From NCBI GenBank assembly GCA_965240325.2, contig OZ251240.1:1054001-1118000 (forward strand): DNA of 64,000 nucleotides, written 5' to 3'. This document shows, piece by piece, positions 1 to 64,000 of this stretch; position 1 is the stretch's first letter, and each line of letters begins with the position of its first letter. The translations under genes were made by a program, and so were the position numbers. The notes beneath the pieces are model-generated. The model was given only the letters and a program-made list of their open reading frames with translations. It was not told the DNA's origin and made no database searches. Source of the DNA: Rebecca billardiae RCC1528 (lineage: Eukaryota; Protista; Haptophyta).

Positions 1-160
1 GGCTGAAAGATGGTCGCGTGCAGATCTGGCGCACCGGCGCGGAGGCACCCGCCCTCGGCCCTCGCAGGTCGCCGCGAAGATTCTACTAGGTGCGGCAACG
101 CGCCAGCACTCACCTGTTGCGCCGGTCTGTTTTGTGGCGGTGTCGTTGTGCACTACTGTT

Positions 161-297
161 TACTAAGAATAAGAGACGCACACAGCTCATCAGGCAGGCG
201 AGATTGACGCCCGCCAACTGTTGGCGGGCTACGGCCCTTGGGCGGGCGTCATCAATCTCGCCTGCCTGAGCTGTGTGCGTCTATAATATTCTTAGTA
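161..297. mobile_element. MITE-like fold-back element with ~55-bp terminal inverted repeats
   Basis: 160-215 (ttactaagaataagagacgcacacagctcatcaggcaggcgagattgacgcccgcc) is the reverse complement of 241-298 apart from small indels. TA flanks at 161-162 and 296-297. A third arm copy lies at 5787-5827. Confidence 0.7.
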
Positions 298-967
298 AGC
301 TGTGTTGGATCATGGTTGGATTATATTGCGTCAATCACGCCTGCTGCATGAACCAAGCGTGCACGTTAAATAATCAGCGCATAGGAAATCACGCCTTAAC
401 CAACATAACCAAGTTGAAAGTGTGCACGTTAAAGCACGTATGATTTAATAACGACATAGGTCGTAAAGTATTGAGAGTTGAGACGACGACGGCTCAAGGT
501 CTCCTGATTCGTCGCAATGGCCCTTTTCCCTTATGGCGGGCTATTATATTCCCCCCCGTGACGACGATTCAGGAGAACCCGCCGATGTGCGGCTTGTTGT
601 CGTATGGGGGGGGTTGGGTTTTGTATATGGGGGGGGTAAAACCACCCCTCGCGGAGAGGCTCAGGGACGGACGCAAAGATGGGCATGCACTCCCCTCCGG
701 CCCTCGCCGTCGAGCGGTCGAGGACAATCCGGAGGACGCCCGTGTCGGTATGGCACCCGCTGGGGCCGGGTCGCCGCGGCCGCACATGCTCGCGCAAGGC
801 GCCTTTGAAAATGATGACCCCAAACGACCCCAGCCCAAAACTAACCCGGGGGGCGCGTGCGCACGCACGGCGCGGGCTTCGTCTGGGCAGCCTGCGACCA
901 TAAGCAGCCTGGCAGCAGTGCGTCGGCCGTCGTGGTGAACCGATGATCCATCTGATGCGGCTGCGGC

Positions 968-3454
968 TCACGCTGACGAGGGCGGCGCCTCCGACGCCGC
1001 GGACGGGCCTCCGGGCAGGGGGCTGCCTTCGGCTTCGGCCCACGCCTCGCCAAGCGCGGAGGCGAAGAGCGCGATCGCGCCAAGCGTGCCGCGCCCGTCC
1101 GAGCGCGCCGCGGCCGCGAACGCGCGGCGCGCGAGATCGCGATCTCGTCGCAGCAGCGCGACGACGGCGGCGAGCAGCGGGCGGCGGAGCACCGCGTCGG
1201 TGACGGCGGCGTGCGCGGGCACCCAGCCGGTCGGGCTGAGCGCGCGCGCCGCCGAGCCGCTCAGCGCCGCGCTCGCCTCGGTCGGCAGCCCGTCGAGCAG
1301 CCACGGCACGAGCGCGGCCGTGTGCTCGGCCGGCGCGGCGCACGCGGCGCGCAGCGCGCGCAGCCGCGCGTAGGGGTGGACGACGTCCGCGCAGAGCACG
1401 GCGGCCGCAAGCTCCGCAGCAGAGGGTGCGTGGGTGCGCGTCGCGTGCGCGACGTCCGCGTCGCGCGCCCCGCCGGCTGTCGTCGGCCACCCGTGCGCGC
1501 CGCTGCGCGCGCGCGGCTGCGGCTGCGCCAGCAGCAGGCCGCCGTCCGCAAGCGCGCCGAGCGCCCAGCGTGCCTCGGCCCCGAGTGGCAAGCAGCCGTC
1601 ACGCAGCGCGCGCGAGAGGGCCTCGCGCGCCCTGAGCTGCGCCGCCGAGAGCGGCGGCGGCAGGCGGCGCGCGAACGCGTGATTCGACGTCGGTCGCAGC
1701 ACGATCTCGAGTGAGCCGAGATCGACGGGTGCGTCCACGCCCTCGGCGGCGGCGGCGTTGGCGTCGGCGGCGGCCTCGCCGACGGCAGGCTGACGAGGGC
1801 GGGCGCGGGCAGCTCGGGCAGAGCCGTCGGCGCGCGCGCCGCGCTCGGCGTCGGCGTCGGCGCGGCCGGACGCCTCGAGCACGAAGGTGGCAATCTCCTG
1901 CGGCGGCGCGGCGAGCGCGCGCGACCACGCGCGCAGCGGCGGCGCGCGCGGCGTCGCGCCGCGCCACGCGTCGACGAGCGCGCACACGCCCGCCTCGTCC
2001 GCGTGCGCGGTCCCCGCGCCGAGGCCGCGCGAGAGAGAGCGCGCCGCCGCGCCGCGGAGGCCGCCGCCGCTGCCCACGAGTTGACGAAGCCCAAGCAGCC
2101 CGGCCGTAACATGAACCACATTACTCATATCCGGCGCGAGTTCATACGGAGCGCCGCCGCCGCCGCCGGATAGATATCGGCCCTCGGGGCGCGCGCTGAG
2201 CAGCTCGAACCACTCGCGCCCGCGCGCGCCGCCGCGCTCGTCGTCCGTGCCCGCGCCCGCGCTGCGCGGTGCGCTGGGCTCGGCGCCGCCGCTGCTGTCG
2301 GCGCAGTCCGGATGCGGCGCGGGCGGCGGAGCCGGAGCGCTCGCGGCGGCTCGCATGCTTGTAGGCATGGCGTGCGGCGCAGCGGCGTCACCCGGCTCGC
2401 CCAGCTCGGGCACGGCGCGCCGTGCGCGCGCTCTTGCCGAGCCCTCGCCCGCGCTCGCGCCGCGCGCCGCTGGCTCGCGCGTGAGCGACTCCGCCGCTGC
2501 GGCGCGCGCCCCTGCCACGCCGGTCTGTGCGGAGCGCTCGTCGAAGAAGCGAACGAGGCGCGGGTCCGCGCCGGGCGGCAGCCGGGCGCAGTCGTACCGC
2601 CCGGTGTCTGCGTTGTGCAGGCCGAACTGCAGCAGCTCGCGGACCACCACCTCCACGCAGTCGCCCCTCGGAGGCCCCCCCGCGAGGCCGTAGCGCCCGT
2701 GAGGCACGAGCGGCGCCGAGCCCACTCGCTCGACGAGCCGTCGCGCGCGCCGCTCGAGCGCGGCGGCGGCGGCGTCGTGCTCGGCGCACGGCGGCGCTTC
2801 GGCGCGCACCCACGCGTCGTACGCGCCGCCCGTGCCCTGCGCCACGGCCGCGCCGAGCGGCGAGAGCGCCTCGGGCGCGTGCGCGCCCACGCCCTGCGCG
2901 TAGCGCGCGAGGCATGCGCGCGAGTGCGCGCGCTCCCACAGGAGTCTCGTCAGAACGGCCGCGCCGGGCGCGCGGCCGAGGGCGCGGCACGCGGGGCCGT
3001 CCGGCTCGTGCATCGCGTCGCGCACGAGCTCGCCCAGCCGCACGAAGCGCGCGATCGTCACCCCCGTGCGCGACGCCAGCTCGCTCACGCCGCAGTGCGC
3101 GCGCAGCGCGGCCTCGGTCGCGGTAGCGTCCGCGCCGGCGGCGGCCAGCCCGGCGAGGTGGCCGAGCATGCGCGCGCAGAGGTATGCTGCCGGGAGCGAG
3201 CGCAGCTGCGTCGCGCGCGGCGCCTCGTCCGCCGCCGTGCGGTGGAAGAGCGCGCCCACGAGCGCCACGGTCGGCGAGGCGGAGGCGAGCGCGCGCCAAT
3301 TGGGCGCGTCGACAACGGCGGCGCATGCGTGGAGGTTCGAGTGCAGCGCGGGCGCGGCGACGAGCAGCGCGCCGCGCAGCGGCGAGAGGTGCCAGTGCGA
3401 ACGCTCGAAGAGCGCGAGGCAGCCGCGCACGTCGCGCGCGGCCAGGCCGCGCAT
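968..3454 (-). CDS. Hypothetical Ala-rich protein with a DCVE..YD..LP..FF..W..YEL.P..N domain (copy 1); start uncertain
   Basis: Long open frame with a globular core (GDCVEVVVRELLQFGLHNADTGRYDCARLP..LVRFF..EWFELLS..YELAPDMSNVVHV). First ATG at 3454. Frame intact in both copies, with mostly synonymous differences. Confidence 0.75.
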   Translation of the reverse strand: MRGLAARDVRGCLALFERSHWHLSPLRGALLVAAPALHSNLHACAAVVDAPNWRALASASPTVALVGALFHRTAADEAPRATQLRSLPAAYLCARMLGHLAGLAAAGADATATEAALRAHCGVSELASRTGVTIARFVRLGELVRDAMHEPDGPACRALGRAPGAAVLTRLLWERAHSRACLARYAQGVGAHAPEALSPLGAAVAQGTGGAYDAWVRAEAPPCAEHDAAAAALERRARRLVERVGSAPLVPHGRYGLAGGPPRGDCVEVVVRELLQFGLHNADTGRYDCARLPPGADPRLVRFFDERSAQTGVAGARAAAAESLTREPAARGASAGEGSARARARRAVPELGEPGDAAAPHAMPTSMRAAASAPAPPPAPHPDCADSSGGAEPSAPRSAGAGTDDERGGARGREWFELLSARPEGRYLSGGGGGAPYELAPDMSNVVHVTAGLLGLRQLVGSGGGLRGAAARSLSRGLGAGTAHADEAGVCALVDAWRGATPRAPPLRAWSRALAAPPQEIATFVLEASGRADADAERGARADGSARAARARPRQPAVGEAAADANAAAAEGVDAPVDLGSLEIVLRPTSNHAFARRLPPPLSAAQLRAREALSRALRDGCLPLGAEARWALGALADGGLLLAQPQPRARSGAHGWPTTAGGARDADVAHATRTHAPSAAELAAAVLCADVVHPYARLRALRAACAAPAEHTAALVPWLLDGLPTEASAALSGSAARALSPTGWVPAHAAVTDAVLRRPLLAAVVALLRRDRDLARRAFAAAARSDGRGTLGAIALFASALGEAWAEAEGSPLPGGPSAASEAPPSSA

Positions 3455-3583
3455 CCACGGGCGGCGCCCGCGCGACGCTGCGCGCCAGCCGCGACTCCGA
3501 CTCTCCGAGCACACGCCAGCGCGCACGGCGGCCAGAAGTGCATGCAGCTTGGTTGCACGCCGGCACGCGTGGGTCCCAGATTC

Positions 3584-4953
3584 ATGGCGGCCATGGCCCG
3601 AATCGCGGCGCTCGCCGCGCTACTTCTCGCGACTCGCGCGCGTGGCGTGAGCGTCGAGTGCCACCGCGACGTGTTCGGCAGCGACTACCGTGGACATATC
3701 AGCCACACGTACGCGCACGCCACGCGCTCGCACGCGCGCCTCCACCCTGTCTTCTCAGTCCTGCTGAGTGCGGGCGCACCCCTGGCGCCATCGGCGCGCG
3801 CTCGCGCAGCTGGACGGGCGCGCCATGCCAGAAGTGGACCGTGCAGCACCCGCACAAGCACGCCGAGACGCCCGAAGCGCGGCCAGACTACGGCCTCGGC
3901 GACCACAACTACTGCCGCTCCGTCGGCTACGCGTGCGCATGGTGCTACACGAACTGGAGCCTGCCGCGGTGGGACTGCTGCGACATCCACCTGCGCGGCG
4001 GCGAGTGCGAGACGCAGCCGCCGAGCCCTCCGGCGCCGCCGCCCGCGCCACGCCCGCCACCGCCCGTGCTGCTCGACCGCACCTTCGCGCGCGCCCTTCG
4101 CCGCGCGCGCATCGTCGAGCGCGCCGCGTCGTGCGCCCAGGACCGCCACTGGCCGAGCGCGACAGACGTTCCGGCGCTTGCAGAGTGCGCGCGGCTCGCG
4201 TTCCGGCACGGCCGCCGCTACTTCGCGTACTGGCGGGGTCCGGCGTACTGCTACCTGTGCACCGCGTCCGGCGTGCGCCGACGCACGCCCGCGCCCGCCG
4301 GGCTCGACACGTACTCACTTGGGTACCAGGAGACAGCGCAGAGCACGCTCGGCGCACCCGGCCGGCTTGATTCGCTGGGCACGCCCGCGGCCGAGCTCGT
4401 GCGCTTCGCGGACAGCGCGTGGGTCGAGCGCGGCGGGCGAGATGCGGCGATGCCGCCCACGCCGCCGCCCCCGCCTCCACCACCCGCCCCGCCGCCTCCG
4501 CGCGAGCCATCGCCCGCGCCGCCGCGTGCGCACGCCTGGCCGCCGCCTCAGCCTGCACCGCCGCCGGACCCTGTGCACGCGGCCGGCGCCGGGAGCGGGA
4601 GCGTGGCGGGCCTCGCCGGCGCAAGAGCGTGGCGCGGCGCGACTGCGCCCGCGGCGTTCAAGCCGCACGCCGAGAGTGGCGCCGATGGCGGCAGGATTCC
4701 GCCGCGCAGGGAGGATCCCCTGTCGGAGCGCACGCGCGCGCACGCGCGCACGCTGCTCGCAACATCACGCGCGGCGTGGATGGCCGGCGTGGCTGGCGTG
4801 TGCGCGCTCCTCGCGGTCTCGACCACACGTTTCGCCCCGAGAACTGCTCGCGCGGTCGATGGTGAAGGCGATCTCTCCCGGAAGCAGGCAGAGGCCTCTG
4901 CTCCCACCAATGGCGACGACGCCGCCACTGTCACCGTGCTTCACACAAACTGA
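3584..4953 (+). CDS. Kringle-domain type I membrane protein (signal peptide, kringle, Cys module, Pro-rich linkers, TM); exons 3584-3708 and 3810-4953 (copy 1)
   Basis: Splicing the GT..CAG intron 3709-3809 gives ECHRDVFGSDYRGHISHT-WTGAPCQKWTVQHPHKH..GLGDHNYCRS..WCYT..WDCCDI, a kringle pattern. Hydrophobic N-terminus; TM AAWMAGVAGVCALLAV. Confidence 0.9.
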
Positions 4954-5265
4954 AACAGCGGCGGCTTGTTGGTTGCAACGGCGATTCCTTCGGCGTCTGC
5001 GAATCATTGCGGTGATGAAGCTGATGCTCGCATCATCGTCATGCGTCGTCGTCAATATAAGTCGGCGACGGCGGTGATGCCGTCGATCAGACCCGCGGCG
5101 GCGGGCCAGGGCGATGTCGGCATCGGATGCCCAGCCGCATCCGTGTCCGCGGGTGCCGGCGGGTCGGATCGCGACCCGGGCCGGGCCCGGCCGGCCAGCC
5201 CCGGGCCACAGTCTCAGCCAGCAGACATCGTACGGGTCAGTCTCTTCGGCGGAGCTCATGTCAGT

Positions 5266-5274
<9 letters not shown>

Positions 5275-5322
<48 letters not shown>
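5275..5322. repeat. (AG)n microsatellite preceded by (TAG)4
   Basis: Directly visible. Confidence 0.97.
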
Positions 5323-5324
<2 letters not shown>

Positions 5325-5786
5325 GACTTCGAGACGAGAGAGAGAGACAGAGTCGTCTTGTCTATAGCCTGATCACTGATGACAGGGCTGCCCTGATTTA
5401 TTACTATCGATCTGATGAATAATAGATCTCAGTGTCGTCAGCGCATATAGGATCACCCGCCGCTGACTCATCATCACAGTCGAGTGCCAGCCCGTCGGCC
5501 AGCGGCGCCGCCCATGGGCCTGGCCCTGGCGGGGGCCCCTGCGCCCCCTGCCCCCCTGGGCGCCTGACGAGCAGTCGTGACGCGGCTGACGCCCGTGCTG
5601 GACTACGTGATGGTTGATGCCGTGCGGCCGTACACGGTATAGTATCCCGACGAATGGGCGGCGGCCGCGCGTATATTCGTCCCGATATAAGCGCGCAGCA
5701 GCCGCGCCGCCACTCGCCAGGGCGCCCGACGAGACGCCAGGCCACGGCCCGGCACGGGGCCTGCGTGTTTACAACTCATGATGAGT

Positions 5787-5827
5787 AATCTCGCCTGATG
5801 CCTGAGCTGTGTGCGTCTCTTATTCTT
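5787..5827. repeat. Solo copy of the 161-297 element's right arm
   Basis: aatctcgcctgatgcctgagctgtgtgcgtctcttattctt matches the reverse complement of ~164-204. Confidence 0.8.
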
Positions 5828-5989
5828 TATATATATTGTAAACTGTAGCTCAGCGCCGCCTCAGGCTCAGCGGTGCGTGCAGAATTTTCAAGGCAGCGCA
5901 GAGGACTTCATCATATATATATATATGCGCATCACGACTCAACCAGGAGGCCGAAGGTGCCGACGCTGCGCGCGCCATGCGCTCGTCGC

Positions 5990-7882
5990 TCACGCCGCGC
6001 CACTGTCCGCGCCCGCGCCGGTGCCCTCCGCGGCCCCGTCCAACCAGCAGTCGATGGCGCCGAGCTGCGCGTGCACCGCGGGCAGCTCGACGGCGGCCGC
6101 AGCGTCGCGTGCGCCCGCGTGTCGGGCGCGCGTCGAGCGCAGCTTGCGCCGCTGCCGCCGCGTTGGCTTCTGCCAGACGCCGGCCTCGACAGCCGCGGCT
6201 TGCTCGCGCGCGTCGATCGGTGCCGGCCTCGCGCCGACCACGTCGCGCTCCAGCACGGCCGGCGGCGCCTCCGCCGCGCCGCTCCCACCGTCAGCGGCCG
6301 CGGCGCTGTGCGCCAGTAACACCACTCGGCCGAATTGCAGCAGTGCCGACCGCTGCTCGCGGTCAAGGCGGCGGTCGCGCATGAGCACGGTCGCGCGCGC
6401 GGCGGCCGCCGAGCACGGGTCATCCCCGTCGCTCTCGGGCGCGGCCGGCTGTGGCTGCGACTGAGGTGCGGGGGGCGGAGGCGCGGGCGGCGCCGCGGCT
6501 GCTGGCGCATCCGCGCGCCGCGCGCCGCGCGCCGCGTTGAACTCGCGCGCGCGCGAGACGAGCCACGTGTCGCCGGGCCCTCCCTCGGCGACGATCTCCG
6601 CGGCAGCACTGATCGGCCCCGCCCGCGCCGCGCCCTCCGCCCGCTCCGGGTGCGCATGCAGCAGGCGCCGAAGCCTCTCGGCCAGAAGCACTCGGTGCCA
6701 CGTACGCTCCCGGAAGCGCGGCTGGCGAGCGCCACTGCCCGCCGCGCTGCCGCTACCGCGGCGGCGGCGGCGCCTGGGTCCGCGCCTCTTGCCCGCGTCG
6801 TTCGAGGCCGCGTGCTGGCGCACGGCCTCCTCGCTCGCGCCCAGCTCCGCGCACACGCCCAGCAGCCGGCAGCCCGCGTCACTCGCCCGGCCTGAGTCCA
6901 CACACTCCGACCGTTGCTCCGAAGGTTCCGAAGGTTCCGAAGGTTCTGCCCGAGGCCCTTCGACCGCCTCGAGCCGCTCGATGCGAGACTCGAGCTCGAG
7001 GCGGGCGATTCGCGCCTCGGGGTCGGCGAGGTCGGTCTGCGGCGCGGAGAGCTGCGCGGCAGCGTCCTCGACTCCCCACAGCCCGGCGGAGATGTCCAAA
7101 TCGTCGCGATCGGTTGCTACCGCGGCCGTGGGCCGCGCGTCGGCAGCGCCGCCGTTCATCGCCGCCGGGGCGCTAGCCCCGGCGTCGGCGCTCGACGGTG
7201 CGAAGAGGCCCTCGGCGAGGAGCTGGTCATCGGCCGTCCGCTCGGCGAGAAGCTCCGCGCCGCCGTCCGCCGTCTCCTCCTGCGCGATCCCAATCAGCAT
7301 GGCCGCCAGCCGGAGGCTGCCCAGAACTCGCACCTGCGAGCGGCGCTGGCGGACGCGCTCGCCGCGCGGCTTCGTGCTCGCGCCGCCGCTTGGCGGCGGT
7401 TGTGAGAGCCAGGGCAGCTGCGAGCGCTGGACCAGCTCGCGGTCCGACGTCGCGACCCACACGCTGCTCGGCGAGCTCGCGTCGTGCAGCACGGTGGCTG
7501 CGCACGCGGCGATCACGTCGTCGGCTGTCGAGTTGGGCCCGGCAAACATGTGCACGACGGCGCCGTCGACGAGGTGCGCCTCGGGCTGCGCGCCGTGATC
7601 CCACACGATGGCAACGCGGCCATCCAGACCCAGCGCCCGCGTGAAGCGGTCCACCATGTACGACAGCTGCGCCTTGGACCAACGGAAGCCCGTCAGACCG
7701 CGCACGTTGTTCCCGTCAATGATCAGGGCGGTGTCCTCGCGGGAGGCGGTGAGGGCGGCGACGGCGGCGGAGAGCTGCGCGGGCGCGAGCCGAGGCGCGC
7801 GGGGCGACCGCGGCGCGGAGCCCCGGGCCGCGCTCACGAGGAGCGCGATGGAGCAGATGACCCATCGCGCCGCGTGCGGCAT
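5990..7882 (-). CDS. NYN/YacP (Rae1)-like PIN-fold ribonuclease domain protein with N-terminal targeting peptide
   Basis: Acidic PIN motifs LIIDGNNV..VAIVWDHG..TADDVI..VWVATSDRELVQR. ATG 7882 begins MPHAARWVICSIALLVSAARGS. Confidence 0.8.
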   Translation of the reverse strand: MPHAARWVICSIALLVSAARGSAPRSPRAPRLAPAQLSAAVAALTASREDTALIIDGNNVRGLTGFRWSKAQLSYMVDRFTRALGLDGRVAIVWDHGAQPEAHLVDGAVVHMFAGPNSTADDVIAACAATVLHDASSPSSVWVATSDRELVQRSQLPWLSQPPPSGGASTKPRGERVRQRRSQVRVLGSLRLAAMLIGIAQEETADGGAELLAERTADDQLLAEGLFAPSSADAGASAPAAMNGGAADARPTAAVATDRDDLDISAGLWGVEDAAAQLSAPQTDLADPEARIARLELESRIERLEAVEGPRAEPSEPSEPSEQRSECVDSGRASDAGCRLLGVCAELGASEEAVRQHAASNDAGKRRGPRRRRRRGSGSAAGSGARQPRFRERTWHRVLLAERLRRLLHAHPERAEGAARAGPISAAAEIVAEGGPGDTWLVSRAREFNAARGARRADAPAAAAPPAPPPPAPQSQPQPAAPESDGDDPCSAAAARATVLMRDRRLDREQRSALLQFGRVVLLAHSAAAADGGSGAAEAPPAVLERDVVGARPAPIDAREQAAAVEAGVWQKPTRRQRRKLRSTRARHAGARDAAAAVELPAVHAQLGAIDCWLDGAAEGTGAGADSGAA

Positions 7883-8036
7883 CGCCGTGCGTGCCTCGGC
7901 GCGGAGTCCGGCCCCCGTTGCGAGCGCGCGGCGGGTGCTGACCGGTGACCAAGTTGCTGCTGCTGCCTTTGCGCTCAAGCGGCACCCGACAGCCGCGCAG
8001 CTTGCCCGCCGCCCACATATCGGGCTCCTGGAGTCC

Positions 8037-10608
8037 ATGACATCGGCGCAGCAGAAGGCGGCGATGGAGGAGGCGCTGCGCCGGCGTGGCTCGAGGCGCG
8101 GCCTGCTCCGCACCTCGACCGCCGGCTCGCCCGAGCGCGCGGGGGCCGACTCGACATCTGTACGGCCGGAAGAGCAGCCCGACCTCGGCGGTGAGTACGT
8201 CAACCTGCGCTCGCTGCACTACCGGCTGGCGAACGCGAACGGGCAGAAGGGCTTCTGCCTGTACGTGTGCTACTTCGTTCTGTACGTCGCCATCGTCGCC
8301 TTGCGCTACGACAGCCCCGCGGGCTACTCGAGCGTGTCCTGGCTCCAAGACGCGGTGGACAAAGAATATGACTTCATCGGCGACTGCGACGCGCGCGCCG
8401 CGGCGATGGGCGACGGCATCGACTGCTTCGACCCGTTCGTCGACCGGGGAGACACGGAGGAGCTCGCGGGCTTCCTGGGCGACGACGTGCCGCGGCTGGT
8501 GCACGCGGCCAAGAACTTCTGCCCGTACTGCCAGGTGGCGATCAGCCGTCTCGCGACGGAGCTCGACGGCCTGAGGCAGGCGGATTTCCTCTGCTCGGAC
8601 TTTGGCGTGGTGCCGGCGGCGGAGGGCCTGGTCGCCTCGCCGACGTACACCAACCTCGACTGCGACGCCGTCGACGCGGCGTGGAAGGAGCGCCCGGGCC
8701 TCGAGACGCCGCCGTGCTGCGGCGAGGGCGACCACGTCCGCTCGAGCCTCACGCTGCGCACCAAGCTTTATTTGGGTGAGCGCGCGGAGGTGGCGAAGGG
8801 GGACGGCTCGTTCGACTACGGCAGGCTGAACGACGAGGAGATGAGCGCGCGGGCCGTCGCCGACTACATCAACGCCACGCTCCACATCGGCGGCGGCGGC
8901 ATCGCGCATATCGTCATCCGGCGCGCCGATCATTTCACCGGCGTTGTGTACACCGCGCAGCTGCGAGACAGGCACTGGCTGCCTGGGCTGGTGAAGGCGC
9001 GCACGGCGTACTACTCGCTGCAAATGCGGCACAAGGCGAACGAGCCCCTGCTCGTCTTCGCCGTCCTCTTCTGGATCCTCGCCGTGCTGCACGAGCTGCT
9101 CGACGTCTTCGTCGCGTGGCGCGCGGGCCACTTTGCTGAGCGCGTGCTGAGCGCTCACTTCCTGCTTGTCGAGGTGCCGTCTCTCGTGTTGCCGTGGCTG
9201 ATGGCGGCGGTGCGCGGCGCGCTGCGGCAGGACCAGCACGTCGTCGCCACGTCGATCATCGAGGTGGTCATGTTCGTCCGCGTCTTCACCGACGGCATCG
9301 TCGTGCCGCCCCTCCGCGTGATCGTTAAGACGGTGTGCGCGGCGCGTCCTGCGCGCGCGGATGCGCGCGGATGCGCGCGGATGCGCGCGGATGCGCCGCG
9401 CGCGCGCGCCGCACGCGCGCGCACGCACCGCCGCGTGAGTCACGCTGACGCCGCGCGCCTCGCGCCGCGCTCCCGCCACGCGCGGCGGCGCACAGGTGAC
9501 CAACGCGGTGCGCCAGCTGAGCATGTTCTCACTAGTCGTGCTCGGCACGTGTGCCTTCTTCGCGGTGCTCAACATGCAGATGTTCGGCGTATTCGAGGAG
9601 GACTTCCGAGATTTCGGCACGGCGTTCAGCGCGGTGTTCATGATCATCGTCGAGGGCTCGCCGTTCGAAGGCGATCGGTTCCGGGTGGCGCCCGCGGGCG
9701 CGTACCTGATGCTCTTCGTCGCCAACTTCGCGGTCTTTCTGATGCAGGCTCAGTTCTTCATCGCGATCCTGGTGGGCGCGTTCGACGCGACGCGCGAGTC
9801 GGAGGAGGCGACCGAGAGCGCGCGCCAGCTGCCCGCCGGCTTTGAGGAGCTGCCGCGCGCCGAGCGCACGCCGCAGCGCGCGCAGGCGCGCTCGCTCGCC
9901 GTCTTCTTCGCCACGTACCGCTTCTACGGCGTGTTCACGTGGGAGCTGCTGCCGAGTGTGGACGTGGCCGTACACGCAGCGGAGGAGCGCGTGCAAGCGC
10001 GGTGCGCGGAGCGCGGACTGCCGTACGACCCGAGCTCGCTGATGGTCTCGCGCGCGCAGCTCGAGGCGCTGCTCGGCGCCGAGCCCGCGGCGCACGTGGT
10101 CGGCCTGATGGGCGCGCGCTGCGTCGCGCCGCACAAGGCGGAGCTGACCGTGCTCGTGCCGCCGCCGGTGGCGGAGGAGGATGCAGTCGGCGCAGCTGGC
10201 GGCGGTCCGCACCGCGCGCCCGGCCCGAAAGGCGAGCACGATGGGGCGAGCGATGCCGCCAGCGGCGCAGGCGGCGCATATGCGCACAGCGCGCTGCCCG
10301 CCGTGCACGAGACGGGCGCCGACGATGAATCGCCAGGCAACCCAAGCAGGCGCCGAGCCCGCCTGCGCGATGGCGGCCGGGGCGGCGGCGCGGCGGGCGC
10401 GCGCGCTCCCTTCGACGGCGTCGACCCGGAGGCGGGCGGTGCTGGGGCGTACGCGCCGCCATATGGATATGCTTCCGACCCCGCGACGGGCGAGCCCGTC
10501 GTACGCGCGCGCGTATCATCCAGCCGGCCGCGTGACCGGCGACGAGCGGCCAGTGCTGCGTCACGCGCGGCTCCAGCTGGCGAGGAGCCCTTCATCGAGC
10601 CACGCTAA
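8037..10608 (+). CDS. Polycystin-2/TRPP-like cation channel, ~802 aa; exons 8037-9332 and 9496-10608
   Basis: One TM, a large Cys-containing extracellular loop, then further TMs. S5-pore-S6 reads FAVLNMQMFG..DFRDFGTAFSAVF..G..QFFIAILVGAFD. Phase-0 GTGTGC..CACAG intron 9333-9495. Confidence 0.85.
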
Positions 10609-10700
10609 GCCGTACTAAGTCTGCTGCCAGCGCAGCAAACGATTCGTTTGAAACTTTGTAGTCAGAATGATGCCGGCCTATATAAGCCTATATGTAATAT

Positions 10701-11437
10701 TAACGACGTGGTATGCAACGGGCAGGCGTCAGAGTCAGCAAGCTGTAGCGGCAGATCGAGCAGCAGAGACAAACACCAGGATCAGCGCTCCTCGCCGTCG
10801 TCCCCCCCCCCTCGTAGTCGCCCATCACTCCATCGCCGAGCGGAAGCTCGACGCACCGTCTGGCGTCGACGCGCGCGCGCCACCGCGGTGGTCGCGGTGC
10901 CACGCGTCGTCAGCCGTCGTCTCCGGAAGCAGTCGTCGTACGCAGTGCCCCCGCGGGCGCGTGCCCCCGGGCGCACGTGCGCCATGCGCGCGCGGGCGAT
11001 GAGCATCTTGGCCTGGCCACGCAGGCAGCGCATGCCCAGCTCGCGCCGCATGGTGCCGAGCAGCGCGCGCTCGGCGGCGGGGCGCGAGGGCGCGCTGAGG
11101 CGCGCGCGCCACGTGTCCCGCCCCATCTTGGCGATCTTCTTGAGGGTGAGGTCCACCTCCGCGCTCCACTCGCCGAACGCCCCCACGACAATCGGGACGA
11201 TCGCGGGGAAGGTGTCGAGCCGCGCCTCGTATGGGCCCACCTGGCCCTCAAGCGTGCCATAGACCTCGCGGTCGAGGAGCTGCAGCTGCTTGCGCCGCTC
11301 GCGCGGGACGAGTTCCGCGCGGTGGCGCACCGCACCGTTGCGGCCGTCGCTCACCCTGTAGCGCGACGGGCTCAGCGAGATGGTCTTGACCTCGAACAGG
11401 GTACAGTTGCCGTGCACCTCGGCACTCAGGTCCACCT
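10701..11437 (-). mobile_element. 5'-truncated non-LTR retrotransposon (restriction-like endonuclease C-terminus, CRE/R2-group-like)
   Basis: ORF 10782-11435: DLS..LFEVKT..IVPIVVGAFGEWSAEVDLTLKKIA..RELGMRCLRGQAKML, an RLE pattern. No 5' part. TA-rich junctions at both ends; 3' end gcccgttgcataccacgtcgtta. Confidence 0.75.
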
Positions 11438-11587
11438 ATATATGAAGACGATGATAATATATTTTATTCGTCATTTCGTCATATCGTCATCGTAATACGC
11501 TACTAGTCGCGTCATCATCATCATCAGCGGCCTACTCCCACAGCGAGTATGGACGGCAGCATCCTCGTCACAGCAGCATCAGCGGCA

Positions 11588-13449
11588 TCATGAGCATCGT
11601 CCTGAGAGTGAGGGCGTGGCTTGCTCGATGAGCTGCTGTGTGGCATCAGACTCGGCAGAGGGCCACGCGCAGAGGTAGCTGACGCTGTGCTGATGACTGT
11701 CAAACTTCGGCGGCATCGTCTTTCGCGCCAGGCGACCGTTGGCTTTGGCGGCGTGTGACCGCTGTGCGCGCGGCGTGTTGTCGTTGACTGATGACGTCTG
11801 CGTAGACGACCACACAGAGCGCGCGAGCACGCCATCGTGGCCGCTCGTGCACGTGTGCGTGTCCGCGATGTAGTCGCCCTCCTCCCCGCCGGAGTACGAG
11901 CAGCCGCTGCCGATGATTTCCGCTGATGGGCGTCGAACGAGGTCCCGGACGAGCACAAGGCCAGCGTCCAGCTCGTAGTGGTTGCCAATGCCATAGCGCG
12001 CATTCAGAGCGCGCATGCTTCCCACCCTGTGCTGCGCGCCGCCGCTCGCGCCCGGGCTGTCGGCGCGCGAGGTGTTCTTGTGGACCACCGCCGTCGGCCC
12101 CAGCTCACGCAGCAGCTCAGCCGGCGTGACGACCACCCACAGCAGGTCGACAGGCAGATTGACCTGGGCTGCGAGCTCGGCCGGTGGCTTGTATGTGCCC
12201 GAGACGTTCGACCACGCCAGCAGTGCGCCGCCGTCACCGATCAGGAGCTCGCCCGCGAAGAGGACGCGCCCCTCACACGCGAGGTGCGGGTGGCCACATG
12301 CAGTGCCAAACGGCAGCGCGCGCGCAGACACGCGCAGCCGCCGCTCGCCTGGCACGAGGACGAAGGCGTGCGAGCCCGACGTGATGGGCACGTTCGCGCG
12401 GTACGCGCAGTGCATCGCGTCCTGCGGGAGCCGGACGCACGCGGGATCACGCGCGGCCCGCCGCAGCTCGGTGACACGCGGGATGTACTGATTTCCGCGG
12501 AGGGCAAAATAGAAATCGCCCTCTCCGCTGGGCGTCGTGGAGGAGGAGGAAGTTGCGGCCACGGCGTCGCGCCAGGCCGAGGGAGGCGTGGGGCCGGCCG
12601 AGCTGAGCGAGTGTGCCCTGCGTCGCCGTGGCGTGCCCGCAGGCACCCGCACCACCTCTGCAAAGATTGGCATCGCCATCCTGCGGGTCGCAGGCCCAGC
12701 AAGCAGGCGCGTCGGTCGCGTTGGGCTCATCAGAGGTGATGTCTGGGTTGGGATCGCGCGCAGATGGGAGTCGCCCGCCCCAGCAGCACATCGCACGCAC
12801 CCGCCGGCTGGGGCACCCGCGTTGTGGCGCTGGCGCATCGCGTGCACTCACGCGTTGAACCCCGATCGACAGTGGACGTCGGCGGTGGTGAGTGCCGTGC
12901 GCCTGCGCGTCCAGGCTTCGATCGTCTCGTAGCACGCCCGGCCGGCCGGGACCTGCTCGCTCAGCGCCACCGACACGGCGGGCAGGCTGCTTGAGCGCTT
13001 GAGTGACGTGCATGCGACGTCACATCGGGGCTGGGGCGTTGGTGTCGCCTGCGCCGACGCACGCGCAATCTTACGCCGGTGCACCGCACTCTTGATGCCA
13101 ACGAGCGCGAGGGTGATCGAGTCGACGGTCTCGACCTGTGGGTCGAGTCCTGTGGCCCGGGGAGCGATGGCCACGACTCAGCCACATGCGCAGCGTGGTG
13201 CTCCTCCACCCGCCCCATTCACCCCGACCGTCGTGCGCGCGCGGCGCATGCGCATCACGCACCCCTGTGATCGAGCATGCGCGCGTACGCGCTTGCGTGC
13301 TGCGCCGAGATGCCGAGGCGAAGGAGATAGTCCGCGAGCGAGGATGACTTGGTGGCGGTCGAACGCGGCGAGAGCGCCGCGGAGGCGGTCAGCGCGGAGA
13401 AGTCAAAATATGCACGTGCGCGCTCGCCCGACAAGCGGTAGATCGGCAT
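11588..13449 (-). CDS. SAM domain + GHPxL..FAGE..WSNxSGxYxP (IQM/toxin-like) domain protein, ~525 aa; exons 13449-13263, 13149-12852, 12680-11588
   Basis: Two GT..CAG introns (13262-13150, 12851-12681) join three ORF-track fragments in frame (1578 nt). The first junction rebuilds a SAM pattern: SLADYLLRLGI..YARMLDHRGLDPQVETVDSITLALVGIKSAVHRRKI. Confidence 0.75.
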
Positions 13450-14875
13450 GTTTGCTGGGGTTGTGGTGAGGGCGCGACGAAGATCATCACGAACTGACAC
13501 GAAGAAGCATTCGCCCGAGTTCCGCGGAATGTGTGAACGGTAGTACAGGTAAAATGGGTTGTACCCCCGACGCCATTGGACGCACGTATTGGATGATCAA
13601 GTTTCAAGTTATATGGTCGTAGTTCCTCTGGGCCGACTGGGTCTCCAGAGAACTTGGCAAATTGCGACGCTTCGCGCCACTTCGACGAGGTTCGAGTCTT
13701 GATCTCGCAGAGCTGATCTTGTAAATCATGTACTACCCCCATAGTCGTGCAATTGACTCCGCTCGCTGGGTATTGACACTGGCCCAGAAGGGGGGGTCCC
13801 GAATTGGTCCCCCCACCTCGAGCTCGATGGCTGCCGCACGTGCGTGCCCAGCGTGCCTCGCGCGTGTACGTGCATGGTAGGGCGTCCCGACAGCGAGGGC
13901 GGGGTGGCGTAGATGGTCGCATGGGAGGTGTATCCGTGTGTCCGAGACGCCTCGGCGCCTCGGTGGCGTGCCCACACCTCTCCTTGTCGCCGCTTGCCTG
14001 CTGCGTGCTCGGCCAGCCGACGCCGTCTGGAGTGCACGCCTGCACGTGCACGGCCAGTGTCGGGCGGATCGAGCCGTAGTGAGTGTGCTTGCGGGTACTC
14101 CCACCTGATGCGGCTCTCTGCCGCATCAGGTGCGAGCAGAGAGAGGATCAGCTCTCTCTGCGCGGGCCTCCGCCGAACCCAGCGCCAGATGCCATCGTCG
14201 GCGTCGCGAGGTACTGCGCCGATCTGGCGGAGATCCAGCGGCAAGTGGCGGCGATCAAGCAGCCGCAACCGCATCAGATGACGTGCACGAACGGCCTGAT
14301 GGGGAAGCTCGTACCACAAGCCTACCATAAGCCACCCGCTCGCCCTCGAGCCGTCACCCGCGCCGCCCGCGACGCGCGGCGCCATCGTGGAGGTGCGTGC
14401 CCGCCGGCGCGAGCTGCACGACACAACATGCGCACCGACGCGAGCCGCTCGTACCACGTCGTGCCCGACGGGCCGTGCTAAGCGACGGCTGCATGTCTAC
14501 GCCATGCAGTCGGTTGTGCCCTGCGCCGCTCGCCCGCCGCGCCTGGAGACCAGTGGGCCATCCGCGGTGCGCCCGTTGCCGCGCCGTCGTGCCCGAGCGG
14601 CCGTGCGCAGCGACGACTGCATCGACGCGCGCCTCGCCGTGCGCCTCGGCGGGCTGCGGGCAGAAGCGCAGTGGGGGTGTGGTGCCACGCTGTCACGCTG
14701 CGCGGCGCGCGCCTGCGGAGCGCCACCGGATGATACCGTTAGTCAGCGCTGAACGGCCAACTCGTCCCATCGTCGACGGGTCTGCCGGCCCTAACCAGCT
14801 TTTCCGTGGCGTCCTAGACGCGCTGTGTTCGACCAGCCCCACCGGGACAAGGCCGCCAGGCCCCCGCAGTTTGAT

Positions 14876-15036
14876 ATCCAGGCCGAGGCGGTGCTCCATC
14901 CCGGCCCTGCTCCCTCAGAGGGGCAGGGCTGCGGGTGGCGCATTGCCTGACCCGGTTGGAAGGCGCGGACGCATTGGCTATGTGTCTGCTGCACTCTGAC
15001 TGAGGCCTGACGGCTTGCCCGTTGCATACCACGTCG

Positions 15037-15039
<3 letters not shown>
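14876..15039 (+). mobile_element. Short retroelement 3'-end copy A (direct repeat of ~19437-19612)
   Basis: ccaggccgagg..tgctccctcagaggggcaggg..aaggcgcggacgcatt..tgtgtctgctgcactctga..gcccgttgcataccacgtcgtta. The terminus is shared with the 10701 element. Confidence 0.75.

Positions 15040-15040
<1 letters not shown>

Positions 15041-15086
<46 letters not shown>
15041..15086. repeat. (TA)23 microsatellite
   Basis: Directly visible. Confidence 0.97.
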
Positions 15087-15090
<4 letters not shown>

Positions 15091-15144
15091 TTAGTAGCGC
15101 AGTATACTATAGCTAGGCGCATGCAGCGCCGTCGCGCCGTGATG

Positions 15145-16607
15145 TTATCGCATGACGATGATGCGCTGAGCATCAGCTTCATCACCGCAATGATTCGCAG
15201 ACGCCGAAGGAATCGCCGTTGCAACCAACAAGCCGCCGCTGTTTGTGTGAAGCACGGTGACAGTGGCGGCGTCGTCGCCATTGGTGGGGGCAGAGGCCTC
15301 TGCCTGCTTCCGGGAGAGATCGCCTTCACCATCGACCGCGCGAGCAGTTCTCGGGGCGAAACGTGTGCTTGAGACCGCGAGGAGCGCGCACACGCCAGCC
15401 ACGCTGGCCATCCACGCCGCGCGTGATGTTGCGAGCAGCGTGCGCGCGTGCGCGCGCGTGCGCTCCGACAGGGGATCCTCCCTGCGCGGCGGAATCCTGC
15501 CGCCATCGGCGCCACTCTCGGCGTGCGGCTTGAACGCCGCGGGCGCAGTCGCGCCGCGCCACGCTCTTGCGCCGGCGAGGCCCGCCACGCTCCCGCTCCC
15601 GGCGCCGGCCGCGTGCACAGGGTCCGGCGGCGGTGCAGGCTGAGGCGGCGGCCAGGCGTGCGCACGCGGCGGCGCGGGCGATGGCTCGCGCGGAGGCGGC
15701 GGGGCGGGTGGTGGAGGCGGGGGCGGCGGCGTGGGCGGCATCGCCGCATCTCGCCCGCCGCGCTCGACCCACGCGCTGTCCGCGAAGCGCACGAGCTCGG
15801 CCGCGGGCGTGCCCAGCGAATCAAGCCGGCCGGGTGCGCCGAGCGTGCTCTGCGCTGTCTCCTGGTACCCAAGTGAGTACGTGTCGAGCCCGGCGGGCGC
15901 GGGCGTGCGTCGGCGCACGCCGGACGCGGTGCACAGGTAGCAGTACGCCGGACCCCGCCAGTACGCGAAGTAGCGGCGGCCGTGCCGGAACGCGAGCCGC
16001 GCGCACTCTGCAAGCGCCGGAACGTCTGTCGCGCTCGGCCAGTGGCGGTCCTGGGCGCACGACGCGGCGCGCTCGACGATGCGCGCGCGGCGAAGGGCGC
16101 GCGCGAAGGTGCGGTCGAGCAGCACGGGCGGTGGCGGGCGTGGCGCGGGCGGCGGCGCCGGAGGGCTCGGCGGCTGCGTCTCGCACTCGCCGCCGCGCAG
16201 GTGGATGTCGCAGCAGTCCCACCGCGGCAGGCTCCAGTTCGTGTAGCACCATGCGCACGCGTAGCCGACGGAGCGGCAGTAGTTGTGGTCGCCGAGGCCG
16301 TAGTCTGGCCGCGCTTCGGGCGTCTCGGCGTGCTTGTGCGGGTGCTGCACGGTCCACTTCTGGCATGGCGCGCCCGTCCAGCTGCGCGAGCGCGCGCCGA
16401 TGGCGCCAGGGGTGCGCCCGCACTCAGCAGGACTGAGAAGACAGGGTGGAGGCGCGCGTGCGAGCGCGTGGCGTGCGCGTACGTGTGGCTGATATGTCCA
16501 CGGTAGTCGCTGCCGAACACGTCGCGGTGGCACTCGACGCTCACGCCACGCGCGCGAGTCGCGAGAAGTAGCGCGGCGAGCGCCGCGATTCGGGCCATGG
16601 CCGCCAT
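15145..16607 (-). CDS. Kringle membrane protein, copy 2 (intron 16482-16382), with a 31-aa longer C-terminus
   Basis: Same as copy 1, but lacks the TGAAAC hexamer that supplies the copy-1 stop at 4951-4953. Confidence 0.88.
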
Positions 16608-19292
16608 GAATCTGGGACCCACGCGTGCCGGCGTGCAACCAAGCTGCATGCACTTCTGGCCGCCGTGCGCGCTGGCGTGTGCTCGGAGAGTCGGAGTCGC
16701 GGCTGGCGCGCAGCGTCGCGCGGGCGCCGCCCGTGGATGCGCGGCCTGGCCGCGCGCGACGTGCGCGGCTGCCTCGCGCTCTTCGAGCGTTCGCACTGGC
16801 ACCTCTCGCCGCTGCGCGGCGCGCTGCTCGTCGCCGCGCCCGCGCTGCACTCGAACCTCCACGCATGCGCCGCCGTTGTCGACGCGCCCAATTGGCGCGC
16901 GCTCGCCTCCGCCTCGCCGACCGTGGCGCTCGTGGGCGCGCTCTTCCACCGCACGGCGGCGGACGAGGCGCCGCGCGCGACGCAGCTGCGCTCGCTCCCG
17001 GCAGCATACCTCTGCGCGCGCATGCTCGGCCACCTCGCCGGGCTGGCCGCCGCCGGCGCGGACGCTACCGCGACCGAGGCCGCGCTGCGCGCGCACTGCG
17101 GCGTGAGCGAGCTGGCGTCGCGCACGGGGGTGACGATCGCGCGCTTCGTGCGGCTGGGCGAGCTCGTGCGCGACGCGATGCACGAGCCGGACGGCCCCGC
17201 GTGCCGCGCCCTCGGCCGCGCGCCCGGCGCGGCCGTTCTGACGAGACTCCTGTGGGAGCGCGCGCACTCGCGCGCATGCCTCGCGCGCTACGCGCAGGGC
17301 GTGGGCGCGCACGCGCCCGAGGCGCTCTCGCCGCTCGGCGCGGCCGTGGCGCAGGGCACGGGCGGCGCGTACGACGCGTGGGTGCGCGCCGAAGCGCCGC
17401 CGTGCGCCGAGCACGACGCCGCCGCCGCCGCGCTCGAGCGGCGCGCGCGACGGCTCGTCGAGCGAGTGGGCTCGGCGCCGCTCGTGCCTCACGGGCGCTA
17501 CGGCCTCGCGGGGGGGCCTCCGAGGGGCGACTGCGTGGAGGTGGTGGTCCGCGAGCTGCTGCAGTTCGGCCTGCACAACGCAGACACCGGGCGGTACGAC
17601 TGCGCCCGGCTGCCGCCCGGCGCGGACCCGCGCCTCGTTCGCTTCTTCGACGAGCGCTCCGCACAGACCGGCGTGGCAGGGGCGCGCGCCGCAGCGGCGG
17701 AGTCGCTCACGCGCGAGCCAGCGGCGCGCGGCGCGAGCGCGGGCGAGGGCTCGGCACGAGCGCGCGCACGGCGCGCCGTGCCCGAGCTGGGCGAGCCGGG
17801 TGACGCCGCTGCGCCGCACGCCATGCCTACAAGCATGCGAGCCGCCGCGAGCGCTCCGGCTCCGCCGCCCGCGCCGCATCCGGACCGCGCCGACAGCAGC
17901 GGCGGCGCCGAGCCCAGCGCACCGCGCAGCGCGGGCGCGGGCACGGACGACGAGCGCGGCGGCGCGCGCGGGCGCGAGTGGTTCGAGCTGCTCAGCGCGC
18001 GCCCCGAGGGCCGATATCTATCCGGCGGCGGCGGCGGCGCTCCGTATGAACTCGCGCCGGATATGAGTAATGTGGTTCATGTTACGGCCGGGCTGCTTGG
18101 GCTTCGTCAACTCGTGGGCAGCGGCGGCGGCCTCCGCGGCGCGGCGGCGCGCTCTCTCTCGCGCGGCCTCGGCGCGGGGACCGCGCACGCGGACGAGGCG
18201 GGCGTGTGCGCGCTCGTCGACGCGTGGCGCGGCGCGACGCCGCGCGCGCCGCCGCTGCGCGCGTGGTCGCGCGCGCTCGCCGCGCCGCCGCAGGAGATTG
18301 CCACCTTCGTGCTCGAGGCGTCCGGCCGCGCCGACGCCGACGCCGAGCGCGGCGCGCGCGCCGACGGCTCTGCCCGAGCTGCCCGCGCCCGCCCTCGTCA
18401 GCCTGCCGTCGGCGAGGCCGCCGCCGACGCCAACGCCGCCGCCGCCGAGGGCGTGGACGCACCCGTCGATCTCGGCTCACTCGAGATCGTCCTGCGACCG
18501 ACGTCGAATCACGCGTTCGCGCGCCGCCTGCCGCCGCCGCTCTCGGCGGCGCAGCTCAGGGCGCGCGAGGCCCTCTCGCGCGCGCTGCGTGACGGCTGCT
18601 TGCCACTCGGGGCCGAGGCACGCTGGGCGCTCGGCGCGCTTGCGGACGGCGGCCTGCTGCTGGCGCAGCCGCAGCCGCGCGCGCGCAGCGGCGCGCACGG
18701 GTGGCCGACGACAGCCGGCGGGGCGCGCGACGCGGACGTCGCGCACGCGACGCGCACCCACGCACCCTCTGCTGCGGAGCTTGCGGCCGCCGTGCTCTGC
18801 GCGGACGTCGTCCACCCCTACGCGCGGCTGCGCGCGCTGCGCGCCGCGTGCGCCGCGCCGGCCGAGCACACGGCCGCGCTCGTGCCGTGGCTGCTCGACG
18901 GGCTGCCGACCGAGGCGAGCGCGGCGCTGAGCGGCTCGGCGGCGCGCGCGCTCAGCCCGACCGGCTGGGTGCCCGCGCACGCCGCCGTCACCGACGCGGT
19001 GCTCCGCCGCCCGCTGCTCGCCGCCGTCGTCGCGCTGCTGCGACGAGATCGCGATCTCGCGCGCCGCGCGTTTGCGGCCGCGGCGCGCTCGGACGGGCGC
19101 GGCACGCTTGGTGCGATCGCGCTGTTCGCCTCCGCGCTTGGTGAGGCGTGGGCCGAAGCCGAAGGCAGCCCCCTGCCCGGAGGCCCGTCCGCGTCGTCGG
19201 AGGCGCCGCCCTCGTCAGCGTGAGCCGCAGCCGCATCATTGATGGATCATCGGTTACCCGTTACCGCCACGACGGCCGACGCACTGCTGCCA
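15149..19292. repeat. Arm 2 of the inverted segmental duplication
   Basis: Reverse complement of 909-5045. Confidence 0.97.
16737..19223 (+). CDS. Hypothetical DCVE-domain protein, copy 2; start uncertain
   Basis: Near-identical to 968-3454. Confidence 0.75.
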   Translation: MRGLAARDVRGCLALFERSHWHLSPLRGALLVAAPALHSNLHACAAVVDAPNWRALASASPTVALVGALFHRTAADEAPRATQLRSLPAAYLCARMLGHLAGLAAAGADATATEAALRAHCGVSELASRTGVTIARFVRLGELVRDAMHEPDGPACRALGRAPGAAVLTRLLWERAHSRACLARYAQGVGAHAPEALSPLGAAVAQGTGGAYDAWVRAEAPPCAEHDAAAAALERRARRLVERVGSAPLVPHGRYGLAGGPPRGDCVEVVVRELLQFGLHNADTGRYDCARLPPGADPRLVRFFDERSAQTGVAGARAAAAESLTREPAARGASAGEGSARARARRAVPELGEPGDAAAPHAMPTSMRAAASAPAPPPAPHPDRADSSGGAEPSAPRSAGAGTDDERGGARGREWFELLSARPEGRYLSGGGGGAPYELAPDMSNVVHVTAGLLGLRQLVGSGGGLRGAAARSLSRGLGAGTAHADEAGVCALVDAWRGATPRAPPLRAWSRALAAPPQEIATFVLEASGRADADAERGARADGSARAARARPRQPAVGEAAADANAAAAEGVDAPVDLGSLEIVLRPTSNHAFARRLPPPLSAAQLRAREALSRALRDGCLPLGAEARWALGALADGGLLLAQPQPRARSGAHGWPTTAGGARDADVAHATRTHAPSAAELAAAVLCADVVHPYARLRALRAACAAPAEHTAALVPWLLDGLPTEASAALSGSAARALSPTGWVPAHAAVTDAVLRRPLLAAVVALLRRDRDLARRAFAAAARSDGRGTLGAIALFASALGEAWAEAEGSPLPGGPSASSEAPPSSA

Positions 19293-19436
19293 TCGCCTGC
19301 CATTAAGGTTGCTACTCATCAGAGTCATGATGCCAATGAATAGTAACTCGACACGTAACTGTCTATTCACACTCACAGTCGTATCAGACTAGGCGCTCGG
19401 CGGCGGCGGCATCTGCCGTCGCCGCCGCCAAGTTCC

Positions 19437-19612
19437 CCCAGGCCGAGGCCCGGTGCTCCATCGACCATCCCGGCCCCGAGCCCGTGCTCCCTCAGAGGGG
19501 CAGGGCGCTGCGGGTGCGGCGCACTGCCTGACCTGGTTGCAAGGCGCGGACGCATTCTATGTGTCTGCTGCACTCTGAGCCTGACGCTTGCCCGTTGCAT
19601 ACCACGTCGTTA
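19437..19612 (+). mobile_element. Short retroelement 3'-end copy B, followed by (AG)n at 19614-19637
   Basis: Direct repeat of copy A. Can be read as a C-terminal ORF remnant ..QGADAFYVSAAL*. Confidence 0.75.
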
Positions 19613-20712
19613 TAGAGAGAGAGAGAGAGAGAGAGAGTTATTAGCAGTAGCAGGACTCGGCCGCGAGGCGCGACGCCCGACGGCGACGCCGCCCAGCCGC
19701 CGCGGCTGTGGCCTGTGCCTGTCGGCCGCCCGCCGCCACCGGCCAACGAGCACTGCTCATCCGTTCGATCCATCAATGGTCAAATGCATCATGAGTACCG
19801 ATGACACGTTATTGACAACACTGTCGTCAATGCGCCTGTCGAGTGCGCGGACCGCGTGCCGCGTCGTGATCGCCTCCTCACTACGGAGTCCTAAGTCCTA
19901 GCCACCGTACTATAAGTGATATACTGCTACTAGCAGTAGTACGTACTGCTAGTGGCACTATGCTGACAGCAGCAGCACGCCCGGCCGCCCGCTGCACTGC
20001 TGCAGCACGGCCACGCAGTGGCATCGCTCATGATGTCTCTAAACTGAGTAAAGACAGCGTAATACTAAATAAGTTTTAAAACTGCGCGCTCATCTGTAGT
20101 AGTGATCTGATGACAGATGAGCCGATCAGGCGGGCATCTGTCAGTAGGCCACTAATCACAGGCTGACCACCGAGTCAGGAATTCGGATTATTTTTATATT
20201 ATATTTATTACGGGACTCAGCTACGACCGCGAATCGTGATGATGATGAGCGACTCCGGCGACAGCGCCGTTGGCCGTGCCGCGTGCCGCCGGGAGCCCGG
20301 GTCACCGCCCGGGATATTTGGCCCCGGCGGAGGCGGCGGACGGCGGCTCGGTAACGGTTGGCCGAGTGTTCTTCATCTTGGCCCAGCGGCGCCACCGGCG
20401 ACTCCGACTCCCGCCAGCGACGAGGATCCGGGCGCGAACTTGGCCTCCATGCAGCAACACACGCTGCAAACCCATGGCACACATGCAACACACACACAGA
20501 CTCACGGCTCCAGCAGACACAGTGACTCGCTCACTCAGTCTCACCATGGTCCAAGCCCTCTCAACCGCCGTCTCCTGGCTCGCCACCGCCCCCCTGCACG
20601 CCGACGGCGCGCGCGCGCCGGCTCGCAGGCGGGCCACTCCGCCGCATCTTCTGCGACGGGAGTGTCCCGAGTCCTGCGCGACGGGGCGCGCCTCGCGCCC
20701 TCGCTCGGCCGG

Positions 20713-21255
20713 TCATGTGTAGGCCGACTCTGCGAGGGCAGACATGGCGCTGTGCATCCGCCGCCGCAGCTCGCCCTCGAGCGCTTTGGCCTGCCACAGC
20801 ACGCGCGGGTCCTGCGACTCGATGTACATGCGCCGTTTGATGAACATGTGCGCCTGCAGGTAGTGGCATGGCAGGCGCGTGCTCTGCTCATCCATGGTGA
20901 GATGTTTGTTGTTGGCGCTTGCGTCTCCGCTCAGCGCGGAGCCTGCTGCGCGCTTGCGCTTGCCCGCGCCCAGTGGCAGCGCGCGCGATGGCCTCGCGCC
21001 AGCGGCGGGGCGGTTGATCTCGATCTTGCGCCGGGTTGTCGATCGCGTCTCGCGCGCCTCCGTGCGGAATTCCAATCGCCTCTGCGCGCGACGGTGGGCG
21101 CGCAAACGGTAACAGATCAGCCCGCTGCGCGCGCGTGCCGGCTGCGCGGGCAATCCGCGCGCAGGTGGCGCACGCACCGGTGGCGAGTGTGCGCCGTCCT
21201 CGGGCGGGGTCACGACGTCATCGTCGTCGTCCTCGAGGCGCTCCACCGTCGCCAT
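20713..21255 (-). CDS. Small hypothetical protein (~148 aa; probable in-frame intron 21177-21082)
   Basis: ATG 21255 begins MATVERLEDDDDD. 96-nt GTGCGT..GCGCAG intron. KRKR basic patch and a helical-looking C-terminus. Confidence 0.6.
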   Translation of the reverse strand: MATVERLEDDDDDVVTPPEDGAHSPPVRAPPARGLPAQPARARSGLICYRLRAHRRAQRRLEFRTEARETRSTTRRKIEINRPAAGARPSRALPLGAGKRKRAAGSALSGDASANNKHLTMDEQSTRLPCHYLQAHMFIKRRMYIESQDPRVLWQAKALEGELRRRMHSAMSALAESAYT

Positions 21256-21652
21256 TCCCCCCCGTTGAGAATCGGCGCGGCCGCAACGCTCGATCCCTGC
21301 TCCCAGGACGTCGTACCTGCTCGGCGGCACCGAACCTGCCGCACGGCTGGACCAGAACGGCAGAACCCGATGCGCGCGAATGACGGTGACCCAACAGCGG
21401 TCGCGATTCGAGAAACGCACGGATGTTCCAAACGTCCGCTTTTGAACGCCAAAACGGCTCGAAAGCAAGGAGTCTTTCATATCGGTTTTCTGTCCCTGAC
21501 GGAATCGACTACTCGGCCATGCAGATGCGCTCGCGGGCCCGCGGCTGTCGGTTGCAGGTTTGCTGCTCGCTTTCTCCGCCGACCGCCGCCGCCGAACAGG
21601 CCGAACACGGAACAGCCGTCCGGAACTCGACCGGCTCCGCCGAGCCCGGCGG

Positions 21653-22756
21653 TCAGGCCGCGCCCGCCGAGCTGCCCGCGCTGGCCGCATCGGCGCCGAC
21701 GGCTCGGATGCGCAGCAGGGCGACATCGGCCGCGTCGCACTTGCGCCACGCACCCTCCGCCGCCCAGCCCTCGTGCCACGCCTCCTCCGCCGCGGCCAGG
21801 CCGTGTGCGCGGAGCGCGTCGTCAAACGCGGCGCGCGTGAGCTCGTTGCGCCGCTTGAGCGCGAGCAGCACGAGCGCGGCGCGCGGCGCGGCGATCGCGA
21901 GTGTGCGCGCCAGCGCGTCGAGCTGGGACGCGTCGTACACGCAGTCCGCGCCCAGCACGACGTCCGCGCCGAGCTCGGCCAGCGCCGCGCCCACCGCCGA
22001 GCCAGGCCGCACATCCTCCCAGTCGAGCCGCGCGCAGTGGCACTCCGTAGCGTCGGCGCGCGCCGGATCGCGCGCCGCCACGCGCGTGGCGGCGAGTCGT
22101 TGCACCACCTCCGGGAGCGCGCCCACCTCTCCTGGCCGCAGCCCATTCGCCTCCAGGTTGTGCTTGCAGTTGGCGAGCGCGCTCGAATGGCCGTCGGTCG
22201 CGACGACAGCGGCCGCTCTGGACGCGGCCGCGAGAACGCACGAGAGGAGCCCGCATCCGGCGCCGAGCTCGAGGACGGTGCGATCACGGAACATGTCGCA
22301 ACGGTGCGCCGCGTACTCCGCCAGCCACATGCCGCCGTCCCACAGGCAGCCGCCCGTCTCGCTGCCGCCGCCCCACCCCTCGGTGCAGCGCACCACGACC
22401 GAGCGCGCGCTGGAGTCCGGCGCCAGGCGGAAGTGGCGGTGCGCGAGCGCGTGGTCGGATGGGAGGGCGGACGGCAGCGCGGCGTACCGGACGAGGAGCG
22501 CCTCACACGCGCCCTCCTCCTCCGCGTCCGCTTCGAGCGAGCGCACGAGCGCGCGCAGGAAGGCTCGGGTGTGCCGGGCGGCGGGCGGCCAGCGTCGCGC
22601 CTCCGGCGCGTCGAGAACGTCGGCGTCGAGGCGGGCCTGTACGGACTCAGATGGCCAGCCGGGCAGCGCACGTGCGAGCGCGACCAGCTCGTCCGCCGTG
22701 TGCGAGCCCTGGAGGTAGGCAGCGCGCAGGCCCGCGAGGGCATCCATGCCCGCCAT
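21653..22756 (-). CDS. EEF2KMT: Protein-lysine N-methyltransferase, EEF2KMT/FAM86A-like (Methyltransf_16 family)
   Basis: FAM86-like N-terminus (RWPP..HTRAFLRALV), then ETGGCLWDGG, VLELGAGCGL, VVATDG, LDWED and LGADCVYD. Confidence 0.85.
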   Translation of the reverse strand: MAGMDALAGLRAAYLQGSHTADELVALARALPGWPSESVQARLDADVLDAPEARRWPPAARHTRAFLRALVRSLEADAEEEGACEALLVRYAALPSALPSDHALAHRHFRLAPDSSARSVVVRCTEGWGGGSETGGCLWDGGMWLAEYAAHRCDMFRDRTVLELGAGCGLLSCVLAAASRAAAVVATDGHSSALANCKHNLEANGLRPGEVGALPEVVQRLAATRVAARDPARADATECHCARLDWEDVRPGSAVGAALAELGADVVLGADCVYDASQLDALARTLAIAAPRAALVLLALKRRNELTRAAFDDALRAHGLAAAEEAWHEGWAAEGAWRKCDAADVALLRIRAVGADAASAGSSAGAA

Positions 22757-23199
22757 CGTGGATGATGAATCTTTTTTCAAAAAAGCATTTTCCATTATTC
22801 CGAGCTGCGCGAGCGCTACGGTACCCGCACACGGTGAGTGTCTTATTCTTAGCAAGCTGTATAGGGGTACATGGCCAGCCAATCCTAATCCAGGTCACAA
22901 TCTCCGGCGCCCCGTGCAATAATCGTGCTCACAAAATAGCTATGCCGCCCCGCGACACGACGGTTTCCTTCCGGACCGCGCCGGGCCCTCAAAATAGTTC
23001 GCGACTACCCGCGCAGCCAAGCGCCCAACCAGGGCGCCGACACCGAGGGAGGGGTGGTTCGCGGCTTGCGGGTCTCGCAGCGCGGCGCACGTTACCGTCG
23101 TGCGTTTTGATGGGAGGGGCCGCCGCCGCGAGCGACTCCGCCCGTACGAACGGCACCGCGACGCGCGCCGACGACCGCCAGCGGCTCGGTCGCTGCAAG

Positions 23200-26100
23200 A
23201 TGCCTCCTCCCGCTCGCGCTGGGCCGTCGGAGACCCGCACCTCCGGCCGTGCCGTCGTGTGCGACGAGTCGACGTGCGCGCCTCTTCCAACTTGGGGGCC
23301 GCGCGCCCCGGCACCTTCACGGTGGCTGACGGCGCTCGTGCTTCCGCTGCTGGCGGCGATGGCGATCGCTAACGTGCTGGCTCCGTCCTTCTCTACTCCC
23401 GACGCGCTCCTGCGTTGCCTGGAGCCCTCGGCGGCGTGCGCGGTGGCCTGCACCGCGCTTGCCGCCATGCTTCTCGCGGCTGCGCGCCCCTGGGGCATGC
23501 AGGCGACCCAGGCGCGCGGCCGAGCGGCGGTGCGTCCTGCGCGCCGCCCGGCGTCAGTGCATGCGCGCTCGTCGCCGGCCGTCCTGCGCGCTGCCGTGGT
23601 CATCGTCCTTGCGAGCTTCTACCAACCAGCCGCGCTGGGTCAGCCGAACCCGAGCCCGCCGCCGAGCCCACCGCCGAGCCCGCCGCCGAGCCCACCGCCG
23701 AGCCCGCCGCCGAGCCCGCCGCCGTCGCCGCCGCCAAGCCCGCCACCGCCATCGCCGCCGCCAAGCCCACCGCCGTCGCCGCCGCCGTCGCCGCCGCCGT
23801 CGCCGCCGCCGTCGCCGCCGCCATCACCGCCGCCATCGCCACCACCGAGCCCACCACCGAGCCCGCCGCCGTCGCCGCCGCCGTCGCCGCCGCCAAGCCC
23901 GCCACCGCCATCGCCGCCGCCAAGCCCACCGCCGTCGCCGCCGCCGTCGCCGCCGCCGTCGCCGCCGCCGTCGCCGCCGCCATCGCCGCCGCCATCGCCA
24001 CCGCCGAGCCCACCACCGAGCCCGCCGCCGTCGCCGCCGCCAAGCCCGCCGCCGCCATCGCCGCCGCCAAGCCCGCCGCCGTCGCCGCCGCCGTCGCCGC
24101 CGCCGTCGCCGCCGCCATCGCCGCCGCCATCGCCACCACCGAGCCCACCACCGAGCCCGCCGCCGTCGCCGCCGCCGTCGCCGCCGCCGAGCCCGCCACC
24201 GCCATCGCCACCGCCAAGCCCACCGCCGTCGCCGCCGCCATCGCCGCCGCCGAGCCCGCCGCCGTCGCCGCCGCCATCGCCGCCACCGAGCCCGCCGCCC
24301 AGCCCGCCGCCCTCGCCGCCGCCGAGCCCGCCGCCAAGCCCGCCCCCGCCTTCACCGCCACCGAGCCCGCCGCCGAGCCCGCCGCCGAGCCCGCCGCCGT
24401 CGCCACCGCCGAGCCCGCCGCCCTCGCCGCCGCCCTCGCCGCCGCCCTCGCCGCCGCCGAGCCCGCCCCCGTCGCCGCCGCCGAGCCCGCCGCCGCCGAG
24501 CCCGCCGCCGTCGCCGCCGCCGAGCCCGCCGCCGTCGCCACCGCCAAGCCCGCCACCGTCGCCTCCGCCGAGCCCGCCGCCGTCGCCACCGCCGTCGCCA
24601 CCGCCGAGCCCGCCGCCCAGCCCGCCGCCCAGCCCGCCGCCGCCCTCGCCGCCGCCGAGCCCACCGCCCTCCCCGCCGCCATCGCCTCCGCCGAGCCCAC
24701 CGCCGAGCCCACCGCCATCCCCGCCGCCATCGCCTCCGCCAAGCCCGCCGCCGTCACCGCCCCCGAGCCCGCCCCCAAGCCCGCCACCGCCTTCGCCGCC
24801 GCCGAGCCCGCCGCCAAGCCCGCCGCCAAGCCCGCCACCGTCGCCACCCCCGAGCCCGCCGCCGTCGCCGCCACCGAGCCCGCCGCCGTCGCCACCGCCA
24901 AGCCCGCCGCCCTCGCCGCCGCCGAGCCCGCCACCGCCGAGCCCGCCGCCGTCACCGCCGCCAAGCCCGCCGCCGTCGCCGCCGCCGAGCCCGCCGCCGT
25001 CGCCGCCGCCGAGCCCGCCGCCGAGCCCGCCGCCGCCCTCGCCGCCGCCCAGTCCGCCGCCGTCGCCGCCGCCGAGCCCGCCGCCGTCGCCGCCGCCCAG
25101 CCCGCCGCCGTCGCCGCCGCCCAGCCCTCCACCATCGCCGCCACCAAGCCCGCCGCCGAGCCCGCCGCCGAGCCCGCCGCCTCCGAGCCCGCCGCCGAGC
25201 CCGCCGCCGAGCCCGCCGCCGAGCCCGCCACCCTCGCCGCCGCCCTCGCCGCCGCCGAGCCCGCCGCCGAGCCCGCCACCCTCGCCGCCGCCGAGCCCGC
25301 CGCCGAGCCCGCCGCCGAGCCCGCCCCCGCCATCCCCGCCGCCCTCGCCGCCGCCGAGCCCGCCGCCGTCGCCTCCGCCCAGCCCGCCGCCGTCGCCACC
25401 TCCGAGTCCGCCGCCCTCACCGCCGCCGAGTCCTCCGCCCAGCCCTCCACCCAGCCCTCCGCCGTCGCCGCCGCCGCCGTCGCCGCCGCCGAGCCCGCCG
25501 CCGAGCCCGCCGCCGAGCCCGCCGCCCTCACCGCCGCCGAGCCCGCCGCCGAGCCCGCCGCCGTCGCCGCCGCCGTCGCCGCCGCCGAGCCCGCCGCCGA
25601 GCCCGCCGCCGAGCCCGCCGCCGCCATCCCCGCCACCCTCGCCGCCGCCCAGCCCGCCACCGTCGCCCCCGCCATCGCCGCCACCCTCGCCGCCGCCGAG
25701 CCCGCCGCCGTCGCCCCCGCCGAGTCCGCCGCCCAGCCCTCCGCCCAGCCCTCCGCCATCGCCGCCGCCGCCCTCGCCGCCGCCGAGCCCGCCGCCGAGC
25801 CCGCCGCCGAGCCCGCCGCCGAGCCCGCCGCCGAGCCCGCCGCCGAGCCCGCCGCCGAGCCCGCCGCCGTCGCCGCCGCCGAGCCCGCCGCCGAGCCCGC
25901 CGCCGAGCCCGCCGCCGTCGCCGCCGCCGAGCCCGCCGCCGAGCCCGCCGCCGAGCCCGCCGCCGCCATCCCCGCCACCCTCGCCGCCGCCCAGCCCGCC
26001 GCCGTCGCCCCCGCCATCGCCGCCACCCTCGCCGCCGCCGAGCCCGCCGCCGTCGCCCCCGCCGAGCCCGCCGCCCAGCCCTCCGCCCAGCCCGCCGCCG

Positions 26101-29100
26101 TCGCCGCCGCCTCCGAGCCCGCCGCCATCACCGCCGCCGAGCCCGCCGCCGAGCCCGCCACCCTCACCGCCGCCGAGCCCGCCGCCGAGCCCGCCGCCGA
26201 GCCCGCCGCCGAGCCCGCCCCCGAGCCCGCCGCCGAGCCCGCCGCCGAGCCCGCCGCCGTCGCCGCCGCCGAGCCCGCCGCCCAGTCCACCGCCGAGCCC
26301 GCCGCCGCCATCCCCGCCACCCTCGCCGCCGCCCAGCCCGCCACCGTCGCCCCCGCCATCCCCGCCACCCTCGCCGCCGCCGAGCCCGCCGCCGTCGCCC
26401 CCGCCGAGCCCGCCGCCCAGCCCTCCGCCCAGCCCTCCGCCGTCGCCGCCACCGCCCTCGCCGCCGCCGAGCCCGCCGCCGAGCCCGCCGCCGAGCCCGC
26501 CGCCCTCGCCGCCTCCCAGCCCTCCACCGTCTCCGCCGCCGAGCCCGCCGCCGAGCCCGCCGCCGAGCCCGCCACCGTCGCCACCGCCAAGCCCTCCGCC
26601 GAGCCCGCCGCCGAGTCCGCCGCCGTCGCCACCGCCCAGCCCGCCACCACCGAGCCCACCGCCCTCGCCGCCGCCCTCGCCGCCGCCGTCACCGCCTCCC
26701 AGCCCGCCGCCGTCGCCGCCGCCGTCGCCGCCGCCGAGCCCGCCGCCGCCATCGCCACCGCCGAGCCCACCGCCCTCGCCGCCGCCCTCGCCGCCGCCCT
26801 CGCCGCCGCCCAGCCCTCCGCCGAGCCCGCCACCGAGCCCGCCTCCCCCGAGCCCGCCGCCGAGCCCGCCGCCCAGCCCGCCACCGTCGCCGCCGCCCAG
26901 CCCTCCGCCCAGCCCGCCGCCCAGCCCGCCGCCCAGCCCGCCGCCGAGCCCACCGCCGTCCCCGCCACCGAGCCCGCCGCCGAGCCCTCCCCCGTCGCCG
27001 CCGCCGAGCCCGCCGCCGAGCCCGCCGCCGAGCCCGCCGCCCCCAAGCCCACCGCCGTCGCCGCCGCCAAGCCCACCGCCTTCGCCGCCGCCAAGCCCGC
27101 CGCCTTCGCCCCCGCCTTCGCCGCCGCCCAGCCCGCCGCCCTCACCACCGCCGAGCCCGCCGCCAAGCCCGCCGCCCTCGCCACCGCCGCCGAGCCCCCC
27201 ACCAAGCCCGCCGCCGTCACCACCGCCCAGCCCGCCACCGAGTCCACCGCCGAGCCCGCCGCCCAGCCCGCCGCCCAGCCCGCCACCCAGCCCGCCGCCA
27301 TCGCCGCCGCCCAGCCCGCCGCCATCGCCGCCGCCATCGCCGCCGCCATCGCCGCCGCCCAGCCCGCCGCCCAGCCCGCCGCCACCGAGCCCGCCGCCTT
27401 CGCCTCCGCCGAGCCCGCCGCCGAGCCCGCCGCCGAGCCCGCCGCCGAGCCCGCCGCCGAGCCCGCCGCCGAGCCCTCCGCCATCGCCGCCGCCGAGCCC
27501 GCCGCCGAGCCCGCCGCCGAGCCCGCCGCCGCCGAGCCCGCCGCCGAGCCCGCCGCCGAGCCCGCCGCCGTCGCCTCCGCCGAGCCCGCCGCCGAGCCCG
27601 CCGCCGAGCCCGCCGCCGAGCCCGCCGCCGAGCCCTCCGCCCTCGCCGCCGCCGAGCCCGCCGCCGAGCCCGCCGCCCTCGCCGCCGCCGAGCCCGCCGC
27701 CGAGCCCGCCGCCGAGCCCGCCGCCGCCGAGCCCGCCGCCATCACCGCCGCCGAGCCCGCCGCCATCGCCACCGCCGAGCCCGCCACCGTCGCCACCTCC
27801 GAGCCCGCCGCCCTCTCCCCCGCCGAGTCCGCCGCCCAGCCCTCCGCCCAGCCCTCCGCCCTCGCCGCCGCCGCCCTCGCCGCCGCCGAGCCCGCCGCCG
27901 AGCCCGCCGCCGAGCCCGCCGCCCTCACCGCCGCCGAGCCCGCCGCCGTCGCCGCCGCCGAGCCCGCCACCCAGCCCGCCGCCGAGCCCGCCGCCGTCGC
28001 CACCACCCAGCCCGCCGCCAAGCCCGCCGCCAAGCCCGCCGCCGTCGCCACCACCCAGCCCGCCACCTCCAAGCCCGCCGCCGTCGCCGCCGCCGTCGCC
28101 GCCGCCGTCGCCGCCTCCGAGCCCGCCGCCGTCGCCGCCGCCGTCGCCGCCGCCCAGCCCGCCGCCGCCGTCGCCACCGCCGAGTCCACCGCCGTCGCCG
28201 CCGCCGTCGCCGCCGCCGTCACCACCGCCGAGCCCGCCGCCGAGCCCGCCGCCGAGCCCGCCTCCACCCAGTCCGCCGCCGAGCCCGCCGCCGAGCCCGC
28301 CGCCAAGCCCTCCGCCCTCGCCGCCGCCGAGCCCGCCGCCCAGCCCGCCGCCAAGCCCTCCGCCCTCGCCGCCGCCGAGCCCGCCGCCTTCGCCGCCTCC
28401 AAGCCCGCCGCCCAGCCCGCCGCCGAGTCCGCCGCCATCGCCCCCGCCCAGCCCGCCACCACCAAGCCCACCGCCGTCGCCGCCGCCATCGCCGCCGCCG
28501 TCACCGCCTCCGAGCCCGCCGCCTTCGCCACCACCGTCGCCGCCGCCGAGCCCGCCGCCGCCGTCGCCGCCACCGTCGCCACCGCCGAGCCCGCCGCCCT
28601 CACCTCCGCCCTCGCCGCCACCGAGCCCGCCGCCGAGCCCGCCACCAAGCCCTCCACCGTCGCCGCCGCCGAGCCCGCCGCCGAGCCCGCCGCCGAGCCC
28701 TCCACCGTCGCCGCCGCCGAGCCCGCCACCCAGCCCGCCTCCCAGCCCACCGCCTCCCAGCCCGCCGCCGAGCCCGCCGCCGAGCCCGCCGCCGAGCCCG
28801 CCGCCGAGCCCGCCGCCGTCACCACCGCCGAGCCCGCCTCCCAGCCCGCCGCCGAGCCCGCCGCCGAGCCCGCCACCGTCGCCACCGCCGAGCCCGCCAC
28901 CGCCGAGCCCACCGCCATCGCCACCGCCGAGCCCACCACCCAGCCCGCCGCCCTCGCCTCCGCCGAGCCCGCCGCCCAGCCCGCCGCCTTCGCCGCCGCC
29001 GAGCCCTCCGCCCTCGCCACCACCGAGCCCACCACCGAGCCCACCACCGAGCCCGCCGCCAAGCCCGCCGCCACGCCCGCCGCCGAGCCCGCCGCCGAGC

Positions 29101-32100
29101 CCGCCGCCGAGCCCGCCGCCGAGCCCGCCGCCGAGCCCGCCGCCGAGCCCGCCGCCGAGCCCACCTCCATCACCGCCGCCAAGCCCGCCGCCAAGCCCGC
29201 CGCCGCGCCCGCCGCCGAGCCCGCCGCCGAGCCCGCCGCCGAGCCCGCCGCCGAGCCCGCCGCCGAGCCCGCCGCCGAGCCCGCCGCCGAGCCCGCCGCC
29301 GAGCCCGCCGCCGAGCCCGCCGCCGAGCCCGCCTCCATCACCGCCGCCGAGCCCGCCGCCGAGCCCGCCGCCACGCCCGCCGCCGAGCCCGCCGCCGAGC
29401 CCGCCGCCCAGCCCGCCGCCCAGCCCGCCGCCCAGCCCGCCGCCCAGCCCGCCGCCCAGCCCGCCGCCCAGCCCGCCGCCCAGCCCGCCGCCGAGCCCGC
29501 CGCCGAGCCCGCCGCCGAGCCCGCCGCCCCCCAGCCCGCCCCCCAGCCCGCCCCCCAGCCCGCCGCCGAGCCCACCGCCCTCGCCGCCGCCCTCGCCGCC
29601 TCCGAGCCCGCCGCCCTCGCCGCCGCCGAGCCCGCCGCCATCACCGCCGCCCTCGCCACCCCCGAGCCCGCCGCCGAGCCCGCCGCCCTCGCCGCCGCCG
29701 AGCCCCCCGCCCTCGCCACCACCTTCGCCACCGCCGAGCCCGCCGCCCTCGCCGCCGCCGAGCCCGCCGCCATCACCGCCGCCCTCGCCGCCGCCTAGCC
29801 CGCCGCCTAGCCCGCCACCTTCACCGCCGCCGAGTCCCCCGCCCTCGCCGCCTCCAAGCCCGCCGCCGAGCCCGCCGCCGAGCCCGCCGCCGAGCCCGCC
29901 GCCGAGCCCGCCGCCGAGCCCGCCGCCGAGCCCACCTCCGAGCCCGCCGCCAAGCCCGCCGCCTTCGCCGCCACCGAGCCCCCCGCCCTCGCCACCACCT
30001 TCGCCGCCGCCGAGCCCGCCGCCCTCGCCACCGCCGAGTCCGCCGCCATCACCGCCGCCCTCGCCGCCGCCGAGCCCGCCGCCGAGCCCGCCGCCCTCGC
30101 CGCCGCCGAGCCCGCCCCCGTCACCGCCGCCGTCGCCGCCGCCGTCGCCGCCGCCGAGCCCGCCGCCGTCACCGCCGCCATCACCGCCGCCGAGCCCGCC
30201 GCCCAGCCCGCCACCGTCGCCACCGCCGAGCCCGCCGCCGAGCCCGCCGCCCTCACCGCCGCCGAGCCCGCCCCCATCACCGCCGCCGTCGCCGCCGCCC
30301 AGCCCACCGCCGAGCCCGCCGCCGTCGCCGCCGCCGAGCCCGCCGCCGTCGCCGCCGCCGAGCCCGCCGCCCTCGCCGCCGCCGAGCCCACCGCCGTCAC
30401 CGCCGCCCTCACCGCCGCCGAGCCCGCCGCCCAGCCCGCCACCGTCGCCACCGCCGAGCCCACCGCCGAGCCCGCCGCCCTCACCCCCGCCGAGCCCGCC
30501 GCCGTCGCCGCCGCCGTCGCCGCCGCCGAGCCCGCCGCCGAGCCCGCCGCCGAGCCCGCCGCCGAGCCCGCCGCCGAGCCCGCCGCCGAGCCCGCCACCT
30601 TCGCCGCCGCCGAGCCCGCCGCCGTCACCGCCGCCATCACCGCCGCCCAGCCCGCCGCCGAGCCCGCCACCGTCGCCACCGCCGAGCCCGCCGCCGAGCC
30701 CGCCGCCCTCGCCGCCGCCGAGCCCGCCGCCATCGCCGCCGCCGAGCCCGCCGCCGAGCCCGCCGCCCTCGCCGCCGCCGAGCCCGCCGCCGAGCCCGCC
30801 GCCGAGCCCGCCGCCGAGCCCGCCACCGTCGCCACCGCCTTCGCCGCCGCCATCACCGCCGCCGAGCCCGCCGCCGAGCCCGCCACCGTCGCCACCTCCG
30901 AGCCCGCCGCCGAGCCCGCCGCCGAGCCCGCCGCCCTCGCCGCCGCCGAGCCCGCCGCCATCGCCGCCGCCGAGCCCGCCGCCGAGCCCGCCGCCCTCGC
31001 CGCCGCCGAGCCCGCCGCCGAGCCCGCCGCCGAGCCCGCCGCCGAGCCCGCCACCGTCGCCACCGCCTTCGCCGCCGCCATCACCGCCGCCGAGCCCGCC
31101 GCCGAGCCCGCCACCGTCGCCACCTCCGAGCCCGCCGCCGAGCCCGCCGCCGTCACCGCCGCCAAGCCCGCCGCCCTCGCCGCCGCCGAGCCCGCCGCCG
31201 AGCCCGCCGCCGAGCCCGCCGCCGAGCCCGCCGCCAAGCCCGCCGCCTTCGCCGCCGCCGAGCCCGCCACCGAGCCCGCCGCCTTCACCGCCACCATCGC
31301 CGCCACCGAGCCCGCCGCCGAGCCCGCCGCCGTCCCCACCGCCATCGCCTCCGCCGTCGCCGCCGCCCAGCCCACCACCGTCGCCGCCGCCCAGCCCGCC
31401 GCCCAGCCCGCCGCCGTCACCGCCACCGTCACCGCCGCCGCCATCGCCACCTCCAAGCCCTCCGCCCAGCCCGCCGCCCAGCCCGCCGCCGAGCCCGCCG
31501 CCGAGCCCGCCGCCGAGCCCGCCGCCGAGCCCGCCGCCGAGCCCGCCGCCGAGCCCGCCGCCGAGCCCGCCACCGAGCCCGCCGCCGTCGCCGCCGCCGT
31601 CGCCGCCGCCGTCGCCGCCGCCCAGCCCGCCGCCCAGCCCGCCGCCCTCCCCGCCGCCGTCGCCGCCGCCCAGCCCGCCGCCCAGCCCGCCGCCATCGCC
31701 GCCGCCATCGCCGCCGCCATCGCCGCCGCCCAGCCCGCCCCCTTCTCCACCGCCGAGCCCCCCGCCAAGCCCGCCGCCGTCGCCGCCGCCGAGCCCGCCG
31801 CCATCGCCGCCGCCCAGCCCGCCGCCCTCGCCGCCGCCGAGCCCGCCGCCCTCGCCACCGCCAAGCCCACCGCCATCGCCACCGCCGAGCCCGCCGCCGT
31901 CACCACCGCCGTCGCCGCCACCGAGCCCGCCGCCCTCGCCGCCGCCGAGCCCGCCACCGTCGCCGCCGCCCAGCCCGCCGCCCAGCCCGCCGCCCAGCCC
32001 GCCGCCCAGCCCGCCGCCCAGCCCGCCGCCCTCGCCGCCGCCCTCGCCGCCGCCGAGCCCGCCGCCCTCGCCGCCGCCCTCGCCGCCGCCGAGCCCGCCG

Positions 32101-32796
32101 CCGAGCCCGCCGCCGAGCCCGCCGCCGAGCCCGCCGCCGAGCCCGCCGCCGAGCCCGCCGCCGAGCCCGCCGCCGAGCCCGCCGCCGAGCCCGCCGCCCT
32201 CGCCGCCGCCGAAGCCGCCGCCCTCGCCGCCGCCCTCGCCGCCGCCTGCGCCGCCGCCCTCGCCGCCGCCGCCGCCCTCGCCCTCTCCGCCGCCGCCCTC
32301 GCCACTCCCGCCGCCCTCGCCACTCCCGCCGCCCGCGCCGCCGCGCGTCGAGCCATGGCCGCCGCCCTCGCCGCCGAGCTCGCCGCCCCCGCGCCCGCCG
32401 CCGCCGCCGAGCCCGCCGCCGCCCGGCACCCGCTTCGCCATGCTCTTCTTCATGAGGCCGCACGTCGGCGAGCTCGCCGCCGACTTCGACGCGGGCGAGC
32501 AGGCCGAGTTCCTCGGCGGCCTCGCCGCCGTCCTCGGCCTCTCGCCCGAGCGGCTCGAGGTGCGCCACGTCGGCGAGGGCATCGAGGTGGTCGTCTTCAT
32601 CGAGGCGCGCGAGTCGGCGGGCCCGCTCGCTGTGGACGCGGTGCTGCAGACGCTGCCGCTCGCGAACCTCAGCGCGACGACGGGCTTCGAGCAGCGCGAC
32701 ACGCCCGTGCGGCTCTGGCCCGGCTGCACCGAGACGGTCGCCAAGAACTACGACGAGACGGCCACGTTTGATGACCTGACGTGCGACTACTACTCG

Positions 32797-32869
<73 letters not shown>

Positions 32870-32889
32870 CGCCGAGCCCGCCGCCGCCG

Positions 32890-32932
<43 letters not shown>

Positions 32933-35900
32933 CGCCCTCGTCGCCGCCGCCGCCGCCGCCCGCGCCGCCGCCGCCCTCGCCCGCGCCGCCGCCTCCCGAG
33001 CGCGTGAACGTGACCGAGTTCGTCGCGGTGGTGGGCGTGGCGGAGACCGTCGACCTCTCCGCCGAGCCGTGGGTGTGGGACGGGACGCAGGTGAAGTGGC
33101 TGCCGCCGCCGACGGACGGAAACCCGCTCGACTGCACGCAGCCCGCGGTGCCCGACTACGGCGGCCTGATCACGTTCAGCGGGGGCGTCGGCACGTTCAC
33201 GTTCAACGTGACGGGCTTCGCCTTCCAGTACTGCTTCCTCCGCCCGGGCGAGGACGTGTGGACGCACGAGGAGACGATCCTGCTCGACGCGTTCGACCTG
33301 AGCGCGGTGCGCGCGCCGCTCGCGAGCAGCTTTGGCGGCCGCGTCGTCGCGGAGCAGACCACCGTCCTCGCCTTTGTCGGCGTCGGCGTGCAGTCCGGCG
33401 ACCAGGCCAAGTGGATCGCGCCGGCGGACGCCGACTGCGACGGCGCGAGCGCGCTCACCTCGGCTTCGGACGTGACGATCGAGGGCTCGCGCGGCGCGTT
33501 TGTGTTCCCGACGGCCGGCGTCGGCGGCAGCGCGCAGCTCTGCTACGCCTTCGCGGGCGAGCCGTACAAGCGCTACCCCGCCATCACCGTCAGCCTGATC
33601 GGCGTGACCTCGCGCCCGCTCGCGTCGACCGCGCTCGTCAGCGTGGCGACGGCGCTCACGCTGAGCGGCGTCGGGCTCTCCGACGGCGACGCGCTCAAGT
33701 GGGTGGCGCCGGGCGCGGCGTCGTGCGCCGGCTCCGCGCTCGCGTCCGCCGGCGGCCTCATCGCGCTCGACGCCTCGGCCGACGGCACCTCCGCCGACAC
33801 GGCGCCGTTTGTCGCGAGCGCTGGCGCGAGCGCGCTCGAGCTGTGCTACACGTTCGCCGGGCTGAGTCCGGTGCGGTACCCGGACATCACGCTGGACGTG
33901 CTCGGCGTGGACGGCCCCGCGTCGAGCCTCGCGGTCGCCGACGTGTCCAAGGCCATCTTCTTCGAGGGCACGGGCGTGGGCGAGGGCGACGGCGCGTACT
34001 GGGTCCGCGCGGCCGGCGCGACCAACTGCTCGGACCCGAGCGCGGCGGTCGGCCCGCAGGCGACGGTCGCCGCCGACCTGTCCGCCACGTTCCTGTTTGA
34101 CGTGCCGCAGGGCGACACGCTCGCGCTGTGCTACGCGTTCGGCGGCGCGACGCCGCCCGGCTCCTTCGCCCTCTTCGCCGGCGTCACGCTCACCATCGCG
34201 CGCATCGACGGCCCGACGGACGTGGGCGCCGTCGTCGCGACGCCCGAGACGGTCGAGTGGCTCGGCACGGCGGTGAGCACGGCGGACGCCTTCTTTTGGG
34301 CGGAGTCGGAGGCGGCGTGCAGCGCGGGCGAGCCGAGCGACGCCTATGGCGGGCTGGTCCCCGTCACCGCGCCGCGCGCGCGCACCGGCGTCTTCGAGCT
34401 CCTCGCCGCCGCGCCGGGCGGCACGCTCCGCCTGTGCTACCGGCACCGCTCGGAGCCGTTTCGGTTCTACGCTGCCGTCGTGCTGCGCACGCTCGAGATC
34501 ACCGGGCCGGCGTCGACGACGCTGGTGGTCGGCGTGCCGGAGGAGGTGGCGTTCACGGGCGTGGGCACGGGCCCCGACGACCTCGCCTTCTGGGCGCCCG
34601 CCTCGACCACCGAGTGCACCGTGCCGCCGGGCGGCTTTGGCGGCCTGCAGCCCGCGCCCGGCGGTGTGGCCACCTTTGAGACGGAGCTGGCCGACGAGGG
34701 CTTCAGGCTGTGCTACCGCTTCGCCGGCGAGTCGTACCGGCTGTACGCGGACTTCCGGATGGAGTCGCTCCAGGTCACCGGCCCCGCCTCCACCGTCACC
34801 GTCGCCAACGTGCCCGTCACCGTCACCTTCACCGGCGTCGGCGTGCGCGCCGGCGACACCGCCTACTGGGTGCCGTTTGGGCGCAGCAACTGCTCGGGGG
34901 CGCCCGCGCGCGCCGCGTACGGCGGCGAGGTGACGGTGGTCGACTCGGGCGCGTCGGGCGTGGTGGCGAGCTTCACGCCGACGGAGCACACGCAGGGCAC
35001 CGTGCTCACGCTGTGCTACAAGCACGGCGCCGAGCCGCACGCGCTCTACTCCGACGTGCGGCTGGACGTGTACGACATCACCGCGCCCGCGTACGCCGCG
35101 ATCGTGGTCGGCGTCGAGGAGCGCGTCTCCTTCGGCGGGTACCGCATCCTCGACGGCGACCGGGTCAAGTGGGTCGGTGCGGACGCGAGCTCGTGCGACG
35201 CCGAGCCCGCGCCGGGCTCGCCCGGCGAGCTCGTCGTCGCCTCGTCCGGCGTGGACGTGCTCTTCACCGCGCCCGCGCTTGGCTTGCAGCTGTGCTATCA
35301 ATTCTCCGGGCTCGCGTACCGGCTGTACGCCGCGGGCACGGCGGGCGCGTCGATCCTCGACGCGTACGAGGTGCTCGAGCCCGAGTTCACCCTCGCCGTC
35401 GCGGGCGTGCCCGAGCGCATCGACTTCACCGTCGTCGGCATGGCGGACGGCGACGTCGTCAAGTGGCTGCCGTGGGCCAACGGCACCGAGATCGACTGCG
35501 ACACGCCCGCCGACCGGCGCAACTACGGCGGCGAGGGCGTGCTCAACGGCACGCTCGCGACGATGACGTTCGCCTCCGCCGCGGAGGAGCTGCGCCTGTG
35601 CTACAAGCACGACGACGAGCCGTACACGTATTACGACGCCATCCGGCTGCGCGTCGTGCAGGTGCAGGCGCCGGCGAGCACCGTCGCGGTCGTCGGCGTG
35701 CGCGAGTTTGTCACGCTGAGCGGCGTCGGGCTGCTGCGCGGCGACGTGTTCTTCTGGGCGGAGGACGCGGCGCAGTGCGCCGCGGGCACGCCCTCCGCCG
35801 CGTACGGCGGCATCCTCGCCGCCTCGAGCTCGCTCGGCGCCAACTTCACGCTCGGCGCCGCGCCGGCGTCCGGCGTGTTGCACCTGTGCTACAAGCACGC

Positions 35901-38900
35901 GACCGAGCCGTTCGCCTACTACCCGAGCATCGAGCTGCTCGCGCGCACGCTCACGGGCCCGGCGTTCACGACCGCCGTGGTCGGCGTGGCCGAGACCGTG
36001 CTCCTCGAGGGCGTCGGCACGGGCCCCGCCGACAGCGCGTACTGGGTGGCCGCGTCCGCGCCGTCGTGCGACGTCGGCGCGAGCGCGGCGTTTGGCGGCG
36101 CCTTCGCCGCGCCGAACGGCACCGCCACGTTCGTCGCGACGGCGCCGTCGCTCGCGCTGCGCCTGTGCTACACGTTCGCCGGCGAGCCGCCCAAGCTCTA
36201 CTCCGAGCGCAGCGCCGACGCGATCGCCCTCGAGGCGCTCACCGTGAGCGGGCCGGCGCTCACGCGCGCCGTGCTCGGCGTGAACGAGACGGTGGTCTTC
36301 AGCGGCGTCGGCGTCCGAGATGGCGATCTCGCGTACTGGGTGGGCGGCTCGGCGTCGGGCTGCGGCGCCGGGCCGTCGGCGGAGCTCGGCGGCGCGCAGC
36401 GCATCGCCAGCCGCGCGGCGACCTGGGCCTTTGGCCGCACCACGCAGGACGACGGCGGCGGGCTGCGGCTTTGTTATAAGCACGGCGCCGAGCCGGCGCT
36501 GCTCTACGCGGCGCTCAGGGCGGAGGTGTTCGACGTGGTCGCGCCCGCGTTCTCGCAGGTGGTGGCGGGCGTGGCCGAGTCGGTGGCGTTCGTCGGGTAC
36601 GGCGTGGGCGCGGGCGACCTCGCCAAGTGGGTCGAGCCCGACGCCGCCGACTGCGCCGCCTCGCCGTACGGCCCGGCGGCGAGCGTCGCGGCCGACGGCA
36701 CGGCGACCTTCTCGCTGCCGAGCGGCGGGCTCGGCCTCGCGCTCTGCTACAAGTTCGGCGCCGAGCCGTACAAGAAGTACGGCGGGCTCACGCTGGACTC
36801 GCTCCAGGCCACCTCGCCCGCGCGCACCGTCGTCGTCGTCGGCGTGCCCGAGGCCCTCGCCCTCGGCGGCCCGGGCGTCGAGGCCGGCGACGAGCTGTTC
36901 CTCGCGCCGCTCGTGAACGGCAGCGCGCCCGACTGCGCGGCCACCGCGCCGCGCGCGGCGTGGGGCGGGCTGCTCACGCTCGACGGCTCGCTGCGCGCGA
37001 GCGTCTCGATCAGCGAGGCGCACCCGCGGCTGCGCGTGTGCTACAAGCACCGCGACGAGCCGTACGCCTACTATCGCGAGCTGGTCGTGGTGGGCGCGCA
37101 GGTGCAGTCGCCCGCGCTCACGGTCGCGGTGAAGGATGCGGCCGAGCCGCTCGCGCTCGGCGGCGTGGGGCTGGGCGCGGGCGACCGCGCGTACTGGGTG
37201 GCCGCGGGCTCGTCCGACTGCGCGGCCGCGCTCGAGCCGAGCGGCGCGGACGCGAGCCTCGGCGGCGCCTTCAACTTGACCGCGCCCGGCGCGGGCGCGT
37301 TCACGCCGCTCTCGACGACGTCGGCGGCCGAGCTGTGCTTCCAGTTTGCGGGCGAGCCGTTCCGGCACTACCCGGGCGTGACGCTCGACGTGTACGAAGT
37401 GACGGGCTTCACGGGCGCGGCGCGCGCGGTGGTCGGCGCGACGCAGCCCATCGAGATCGGCGGCGTCGGCGTCGCCGAGGGCGACCGCGCGTACTGGGCG
37501 CCCGCGGGCGCCACGGCGTGCGGCACGCCTCTCGAGCAGTACGGTGGCCTGCGCGCGCTCGACGGCTCGCTCAGCGCGTCGTTCACCTTCCTCGCGGGCT
37601 CGTCGGGCGAGGGCTTCCAGCTGTGCTACTCGTTCCGCGCCGAGCCCTTCTTCCTGTACTCGCAGTACACCATCGACGTGCTCGCGATCACCGGGCCGTT
37701 CGTCGTGCTCGCGCAGCAGGCCGTGCCCGAAACGGTCACGTTCGTGGGCGCGGGCATCCGAGAGGGCGACCTGGCGTACTGGCAGGCCGTGCCGGAGACG
37801 GAGGACGCGTCGGGCGTGGTGTGCAACGAGACGCTGCGCGAGGGCGAGGTCGCGACGGTCAGCGCCGCCGGCGTCGGCGCCTTCACCTTCGAGCAGATCG
37901 TCTCCGGGCTGCAGCTCTGCTACCGGTTCGGCGGCGCTTCCGAGGGGCTGCCGTGGCGCCGCTTCTCCGCGCTCACGCTCACCGTCACGTACGCAGACGA
38001 CCCGTTCGTCACGGCGGAGTTCTTGGAGATCGTGCCGCGCGCGGCGGCGATCACGCTCGAGACGAGCGTCACCATCCGCGCCACCGGCCTCGAGGCCGCC
38101 GCGCAGGAGCAGGGCATCCTGCGCTGCGTGTTTGCGGGCGCGCAGGTACCGCTGGCGTCGCTCACTCTGGACGTGGACGGCGACGTCGACGAGATCGCGT
38201 GCGTCGCGCCCGCGCGGCAGACGGTGGGGCCGCGCTCGCTCGCGCTGATCGCGCTGGAGAACGACCCCGACGGCAACCCGCGCCGCCCCGTCATCGTCTC
38301 CAACACCTTCCTCTACTACAACAACTCGCAGGTCGTGGTCGGCGCCCTCTTCCCGCCGGGCGTGCCGCAGGGCTCGGGCTCGACCGGCGCGATCGTGATC
38401 ACCGGCGTCAACTTCGCCGACTACGGCGACCTGCGGGTGGCGTTCGCGGGGAAGGGGGTCGTGCCGGCGACGCAGCCCGACGCGGGCAAGTCCGAGCTCC
38501 TCGTCGAGCCGCCGTACATCTCGCCCACCGAGCCTGTCGGCGACATTGTCGTCGAGGTGTCGCTCAACGGCCAGGCGTTCACCACGTCGCGCGCGCTCTT
38601 CAGCCTCTACTCGGCCACCGTGCAGTCCGCCGAGCCGGCGGGGCTGCCGATCGAGCCCGTGCCGGAGATCCGCCGCGCGCGGCGGCTGCAGGACGACACG
38701 TCGACCGTCACGCTCACCGGCCTCGGCTTCCGCGAGCTCGGCCTCACCGCGTGCTTCTTTGTGCCCGCGGACGGCGGCGCGGTGCTCGAGACGGCGGGCG
38801 AGGTCGTCGACGCGACGACCGCGCACTGCGCGTCGCCCGCGGGCGCGCCCGCGGGCGAGTACGCCATCCGGATCTCGGTGAACGGCGGCGTCAACCTCGT

Positions 38901-41900
38901 GCCCAACTTCTTCGACGAGATCACCTTCGAGCTGTACGACATCACCGAGTCCAGCCTCACCGCCGTGCAGCCGGCGGGCGGGCCGGTCGCGGGCGGCACG
39001 CTGGTCACGCTCACCGGCACCAACCTGCGCCGGTACGGCGCCAACCGGCTGTGCTGCGTGATCGGCGGCATCGACGGCTGCGCGGCGCCGGCGACGCTGC
39101 TCGCGAGCACGGTCGCGGGCGTGCAGCGCGTGCGCTGCGCGCTCCCCGCCGCGCCCGCGGGCGCGGGCCGAGTGCCGTTCGAGCTCTCGCTCAACCGCGG
39201 CGGCGACTTCTCGGTAACCTCCTCGGGGCTGAGCTTCTACTACTACGAGACGCCGACGATCTCGGCGATCTCGCCGCGCGTGGGCACGGCCTTTGGCGGC
39301 ACGCCGACGCTGCTCGAGGGCAGCGGCTTCCTCGGCCTCGCCGAGCTGCCCGGCGGCGTCGAGCTCCTGCGCGTCAAGTACGGCAGCGTGGTCGCGGCCG
39401 CGCCGGCCGTCGTCAACGACACGCACATCGAGCAGCTCGCGCCGTGGGGCCCGGCGGGCGTCGCGTCCGTGACGGTCGCGCTCAACGGGCGGCAGTTCAG
39501 CGCGGGGCGCCCGTTCAACGCGAGCACGGACACGCTCTTCGAGTTCGTCGGCGAGCACCAGCCCGCCGTCGTCGACGCGCGCTTCGACGACTCGGGCACC
39601 GAGCTGATTGTGCAGTTCGACGACCAGCCGACCGACCGCGCAGGCATGACCGGCTCGGGGCTTTGCTCGCGGGTGCTCGACGCCGCGACGGTCGCGCGGA
39701 TCCGTGGCACCGCGACGGCGGCGCCGCGGTGCTACTGGGCGAGCGACACGCAGCTGCGCGCGCAGCTCAACTACCTCACCGCCCTCTCGCCCGGCGACAC
39801 GGTCACCCTGCAGCCCGACCGGATCAAGCCGCGCATCTCGACGGCCACGTGCCCGGACCCGATCTGCGCGGCGGGCTCGGCGACGATCGACTTCGACACG
39901 CCGTGCGCGAGCTGCCCGACGCCGCGCGCGCGGCTCTCGGGCGTCTCGCGCATCTCGACGTGCCCGACCGACGTGCTCACCCTCGACGCGACGCAGTCGA
40001 GCGGCGGCGGCATCAAGCCGCTCCTGTACCGCTGGTCGGTCGACCCGACGCAGACGGACTTTGCAGACGAGGTGAAGGCGGTGCTCAGCGGCCTGCCGTC
40101 GAGCACGTCGGTGCTCGAGCTCTCGACGCAGCTCCCCGCGCTCGCGAACAACTTCGTCTTCCTCCTCCGCGTCGAGAGCTTCCTCGGCACCGCCTCGACC
40201 GAGCTGCAGTGGACGGTCTCGCGCTCCGGCGGGCCGAGCCCCAAGGTTGTGATCCCGGGCGGGTTCGAGCGCACCTCGTTCGCCGCGGACACGGTGCAGC
40301 TGACGGCGCGCGCGACGCTCGCCGACTGCTACGCCGCCGTCTCGGGCAGCTCGATCTTCCGCGTCAACTTCGCGTGGTCGGTCGTGCAGGTCGAGGACGA
40401 GAGCGGCGCCGTGCTCAGCGAGAGCGTCGCGCTGCCCGCCTCCGCGTCCGCCGCGACGATGCAGCTGGAGCCGTACACGCTCACGGCCGGCCGCACGTAC
40501 GTGCTGCGCTGCACGGCCACCATGGCCGACGTCTCGACCGCGCAGTCGTTCGCGCAGGTCCGGCTGAGCGTCGCCGCGGTCGGGCTGCAGGCGGTGATCG
40601 CCGGCGGGAGGCGCACGGTCACGGACCAGCTCGTGCTCAGCGTCGACGGCTCCGCCTCCTTTGACCCCAACATCGCGCTCACGCAGCTCGACTCGGACGG
40701 CGAGCTCTTCGACCCCGACCTGCGGTACGCGTGGAGCGCCGTCGTCAAGTCGAGCGGCGCGGCGCTCGCGCTGCCGGCCTCGGCGACGAGCAGCGCGGCG
40801 GTGCTCTCGGTGCAGCCGGGCACGATCGGCGTGGGCACGTACGTGTTCACGCTCACACTCTCCAAGGATGGCTTCACCTCCGCCTCGGCCTCGGTCGAGA
40901 TCACCGTCGTGACGGGCCTGGTCCCCTCCATCCTCTTCCCCGCGCTCACGCGCACCAAGTACTCGCCGACGTGGACGCGCGACACCGAGCGCTTCGCCAT
41001 CGAGACGGCGCTCGACTCGGTCTCGGCCGCGCGCACCGACATCTCGTGGTCGTACGCGTGGCGCGCGTTCGCCGTCGGCGACGCCGACGCGCGCGTCGAC
41101 GCCGGTCTCGACCTGGCGGACACGGCGTCGACGACGACCGCGGGCGCGAGCTCGCTCGTACTTGGATTCTACTCCGGCGTGCTCACGCCCGGCGCGACGT
41201 ACGCCTTCGAGCTGACGGTGAGCGGCGGCGCGTCGGCGGCGGTCGGCGAGATCGTCGTCGTGATGAACCGCCCGCCCTTTGGCGGCGACCTCGTCGTCGA
41301 CCCGCCGACGGGCGTCGAGCTCGAGACGTCGTTCACGTTCACCGCGACGGGTTGGACGGACGACGACCTCCCCCTCACGTACACGTACGCACACCGGCTG
41401 CTCGACTCGGACGTGCTCGTGCAGCTCACGCAGACGCAGGACCAGCGCGCGCTCGACATCCTCATCCCGCGCGGCGAGCGGGCCGTCGTCCTCTCCGTGC
41501 GCGACGCGCTGAGCGCGGCGACGACGCAGGAGGCGGAGGTGAACGTGACGATGCTTGCGACCGTCTCGGCTGAGCTGATCGAGAGCTCGCTCGCGAAGAC
41601 GGACACGTCGCTGGACACGCAGAACACGGACAGCGCGTTCGCCATCGCGTCCGCGCTTGCGTCCGCCGCGTTCACGAGCGACTCGACGAGCGGGAGCCGT
41701 CGGCGCGTGCTCTCGGCCGGGCCTGCGGGCGGCGGCTTGGCGGGCGCGGCCGGCCGCCGGCTGCAGGTCTCGCCGAGCCCGCCGCCGAGCCCGCCGCCGA
41801 GCGCGCCGCCGACCCCGCCGCCGAGCCCGCCGCCGCGCCCGCCGCCGAGCCCGCCGCCGCGCGCGCCGCCCAGCCCGCCGCCGACCCCGCCGCCCAGCCC

Positions 41901-44900
41901 GCCGCCCGCGGCCGCCGCGCCGCCGAGCCCGCCGCCCAGCCCGCCGCCGAGCGTGCCGCCGAGCCCGCCGCCGAGCCCGCCGCCGCGCCCGCCGCCGAGC
42001 CCGCCGCCGCGCGCGCCGCCGAGCCCGCCGCCGAGCCCGCCGCCGAGCCCGCCGCCGCCACGCCCGCCGCCGAGCCCGCCGCCGCCGCCGGCGCCTCCGC
42101 CCAGCCCGCCGCCCCCGAGCCCGCCGCCGAGCCCGCCGCCGCCCTCTCCGCCGCCGTCGCCGCCGCCGCCGTCGCCGCCCCCGAGCCCGCCCAGCCCGCT
42201 GATCGACCCGGGGCTGGTGACGTTGGCGCGCAGCCTCCTCACGCAGATGCAGCGCGCGCTGAGCACCAACCTGCTCGCGTCGACGGTGGACCAGGCCGCG
42301 TCGACGCTCTCCTCCATCACCGACGACCCCACCTTCCTCGACGAGGACAACCAGTTCCTCGCGTTCCGGCTGCTCAACCTGCTGATGGGCGTCGACCCCG
42401 AGGCGGGGCTGTCCACGTCGACGGTCGCGGCGGTGATGACGGTCTTCGACTCGCTGCTCACGGCGGACACGGCGAGCATCGACCCGCACAACGTGACCGC
42501 GCTCAACGCCCTCGCGCAGACCGCCGCGCGCAACCTCATCTCCGCGCTCCTCGCCGGCACGCTTCCGTTCGAACCGCCGAAGGAAGTCGTCACCTCGGCG
42601 TTCAGCTCGACGGTGCTGCGCGGCACCGAGGCCTCGCTCTCCGACCTGAGCCTCTCGCAGCCGGGCTCGTCGGAGGGGTTCACCGTGCCCGTCGGCGCGC
42701 TCTCCGGCGCGTCCGACGCGGACATCGCCGACGGCGTCGACCTCACCCTCATCCGCTGGGGCCGCGTCACGCACATGGACCCGTCGAACCAGACGCTCTA
42801 CGCCGACTCGGAGGACGCGCGCGCGCTCGGCCCGTGGTCGGCGGGCTACCAGCTCTCGGCCGAGTTCCGCTCGGTGGGCTCGGGCGAGGCGCTCGCGGTG
42901 TCGGGGCTCGACAGGCGCTTCGTCTTCTCCTTCCCCGTCGCCGGCGTCGACCTGTGCGAGTACAACAGGCCGGTGCGCTGCTCGTGGTGGGACGAGGACC
43001 GGCAGGCGTGGTCGCTCAGCGGCTGCATCACGCGCCGCTCGTGGCAGTACGGCTTCGAGTCGGACACGGCGACGTGCGCCAACCGCGACCCGCCGCTGCG
43101 CTTCGGCGTGGTGACGTGCGCGTGCAACCACCTCACCGACTTCACCGCGATCGAGTGGCCCAACCGCCCGGAGGAGCTCGCCGCGTCGGGCAAGTCGTTC
43201 TCGACCAACGACGTCGACGGCGACGACGTCGAGGCGGTCGTGCTCGGCGAGGAGGCGTTCTCGAACATTCTGTACTGGGTGGTGCTCTCGTTCGGGCTTG
43301 CGAACTTCGTGACCGTCGCGATCCTCGGCGCGATCGACTACGCCGAGACCAAGCGCCGCCGCGCCGAGCTCGCCGAGAGCGACGCGGTCGCCGCCGAGCG
43401 CGCCGCCAAGACCGCCGCGGCCACCGAGGCCAAGCGCGCGGCCGACGAGGTGCGCGAGAGCCAGGCCGGGCTGCAGGGCGCGGCGGCGCGCGCGCAGAAG
43501 GCGGTGTGGACGACGCTGCTCCGCTCGCTCGAGCAGCAGCACACCGTGCTCGGCATCTGGTTCGGCGACCCGCACGAGTCGAACCGCGCCGAGCTGTGCC
43601 AGACGTTTTGGAATCTCGCGATGCTCTGCCTTCTCATTGAGTGCCTTCTCTTCGACCCGGGCAGCGGCACGGGCTCGCGCCGCGGCAGCCTCTCGGTCGG
43701 CGGCGGCGCGGACGACGCGCCCGTCTCCGCCGTGCACATCCTGCTCGCCGGGCTGATCGCCGGCGCGATCGCCGTGCCCGCGCTCGTCTTCTTCAAGCTC
43801 GTGTTCGCGTGCGCGCACGGACGGCCGGTGCCCGTGTTCAGTCGAATGCTCGCGGCGTGCGTCGGCACGGAGATGGTGGATCGCGAGCTGGCGCAGCAGG
43901 CGGCGTCGACGCAGGAGCGCGCGTCGCGCGCCGACGCGCGCGCCGAGTCGGGCATCCAGACGCGCCCGCTCCCGCCGCCGCGCGAGCCCGCCGCCGCGCC
44001 CGCGGCCAAGTCCGCGCGCGGCGGCGGCGACGTGATTGTGCCGCAGTCGACCGCGGCGGCGAGTGGCAAGGTGGTGGAGCCCGCGGCCGCCAAGGGCGGC
44101 GCGAAGGGCTCGCCGTATCAGACGACGCGCGCGGACGTGCCGGTCGCGCCCGAGGATCCGTCCGAGGGCCCGCCGTCGAGCCCGCCGCCCGGCCCGCCGC
44201 CGCCGCCGCCGCCCGGCCCGCGCCCGCCGCGCCCGCCGCCGCCCGGCCGCGAGGGCGCGGGCGGGAGCGCGGAGGAGGATGCGCGGATCGCGCGCTACTC
44301 GGACGCGGCGATCGACCACGGGCTGAAGGAGTCGGTGGTGAGCAGCCTGCGCGCGCGCTTCGTCGCGCTCGACCGCGACGGCTCGGGCTCGATGGACGTG
44401 GCCGAGGTCGGCGTCCTCTCCTCCCAGATGGGCCTTAGCCTCGCGCCCAAGCAGCTCCAGAAGGTGATGGCCTCGCTCGACTCCAGCGGCAACGGCACCG
44501 TCTCGTTCGCCGAGCTGCTGCTGTGGTACGACGGGATGGTGCAGGTGCGTGCCGCGCGCCGCGCCGTGCCTGCCGCGCGCCGCCCCGCGCGCGCGCGCCG
44601 ATCGTTCGACGCGCGAGAGAGAGGCAGGGACGCCGCGGCACGGCGCGCCGCGCGCGCGCGCTTGGCGCTCACGCGCGCGCCGCCCCCTCCGCGCGCGCGT
44701 GCAAACGCGCCCTCCGCGCGCGCGTGCAAACGCGCGCGCACAGATGGCCGTGGAGCGGCAGGCCGAGCTGCAGGCACGGGGCGGGCGCGGCGCGGGCTCG
44801 AGCTTCGCGGCGTGCGTCGTCGCGATCACGCCGCCGCGCATCGTGCGCCGCGTGCTCGCGTGGCTCGTGATGTGGGCGTGCTTCGTCACGTTTGCGCTCC

Positions 44901-45273
44901 TCTCGCTCGCGTACTCGCTGTCGTTCGGGGACACGCTCACGCGCGCGATGCTCTCGTCGTTCGCGATCGCGGAGGGGCAGGCGCTGGTGATCGAGGTGCG
45001 CTGCTGCTGCGCGCGAGGCGTGCTGCGCGCGCGCGCCGCAGCCGCGCCCCCGGCCGCTCGCTCACTCTCTGCTGCGCCCCGACCCTTTTTTTATTCTGGA
45101 TTGGAAAAAAACAACTCCTCCCACGCCCGCAGGAGCCGATGCTGATCGCCATGGCGGTCTTCCTGCCGTACATGGTCGACAGGTGCTTTGGCACGAGCGA
45201 GGCGAGCGCCGCGCAGGTCGACGCGATGCTCGCCTCAGGCATGAGCAAGCAGCTCGGCGGCACCGCCCGCTGA
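23200..45273 (+). CDS. Giant polycystin-1-like (REJ/GAIN-GPS) surface receptor, ~7,245 aa; exons 23200-44544, 44744-44995, 45133-45273 (start may be 23110 or later)
   Basis: Hydrophobic N-terminus; SP3 rod; 17 x ~100-aa repeats; IPT/TIG-like domains (P..GP..GGT.VT..G.N..V.VS.NG); REJ-like N.PP.GG...V.P..G..LET.F.F...GW.D; GPS CSWWD..WSLSGC..CACNHLTDF; PKD1-like TM block; EF-hand pair. Two GT..CAG introns (199+137 nt) restore the last TMs. Confidence 0.9.
23650..32424 (+). repeat. Coding tandem array of (Ser-Pro3)n, ~2,925 codons, with periodic SPPPP units
   Basis: 12-nt unit (AGC/TCG CCG CCG CCG) with heavy synonymous variation. Smaller SP-rich tracts at 32794-32997 and 41770-42198. Confidence 0.98.
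33001..37990 (+). repeat. 17 tandem ~95-105-aa protein repeats within the giant gene
   Basis: Each unit reads GxG..GD..(F/Y/K)W....C....GG....F....LCY.(F/H)..EP..Y. I count 17 LCY/YCF/LCF/VCY cores. Confidence 0.85.
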
Positions 45274-45899
45274 GTGGCGCTGCCAGCGCACAGCACGGCC
45301 AGCCACTGCCAGCGCTCTCTGCGAGGGGCACTCACCCGGAGTCACCGGCACGCCTGACGCGCCGCCGGTGGTTGGTGATCTATCTTCTTGCAATCAGAAC
45401 GACGCTTGCTTGCATGCATGACGCAGTCGGGCACGCAGATCCAGATCCCCGAAGGCAAGAGGAGAACTTCCAAGGCACCCGCCTGCTACAGCCGTCGACG
45501 GGCTCGAGTCGACGGCTGCAGGCCGCAGCGGTGTGTTCCCGCACTGACATTGTACATCACTATATATATATCAGTCATCGTCGCGTCATCACCGAATACC
45601 GATTCGTCACGCAATGATTCACTGACATCACTGTCGTTACGACTGATGCTGTCGTCATCATTCAGCATCCCGGTCCCGGAGCCACTACCGTCAATGTCTC
45701 ACTATGACTAACTACTAGTCGGCGTAATCGACTGGATGACAATGACAATGCACTGTTGCACAATGAATGACAATGGCGACTGCAGGCGGAGGAGTCTTGC
45801 CAGCGCAGCACTCGCGTTCAAACGGCTGCGCGCTCTGCTGCTCGCGGCAGCAAACGGCGGCCGGAAGCTCGCGCGCGGCCCCCCACCGCCATCGTCGTC

Positions 45900-47715
45900 A
45901 TGACCGCCGCGGTGGACTCGGTGCGCGACGAGCTGCGCGCGACGTACGGCCTGCGCGGCGACGAGGAGCAGCTCGCGCACCTGAGCGCGCGCACGCTCGA
46001 GCAGAACCGCCTCCTCGAGGGGCTCGCCGCCCGGCTGCGTGCCACGGGCGCCGAGCTGGGCGAGGCGCGCGAGCGCGCGCACGTTGCTGCCGACGAGGCG
46101 GCGACGCACGCCGCCGCGGCCGCGCAGCTCGAGCGCGAGGCGACGACGCTGGAGGAGGAGCTGCAGGGCACGCGCGCCGAGCTCTCGCAGCGCGCGCGCC
46201 GCGCCGAGAGTGACGCCGCCAGGCAGCGCGCCGCGCTCACCTCCGAGCGCAAGGCGCGCGCGGCCGAGAGCGAGTCGCTGCGCGCCGAGCTCGCGCGCGC
46301 GCACGAGAAGCTCGCGCTCGAGGTGCGCCACCGCAAGTCGATCGACGCGCACTCAAAGCACCTGCGCGAGAAGCTCGACGCGCTCAGCGCGAGCGAGGCC
46401 GCCTCCGCCGCCGCCAAGCACGACGCGACCGCCGAGCGCGACGCGGCGCGCCGACTCCGTCGAGAGCTGGACTCGGCCCGCGAGAGACACGCGGCGGTTG
46501 TGGAGGGCCTGCGCCGCGAGCACGGCGCGCAGCTGAGCCGGCTCGAGGGCGAGCACGCGGCGCAGCTCGCCGCCGCGCGCAAGGCCGCGGCACGAGCGGC
46601 GCGCCCGCGCGCCGCCGTCGCGCCCGCCGGTCAGGGCGCGCGCCCGACGGCTGCTGAGGCAGCCATCACGGCGGCGCTGGGCAAATCGCTTGCTGAGGCC
46701 GAGGCGCAGGCGCGCGCGAGCGGGGCGCGGCTCGGTCGGCTCGAGCGCGAGCTGCACGCGTGCCGCGCGCGCGAGGCGGAGGAGGCCGCCTCGGCGGACG
46801 AGGCGGCGGGCGTGGCGAGCGTTTCTTTTCACACGCTCACTGCCGAGCTGGCCTCTCTCGAGGATGGGGTGGGTGCGCTGCAGAGCGCGCTTGTGCGGGC
46901 GGAGCGGGGGCTGCGCCGCGCGGCGGGGCAGGCGACCGCGCTCGAGGCGGCGCGCGCCGCCGCCGAGCTCGAGGCCGCCGCGCTGCGCGCGCGCACGCCG
47001 CTGCCGATGCCGCCGCACACGCCCGCTCCGCCGCCGTTGCGCAGCGGTGCCGGCGGCGGCAGTGTGCCGTGGTCGCAGCTGGGTGCGCCGGCGCGCGCCG
47101 AGGCGCAGCGGCAAGGCGGCGGCGGCGGCGAGGGTGAGCCTGAGGGTACGCGCGCACGAGGGCTCGGCGGCGCCGAGCTCGAGGCCGGCGCGACGGCTCA
47201 GGGCGCGTGCGCTACCCGCTGGTCAGTACCGCCGCCGCCGCCGCGGCCTCCTCCGTCCACTGGCGCAACCGCCGCCGCGCACCGCCGCCCGCCTTACGCA
47301 AGCAGTGACTCAACTGGCGCCGTGCGCGGCGGCAGCCCGGCCGCGCCGCCCAACACACCCGCCACGGCGCTCGGCAGTGTCGCTGGCGGGAGCGGGCGGC
47401 ACGCAAGCCCGGAGAGCGAGCTCTTTGCACAGGCGTACCAGGACACATTTGCCGCTGACGCGTGGCGGCGCGCGGAGGCGCGCGCACGCGGCGGCGCAGC
47501 CGCGCTCGGCGGAGGCGGCGGGCGGCTGGCGGGCGCGGAGCACGCGGGCGCGCCGCCGCCGGCCTCTGGCGAAGCCGCGGCTCTCGCGGCCGCGCGGCGT
47601 GAGCTGCGCGCTGTCGAGGCGCGCGCAGCCGCGGCGGCGCGCGCGGCCGGCACCATTGCCGGCGCGCGCGCGGGCGCCGATGCCGCCGCGCACCTGCAGT
47701 CTCAGATGGCGGCCG

Positions 47716-47746
<31 letters not shown>

Positions 47747-48707
47747 CTCGGGGGCAGAGCTCGCCACCACCACCGCCACCACGAGCCCAACCACCGCAAG
47801 TCTGCGCGCGCAGCTGCGGCAGACGCAGCGCGCGCTCGAGTCCGCGCGCCAGAGCGCCGCGAGCGAGCTGGAACGTGAGCGAAAGTTCGCGGAAACGGCG
47901 CGCTCAGACGCCGAGGCGCGCTGGAGCGGCGTGGCGCGCGTGTCGGAGGAGGCGGCGCGCGACGCGCTCGCGCGCGCGAGGGCGGTCGCGGACGCGTCGC
48001 GCGCGCTCGAGGCGGCCGCGGAGGCGGAGGCGGAGGCGCGTGACGCGGCAGAGGTCGAGCTGACGAGCGCGCGCCAGGCGGCGGAGGCGGAGGCGCGCGC
48101 AGTGCGCGACGTCGCGGGCGCGCTGTGCGATGCGCTCTCGCGCGCGCTCACGATGAGCCCGCGCGCCGCCAGCCCGGCTCGCGCGCGCCGCTCGCCCTCG
48201 CCCGGGCGCGCGCGCCGGCGGCGCAGCGGCGGCGCCCGAGCCGGCGCGGGCGGCGGCGCGCTCGCGCTGAGTAACAGCCGACAGCTCGAGCGCGCGGCGG
48301 CGGCGGCGGCGGCGGCGGCGGCAGAGCTGAGCGAGTCGTCTGACACGCCGCTCGCGCCCGCGCTCGCCGAGCTCGCCGAGCTGGTCGCGCGCGTGCTCGG
48401 CGCCGCAGCTTCGGCGGGCGCGGCGCGCGACGACGACGCAGCCGAGACGGCGCGTGCGCGCAGCGAGGCGGAGGCCGAGGCCGAGGCGGAGCGTGCGCAC
48501 GCGGCCGCGCTCGGCGTGGCCGCAGAGCAGGCGCAGGCGCGCGTGCGCACGCTCGAGGACGAGCTGGAGGCGGTGCGCGCCGAGCTGGCGCGCGCGCACG
48601 CGCAGTGCCACGCGCAGGAGAGCGCGCTCGGCGCCGTACACCGGCTGCGCAACGCGTGGGCGGCGAGCGCGCGTGACATCCGCGCGGCCAATCATCACCC
48701 CCGCTGA
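45900..48707 (+). CDS. Ala/Glu/Arg-rich coiled-coil protein with a polyQ tract
   Basis: 935-aa ORF from an ATG. Heptad-like segments flank a low-complexity middle; (CAG)9. Confidence 0.75.
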
Positions 48708-49238
48708 CGCGCGAAGCCCCCGCGCCAAGCAGCCGCGACGATGATGATCGATGACGATGTCTGATGATAACGACGATGCTGCTGCGCATGATGATCATGG
48801 CAGATGATGCGATGATGAGGATGATGACGGCGATGACGACGGCATGACGTCACATCATCAAATATGTACATTATTCCATCATATATATATTATTTATAAA
48901 TAATTTATTATTTGTTTTTTCGGCGGCGGCCTCGGCCCTCAAGGCTCAGCCGTAGGCGTAGTTATTAATTATTAGTTAATCCGCGTAGGCAGGCCGTAGT
49001 CAGCGGCCTCAGCCCCTCACTCCTCAGGCTCAGGCCGACGATCGCCGATATAGTATCGTCGCGGGGTACCCCGAGCCGTGGCCGGCCAACCCGGGCGGAT
49101 ATAGCAGCAGCTGACAACATCACTTGTGCAGCAGCAGAACGATGCATGATGACGAATTGATGATGACAGCACACGGTCTGAGGACGGTGACGCGGCGGGC
49201 GGCGGGGCGCGCAGTTGTCGCTCGGCGGTGCCACGCGT

Positions 49239-51215
49239 CTAGCTCCGCCTCGCCGCCGCCACCGCCGCATGATGCCGCTTATCCCAGCGCGAGAAGCCGT
49301 ACGTCACCAGCCGCATCCGCCGGTTGATCGCCGGCGAGTCCGGGAGCTCCATGCCGACCGCGATCGGCGCGAGCGCTGCAAAGGAGAGAGTGCACGCGCA
49401 CAGCAGTGCACACAGCAGCGCCGAGCGCGCGCGCGGCCGCCAGCCACTCGTGGCACGGTCGAAGGTGACGGCGGCGAGGAGCACGCAGAAGCCGAGCGCG
49501 GGCATGAAGTGGTACACGAACGCCACGCGCCCCACCAGCACGAAGGGCAGCCAGTTGCACAGCACGCCGAGCACGCACAGCCTCTCGTTCCACGCGCGGC
49601 GCGCCTCCGCCTCCTCCGCGCGCGCCGAGAGAGGCAGCTGCGCCGCCGCGGCGCGCCGCCGCGCGGAAGGGCGCCGCCCGGGCGCGAGAGCGTGGTACGC
49701 GGCGAGCGCGGCCCAGCGGAGGCCGCAGTACAGCGCGGCGGCCGACGCGAGCCGCCACGTCGTCGGGTTCCCGAAGAGCCAGATGGCGGCGGGCCCGCGC
49801 GTGGGCAGCCGGCCGGCCGCGCCGGCCGCGCCGGCCGCGCCGGCCGCACCGGAGCCAAGCGCGACCGCCCCTGCCTCGGCGGGCAGCTCGGCGCTGCGGC
49901 CCATGATGCGCGCTACGCGCTCGAGGAGCTTGCGCCCCGCGCCGCGCACGCCGCCCGTGCCACTGCTCACCCCCTTCGACCAGTACAAGATCGGCCGCAG
50001 CCCGAACGGCCACTCGTACCACGTCGACGAAAATGCATGCCCGCGCGACACGCCCGCGTTCGCCGTGAGCATGCGAACGTTAAGCTCGAGGTACAGTGTG
50101 ACGAAACCGCGGTGCGAGTTGGACGGGTCGGTGAGGGCGGTGTTGAACGAGCGGCTCATGAAGGCATCGCCCGGCCCGCTCGTGCGCACCAGCGCGAAGT
50201 GCACCGCGAACGCCGCCGCGTAGATCGCGGCCGGCAGCAGCAGCAGCAGCACAAAGCGCGCGGCAAACTCTGCGCCGAGGTCGTTGGACGCACGGCGCGT
50301 GGCGGTGCACGCGGCGGCGGCGGCCTCGCGCAGCCGGGCGAGGAGCGAGGCGGGCGCGCTCTTCGTCCGCGCCTCGTCCTCCACGAGCAGCGCCGCCGCG
50401 CGCCGCCTGTGCATCTCCGCCCGCGACGGCCAGCGCGCGCCGATCTGCGCGAGCAGCGCGCGCACAGACTCAATGCCTACCACCGCCATGCAGCCGAGGG
50501 CCGTCCATTTGGTAGAGGTGGCAAAGCCAATGGCCGCGCCGCAGAGCGCGAGCCAGCGCAGCCACGCGGCGGAGAAGGTGGGCGCCGCCTGCGCGCGCAG
50601 CGCCGCGTACAGCTGCGCTGCGTCGAAGAGCAGCATCGTCGCGTCCATCAGCAGGAGCCGCCCCTCGGTGAGGTGGGCCGTGTCTGTCAGGAGGAGCCAG
50701 CCGGCGAGGATGCTCGCGTGGCGCGAGCAGCCGAGCGCGGCGGCGGAGGCGGCGGTGAGCGGCACGATCAGCGTGGAGGAGAGCGCCGGCAGCGCGCGCA
50801 GCGCGAACAGGTTGAGCTCCGCCACCACCGGCTCGCCGATCCGTTCGAACTGCTGCGCCTGAAGCGCCGTCGGGTCGCAGCCGAGCCACGCGAACAGCGC
50901 GAGCAGCAGCTTGCCCATGGGCGGGTGGATGTCGAAGTAGTGCACGCCGCCGAGCGTGTCCCGCACGAACTTGCCAAAGTGCACCTCGTCGAATACCACC
51001 TCGCGCGGGTGCGTCAGGTACGAGAAGCGCGTCGCGGCGGCGAGCGCGCCGAGCGCGAGCAGGTCGATCGAGCGCACGCCGTCGTGACGCGCACGGGGCG
51101 GGTCGTCGGGCGGCGCGGATTTGGCAGCCGCGCCGTCGAGGCGCGCTTGGCGCTGCGCCTCGGCGTCGTCGAGGGCGCCGCCGCCCTCGCTCGGCCGCCG
51201 CCGCAGCCCGAGCAT
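49239..51215 (-). CDS. PMT: Dolichyl-phosphate-mannose:protein O-mannosyltransferase (PMT/POMT, GT39), lacking MIR domains
   Basis: VVFDEVHFGKF..YFDIHPPMGKLL; ATSTKWT; HAFSSTWYEWP..RPI; IWLFGNP; NWLPF..RVAFVYHFMPALGF. Confidence 0.92.
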   Translation of the reverse strand: MLGLRRRPSEGGGALDDAEAQRQARLDGAAAKSAPPDDPPRARHDGVRSIDLLALGALAAATRFSYLTHPREVVFDEVHFGKFVRDTLGGVHYFDIHPPMGKLLLALFAWLGCDPTALQAQQFERIGEPVVAELNLFALRALPALSSTLIVPLTAASAAALGCSRHASILAGWLLLTDTAHLTEGRLLLMDATMLLFDAAQLYAALRAQAAPTFSAAWLRWLALCGAAIGFATSTKWTALGCMAVVGIESVRALLAQIGARWPSRAEMHRRRAAALLVEDEARTKSAPASLLARLREAAAAACTATRRASNDLGAEFAARFVLLLLLPAAIYAAAFAVHFALVRTSGPGDAFMSRSFNTALTDPSNSHRGFVTLYLELNVRMLTANAGVSRGHAFSSTWYEWPFGLRPILYWSKGVSSGTGGVRGAGRKLLERVARIMGRSAELPAEAGAVALGSGAAGAAGAAGAAGRLPTRGPAAIWLFGNPTTWRLASAAALYCGLRWAALAAYHALAPGRRPSARRRAAAAQLPLSARAEEAEARRAWNERLCVLGVLCNWLPFVLVGRVAFVYHFMPALGFCVLLAAVTFDRATSGWRPRARSALLCALLCACTLSFAALAPIAVGMELPDSPAINRRMRLVTYGFSRWDKRHHAAVAAARRS

Positions 51216-51890
51216 TCTCGCCGGGCGCGTGCGCGGTGTCCGCGCAAGGCCTCGCCGTCGTCGACTGCGAGTGTCCGGCTGATCGCCTTGATTGATGAGC
51301 GACAAGTGCTTGCTCAGCACTGAGCTGGCGCCCTGCTGATCAACATCATGCACTGTTTGCATTTGCAACAACTCACTCAACTGCTTCACCCGCCGCCCAA
51401 CAGCTGCTGACAATTGTTCGAGCATCACAGCATTGTCAGTGATTCTGAGTCCCACGACATCATTGGCATGGCCTGGCCCTCGAATGTCTCAGACGTCTGG
51501 GCACCAGCAGCTGGCAGAGTCGCGAAAGACGACGCTGCGCTGAGTGCCCGTGGGCCAAGCCTTGCGTTCCCAACGAGGCAACGACGCGGCGCACGTGTAA
51601 TTTTGAGCGCGCGCAGACAGGACCCGGACCGGGCCCTTGGTCATCGGTGACGGTAGGAGGTCGCGGTGCCGCAGCGCCGCACCAACTCCAGGGCCACAAC
51701 GGCACTGGGCATACGAGAGCAACGCAGCCCCGTCATTGCTGGAATGCACTGCGGGGACTGGTGGCCAACCATGTGCGCGTGGGCTGCATGCGCTGACCCG
51801 ACCATGGAGTGCGCAGAGCTGTGCCCGCGAGGCAGCTCAGCAGCCGCACGCTGCAGTGGCATTCCAGTTGAGAACCCGACTGAAGGCCCA

Positions 51891-52391
51891 CTAGCTCACC
51901 ACGCAGTTCTCCATGCTGGGCATATCGAGCGCGTCGCGCCCTTCGCGCAGACGGTACTCTGCGGCGGCCTTTGCGCGCAGGGCGTTCTCGCGCTCGCTTG
52001 CGGGGAGCGAGTCGCACGCGAGAGTGCGATCGAACGCAGCCACGGCCTTTTCCGATCGCTCGAGCCGCGGCTCCATCTTCATGAGCGCGAGGCCCTGGCG
52101 CCAGTGGGACTTCCAGTTCATCGCATCGAAGTCGGCGGCGAGCTGCGCGTCCGCCAGCGCCTTCACAGCCTTGTTCTCGTAGAGGTACGACGCAGACCTG
52201 TTGCACAGGATGATTGCGGCCTGTTTGCACAGCTCGGGCGGCAGCGCGGCCGCGTCCTCCTCGTCGTCGAGGTCGGGCAGGAGCTTCACCGCGCGCGAGT
52301 ACGCGGCGATGGCCTCGGGGTACGCCTGCTTCTTGTACTCTTCGTTGCCCTCCGCCTTGATCGCCAGGAGCTGCTCGAGTAAATCCGCCAT
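51891..52391 (-). CDS. Small TPR protein with C-terminal CaaX (CVVS)
   Basis: KAEGNEEYK..AIAAYSRAV; ILCNRSASYL..ALADAQLA..WKSHWRQGLAL, a carboxylate-clamp-type TPR. Ends in CVVS*. Confidence 0.88.
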   Translation of the reverse strand: MADLLEQLLAIKAEGNEEYKKQAYPEAIAAYSRAVKLLPDLDDEEDAAALPPELCKQAAIILCNRSASYLYENKAVKALADAQLAADFDAMNWKSHWRQGLALMKMEPRLERSEKAVAAFDRTLACDSLPASERENALRAKAAAEYRLREGRDALDMPSMENCVVS

Positions 52392-52631
52392 CCGTTGGCC
52401 GACGCGACCGTGCTCGCGCCCTCGGACTCGCGCGCCGCGCTGACCAACCGCCCGCGAGTCTCGAGATCCGATCTCGTCTCGCCAAGGATCCTGCCCGCCG
52501 CCGCGGCCGCCGCCGCTGGCTTGGGACGTCAACCCCCGAACCGGTCCGGAGCGATTGCACCTCCCGGACGACACCCCCCCCCAGTGGGGGGGTGTCTCCG
52601 GCGCGCCGCCTGCTGCGCCAACGGCGTCAGG

Positions 52632-53735
52632 CCAAGGTCAAAGGGTGGCAAGGGTGGTCAGGGTCGCCGACTCCAGCGGAGTCCGGCGCCGGAGCTTCGC
52701 TTACAGATTTTTGCAGCGGAGCGGCGCGCGCGGCCGCCGCCGCTGCGGCGGGCCGCTCGGGACGTGCACGGCGTGGGCTCGTGCGGCCGCTGCCGCGCAC
52801 GCCGAGCGATCTGGCGCGGTGTCGCGGCTGGTTGATGGCCTCGCGCGCCGCAGCGCGCCGCGCGCCTTGCCTGACTTCGCCTGTCTCGCGCCTTGGCCGC
52901 CGTGCACTCATGCGCCGCCAAACCGCAAGCTCGGCATACCTCTCAGCCGAGCGTGCACGTGCCTTGCGCGACGCGACGCGGGCATTGCCGCCGGGCGATG
53001 TAGGCGTAGTGTGAGCGCGCGCCGTGAAGCCTCGGCGCGGATCGAGAACAATGAAATGATGCCGCGTACGCGCGTGGACCGTCTGTTCGTTGAGCAGTGC
53101 AGAAAGCTGCACGACTGACTCTCTTGCCGGGGCGATCGTCACGTCGCATCGTCACGCAAGGCTCACACACACGTCATAGTGGCCTTCGTCGTTTTGGCTA
53201 CAACGCTCGACTAGAGTTCACGAGTCGCAGCGTCGCGATATCCCATCGTTCAACGGAGGACCGTGGTGATGTCCATTGGTGGTTGATGCGTCAGCAGTTG
53301 TCGACAGCTGACCGAGACGTTGAAGACACTCTCGATCCGCGCCGAGGCTTCACGGCGCGCGCTCACACTACGCCTACATCGCCCGGCGGCAATGCCCGCG
53401 TCGCGTCGCGCAAGGCACGTGCTCGCTCGGCTGAGAGGTATGCCGAGCTTGCGGTTTGGCGGCGCATGAGTGCACGGCGGCCAAGGCGCGAGACAGGCGA
53501 AGCCAGGCAAGGCGCGCGGCGCGCTGCGGCGCGCGAGGCCATCAACCAGCCGCGACACCGCGCCAGATCGCTCGGCGTGCGCGGCAGCGGCCGCACGAGC
53601 CCACGCCGTGCACGTCCCGAGCGGCCCGCCGCAGCGGCGGCGGCCGCGCGCGCCGCTCCGCTGCAAAAATCTGTAAGCGAAGCTCCGGCGCCGGACTCCG
53701 CTGGAGTCGGCGACCCTGACCACCCTTCGGCTTGG
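52632..53735. mobile_element. Non-autonomous long-TIR element (398-bp arms 52650-53047 and 53330-53727; 282-bp spacer)
   Basis: Arms are reverse complements; I see two mismatches. Outer CCAAG..CTTGG termini are flanked by direct TCAGG at 52627-52631 and 53736-53740. Confidence 0.8.
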
Positions 53736-53791
53736 TCAGGCCAGGCGTTCGCCTCGCCGTCGCCAAAGGCGCTTGCGCCGCTGCGGCGGGC

Positions 53792-54783
53792 ATGGCGCGC
53801 GTCAATCTGACTGACGGCCTCCCAGACGGCGTGATCCTCGCGCGCGAGGACGGCGCGCTGTCCGTGTACACTGCCCGCTTCACAGCCGGTGCTGGGGGCG
53901 ACCTCCGCTTCGCAGGCGCGCCCGCTCCTGGAGCGATTGCGCTCCATGCTGTGCGCGTGGCGGATTGGTTCCCGACGCCGGCCAAATGCAAGGGCACCGG
54001 CGGGTTCCTGCTTCCCGGCGCCGCAGATGCGCTCGGCCTCGTCGTCGGCTTCGAGGTGGTCCGCGAGCCCGCCCACTTCCGCTCGATCGAAACCGCGGTT
54101 GAGTGGCGCGGCGCTGGCGCCGAGCGGAAGCGGGTGTTTCGAAATGTGATGTGGATGCAGCCAGCCCGCGACAGCTGTGTGCGCCGTGCGGCAGCTGCTC
54201 GTACGCCCGGCGGTGTGCGCGCTGTCGGCGGCGCACAAGGATGCGCTCAAGCCTCTCGACGGCCAGGTGACGGCTGGCGACCTGATGCCCGCGCTCGTCG
54301 CGGCCGCGGCACGCCTCTTGCCTGGTCTCGAGGTGCCGGCGCCGGCGGCCGCGGCCGCGCCCGCAGAGCACGCGGGTACGGCAGCAGCGGCGAGAGATGG
54401 AACCGCCGTCGATGGGCTCGACGCCCACCTAGAAGAAGACGAAGAAGTCCGGCGCGGGCGATGGCGGCAGCGCGAGCGCGCGCGCGTGCCCCGCGCCAGC
54501 GCTGGCACAGTGCACCGCATGCCGCGCGCTCGGCATCTGCGAGTGGGTGAGGAACGGGCATGCGAGCAGCGCCTGCCCGTGCGCGTCACCGCATCCGGGT
54601 GCGTCGTCGAGCGAGATCACGCCACGGCAGGCGGCGGCCAAGCACGAGTCCGCCATCGCCACCGCGATGAAGTTCTCGGTCAAGACGGAGACGCGCGCGG
54701 ACCGTCTGTCGTGCCCGAGCTCACCTCTGCACGGCGCGCGTACTGTGCGCTTTGGCGCGCCGCTTAAACTACTGTACCGATAA
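53792..54783 (+). pseudogene. Frameshifted coding remnant with a CCHC zinc-knuckle-like motif (probably transposon-derived)
   Basis: Coding-like text moves across three frames (MARVNLTDG..MQPARDS / CAVRQLLVRP..LEEDEE / AQCTACRALGICEWVRNGHASSACP). The first shift is at tgtgtg ~54176-54181. Confidence 0.4.
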
Positions 54784-55798
54784 ATATATGTGATGATGAG
54801 CGCTGATGACACTGATGCATCAGCAAATCGCGCAGTGATGATGACGATGTATATGTAAATCAACCAGGCTGTGCAGTCTTATTTTAAAGCGACTACGACT
54901 ATCCGAGCAGGTCGCTACGCGGCCCACGGCCACCGCGTCCGCGGCACCGACTACGTCTACTGTACTGTGGCAGGCGGCACGCGCGCGCGCGCGCACGCCA
55001 CCCACGCCAACAGAGACAGAAGGGCCGGTCTGGTGGGTACGAAGTGGTCGAACGCGAGCGTGCACAGCGGCATCGCCTGCGTCTGGCGTGATGAACTCGG
55101 AGCGGAAGGTCGAGAGTCGACAAGGCCCATGTGCCGGGACGTCACAGAGCAGGGCCGCTCGGCACTCCTCGGCAGCATCGACGACATGGCGGCCTGTATC
55201 AGCGTGCCCATGGGGCATCTTGGACCGGGGTACTCACAGACGACCCCCAGGCTGCGGCTGGCACCGATTCGCCCGCTGGGAAGCGAAGGATGCCTCCATG
55301 CAGAGCATACCCTGCGGGCTGCCGCGAGGTGCACCATTCGTGAGTTACGCGCGCAGTGCGCGAGCACTTGCCAGTGGCAAGGGCGCGCGCAGAACGCCGG
55401 GCGCGTGCGCCCGAGCGGTGTATAACATGCGTGCCCACTCGCCCATGCCGTGCCCCGACCTTAATTGGCCCTATCCGCGCCGAGCGCGCGCCCTTGGTGC
55501 GCGCGCCGGCTCGCTTGGCAGGCGTTGATGGCTTGGCAGCGGGCTACTGCGCGCGGCGAGGAGCGCGAGAGGACAGGAAAAGAGGCGCGCGCGGTGCCCA
55601 CGTGTCCTGTGGACCGCGCCGATCAGCCGCGCCGGCCTGCAGCGCCGGTAGGCGGACGCACGCGCGCCTCTCGTGGGCGCGCCATCGTGTCCGGGCCGCT
55701 GCGAGCCCGATCTCGGGGGTTGACGTCCCAAGCCGCTGGGCAGCCGGCGCCAAGCCCAAAGCTCAAAGCGGCCGCCGCGCTTTGGAGCTCCTTGAAGG

Positions 55799-57652
55799 AT
55801 GGACGACGACGCAAGCGCGCACGCGCCCGCGGAGGCCGAGGAGGCGCACGCTGAGCAGGAGTGGCCGCCGACGGCCAGTACGCCCGCTGCCGAGGCCACC
55901 GGCGAGGTGGGTGGCGAGGGCGCCCCGGCCGCGGCGGCCAAGGCGGCGCTGCCGCTCAAGTGGGTGGTCGCCGCGTGCGCGGTGCTCCTCTGCCTCGGCG
56001 TCGTCCTCGGCTCGGTCGGCGCCGCGCTCGCGGGCCACAAGGGCATCAACCAGGGGCCTGCGCAGGGTGGCGTGCGCGTGCAGGCGAGCGCGGGCCACGA
56101 TGACGCCGCGCCGGCGAGCGAGGGCACCCGCGATCTGGCGCCAAGTCCCCTCGACAAGCGGGCGAGTGTCGTGCGCGCCGCGAGCGCGCCGCCAGTCAAG
56201 GCGGCCGCCGGCGAGCTCGCGTATGCTGACAAGGCGTGCTCGGGCACGTACCTGTCCGCCTCGGCGCGCACGCTCGAAGACTGCCTCGCGCTCCTGCCCA
56301 GCGACTGCGCCACGCCGTACGTCACCCACTCCGCGGAGTACGGCTTCTGCTTTGCGTGCACGGCGCGCGGCGTCTCCAAGCGTGTCGCTCAGCCCGGCTA
56401 CTCGATCTACGGCTCGGGCTGCGCCGTGCGGCTGGCCCCGCCGCCGCCGAGCCCGCCGCCCCGCCGCTCGCCCCACCCGCCGAGCCCCTCGCCCCGCCCG
56501 CCGCCCAGCCCGTCGCCGCGCCCGCCGCCGCCCAGCCCGTCGCCGCCGCCAGAGTTTGTCCCGCGCACCGCGTATGAGCTGGTCTACTCGGGGCACATGT
56601 GCGGACGAAACCGGAACATCGTGAGCGCGACGGCGCGGAGCCCGGACGAGTGCCAGGACGCGGTCGTGCGCTCGCTGAATGACGACGACGCGCGCCTCGC
56701 CTACGCCTACTTCGCCTTCTCGCCCACCGAGCGCCTCTGTCTCGCGTGTGACGAGCATGCCGTGCGCTCGCGCCGCGCGGTGACTGACTTTGACATCTTC
56801 CGCGGCACCTTCGTCTCGCCGCCGAGCCCGCCGTCGCCGCCGCCGAACTGGGCGCCGCGCCCGCCGCCCTCGCCGTCGCCGAGCCCGCCGCCCCCCTCGC
56901 CGAGCCCGCCCGCGCCGCGCCCGCCGCCTGTCATCGACGGCGTCGTCGTGCGCGGCGCGCTGTGCGGCGCGGGCGGCCCCAGCTGGGGCATGCATGGCTC
57001 GGCACTGCAGCACCCGCACTTCTGGGGCAAGGCGACGGCTGAGGCGTGCGCCGAGGCGATCGAGCCGGAGAAGTGGCCGTGGTTCTCGTGGAGCTCGACC
57101 ACGCACATGTGCTTCGGCTGCGACGCCCCGCCGCGCGGCAGCGGCCGCTCCGACGTGCACGCAGACGCTCGCTACGACGTGTACCGCACCGGAACTTTCC
57201 GGAAAGGTCCGTCGACGCACCACCACGGCGGCAGCCTCGAGGTGGGCGGCGGCGACCCGCTCGCGGCGTTCAAGCGAGGCGAGGAGCTCGCGAAGAACCC
57301 ATTCATCCTGCACATGCACCCCGAGCGCAACACGCACGACACGGGAGGCACTGGCCTGCACGGACTGTTTGGCTTTGGCCTGCGCGCCGAGCGGCCCGCG
57401 GCCGGCGCTGAGGCGGCGGCGGCGACACGCGGGGTGCGCGCGCTGGCGCGAGCAACGCCGGTGGTCGCGGTGGGGGCGCTGATGGCGCTGTTCGGCTTGG
57501 CGCTGGTCGGCTGGCGGTACAGGCGCCACGCGGCTCGTGCGCGCCGACGCGCCGTGCCTTCCCCGCGGCCGAGAGGAAGGGCAGGGGCAGCAGCGCACAA
57601 CGGCGGCGTGCCGGGCGAGCATCACGCAGGGGCCGCGGGGCTGTTGCTGTGA
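55799..57652 (+). CDS. Two-TM surface protein with three Cys-rich (PAN/apple-like) modules separated by SP-rich linkers
   Basis: N-terminal TM (WVVAACAVLLCLGVVLGSV); modules C..C..F/Y..CxxC..(D/S)(I/V)(Y/F); C-terminal TM followed by a basic stop-transfer segment. Confidence 0.85.
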   Translation: MDDDASAHAPAEAEEAHAEQEWPPTASTPAAEATGEVGGEGAPAAAAKAALPLKWVVAACAVLLCLGVVLGSVGAALAGHKGINQGPAQGGVRVQASAGHDDAAPASEGTRDLAPSPLDKRASVVRAASAPPVKAAAGELAYADKACSGTYLSASARTLEDCLALLPSDCATPYVTHSAEYGFCFACTARGVSKRVAQPGYSIYGSGCAVRLAPPPPSPPPRRSPHPPSPSPRPPPSPSPRPPPPSPSPPPEFVPRTAYELVYSGHMCGRNRNIVSATARSPDECQDAVVRSLNDDDARLAYAYFAFSPTERLCLACDEHAVRSRRAVTDFDIFRGTFVSPPSPPSPPPNWAPRPPPSPSPSPPPPSPSPPAPRPPPVIDGVVVRGALCGAGGPSWGMHGSALQHPHFWGKATAEACAEAIEPEKWPWFSWSSTTHMCFGCDAPPRGSGRSDVHADARYDVYRTGTFRKGPSTHHHGGSLEVGGGDPLAAFKRGEELAKNPFILHMHPERNTHDTGGTGLHGLFGFGLRAERPAAGAEAAAATRGVRALARATPVVAVGALMALFGLALVGWRYRRHAARARRRAVPSPRPRGRAGAAAHNGGVPGEHHAGAAGLLL

Positions 57653-58573
57653 CGCGCAGCCAACTCCCCACAGAGTCGAGCGCGGCCGTCACGCCCCCCG
57701 ACCGACGGAGTCATGGGCATCGACCGGCGGGTGAATCGTTCGACCACGACCTGTGTTGGACCGGCCATCGTGATCGTACTGAGCTCCGAGCGCGAGGTGA
57801 GGGGCTCTCAGCCGGAGGCCGAGGCTGCCGTTGTGATCACCCGCGCCCGCCGCCGCGCCGGCGCCGGCGGCCCGCCGCGGCCGCGGCGGTGGCGTGGCGA
57901 GTGGCGCTTTGCCGCTTTGGCAGACTGATCGGCTCATCGTCGTGCCGGTCCGGACGCTTGGTCCGCGATGGTCAGTGAGTTGAGTCATGGTGTCTACTCC
58001 CGCTACTACGTCTGCGATCACCGCGTCGTCCCGCTGGTAGCGTGTTCCCGCTAGCGACTCAGCACTCAGTCGATCGTTATTATTCAGCAGCAGCAAGATT
58101 CCTGTGCCCTCAGGCCCGTGTCCGTGTCCGTGAGGCTGAGAGTGAGTGGCCTCACGCCCGGCACCGATCGGCAGATCGACCGTCCGTCGAAAGTAGTCAG
58201 TGCCGCCGATCTGTGCGATCCCGAGACAGTGATCCAGCGTGACGAGCTCAGATCGCAAACCAGGCTTCCAGAACAACTGGCTCCGCGCCGGCGACGATAC
58301 ACCAGCGGCATACACCACACGCAGCCTCGATCGCCGACGGGTAGTTAGCCCCGACGGGCAACCTCGCGCCCGCTAGCTATGACGCATCGACGGCCCAGCG
58401 AATCGGCCGAGGGCCACTCCAGTCCACAGACCATCCCGCCAGGCGGTGCCCAGACCTGCACGCGCCTCAAAACGAGAGCAGGGCCCCTCCCTCTGGGCCT
58501 CTGGGAGGTTGCCGTTCCGGGTGATGCTCACGCGCAAACAATGCTCGAGGCCGAGGACCGCTCGTCACCCGTG

Positions 58574-59256
58574 TCATCGTCGCACCGCGCCGTTGTTGCC
58601 AGCGCTGGTAAAGCCACCGCCGCCCAGACCCCCTGGCCGATTGGAGCCGATGATCGTTCCCCATGTCTGCCCTCTGATCTGGTCCTCCGTCAGATTGAGC
58701 AGCTTCGGGTTGGCCCCGCCCACCGACGGCCGCCGCTCGCCCGGCTGCGGGTAGGCCTGTGCGTACCCGGCGCCGCTGCCGCCGCTCGCGCCCGCCAACC
58801 CACCCCCCGAGCCTCTGCGGAACGAGCTCGCCGTGGAGCCGGCGTGGGAGCCAGCGTGGGAGCTGCCAGCCATGGGGCCGCCAGGGAGCATACCAGGTCC
58901 GCCCGGGACACCTGCTGACGGCCTGTCGCGCAAAGAGCACAGGTGCGCACACGCGGGTTGGGGGGATCAGCCGCCGTGCGCAACAGACGATGAGCCGCAC
59001 GCGGCGCCGCGCGGCTCGCGCGCGCTCACCCCGGTCCGACGCGGCTCCCCGATGGCGCGTAGCCTTTCAGCTGGACCGACTGTGTAGTTGTCTGCGCGGT
59101 GTCCACGATCTCTTTGGACCACTGCTTTAGCGTGGTCCGCCCATAGACCGGCTCCTCGTCGCCGCTGTCAGGCGTGTCGTGTAGGCTCGGCATCGTCGGC
59201 AGCTGGTGCTGGTCGGGTGCGAAGGCGGCGATGCCTCGTGGGCCGGTGGCGTCCAT
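58574..59256 (-). CDS. Small Gly/Ser-rich hypothetical protein (~191 aa); exons 59256-59030 and 58922-58574
   Basis: The GTGAGC..GACAG intron 59029-58923 joins two ORF-track fragments in frame (576 nt). Confidence 0.65.
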
Positions 59257-59600
59257 TTCGTCGCGCGCGGCCCGCCTGCCTGCGATCCCTCTGTCGCCAA
59301 GAAACCCCGGGCTTGTGCGGCTGCCCGCCTGCCGCGGCAGCGCACTGGTCCCCTGGGCTCAAGTGCTGCTGGCCAAGCTGCGGCTCACTGGCTACCGCGT
59401 CAATCAACCGATACGCTATGTGGGTATCTAGACGAAACCTCGCGTATTCATCCGTCAAACTGGTGTAACGGTACTACCGTCATGCCCGGATTTTGAACTA
59501 CTGCGTCGCCGTCCGGACCGGTTGGTCCGCTCGTCAGCTGGCCGTTGGTTCAGCGATGCTCGTCGTCAACCTGGTCAAACAGGCTTGCTAGCTGCGAAAG

Positions 59601-61475
59601 ATGGAAGACGAGCACGTGGTGGAGCTCCTGGCCTCTGACGGGAGCGTGCTGCGCAGGTACGCTCTCGATGCTGGCGAGACCACCTTCGGGCGTGAGCCGA
59701 ATTCGGCACGCCATCACATGGTCAACACCCACGCCGTCCGCGCGCTCATCTCGCGCAAGCACTGCGCGTTTGTGCGCGCGGCGCACCCGGACGACGCGGC
59801 GCGCGACATCGTCCACGTGCGCAACATGGGCATGAACGGGACGAGCGTGAACGACCGGCTTATCAGTCAGGGCACAGGTATCGCTCTTCGCGACCGCGAC
59901 CGCATCGCCCTCGGCGCGAAGCACACGGGCGACAAGGCGTGCGTCGTGTGGCTGCGGTACCGCGGGCCATCTGCTCTCGGCACCGTCCGTCAGAACGCGA
60001 ATGCTGCCGACGTCGGCCCGCGCGCCGACGTCCCGACGGGACCTGCGCGCGCACCGGTGCGCATCTCCTCACCGCCAACTGCCGCGATCGGTGCCGCGCC
60101 ACTTGAGGACTGGCAAGCGGAGGCGGCGACGACGCACGGCCCGGCCGCCGTCGGGCTGCCAGGCGCGCTGCCGCCGGCATCGGCTGCGGCCGTGCCGTCG
60201 CCCGCCGAGCTGCAATCTGTCGCGCTACTCGCGCGCACGGGGGCCACGCCACGCGTGCCCAAGCGTGCTCTCGACGCCGACGGGCCCTCCACGGACCGCA
60301 GCGACGGCGACGGCGACGGCGACAGGCGCGACCAGCGCGGCGATCGCAGCTGCGGCGCCGACAGCGACGGCAGCAGCCGCAGCGCGAGCGACGACGGTGG
60401 CGATAGCGGCGGCGAGGGTGCCCACGCCGCGTGGCCGTACCCCGGGTGGGAGCTCAAGGCGCGCAAGCGGCGGCAGCTCGCGCACGCGCCGCTCGCACGC
60501 TCCGGCGCCGCGCGCGGCGCACCCTCGGCCCGCGAGCGCAAAGGCAATCTCGTGGAGACTTTCGGAGGCCCGCCGTTCAGCGTGCTCGACGCCAAGCCCA
60601 AGTGGTGGCGCGAGCGGCACGCGTACTGGACGCGGCCGCTCGCTGAGGGCGGGTACGGCATCGACGGCTCGGACGGGCGCGCGGCCGGGCTCACCTTCGC
60701 CGGCAGCGTCGAGATGAAGGGCCACAACAACACGAGCGTCTTCGACCCCGTGCTGTGCGAGCAGCTCTACCGGTGGTTCGCGCCGGTCGGAGGCCAGGTG
60801 CTCGATCCGTTCGCGGGCGGCGCGACGCGCGGCTGCGTCGCAGCGCGGCTTGGGCTGTCATACTGCGGCATCGAGCTGCGCGCCGAGCAGGTCGAGGCGA
60901 ACCGCGCGCAGGCGCGCGCCATTGGCGAGGCGTGCAAGGCGGAGCGCGTGCCCTGGCTCCGGCCGGTCTGGATCCACGGTGACGCGCGCGACGTCTCGCG
61001 CTTCGCGCACGTGCCCACCACCGTCGACTTCGTCTTCAGCTGCCCGCCGTACTACGACCTGGAGGAGTACGGCGGCGGCGACGCGGACCTGAGCAGCCGC
61101 GCGCGCACGTATGACGAGTTCCTCGCCGCGCTCGAGCAGATCGTGCGCGACTGCCTCCGCCGGCTCAAGGTGCAGCGCTTCGCCGCCTTTGTCGTCGGCG
61201 AGATCCGGGACAAGCTCGGCTTCTGCCGGAACTTTGTGGGCGACACGATCCGGCTGTTTGAGCGGCACGACGGCGTGCGGCTGTACAACCACGCCATCCT
61301 CGCGCCGGCGCTGGGCACGGCGGCGCAGCGCGCGTCGACGGTGTTCGAGAACGGCAAGCTCGTGCCGACGCACCAGCACGTGCTCGTCTTCTACAAGCCT
61401 GAGCCGCGGCCGGGCGACAAACCGTGCCTCAAGGACATGGGCATCAACCCGCGGCGGCCGGTCGAGTGGACTTGA
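59601..61475 (+). CDS. FHA domain fused to a phage-type DNA amino-methyltransferase (N6-adenine/N4-cytosine class)
   Basis: FHA: FGR..ISRKHC..MNGTSVN..LRDRDRIALG. MTase: PPFSVLD, TSVFDPVLCEQLYRWF, VLDPFAGG (SAM-binding, 60804), GIELRAEQVEAN, FSCPPYYDLEEY (catalytic, 61038), FAAFVVGEIRD, KLVPTHQHVLVFYK. Confidence 0.9.
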   Translation: MEDEHVVELLASDGSVLRRYALDAGETTFGREPNSARHHMVNTHAVRALISRKHCAFVRAAHPDDAARDIVHVRNMGMNGTSVNDRLISQGTGIALRDRDRIALGAKHTGDKACVVWLRYRGPSALGTVRQNANAADVGPRADVPTGPARAPVRISSPPTAAIGAAPLEDWQAEAATTHGPAAVGLPGALPPASAAAVPSPAELQSVALLARTGATPRVPKRALDADGPSTDRSDGDGDGDRRDQRGDRSCGADSDGSSRSASDDGGDSGGEGAHAAWPYPGWELKARKRRQLAHAPLARSGAARGAPSARERKGNLVETFGGPPFSVLDAKPKWWRERHAYWTRPLAEGGYGIDGSDGRAAGLTFAGSVEMKGHNNTSVFDPVLCEQLYRWFAPVGGQVLDPFAGGATRGCVAARLGLSYCGIELRAEQVEANRAQARAIGEACKAERVPWLRPVWIHGDARDVSRFAHVPTTVDFVFSCPPYYDLEEYGGGDADLSSRARTYDEFLAALEQIVRDCLRRLKVQRFAAFVVGEIRDKLGFCRNFVGDTIRLFERHDGVRLYNHAILAPALGTAAQRASTVFENGKLVPTHQHVLVFYKPEPRPGDKPCLKDMGINPRRPVEWT

Positions 61476-61930
61476 TCGAGTGTGCTAAAAAGCAGGCGGC
61501 AACCGCCGGTTCGTGACCTGATGAACGACTTTTCGGATGCGCAACGTTCCGAGACCCGACGGTCTGGCGCAGCATCGGAGCATATATATATATGTAGACG
61601 TACAGTACAATGTAGTACGACGACTACTGAGTACTGATGCTGATGCTGAGTATAAGACTGTCGTAACGACTGAGTATAGTATCAGTTGCCCGAGCTGTCC
61701 CCGACCCCGGGCCCGACCCCACTGGCCACTCCCCAATCCCGATCAGGCCGTGCAGTGTCATATCAGCATCAGTCGTCAACAATCAACAAACTACAACTAG
61801 TCAACAATTTCGACGACTTGCTTCCCCGCGTGCCCGAGCACTCGGAGGCACCGAGCAGCCGCACCGCCGCGGCCCGGCCGGTTCCGAGCTTGCACGTCAT
61901 TGTCAATATAAGCGACTACCTCCCCGACTG

Positions 61931-62977
61931 CTACCGCGCACCGTCGCACACCGCGCCGCCAAAGGGCTCGTACCCCATGGGCTCTGCGTGCTCGCGCACG
62001 TGGTGCCAGAAGCGGCAGACAAAGTCGGGGTTTGTTCTCGCGCACAGCGAGTAGGCGCGCTCGCGCGTGACGAACGCGCCGCCGCCGTCGTCGTGCGGCC
62101 GCTTGATGCGCTGCGCGGCCGCGTCGGATAGCCTGAACGCGCACTCCAGCTGCGCCTCCGCCGGCACCATCTTGGGCGGCAGCTGGAGGAAGCCGACCAT
62201 CTGCCTGAGCACGCCAAGCCGGCGCGTGCGCGACGTGAGCGCCTCAAACGTCCACATGCCCAGCCGGCAGTTGACGGCGAGCTCGCGCCCGAGGTTGGGG
62301 TTGCGGAAGGGCGTCGGCGTGTAGCACTGCTTGCGCGAGAAATCGCGGTACCGGTGCATCGTCCGGTTCCACAGCTTGGCGAAGCGGATCCCGTCGCGCG
62401 CGAAGTCGTCCGCGTGGAACTTGCGCCTCGGGATCTGCGCGGTGTGGGAGCCGTATGGCGTGTGCTCGAGGTTGTACTCGGCGAAGAAGGCGTTGTACGG
62501 GTCGCGCACGACGGCGATCGCCGAGGTGACTGCGAGCATCCGCCACACTTTCGTGCGGTTCAACGCGGGCCACGGCCGGATCAGGCGGATGGGGAGCGCG
62601 CTCGAGAACTGAGCGTGATGAACCTTCACGACCACGACGTCGTGATCGACGCGGCCCTCGCCGGCGAAGCCTGCGGCGATGAGCCGCTTGTCCTTCTGGA
62701 CGGAGCCCGTGCGCACGGCTGTCGCGCGCTCGAGCAGCATGCGCACCATCGTGTTCCCGCAGCCGGGCACCGTCCATAGGATCGGCGGCGCGTACCGCTG
62801 CGCGCTGCCATCGCTCCCGATGAACTTGCCGCGATGGCGCAGGAACCGCGCCTGGGGCGAGGAGCAGCCAGCCGCTGCCTCGTCGGCGAGCGCGTCCGCC
62901 TCGGCCGTGCTCTCTGGCGGGGCCGTCGCCGCTGCCAAGGCAAGCAGCGCCACCATGGCAGGCGCGATCGCCGGCAT
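61931..62977 (-). CDS. WSCD-family sulfotransferase-like protein with signal/anchor peptide
   Basis: LWTVPGCGNTMVRMLLERATAVRTGSV..GFAGE..VVVKVH (5'-PSB-like) and AIAVVRDPYNAFFAEYN (3'-PB-like). Confidence 0.82.
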   Translation of the reverse strand: MPAIAPAMVALLALAAATAPPESTAEADALADEAAAGCSSPQARFLRHRGKFIGSDGSAQRYAPPILWTVPGCGNTMVRMLLERATAVRTGSVQKDKRLIAAGFAGEGRVDHDVVVVKVHHAQFSSALPIRLIRPWPALNRTKVWRMLAVTSAIAVVRDPYNAFFAEYNLEHTPYGSHTAQIPRRKFHADDFARDGIRFAKLWNRTMHRYRDFSRKQCYTPTPFRNPNLGRELAVNCRLGMWTFEALTSRTRRLGVLRQMVGFLQLPPKMVPAEAQLECAFRLSDAAAQRIKRPHDDGGGAFVTRERAYSLCARTNPDFVCRFWHHVREHAEPMGYEPFGGAVCDGAR

Positions 62978-63108
62978 GGGTGATCGACTGTCGACGGGCA
63001 AGCCCGGCGGGCGATGGCGGCGCGTGCTCCCGACGGCAACCGGCTACTTCGAGATTCAGATCTCCTGACCGATCTCGACATCATTCTCGTCGCGTTTCGA
63101 ATGCGCGA

Positions 63109-64000
63109 ATGGCCGGCAGCAGCTGCAGAGCGGGTCGGTTCCTCCGACGATGGTGGTGAAGATGCATCCGCCCAGCGCGCGGCCTCGTAGCCGCCCATCG
63201 ACGCCGACGGGCGCGACGCCATCTGCCGCAATGCCGTCCATCGCCAAGTTCGCGCGCCGGCCTTCGGCCGACGGCGCCCTCACGCGCATTGACTCCCTTC
63301 CTCTGAACCCGTCAGATGCCCATCTCCTGGCGAGCGCGCACAGCTGGCGCGATGAGAACGTCGCGCTTCGGCACAAGGTGGCGCAGATGCAGCAGCAGCA
63401 GGCGGAGTACGGTGTCCACGCCGCAAGGACGCGCTCTCGCCAGCCCTACCGCGCCGCGGACGAGAGCACGCGCCTCGCCGGACTGCAGCGCGAGAACGAG
63501 CAGCTGCTGAGACACAACGCAAAGCTGAGCGAGCAGGTGTGCGCATGGGCGCGGTGGGAGAGGGCGGAGGCTTGTCTGGGCGCATGCCTGCACCTTCCCC
63601 CCCGCGCGCTGCAGCCGCTGAGCCCAACCGCGGCGCGGGCCGGCCACGCGTCTGCCGCGCGCGCGCCCCTGGCGCAGCTCGTGCATGCGACGCAGGTGCT
63701 CACGCCCATGACGGGCGCGCTGCCTCGCACGATGCAGAACAGCCTGGGCATCATCTCCGCGGACTGCGCCGCCGCCGAGGCCGAGGTCTCGCGCCTCGCC
63801 GTCGACGTGCAGGCAGCCATGCTGGATTCGGTGCACGCGCTCGAGGGCGCGCACAGGGAGAACGCGCTGCTGCGCACGGCCGTCGATGCGCTCAAGGCGT
63901 CCAGCGAAGGTGTGCGCAACCCTCAGCTCGCGAGCGCGGGGCCAGCGTGCGCATGCGCGACCGCGCGACACCCGACGCGCGACGCTCGGCCCTGCACTGG
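63109..64000 (+). CDS. Partial multi-exon coiled-coil protein (exons ~63109-63133, 63316-63536, 63678-63909; continues beyond the window)
   Basis: CAG-bounded exons read AHLLASAHSWRDENVALRHKVAQMQQQQ..LQRENEQLLRHNAKLSEQ and LVHATQVL..ENALLRTAVDALK, with GTGTGC donors. The first exon is tentative. Confidence 0.65.

What the first reader, a model, noticed from the sequence alone, without database searches (positions are those of the whole stretch)
23200..45273. ~7,200-aa 'half-polycystin-1': extensin-like rod, GPS, 5 TMs with EF-hands, no PLAT or channel half
Seen: SP3 rod, 17 repeats, IPT-like and REJ-like modules, an intact GPS HL|T site (43129-43137), then TMs matching the polycystin-1 N-terminal TM block (QQHTVLGIWF..NRAELCQTFW; AYSLSFG..MLSSF..EP). 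An EF-hand pair (DRDGSGSMDVAE, DSSGNGTVSFAE; 44371-44514) sits in a cytosolic loop, and the protein ends after ~TM5. Known: animal PKD1 has PLAT after TM1 and six further TRPP-like TMs; Chlamydomonas PKD2 anchors Pro-rich mastigonemes. Inference: a self-cleaving, Ca2+-sensing receptor carrying a very long glycosylated antenna.
Basis: partly seen in the sequence, partly recalled or inferred. Interest (0 to 1): 0.8.

Follow-up and report, generated by a model that had tools for sequence, protein, structure and literature searches.

The report
Channel-less polycystin-1-type giant surface receptor
This alga's gene encodes a ~7,200-residue surface protein whose membrane end matches the front (receptor) half of the kidney-disease protein polycystin-1, carried under a proline rod up to ~0.9 µm long; it has a calcium-binding loop but no ion-channel half and is one of ~90 such genes in the genome.

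Summary
One stop-free frame (22459-45273, +) encodes, after two small 3' introns, a ~7,150-7,250-aa protein. In order it has a leader, a 2,928-aa Ser-Pro3 rod, 17 two-cysteine repeats, TIG domains, a REJ domain (Pfam 4e-48) and a GAIN domain with an intact HL|T site. Five TM helices follow, with a canonical EF-hand pair in the TM3-TM4 loop, and the protein stops 46 aa after a conserved "EP" in TM5.

The window has no PLAT and no polycystin channel domain. Seven paralogs and 26 database relatives all end about 50 aa after "EP", so the short C-terminus is a family trait, not a truncated gene model.

- A fold model of a family member hits only polycystin-1 residues 3241-3610/3620 (TM2-TM5), at Z 11.8 and 11.3; the next best chain scores 7.0.
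- Family HMMs land on the same helices in cnidarian and fish PKD1 proteins.

New here:
- The gene is one of ≥66-100 paralogs in this genome.
- Relatives exist in Diacronema lutheri, Pavlovales sp. CCMP2436 and marine metagenomes.
- The TM2-5 module also occurs as free-standing ~360-aa proteins.

The scan had already flagged this family on other DNA of this genome (s1-341090, s1-353051). Transcription, cleavage and Ca2+ binding remain untested.

The parts
22700..23000 (.). GC-poor (0.54-0.60) stretch between this gene and a minus-strand methyltransferase-like gene; likely a divergent promoter
23359..23640 (+). N-terminal leader. The start codon is uncertain (in-frame ATGs at 23200, 23359, 23467, 23497). 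A hydrophobic signal-peptide-like segment (23581-23637) directly precedes the rod.
   Evidence: inference for signal peptide
23641..32424 (+). Ser-Pro3 rod: 2,928 residues, 99.5% S/P. PPPP interruptions are spaced 49/65/33 residues in the first ~1,750 residues. Codons are synonymously scrambled (76% DNA matches).
32425..32796 (+). ~125-aa globular insert of unknown family, with a C-terminal two-Cys 'NYD...DD..C' motif
   Evidence: no Pfam
32797..32997 (+). second, short Pro-rich linker
32998..37995 (+). 17 tandem ~95-aa repeats with two invariant Cys, a GD..W motif and an LCY..EP..Y motif. The family is unnamed and is probably a beta-sandwich.
   Evidence: no Pfam hit
37996..39552 (+). IPT/TIG domain region (best Pfam stretch 38953-39243)
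   Evidence: PF01833 5.8e-22
40363..41643 (+). REJ domain
   Evidence: PF02010 4e-48
41770..42198 (+). third Pro-rich linker
42199..43137 (+). GAIN domain (helical subdomain plus beta-sandwich) ending in the GPS motif; H-L|T codons at 43129-43137
   Evidence: (BAI3 GAIN 4dlo E 4e-9, TM 0.53-0.57)
43279..43335 (+). TM1
   Evidence: hydropathy; aligned in all paralogs
43336..43593 (+). cytosolic TM1-TM2 loop, at the position that holds PLAT in polycystin-1. It is charged and helical here. The IQ motif is degenerate in this copy but is a Pfam IQ in 5 of 12 paralogs.
43594..43794 (+). TM2-TM3 hairpin of the conserved 4-TM module (motif H..L..W......RAE..Q.FW; TM2 43594-43650, TM3 43738-43794)
43795..44343 (+). 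long, low-complexity, Pro-rich cytosolic loop
44344..44526 (+). EF-hand pair; Ca2+ loops at 44371-44406 and 44479-44514
   Evidence: PF13499 9.6e-10; calmodulin N-lobe, 6.6e-13
44545..44743 (+). intron 1 (199 nt, GTGCGT...CAG)
44744..44995 (+). penultimate exon: TM4 (44852-44908) and the first half of TM5
   Evidence: (7 paralogs, E 1e-13 to 1e-16)
44996..45132 (+). intron 2 (137 nt, GTGCGC...polyPy...CAG). It sits at the same position in 5 paralogs and is absent in 2.
45133..45273 (+). last exon: 'EP' motif, second half of TM5, 46-aa tail, TGA stop

Best explanation
What is shown. The locus is an intact gene for a giant single-chain surface receptor of the polycystin-1/REJ lineage that never had, or has lost, the PLAT domain and the TRP-like channel half.

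Its extracellular part starts with a ~2,900-residue Ser-Pro3 rod. That is about 0.9 µm if it is a polyproline-II helix, and the rod is the free N-terminus of the mature protein. The rod is followed by 17 two-cysteine repeats, TIG domains, a REJ domain and a GAIN domain with a cleavage-competent HL|T site.

Its membrane part is TM1 plus a conserved four-helix module (TM2-TM5). That module is homologous to TM2-TM5 of the polycystin-1 N-terminal transmembrane domain. A canonical EF-hand pair sits in the cytosolic TM3-TM4 loop, and the tail is short.

What is inferred. The rod is O-glycosylated and embedded in, or projecting through, the cell covering. Pull or ligand contact on the ectodomain is passed to the GAIN domain, which is autoproteolysed at HL|T. 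The freed or displaced stalk peptide then acts on the 5-TM bundle. The EF-hand pair makes the output Ca2+-dependent; in many paralogs an IQ motif in the TM1-TM2 loop may contribute.

The gene is one diversified member of a ~90-gene family that swaps ectodomains on a constant REJ-GAIN-5TM base.
For: - Domains: REJ 4e-48, TIG 5.8e-22, EF-hand pair 9.6e-10. The EF pair aligns to the calmodulin N-lobe at 6.6e-13.
- GAIN: an AF2 model built on 12 paralogs has BAI3, BAI2, CELSR1, latrophilin and GPR126 GAIN domains as top Foldseek hits (E 4e-9 to 3e-7, prob 1.0). A paralog profile hits adhesion-GPCR GPS motifs at 1.4e-6, and C..W..W..C..C.C.HLT.F is invariant.
- Gene end: exon 2 and exon 3 pieces are found in 7 paralogs. 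Intron 2 is at the identical position in 5 and absent in 2. All 7 stop 47-52 aa after 'EP', followed by a drop in GC.
- Database relatives: 26 relatives also end 19-62 aa after 'EP', mostly 49-55.
- Absent domains: no PF08016 and no PF01477 in the window. Of 39 channel and 2 PLAT hits genome-wide, none lies beside a REJ locus.
- Pfam scans of relatives: none of 61 relatives has PLAT or PKD_channel, and most have GPS.
- TM homology to PC1: an AF2 model of family member P0048 (pLDDT 77) was compared with 48,161 PDB representatives. Rank 1 is 8z6b_A polycystin-1, Z 11.8, rmsd 3.8 Å, 149 residues, 20% identity, PC1 3241-3610; the next chain scores Z 7.0.
- Second PC1 entry: 9l0m_A gives Z 11.3 over 164 residues.
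- Family HMMs: they hit TM2-3 just after PLAT in fish PKD1b (P 3.6e-4) and Nematostella PKD1-related (6.8e-3), and TM4-5 in Nematostella (1e-4). Local-shuffle decoys reach these scores 1, ~20 and 2 times in 1,000. hhalign gives E 8.5e-4.
- Family size: 103 REJ matches and 66 matches to the post-GPS block in this genome.
- Coding signal: GC3 0.94-0.99 in frame.
Against: - No RNA run was listed for this stretch, so transcription, the two introns and the start codon rest on comparison only.
- The PC1 structural match used a distant family member, not the window protein itself. Z 11-12 is within the range that helical bundles can reach by arrangement alone, according to the tool's own note.
- A family profile found no PC1 in the PDB sequence search at E<=10, and Foldseek gave only E=4.
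- This copy's GPS has a ~15-aa insertion, and GAIN domains with intact motifs are not always cleaved.
- Glycosylation, localisation, ligand and signalling output are all inferred.
- Open frames are weak evidence in DNA this GC-rich: the antisense strand is also open for 4,346 codons.
Confidence: 0.75

Rival explanations
1. It is mainly a structural anchor. In this reading it is a hydroxyproline-rich-glycoprotein-like rod that ties the cell covering or matrix to the membrane. The GAIN site serves only for shedding, and the TM module and EF-hands serve trafficking or turnover, not signalling.
For: The rod is the mature N-terminus with no tip domain. SP3 arrays are a genome-wide building block, with ~51,000 pattern hits against 61 for the reversed control. 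A protein O-mannosyltransferase gene lies 4 kb downstream, which may be coincidence.
Against: The 4-TM module has invariant polar residues inside the membrane (H, R, E-P) across distant relatives and also exists as a stand-alone protein. The EF-hand pair and, in paralogs, the IQ motif are conserved on the cytosolic side. A simple anchor would need one TM helix.
Confidence: 0.2
2. It is the receptor subunit of a split polycystin complex. It would pair non-covalently with one of the genome's separate PKD2-like channels, doing in trans what polycystin-1 does in cis.
For: The genome has at least 30 loci with PKD_channel matches in ORFs of 600-2,300 aa. The TM2-5 module equals the PC1 N-terminal TM domain.
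Against: In PC1/PC2 structures the contact with PKD2 is made by the S1-S6 half and the C-terminal coiled coil (general knowledge of those entries), and both are absent here. No channel gene is linked to any REJ locus. The 46-aa tail has no recognisable coiled coil.
Confidence: 0.15
3. The short C-terminus is a gene-model artefact: further exons downstream supply PLAT or the channel half.
For: A possible GT donor lies inside the last exon (45183). No RNA data were available.
Against: Seven paralogs, two of them intronless, and 26 database proteins end at the same place. After the stop, GC falls to 0.55-0.65 with no codon periodicity. The next + strand ORF (45900-48707) is a coiled-coil-like protein with no Pfam family. 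No PF08016 or PF01477 match lies anywhere in the window.
Confidence: 0.03
4. It is a decaying or silent paralog of a large family, not a working gene.
For: The IQ motif is degenerate and the GPS carries an insertion compared with most paralogs. The family is very large, so some members may be redundant.
Against: There is no stop or frameshift in ~21.5 kb of coding sequence outside the two conserved introns. GC3 is 0.94-0.99 throughout. The EF loops, HL|T, the four GPS cysteines and the nearly invariant TM residues are all kept.
Confidence: 0.07

Closest known systems
Polycystin-1 / PKD1 family (PKD1, PKD1L1-3, PKDREJ; here fish PKD1b P0172 and Nematostella PKD1-related P0173)
   Same: REJ domain, GAIN/GPS with HL|T just before TM1, then a cytosolic loop, a TM2-TM3 hairpin, a long cytosolic loop and a TM4-TM5 hairpin. 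The TM2-5 fold and motifs match: H..L...(F/Y)(T/S)RAQ...(W/F)Y spans 39 residues in both, and both have an 'EP'/'QP' in TM5.
   Different: There is no PLAT in the TM1-TM2 loop, no TOP domain or S1-S6 channel half, no C-terminal coiled coil and no PKD Ig repeats. An EF-hand pair sits in the TM3-TM4 loop. The ectodomain is a Ser-Pro3 rod plus an unnamed repeat.
Sea-urchin sperm receptors for egg jelly (suREJ1/2) and Ectocarpus Esi0130_0068
   Same: These are REJ + GPS membrane proteins that lack all or part of the PKD1 channel half. The Ectocarpus protein is a 1,427-aa REJ-GPS protein with 6-7 predicted TMs, specific to male gametes (PMC4700764).
   Different: They are about five times smaller, with lectin or no added ectodomains, no proline rod and no reported EF-hand pair. 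The low TM number of suREJ1/2 is recalled from the literature cited in that paper and was not tested here.
Adhesion GPCRs
   Same: GAIN domain fold and GPS motif directly before TM1. A very large modular ectodomain suggests force- or adhesion-triggered exposure of a tethered peptide.
   Different: The membrane part is 5 TM of the polycystin-1 type, not a secretin-like 7TM. No 7tm Pfam hit was found.
Unannotated relatives: Diacronema lutheri KAG8462819.1 (P0005), Pavlovales sp. CCMP2436 T492DRAFT_959500 (P0161), metagenome proteins P0004, P0006, P0008
   Same: They share the architecture TIG-REJ-GPS-TM block-EF-hand pair-TM4/5-short tail.
   Different: They are 1,500-3,500 aa as predicted, filed as hypothetical or EF-hand-domain proteins. 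None of those scanned has a rod of this length. Some more distant members lack the EF pair or place it in the TM1-TM2 loop (P0097).
Extensins and volvocine hydroxyproline-rich glycoproteins
   Same: Long Ser-Pro3/4 arrays expected to form rigid, O-glycosylated polyproline-II rods (established knowledge of these families).
   Different: Here the rod is fused to a multi-pass receptor and is about 2,900 residues long. Hydroxylation and glycosylation were not tested.

Membership tests
Polycystin-1 (PKD1) family | REJ domain | tested here: met
   PF02010 4e-48, positions 14-448 of 452
Polycystin-1 (PKD1) family | GAIN domain with a GPS HL|T site immediately before TM1 | tested here: met
   The fold matches GAIN crystal structures (E 4e-9). 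The profile hits GPS motifs at 1.4e-6. HLT is at 43129-43137. Actual cleavage was not tested.
Polycystin-1 (PKD1) family | PLAT/LH2 domain in the TM1-TM2 cytosolic loop | tested here: not met
   No PF01477 in the protein or in the window in six frames. The loop is ~86 aa and charged or helical.
Polycystin-1 (PKD1) family | N-terminal TM domain (TM2-TM5 four-helix module) | tested here: met
   VIA-align gives Z 11.8 and 11.3 to PC1 3241-3610/3620, against a next best of 7.0. HMM and hhalign hits fall on the same helices of P0172 and P0173. The structural test used family member P0048, not the window protein.
Polycystin-1 (PKD1) family | TOP domain plus S1-S6 TRP-like channel half (PF08016) | tested here: not met
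   No PF08016 match in the window. The protein ends 46 aa after 'EP', as do all relatives.
Polycystin-1 (PKD1) family | C-terminal coiled coil that binds PKD2 | tested here: inconclusive
   The tail is only 46 aa and had no Pfam hit. No dedicated coiled-coil prediction was run.
Adhesion GPCR | Secretin-like 7TM domain after the GAIN domain | tested here: not met
   Five TM segments and no 7tm Pfam family. The TM fold matches PC1 far better than ADGRF1 (Z 11.8 against 7.0).
EF-hand Ca2+ sensors | Paired 12-residue loops with ligands at positions 1, 3, 5 and 12 and Gly at 6 | tested here: met
   Both loops (DRDGSGSMDVAE and DSSGNGTVSFAE) fit. PF13499 scores 9.6e-10 and the calmodulin N-lobe 6.6e-13. 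Binding was not measured.
Extensin-like / HRGP rods | Pro hydroxylation and O-arabinosylation or O-galactosylation of Ser-Pro(n) arrays | not testable with these tools
   Only the sequence motif is shown: 2,928 residues, 99.5% S/P.

The most novel reading that the evidence does not exclude
The REJ-GAIN-5TM receptor seen here is the free-living form of the front half of polycystin-1. In this reading animal PKD1 arose by fusing such a receptor, plus PLAT, to a PKD2-like channel. The TM2-TM5 four-helix module would be an autonomous unit, possibly Ca2+-regulated or ion-handling, that also works alone as ~360-aa proteins in many protists. If so, this alga's ~90 paralogs are a natural library for finding out what the still-unexplained N-terminal TM domain of polycystin-1 does.
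Probability: 0.35. Interest if true: 0.8.

Novelty: new variant of a known kind. Interest (0 to 1): 0.62.

Why it matters
The role of the N-terminal transmembrane domain of polycystin-1, the main polycystic-kidney-disease protein, is poorly understood. This locus bears on that question in three ways.

- **Separable module.** The domain exists without PLAT and without the channel half. It occurs coupled to REJ-GAIN in a giant algal receptor and also as a stand-alone 4-TM protein. That makes it a separable module which can be expressed and assayed alone.
- **Evolutionary test.** It gives a concrete, testable scenario for polycystin-1: fusion of a receptor with a channel, or loss of the channel half in this lineage.
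- **Algal biology.** About 90 giant genes place different ectodomains on micrometre-scale proline rods over one conserved signalling base. This points to a large, unexplored surface-sensing or adhesion repertoire in pavlovophyte-type haptophytes.

Tried and rejected
- **RNA evidence.** No run was listed for 42200-46400.
- **Word-index protein searches.**
  - With the C-terminal region as part of the whole protein, the search gave only an EF-hand hit.
  - With profile A1 it gave a single metagenome fragment.
  - The exhaustive HMM search was therefore needed.
- **PDB sequence searches.** The protein and profiles A1 and A2 found calmodulin, GPS and IQ-type hits but no polycystin-1 at E<=10.
- **Structure searches with the 4-TM model.** Foldseek was not significant (PC1/PC2 entry 9l0m at E=4, rank 4). 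The ESM-Atlas shape search gave nothing above TM 0.23.
- **A possible in-genome comparator.** The 6,448-codon ORF with a PKD_channel match on C16 was fetched. It is an ankyrin-bearing TRP/PKD2-like channel without GPS, so it was dropped.
- **The 17 repeats.** They have no Pfam or PDB relative. The language-model search found only unnamed eukaryotic clusters.
- **Tool failures.** One own-genome search failed on the server and was repeated with a shorter piece. One pattern was too long and was shortened.
- **Spliced model.** The exons were searched one by one by reference and were never joined.
- **Rejected readings.** These were a bacterial origin, an assembly artefact for the rod, and upstream exons supplying a tip domain.
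  - The window has eukaryotic GT-AG introns and GC3-biased codons.
  - The rod's DNA copies match at only 76%, with mixed Ser codon families.
  - The upstream 1.2 kb is a minus-strand methyltransferase-like gene.
Full report
**What is in the sequence.**

The window is about 70% GC. It lies on contig C23 of a 72-Mb, 41-contig genome that earlier notes call haptophyte-type. A single frame is open from 22459 to 45273. Openness alone means little here, because the antisense strand is also open for 4,346 codons. The in-frame third codon position, however, is 94-99% G+C in every proposed coding part. It is flat upstream of about 23300, in both proposed introns and after the stop.

The parts, in order:
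- A short leader whose last hydrophobic segment looks like a signal peptide.
- A 2,928-residue Ser-Pro3 array that is 99.5% S/P.
  - It has a 12-nt DNA period with 705 copies.
  - Only 76% of bases match and serine codon families are mixed, so it is not a simple assembly artefact.
- A ~125-aa unnamed insert and a short proline linker.
- 17 repeats of 91-103 aa with two invariant cysteines.
- TIG domains (5.8e-22).
- A REJ domain (4e-48).
- A third proline linker.
- A ~310-aa region ending in C.C.HLTDF.
- Transmembrane segments and an EF-hand pair (9.6e-10).

**Gene boundaries.**

*Upstream.* The codon-phase signal at 21500-22700 belongs to a minus-strand gene, a lysine-methyltransferase-like protein (PF10294, 5e-17). 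GC drops to 0.54-0.60 at 22700-23000. The gene therefore starts after about 23000. Whichever is used, the rod is the N-terminus of the mature protein. This copy has no tip domain, unlike two paralogs described in earlier scan notes.

*3' end.*
- The main frame leaves the conserved sequence just after the second EF loop, at a GTGCGT.
- A second frame carries TM4 and half of TM5 (44744-44995).
- The first frame resumes at CAG|GAGCCG (45133) and stops at 45271-45273.

I searched the exons one by one and did not join them. Both pieces are present in seven paralogs (E 1e-13 to 1e-16 and 1e-5 to 6e-4). Intron 2 sits at exactly the same codon boundary in five paralogs, each with GTG...CAG ends. It is absent in two, where the sequence runs straight through. 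All seven paralogs stop 47-52 residues after 'EP' (the window gene 46) with TGA, followed by AT-richer DNA.

No RNA run was listed, so this is comparative evidence, not transcript evidence.

**No PLAT and no channel half.**

Six-frame searches of the whole genome gave these counts:
- 103 REJ matches, nearly all inside open frames of 2,000-21,000 codons.
- 39 PKD_channel matches, none in the window and none beside a REJ locus.
- Two PLAT matches, both elsewhere.

The post-GPS block of this gene matches 66 places in the genome. An exhaustive HMM search with a 46-sequence profile of the TM2-TM3 hairpin found 245 representatives at E<=1e-3 among 1.84 billion proteins.

The large hits have the same order of parts: TIG-REJ-GPS-TM block-EF pair. 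One of them is Diacronema lutheri KAG8462819.1, filed as hypothetical. A REJ-based search added Pavlovales sp. CCMP2436 and Aureococcus proteins. Of 61 relatives scanned with Pfam, none has PLAT or PKD_channel. Twenty-six relatives in which TM5 could be found end 19-62, mostly 49-55, residues after 'EP'. The short C-terminus is therefore a family character.

**GAIN and GPS.**

A profile of 12 paralogs matches the GPS motifs of adhesion GPCRs in the PDB (1.4e-6), and the four cysteines, two tryptophans and HLT.F are invariant.

An AlphaFold2 model of the window's own 383 residues, built with paralogs as the alignment, has mean pLDDT 64.5. It shows five long helices followed by a beta-sandwich. 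Its top Foldseek hits are GAIN domains: BAI3, BAI2, CELSR1, latrophilin-1, GPR126 and GPR110. Their E-values run from 4e-9 to 3e-7 at probability 1.0, with TM up to 0.57.

This copy has a ~15-aa insertion in the GPS, which explains its weak Pfam score.

**Is the TM block polycystin-1-like?**

Sequence-to-profile searches of the PDB did not find polycystin-1. Three other lines of evidence do support it.

1. *Motif and HMM matches.* In Nematostella PKD1-related protein and a fish PKD1b, both retrieved through the REJ search, the helix after PLAT carries H.WLS...(S)(R/S)FTR.QR...WY. The family has H.LL......(Y/L)(S/T)RAQ...(F/W)Y. The H-to-Y distance is 39 residues in both the Nematostella protein and family member P0048.
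   - Family HMMs place their best hit exactly on that hairpin in both animal proteins (per-sequence P 3.6e-4 and 6.8e-3).
   - They also hit the next hairpin in Nematostella (P 1e-4).
   - Decoys that keep local hydrophobicity reach these scores 1, about 20 and 2 times in 1,000.
   - hhalign gives E 8.5e-4 for TM4-5.
2. *Structure.* Distant family members are stand-alone ~360-aa proteins that begin just before TM2. One of them, P0048, folded with a 27-sequence alignment, gave a confident model (pLDDT 77, about 90 in the helices).
   - Aligned against 48,161 PDB representatives without any Foldseek prefilter, its only match at Z>=8 is polycystin-1 in the PC1/PC2 complex 8z6b.
   - That match has Z 11.8, rmsd 3.8 Å, 149 residues and 20% identity, with model 21-321 on PC1 3241-3610. 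The next chain scores 7.0.
   - A second PC1 entry, 9l0m, gives Z 11.3 over 164 residues, to PC1 3241-3620. From my knowledge of the human protein, that range covers TM2-TM5, between PLAT and the channel half.
3. *Topology.* Both proteins share the same layout: a GPS-proximal TM1, a cytosolic loop, a tight hairpin, a long cytosolic loop and a second tight hairpin.

The tool warns that helical bundles can reach Z of about 13 by arrangement alone. The gap to rank 2, the identity, the predicted location and the independent sequence signal together make homology the best reading. The weakness is that the fold test used a relative, not the window protein. The window's hairpins belong to the same alignments.

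**Cytosolic features.**

With the N-terminus outside, the TM1-TM2 and TM3-TM4 loops are cytosolic. The basic cluster after TM1 agrees with this.

The EF pair aligns to the calmodulin N-lobe over 67 residues, and both loops keep the ligand positions.

In 5 of 12 paralogs the TM1-TM2 loop, where polycystin-1 has PLAT, carries a Pfam IQ motif. This copy and its nearest paralog have a shortened, degenerate version. An EF pair and an IQ motif on the same face suggest an intramolecular or calmodulin-mediated Ca2+ switch. That is inference.

**How it most likely works.**

*Shown:* the architecture above.

*Inferred:*
- The rod is about 0.9 µm long, taking the ~0.31 nm per residue rise of a polyproline-II helix (established value). 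It projects into or through the cell covering and is O-glycosylated as Ser-Pro arrays are in plants and green algae.
- Force or contact on the ectodomain acts on the GAIN domain, which is cleaved at HL|T.
- The stalk peptide then engages the 5-TM bundle.
- Ca2+ bound by the EF pair sets or reports the state of the two hairpins it links.

I put about 0.9 on the identity of the parts and about 0.45 on this mechanism.

The rivals are a purely structural anchor, a trans-acting partner of the genome's separate PKD2-like channels, a silent paralog, and a truncated gene model. They are listed with their tests; the last is close to excluded.

**Comparison and novelty.**

The protein meets three defining features of the PKD1 family: REJ, GAIN/GPS and the N-terminal TM module. 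It fails two: PLAT and the channel half. I therefore do not file it as a polycystin-1. It is a channel-less relative.

REJ-GPS proteins without a full channel half are known from sea-urchin sperm and from Ectocarpus male gametes (PMC4700764). GAIN domains are known in protists (PMC3321182).

I found no paper describing this algal family, the EF-hand insertion or the stand-alone 4-TM proteins. The searchable library is limited, so this is not proof of absence.

Relatives are in public databases as hypothetical proteins. This scan had already flagged two paralogs on other DNA of the same genome (s1-341090, s1-353051). SP3 arrays are common in this genome: about 51,000 pattern hits against 61 for the reversed control.

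What is added here is a tested link of TM2-5 to the polycystin-1 N-terminal TM domain. Also added are the family-wide C-terminus and the existence of the module on its own.

**Verdict.**

It is a new variant of a known kind, of moderate to high interest. Its main value is that it makes the polycystin-1 N-terminal TM domain experimentally separable.

Noticed in passing
window 49239-51455 (-): An intact protein O-mannosyltransferase gene (PMT 2.3e-41 plus PMT_4TMC 6.5e-31) lies 4 kb downstream of a gene encoding ~700 Ser-Pro3 units. A functional link is not shown and this may be coincidence.
   Followed up: partly
window 21653-22882 (-): A divergently oriented lysine-methyltransferase-like gene (PF10294, 5e-17) is present. 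Its codon phase shows that the + strand ORF upstream of ~23000 is not coding.
   Followed up: partly
window 22459-45273 (+): The two introns plus the exon between them total 588 nt (196 codons) and contain no stop in the main frame. An unspliced mRNA would therefore still be translated to the same stop, but without TM4.
   Followed up: no
window 31900-44940 (-): A 4,346-codon antisense open frame lies opposite the gene. This is the expected by-product of ~97% GC3 coding DNA and is not evidence of a gene.
   Followed up: partly
P0048, P0116, P0107, P0076, P0046 (database proteins): These are stand-alone ~360-545-aa proteins made only of the TM2-TM5 module, with a conserved 'SYASL' box before TM4 and the same ~52-aa tail. 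They have no GPS, no TM1 and no Pfam family.
   Followed up: partly
P0097 (metagenome protein, 1,827 aa): This relative has the EF-hand pair (1333-1391) between the GPS (994-1034) and the TM2-3 hairpin (1624-1728). That places it in the TM1-TM2 loop instead of the TM3-TM4 loop.
   Followed up: no
L056 = G000:C16:878500-888499 (-): A 6,448-codon open frame ends in ankyrin-like repeats and a PKD2/TRP-like six-TM channel (PKD_channel 2.5e-8). It is a giant channel protein unrelated to the REJ family.
   Followed up: partly
G000 whole genome: The pattern for about 2.7 consecutive (Ser/Thr)-Pro3 units occurs ~51,000 times, against 61 for the reversed control. Proline rods are a general building block of this genome's proteins.
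   Followed up: partly
window 32425-32796 (+): A ~125-aa insert between the rod and the second linker has an alpha/beta-looking first half and a C-terminal C..T..A.NYD..A..DD..C motif. It has no Pfam match.
   Followed up: no
window 45900-48707 (+): A 935-aa Ala/Glu/Arg-rich, coiled-coil-like ORF with a poly-Gln run lies immediately downstream. It has no Pfam family and is a separate gene, not a continuation of the receptor.
   Followed up: partly

Follow-up and report, generated by a model that had tools for sequence, protein, structure and literature searches.

A haptophyte-restricted group of methyltransferases, "Group-1 clade 6", has been described by Iyer, Zhang and Aravind (Bioessays 2016; PMC4738411) as FHA-fused, unpermuted and derived from phage ParB-terminase loci; the text of that review names Emiliania-like algae only. 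Its examples EMIHUDRAFT_95251 and EMIHUDRAFT_115516 have an N-terminal FHA domain, a long linker and a C-terminal, unpermuted methyltransferase (MTase) domain. The same arrangement is encoded by a complete ORF (59601..61475, on the plus strand, as are all features below; ATG start, 624 aa plus stop, from the ORF list) in the window, by which we mean the whole 64-kb stretch of Rebecca billardiae DNA that was analysed. The window protein is 45% identical to the Emiliania proteins over the MTase domain and lies in one clade with them; it differs from the Emiliania type in being intronless, in its long branch, in the lack of an acidic linker motif and in its very GC-rich, Pavlovales-side host. Being an FHA fusion, unpermuted, of phage ParB-terminase derivation and grouped with the Emiliania-type proteins, the window gene belongs to Group-1 clade 6, and is an additional member of a family hitherto described by computation alone. 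The original prediction of a phage-type MTase fused to an FHA domain thus holds in that the fusion is real and conserved across haptophytes, but not as a new discovery, as it had been described in that review (PMC4738411).

Outside the haptophytes, the MTase domain with all of its signatures, including [ST]-C-P-P-Y, is shared with phage ParB-methyltransferases (Enterococcus phage phiFL3A gp36, Mycobacterium phage Vincenzo gp1, Listeria phage B054 gp77; PHROG 12517/498). In the phages the N-terminal domain is ParB and the genes are part of DNA-packaging loci, whereas the algal proteins carry the FHA domain, a disordered linker, a eukaryote-specific aromatic/basic motif and a C-terminal tail. 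Beta-class enzymes of Pfam family PF01555 (TTHA0409/2zie, CcrM, M.MboIIA and M.PvuII) have similar AdoMet-binding and catalytic loops, with P-P-Y in common; however, circular permutation has put their motif IV at the start and motif I at the end, and their catalytic loop has D, N or S, while in the ParB-linked family motif I comes before motif IV and the loop residue is Cys. The RNA methyltransferases Trm11, TrmN and Trm14 superpose with an rmsd of 2-3 Å over about 180 residues and have the unpermuted order and an xPPY loop in common with the window protein, but these enzymes are THUMP-associated, and the window protein has no THUMP domain.

A further parallel, one of architecture, is the N4CMT of bdelloid rotifers, in which a chromodomain is fused to an N4-cytosine MTase of bacterial type. 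The logic is the same: a eukaryotic recruitment domain has been attached to an amino-MTase that came from prokaryotes by horizontal transfer; the recruitment domain in the rotifer enzyme is a methyl-lysine reader, whereas the FHA domain would be a reader of phosphothreonine.

The methyltransferase domain and its substrate

The amino-methyltransferase domain (60549..61400, aa 317-600; PHROG, PF01555 and AlphaFold2 evidence) has a Rossmann order that is not permuted: the predicted motif I, an AdoMet-binding loop DPFAGG (60804..60821, aa 402-407), comes before the predicted motif IV, a catalytic loop S-C-P-P-Y (61038..61052, aa 480-484). N-terminal in the domain lies the family signature PPFSVLD (60570..60590, aa 324-330), followed by W336, R339 and W343; further signatures are FDPVLCE (aa 381-387), YRWF (aa 390-393), DLEEY (aa 486-490), VVGEIRD (aa 531-537) and THQHVLVF (aa 590-597). 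Across 264 family domains the PPFSVLD region is conserved in at least 87% (P325, W336, R339 and W343 in 98-99%) and D402, P403, F404, A405, G406 and G407 are 97-100% conserved. In alignments DPFAGG falls on the FxGxG loop of TTHA0409, CcrM and MboIIA. The N6_N4_Mtase family PF01555 matches in two partial pieces, at 39.8 bits against a cut-off of 26.7, and the alignment to PDB entries runs crosswise, query motif I meeting the C-terminus and motif IV the N-terminus of the beta-class enzymes. The AlphaFold2 (AF2) model of the domain has a pLDDT of about 95 and a pTM of 0.88.

Matches to phage protein families are strong (PHROG 12517, E 2.5e-80; phrog_498, DNA methyltransferase, E 4.9e-60), and tblastn against phages gave 36-42% identity over about 90% of the MTase domain, the targets being ParB-domain proteins and "DNA adenine methyltransferases"; two of the phage homologue genes lie directly upstream of terminase genes. 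The family comprises 1,679 representative clusters at E<=1e-30, and a ParB domain was present in most of the phage and prokaryotic members inspected. The link to phage or prophage ParB-associated methylases, made in the original prediction, is borne out by these matches, as is its expectation of phage or bacterial neighbours: the eukaryotic clade stands beside some 1,700 clusters, and those checked were prokaryotic or phage. We rejected M.EcoGII as a family member, as it is an ordinary beta-class DPPY enzyme. The top non-self matches (P0002-P0004, with two tandem MTase domains) had been suspected to be eukaryotic from a zinc-finger-like C-terminal tail; they lie on a 93-kb contig with phage-like gene packing and were rejected as a second eukaryotic lineage.

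If the enzyme acted on RNA or protein, its ancestry in phage ParB fusions would say little about the target of the eukaryotic copy; substrates have shifted repeatedly from DNA to RNA after acquisition by eukaryotes (PMC4738411). The best structural matches of the MTase model are the m2G tRNA methyltransferases TrmN, Trm11 and Trm14, likewise unpermuted (Z 17-18, some 2 units higher than for generic Rossmann methyltransferases), and aTrm11 gives a weak but sequential sequence match from motif I to motif IV. Sequential aligners are, however, unfair to the circularly permuted beta-class DNA enzymes, so that the structural comparison is biased. The family profile matches DNA amino-methyltransferases with both of its halves at 68 bits, against 22 bits for aTrm11; its matches are TTHA0409 (E 5e-18), an N4-cytosine MTase, CcrM, MboIIA and PvuII. 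PF01555 passes its cut-off, whereas Pfam searches of the fusion protein gave no Trm11/UPF0020 match even at E<=1 and no THUMP, PPR, KH or CCCH RNA-binding domain; and in prokaryotic members the MTase is joined to ParB, a DNA-associated domain, in phage packaging loci. We therefore consider it unlikely that the enzyme methylates RNA (for instance N2-guanine or N6-adenine in tRNA or rRNA) or a protein amide instead of DNA. Grouping with Trm11-like RNA methyltransferases, which the original prediction had named as evidence against it, was thus found by structure and not by sequence.

The first residue of the catalytic loop sets the whole family apart. In 2zie the residue aligned to C481 is the Ser of TSPPY, and Cys occupies this position in 98% of the 264 domains, with P482, P483 and Y484 at 100%; by loop type the counts are SCPPY 198, TCPPY 45, ACPPY 8 and TSPPY 4, Ser being found in only 4 of 255 members. 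Cys in place of the usual D, N, S or H spans the entire ParB-linked family, phage and algal, and Cys481 falls outside the strand-4 motif of amino-MTases, defined as [DNSH]PP[YFW] (PMC4738411); the Pro-Pro-aromatic loop and an FxGxG-type AdoMet loop are both present. Our literature searches (ParB-methylase experiments, CPPY, haptophyte 6mA/4mC) found nothing relevant beyond PMC4738411: no demonstrated substrate for any family member, phage or algal, no paper on Cys (CPPY) at motif IV of the ParB-linked family, and no study of haptophyte DNA amino-methylation (6mA/4mC).

The FHA domain, the linker and the integrity of the gene

The FHA domain (59616..59963, aa 6-121; Pfam core aa 27-105, 59679-59915) is recognised by PF00498 (32.2 bits against a cut-off of 20.7, E 1.5e-7), is modelled by AF2 as a beta-sandwich with a pLDDT of about 90, and in Foldseek matches the FHA domains of KIF1A and MEK1. 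Its motifs are GR (aa 30-31), SRKH (aa 51-54) and NGT (aa 79-81), and among 10 haptophyte proteins G30, R31, S51, R52, H54, N79 and G80 vary little or not at all; the predicted phosphothreonine-binding residues are kept in the window copy and across haptophytes. The prediction of a complete FHA domain with such residues therefore agrees with the Pfam match, the modelled fold and the conserved GR, SxxH and NG, and all of the motifs that had been listed beforehand (GR/SRKH/NGT, KARKRR, DPFAGG, S-CPPY and the family signatures) were located in the 624-aa protein.

Between the domains lies a disordered, low-complexity linker (59964..60548, aa 122-316, 585 nt; AF2 pLDDT of about 30 over aa 126-314). 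It contains, some 35 aa ahead of the MTase domain, the motif YPGWE-L-KARKRR (60438-60473, aa 280-291), which ends in the basic patch KARKRR (aa 286-291). This aromatic/basic motif takes the form YPG[WF]..[KR]ARKR in Pavlovales-type proteins and G[FW]..(K/R)PR(D/E) in prymnesiophytes, is held at a constant distance from PPFSVLD, and is absent from prokaryotic relatives; the conserved basic patch may serve nuclear localisation or DNA contact. The C-terminal tail (61401..61472, aa 601-624), of low pLDDT and ending ...PVEWT, has a Trp near its last residue, as do the other haptophyte copies but few prokaryotic ones.

The window copy is a divergent one. Its branch measures 1.28 against about 0.4 for other Pavlovales-type copies, some three times their length; of the 96 columns on which at least 85% of the family agree, it departs from 10, for instance by S408A, V409T and G600P; its FHA domain has Gly two residues before N79, where other haptophyte FHA domains have a conserved Ser; and the acidic SEEDExLRxFF linker motif, found in many orthologues, is missing. 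It might then be a fast-evolving, relaxed or decaying paralogue that has lost its phospho-regulated enzyme function, with an ORF kept open through high GC. We think this improbable: the copy matches the remaining 86 columns, every invariant one included, with about 30 invariant residues and both catalytic loops intact; its 1,872 nt run without frameshift or stop; GC3 in the MTase part (0.935) is strongly coding-like; and both domains are modelled by AF2 with high confidence, as two well-folded units on either side of the disordered linker. Both domains pass the curated Pfam cut-offs. A copy identical to the window gene is present on an independent Logan contig from ERR14847148, and the ATG is preceded, at 9 nt, by an in-frame stop.

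The DNA here is 72% GC, at which stop-free stretches are common, so that continuity of the ORF through the linker is in itself weak evidence for a single protein. An unrecognised intron, or separate transcription starts within the 585 nt, could yield two products; the low complexity of the linker and the cheapness of open frames at such a GC content would accommodate this, and a prokaryote-style gene caller did split FHA and MTase into adjacent ORFs on one Pavlovales-like contig. Yet the order FHA-linker-MTase is found in single ORFs or gene models in both haptophyte classes, for at least eight proteins, and the codon-position GC pattern of the linker is coding-like in the frame of the fusion ORF, which makes separate products very improbable. 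The predicted absence of introns is correct for the window ORF as read, from ATG to stop.

Haptophyte distribution and proposed function

The FHA and MTase architecture recurs in Emiliania huxleyi (two proteins), Prymnesium parvum (one), Pavlovales sp. CCMP2436 (one) and several uncultured haptophyte sequences. For these relatives the FHA architecture was assigned from Pfam and not from phmmer; phmmer with the window FHA domain found no other FHA domain among 256 fetched proteins, because the window domain is too divergent. To encode about 610 aa the Pavlovales gene takes up 5,243 nt and the Prymnesium gene 2,678 nt, which exceeds the coding length and shows that introns are present. In the IQ-TREE phylogeny all 19 eukaryotic rows, including Emiliania, Prymnesium and Pavlovales, form one clade (support 100/100), within which the window copy falls together with those of Pavlovales (94/84). 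These sequence relationships indicate that the eukaryotic copies have a single origin, and the gene family has been kept since before the split of Pavlovales and prymnesiophytes.

The window gene looks native to its host, given its intron-containing orthologues and a GC3 over the whole ORF (0.893) equal to that of the PMT gene 8 kb away, a neighbour whose best named match is from Diacronema lutheri. In the interval 56-64 kb of the window the gene is flanked by no direct or inverted repeats of note and none typical of a mobile element, and capture by such an element was rejected on this ground; an Rfam search found no RNA family within the window. Bacterial or phage contamination of the assembly, or a recent viral insertion, might be suggested by closest non-haptophyte MTase relatives that lie on prokaryotic, phage or metagenomic contigs, but is excluded by composition (that of host genes), by context (host-type flanking genes in the 64-kb window, including PMT) and by phylogeny (an FHA fusion like the other haptophyte copies, inside the 100/100 eukaryotic clade, with the nearest viral contig no closer than 46% identity).

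We propose that this is probably a nuclear haptophyte Group-1 clade 6 gene, in which an intact phage-derived MTase and an FHA domain together predict kinase-dependent amino-methylation. In place of the ParB domain of the phage or prophage methylase it has a eukaryotic FHA domain with a long disordered linker. DPFAGG in the C-terminal domain would bind S-adenosylmethionine, and the C-P-P-Y loop would hold a flipped-out base, whose exocyclic amino group would be methylated; the substrate is most likely DNA. Between N6-adenine and N4-cytosine there may be a slight lean to N4-cytosine, judging from the closest PDB relatives and from a Cys that resembles Ser. The FHA domain would dock on a phosphothreonine of a partner protein, and we propose that the place or timing of methylation thereby depends on a kinase.

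A bolder reading, which we offer as a speculation with the odds well against it, is that the near-invariant Cys, in phage ParB-methylases as much as in haptophyte FHA-methylases, could be the sign of chemistry other than ordinary sequence-specific 6mA throughout the family, acting on N4-cytosine, which would suit a genome of about 70% GC, or on another exocyclic amine, and that in haptophytes the mark would be laid only where a kinase makes an FHA docking site. Such sites could include damaged or replicating chromatin, or invading viral DNA. If true, this would be the first kinase-gated DNA amino-methylation system.

Haptophytes, Emiliania and Prymnesium among them, count as major primary producers of the ocean and are hosts of giant viruses, and the FHA-MTase family is the obvious candidate writer of DNA amino-methylation in them. 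Its FHA domain predicts phosphorylation control of the methyltransferase; we know of no established example of such control for a DNA methyltransferase. The family-wide catalytic Cys makes base specificity an easily testable question for phage and algal enzymes alike, and the intronless window copy can be cloned straight from genomic DNA. The window also adds a divergent Pavlovales-side member to the family, which pushes its acquisition back to early haptophyte history.

The FHA-methyltransferase gene and its genomic setting

The FHA-methyltransferase (FHA-MTase) ORF occupies 59601-61475 on the + strand and comprises 624 codons from an ATG start, 9 nt 5′ of which there is an in-frame stop. Pfam recognises an FHA domain at aa 27-105 (32.2 bits, curated cut-off 20.7) and, in two partial stretches, N6_N4_Mtase (39.8 bits, curated cut-off 26.7); in PHROGs, aa 312-604 match phrog_12517, far more strongly than in Pfam (E 2.5e-80), and phrog_498 ‘DNA methyltransferase’ (E 4.9e-60). 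The AlphaFold2 model, built from an input alignment of 41 rows, folds aa 6-121 as a beta-sandwich (pLDDT about 90) and aa 317-600 as a Rossmann-type domain (pLDDT about 95), both with confidence, and leaves aa 126-314 disordered (pLDDT about 30); modelled on its own, the MTase domain reaches pTM 0.88. The original prediction of an FHA domain, linker and MTase fused in one ORF is thus borne out by Pfam for both domains, by PHROGs and by AlphaFold2, and every motif that it named was found where it had been placed.

GC is 67-88% per 2-kb bin in the window, falling to 56-66% in the intergenic DNA flanking the gene, around which no terminal repeats suggestive of a mobile element were seen. The GC3 of the gene (0.893; 0.935 in the MTase part) equals that of an intronless protein O-mannosyltransferase gene (49239-51455, - strand; Pfam PMT + PMT_4TMC, E 2e-41) lying 8 kb upstream, whose best named match is from Diacronema lutheri (40% identity), followed by Prymnesium parvum. 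The host is accordingly a haptophyte with kinship to the sequenced Pavlovales, though not a close one. An independent Logan contig carries the identical FHA-MTase gene. Tail-to-tail with it, 456 nt away, is a 356-aa ORF (61931-63001, - strand) with no Pfam match at E<=0.01; it shows, on visual inspection, motifs like those of sulfotransferases (PGCGNT..., RDPYNAFFAEY) and a coding-like GC3 of 0.91. A single ORF of 7,604 codons fills 22459-45273 (+ strand), and its 24-32 kb part has 87% GC and a strong C-over-G skew.

The fusion across haptophytes

A survey for the FHA-MTase architecture found it in Prymnesium parvum (610 aa), in two Emiliania huxleyi CCMP1516 proteins (658 and 683 aa), in Pavlovales sp. 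CCMP2436 (KAJ1635763.1, 613 aa), as a 629-aa ORF without introns in a Logan assembly, and in several uncultured sequences; the fusion is conserved across the haptophyte phylum. With about 610 codons each, the Pavlovales gene stretches over 5,243 nt and that of Prymnesium over 2,678 nt, and tblastn resolves both into several exons; they are therefore intron-bearing nuclear genes. Two Logan assemblies from a Pavlovales-like alga (L023:1701-3867 and L024:1701-3867) have FHA (423 aa) and MTase (288 aa) called as separate neighbouring ORFs with 28 nt between them, probably because the linker holds a short intron or frameshift. The uncultured haptophyte protein P0033 carries, at aa ~470-535, about 60 unrelated residues between the C-P-P and Y-Y-D-L-E of its catalytic loop, which resembles an intron translated in place by a prokaryote-style gene caller; that intron would then sit exactly in motif IV.

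The family had already been described computationally by Iyer, Zhang and Aravind (Bioessays 2016, PMC4738411), so that the original prediction rediscovers a family known from computation. Our literature search found no later experimental work on the haptophyte family, no experiment on any member of the wider family, and nothing on 6mA/4mC in haptophytes.

Phage kinship, catalytic loop and substrate

Among 50,697 phage records searched by tblastn, 29 match the MTase domain at 36-42% identity over about 90% of its length, their genes being annotated as ‘ParB N-terminal domain-containing protein’, ‘ParB-like nuclease domain protein’ or ‘DNA adenine methyltransferase’. Two of these phages, Mycobacterium phage Vincenzo and Enterococcus phage phiFL3A, have the gene as a ParB-methylase fusion, immediately followed by those for the small and large terminase. 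Exhaustive HMMER against 1.84 billion cluster representatives gave 1,679 clusters at E<=1e-30, and in a word-indexed search most matches carried PF02195 (ParB) with PF01555; in IMG/VR no viral contig was closer than 46% identity. The tie to phage ParB-linked methylases made in the original prediction was therefore correct. The proteins P0002-P0004 (716-724 aa), our top-scoring non-self matches, have two complete tandem MTase domains of this family; P0002 (L025:8001-10175) also has a C-terminal C2H2-like tail, and its 93-kb metagenomic contig carries small same-strand genes in phage-like packing.

When compared with PDB sequences, the domain aligns to beta-class DNA amino-MTases in two crossed pieces, its AdoMet loop (aa about 380-431) pairing with their C-terminus and its catalytic loop (aa about 460-536) with their N-terminus. 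The order here is therefore the plain Rossmann one, motif I then motif IV, and the family is unpermuted, whereas PF01555 enzymes such as TTHA0409, CcrM and M.MboIIA are circularly permuted. Cys481, in motif IV, aligns to the Ser in TSPPY of TTHA0409. In 264 family domains this Cys is 98% conserved and P-P-Y 100% (SCPPY 198, TCPPY 45, ACPPY 8, TSPPY 4). The published amino-MTase motif is [DNSH]PP[YFW], in which N4-cytosine enzymes typically have Ser (PMC4738411), and we found no paper pairing ‘CPPY’ with methyltransferase. Judged from these alignments, the Cys is a peculiarity of the whole family and no defect of the window copy.

Could the domain instead belong with Trm11-like RNA MTases, the grouping named beforehand as counting against a DNA enzyme? 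By structure it does rank with them: VIA-align places the m2G tRNA MTases TrmN (3tma, Z 17.7), Trm11 (6zxv and 5e72, Z about 17) and Trm14 (3tlj, Z 16.9) first and generic Rossmann MTases next (Z 14-15), with the same ranking from Foldseek, but sequential aligners require a shared chain order, so that their scores for the permuted beta-class DNA enzymes are not a fair measure. By sequence it does not: the family profile matches TTHA0409 in both halves (E 5e-18, 68 bits), the DNA N4-cytosine MTase 8s9n (1e-6) and CcrM (1.6e-6), with M.MboIIA, M.PvuII and HpyAVI also scoring, against only 22 bits for aTrm11; and Pfam Trm11/UPF0020 and THUMP are absent from the window protein even at E<=1. We conclude that by sequence the MTase domain is kin to DNA amino-MTases, with only its unpermuted topology in common with Trm11-type enzymes. 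Because the prokaryotic members are fused to ParB and lie in packaging loci, we infer that the substrate is probably DNA.

Origin, conservation and proposed function

In an unrooted tree (IQ-TREE, LG+C20+F+G4 PMSF, 69 rows, 308 columns), a branch supported at 100/100 sets the 19 eukaryotic rows apart from all others; those of the other family clusters that were checked are prokaryotic or phage, in agreement with the neighbours originally predicted. The prokaryotic backbone is without resolution, so no donor can be named; the distribution, with about 1,700 clusters in all versus about 19 haptophyte sequences, suggests transfer into haptophytes. Prymnesiophyte (100/94) and Pavlovales-type (100/97) clades are separated, the window protein joining the latter at 94/84. 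Copies thus stand on both sides of the Pavlovophyceae/Prymnesiophyceae split, which implies that the gene was acquired before it.

The window protein has a terminal branch of 1.28, versus about 0.4 in other Pavlovales-type copies. Of the 96 columns that are conserved in >=85% of the family it retains 86, all invariant positions among them (those kept include E387, W392, D402-G407, R410, G411, Y421, G423, Q430, N434, C481-Y484, L487, E488, Y490, F507, L522, R536, H591 and Q592). In the FHA domain, G30-R31, S51-R52-x-H54 and N79-G80 are invariant or nearly so in ten haptophyte proteins; two residues before N79 there is Gly in the window protein, usually Ser elsewhere. In characterised FHA domains, the loops with the G-R, S-R-x-H and N-G positions bind phosphothreonine. 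On this residue conservation, the AdoMet loop, catalytic loop and FHA binding surface of the window protein are intact.

About 35 residues N-terminal to the MTase, all haptophyte copies but not the prokaryotic ones have an aromatic/basic motif (YPGWELKARKRR in the window, YPG[WF]..ARKR in Pavlovales, G[FW]..(K/R)PR(D/E) in prymnesiophytes), which may be a nuclear-localisation or DNA-contact element. An acidic linker motif between FHA and MTase, S-E-E-D-E-x-L-R-x-F-F, is found in the prymnesiophyte orthologues P0010, P0019, P0033, P0039 and P0306, with a counterpart, SSEEDPALLRL, in Pavlovales sp. CCMP2436 (P0258, aa ~182); a possible role is that of a short linear motif for docking or phosphorylation. 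It is absent from the window protein, and this, together with the long branch, leaves some room for relaxed constraint on the window copy.

We propose that the MTase would flip out a DNA base and methylate its exocyclic amine, for which adenine N6 and cytosine N4 are both possible targets; N4-cytosine is slightly favoured by the Ser-like Cys and by the top-ranking PDB relatives. The FHA domain would tether the enzyme to a phosphothreonine-bearing partner, so that phospho-dependent targeting of a eukaryotic kind may have taken over from the DNA targeting that ParB mediated in the phage ancestor.

The FHA-MTase gene is real and intact, and it adds a new, divergent member to a family known from computation alone. 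Three points are new: the deeper phyletic spread, which now takes in the Pavlovales side; a copy without introns, convenient for cloning; and a previously unremarked Cys in the catalytic loop of the entire family. Were it true that the enzyme writes a kinase-dependent DNA mark, its importance would be far greater than that of the find as stated.
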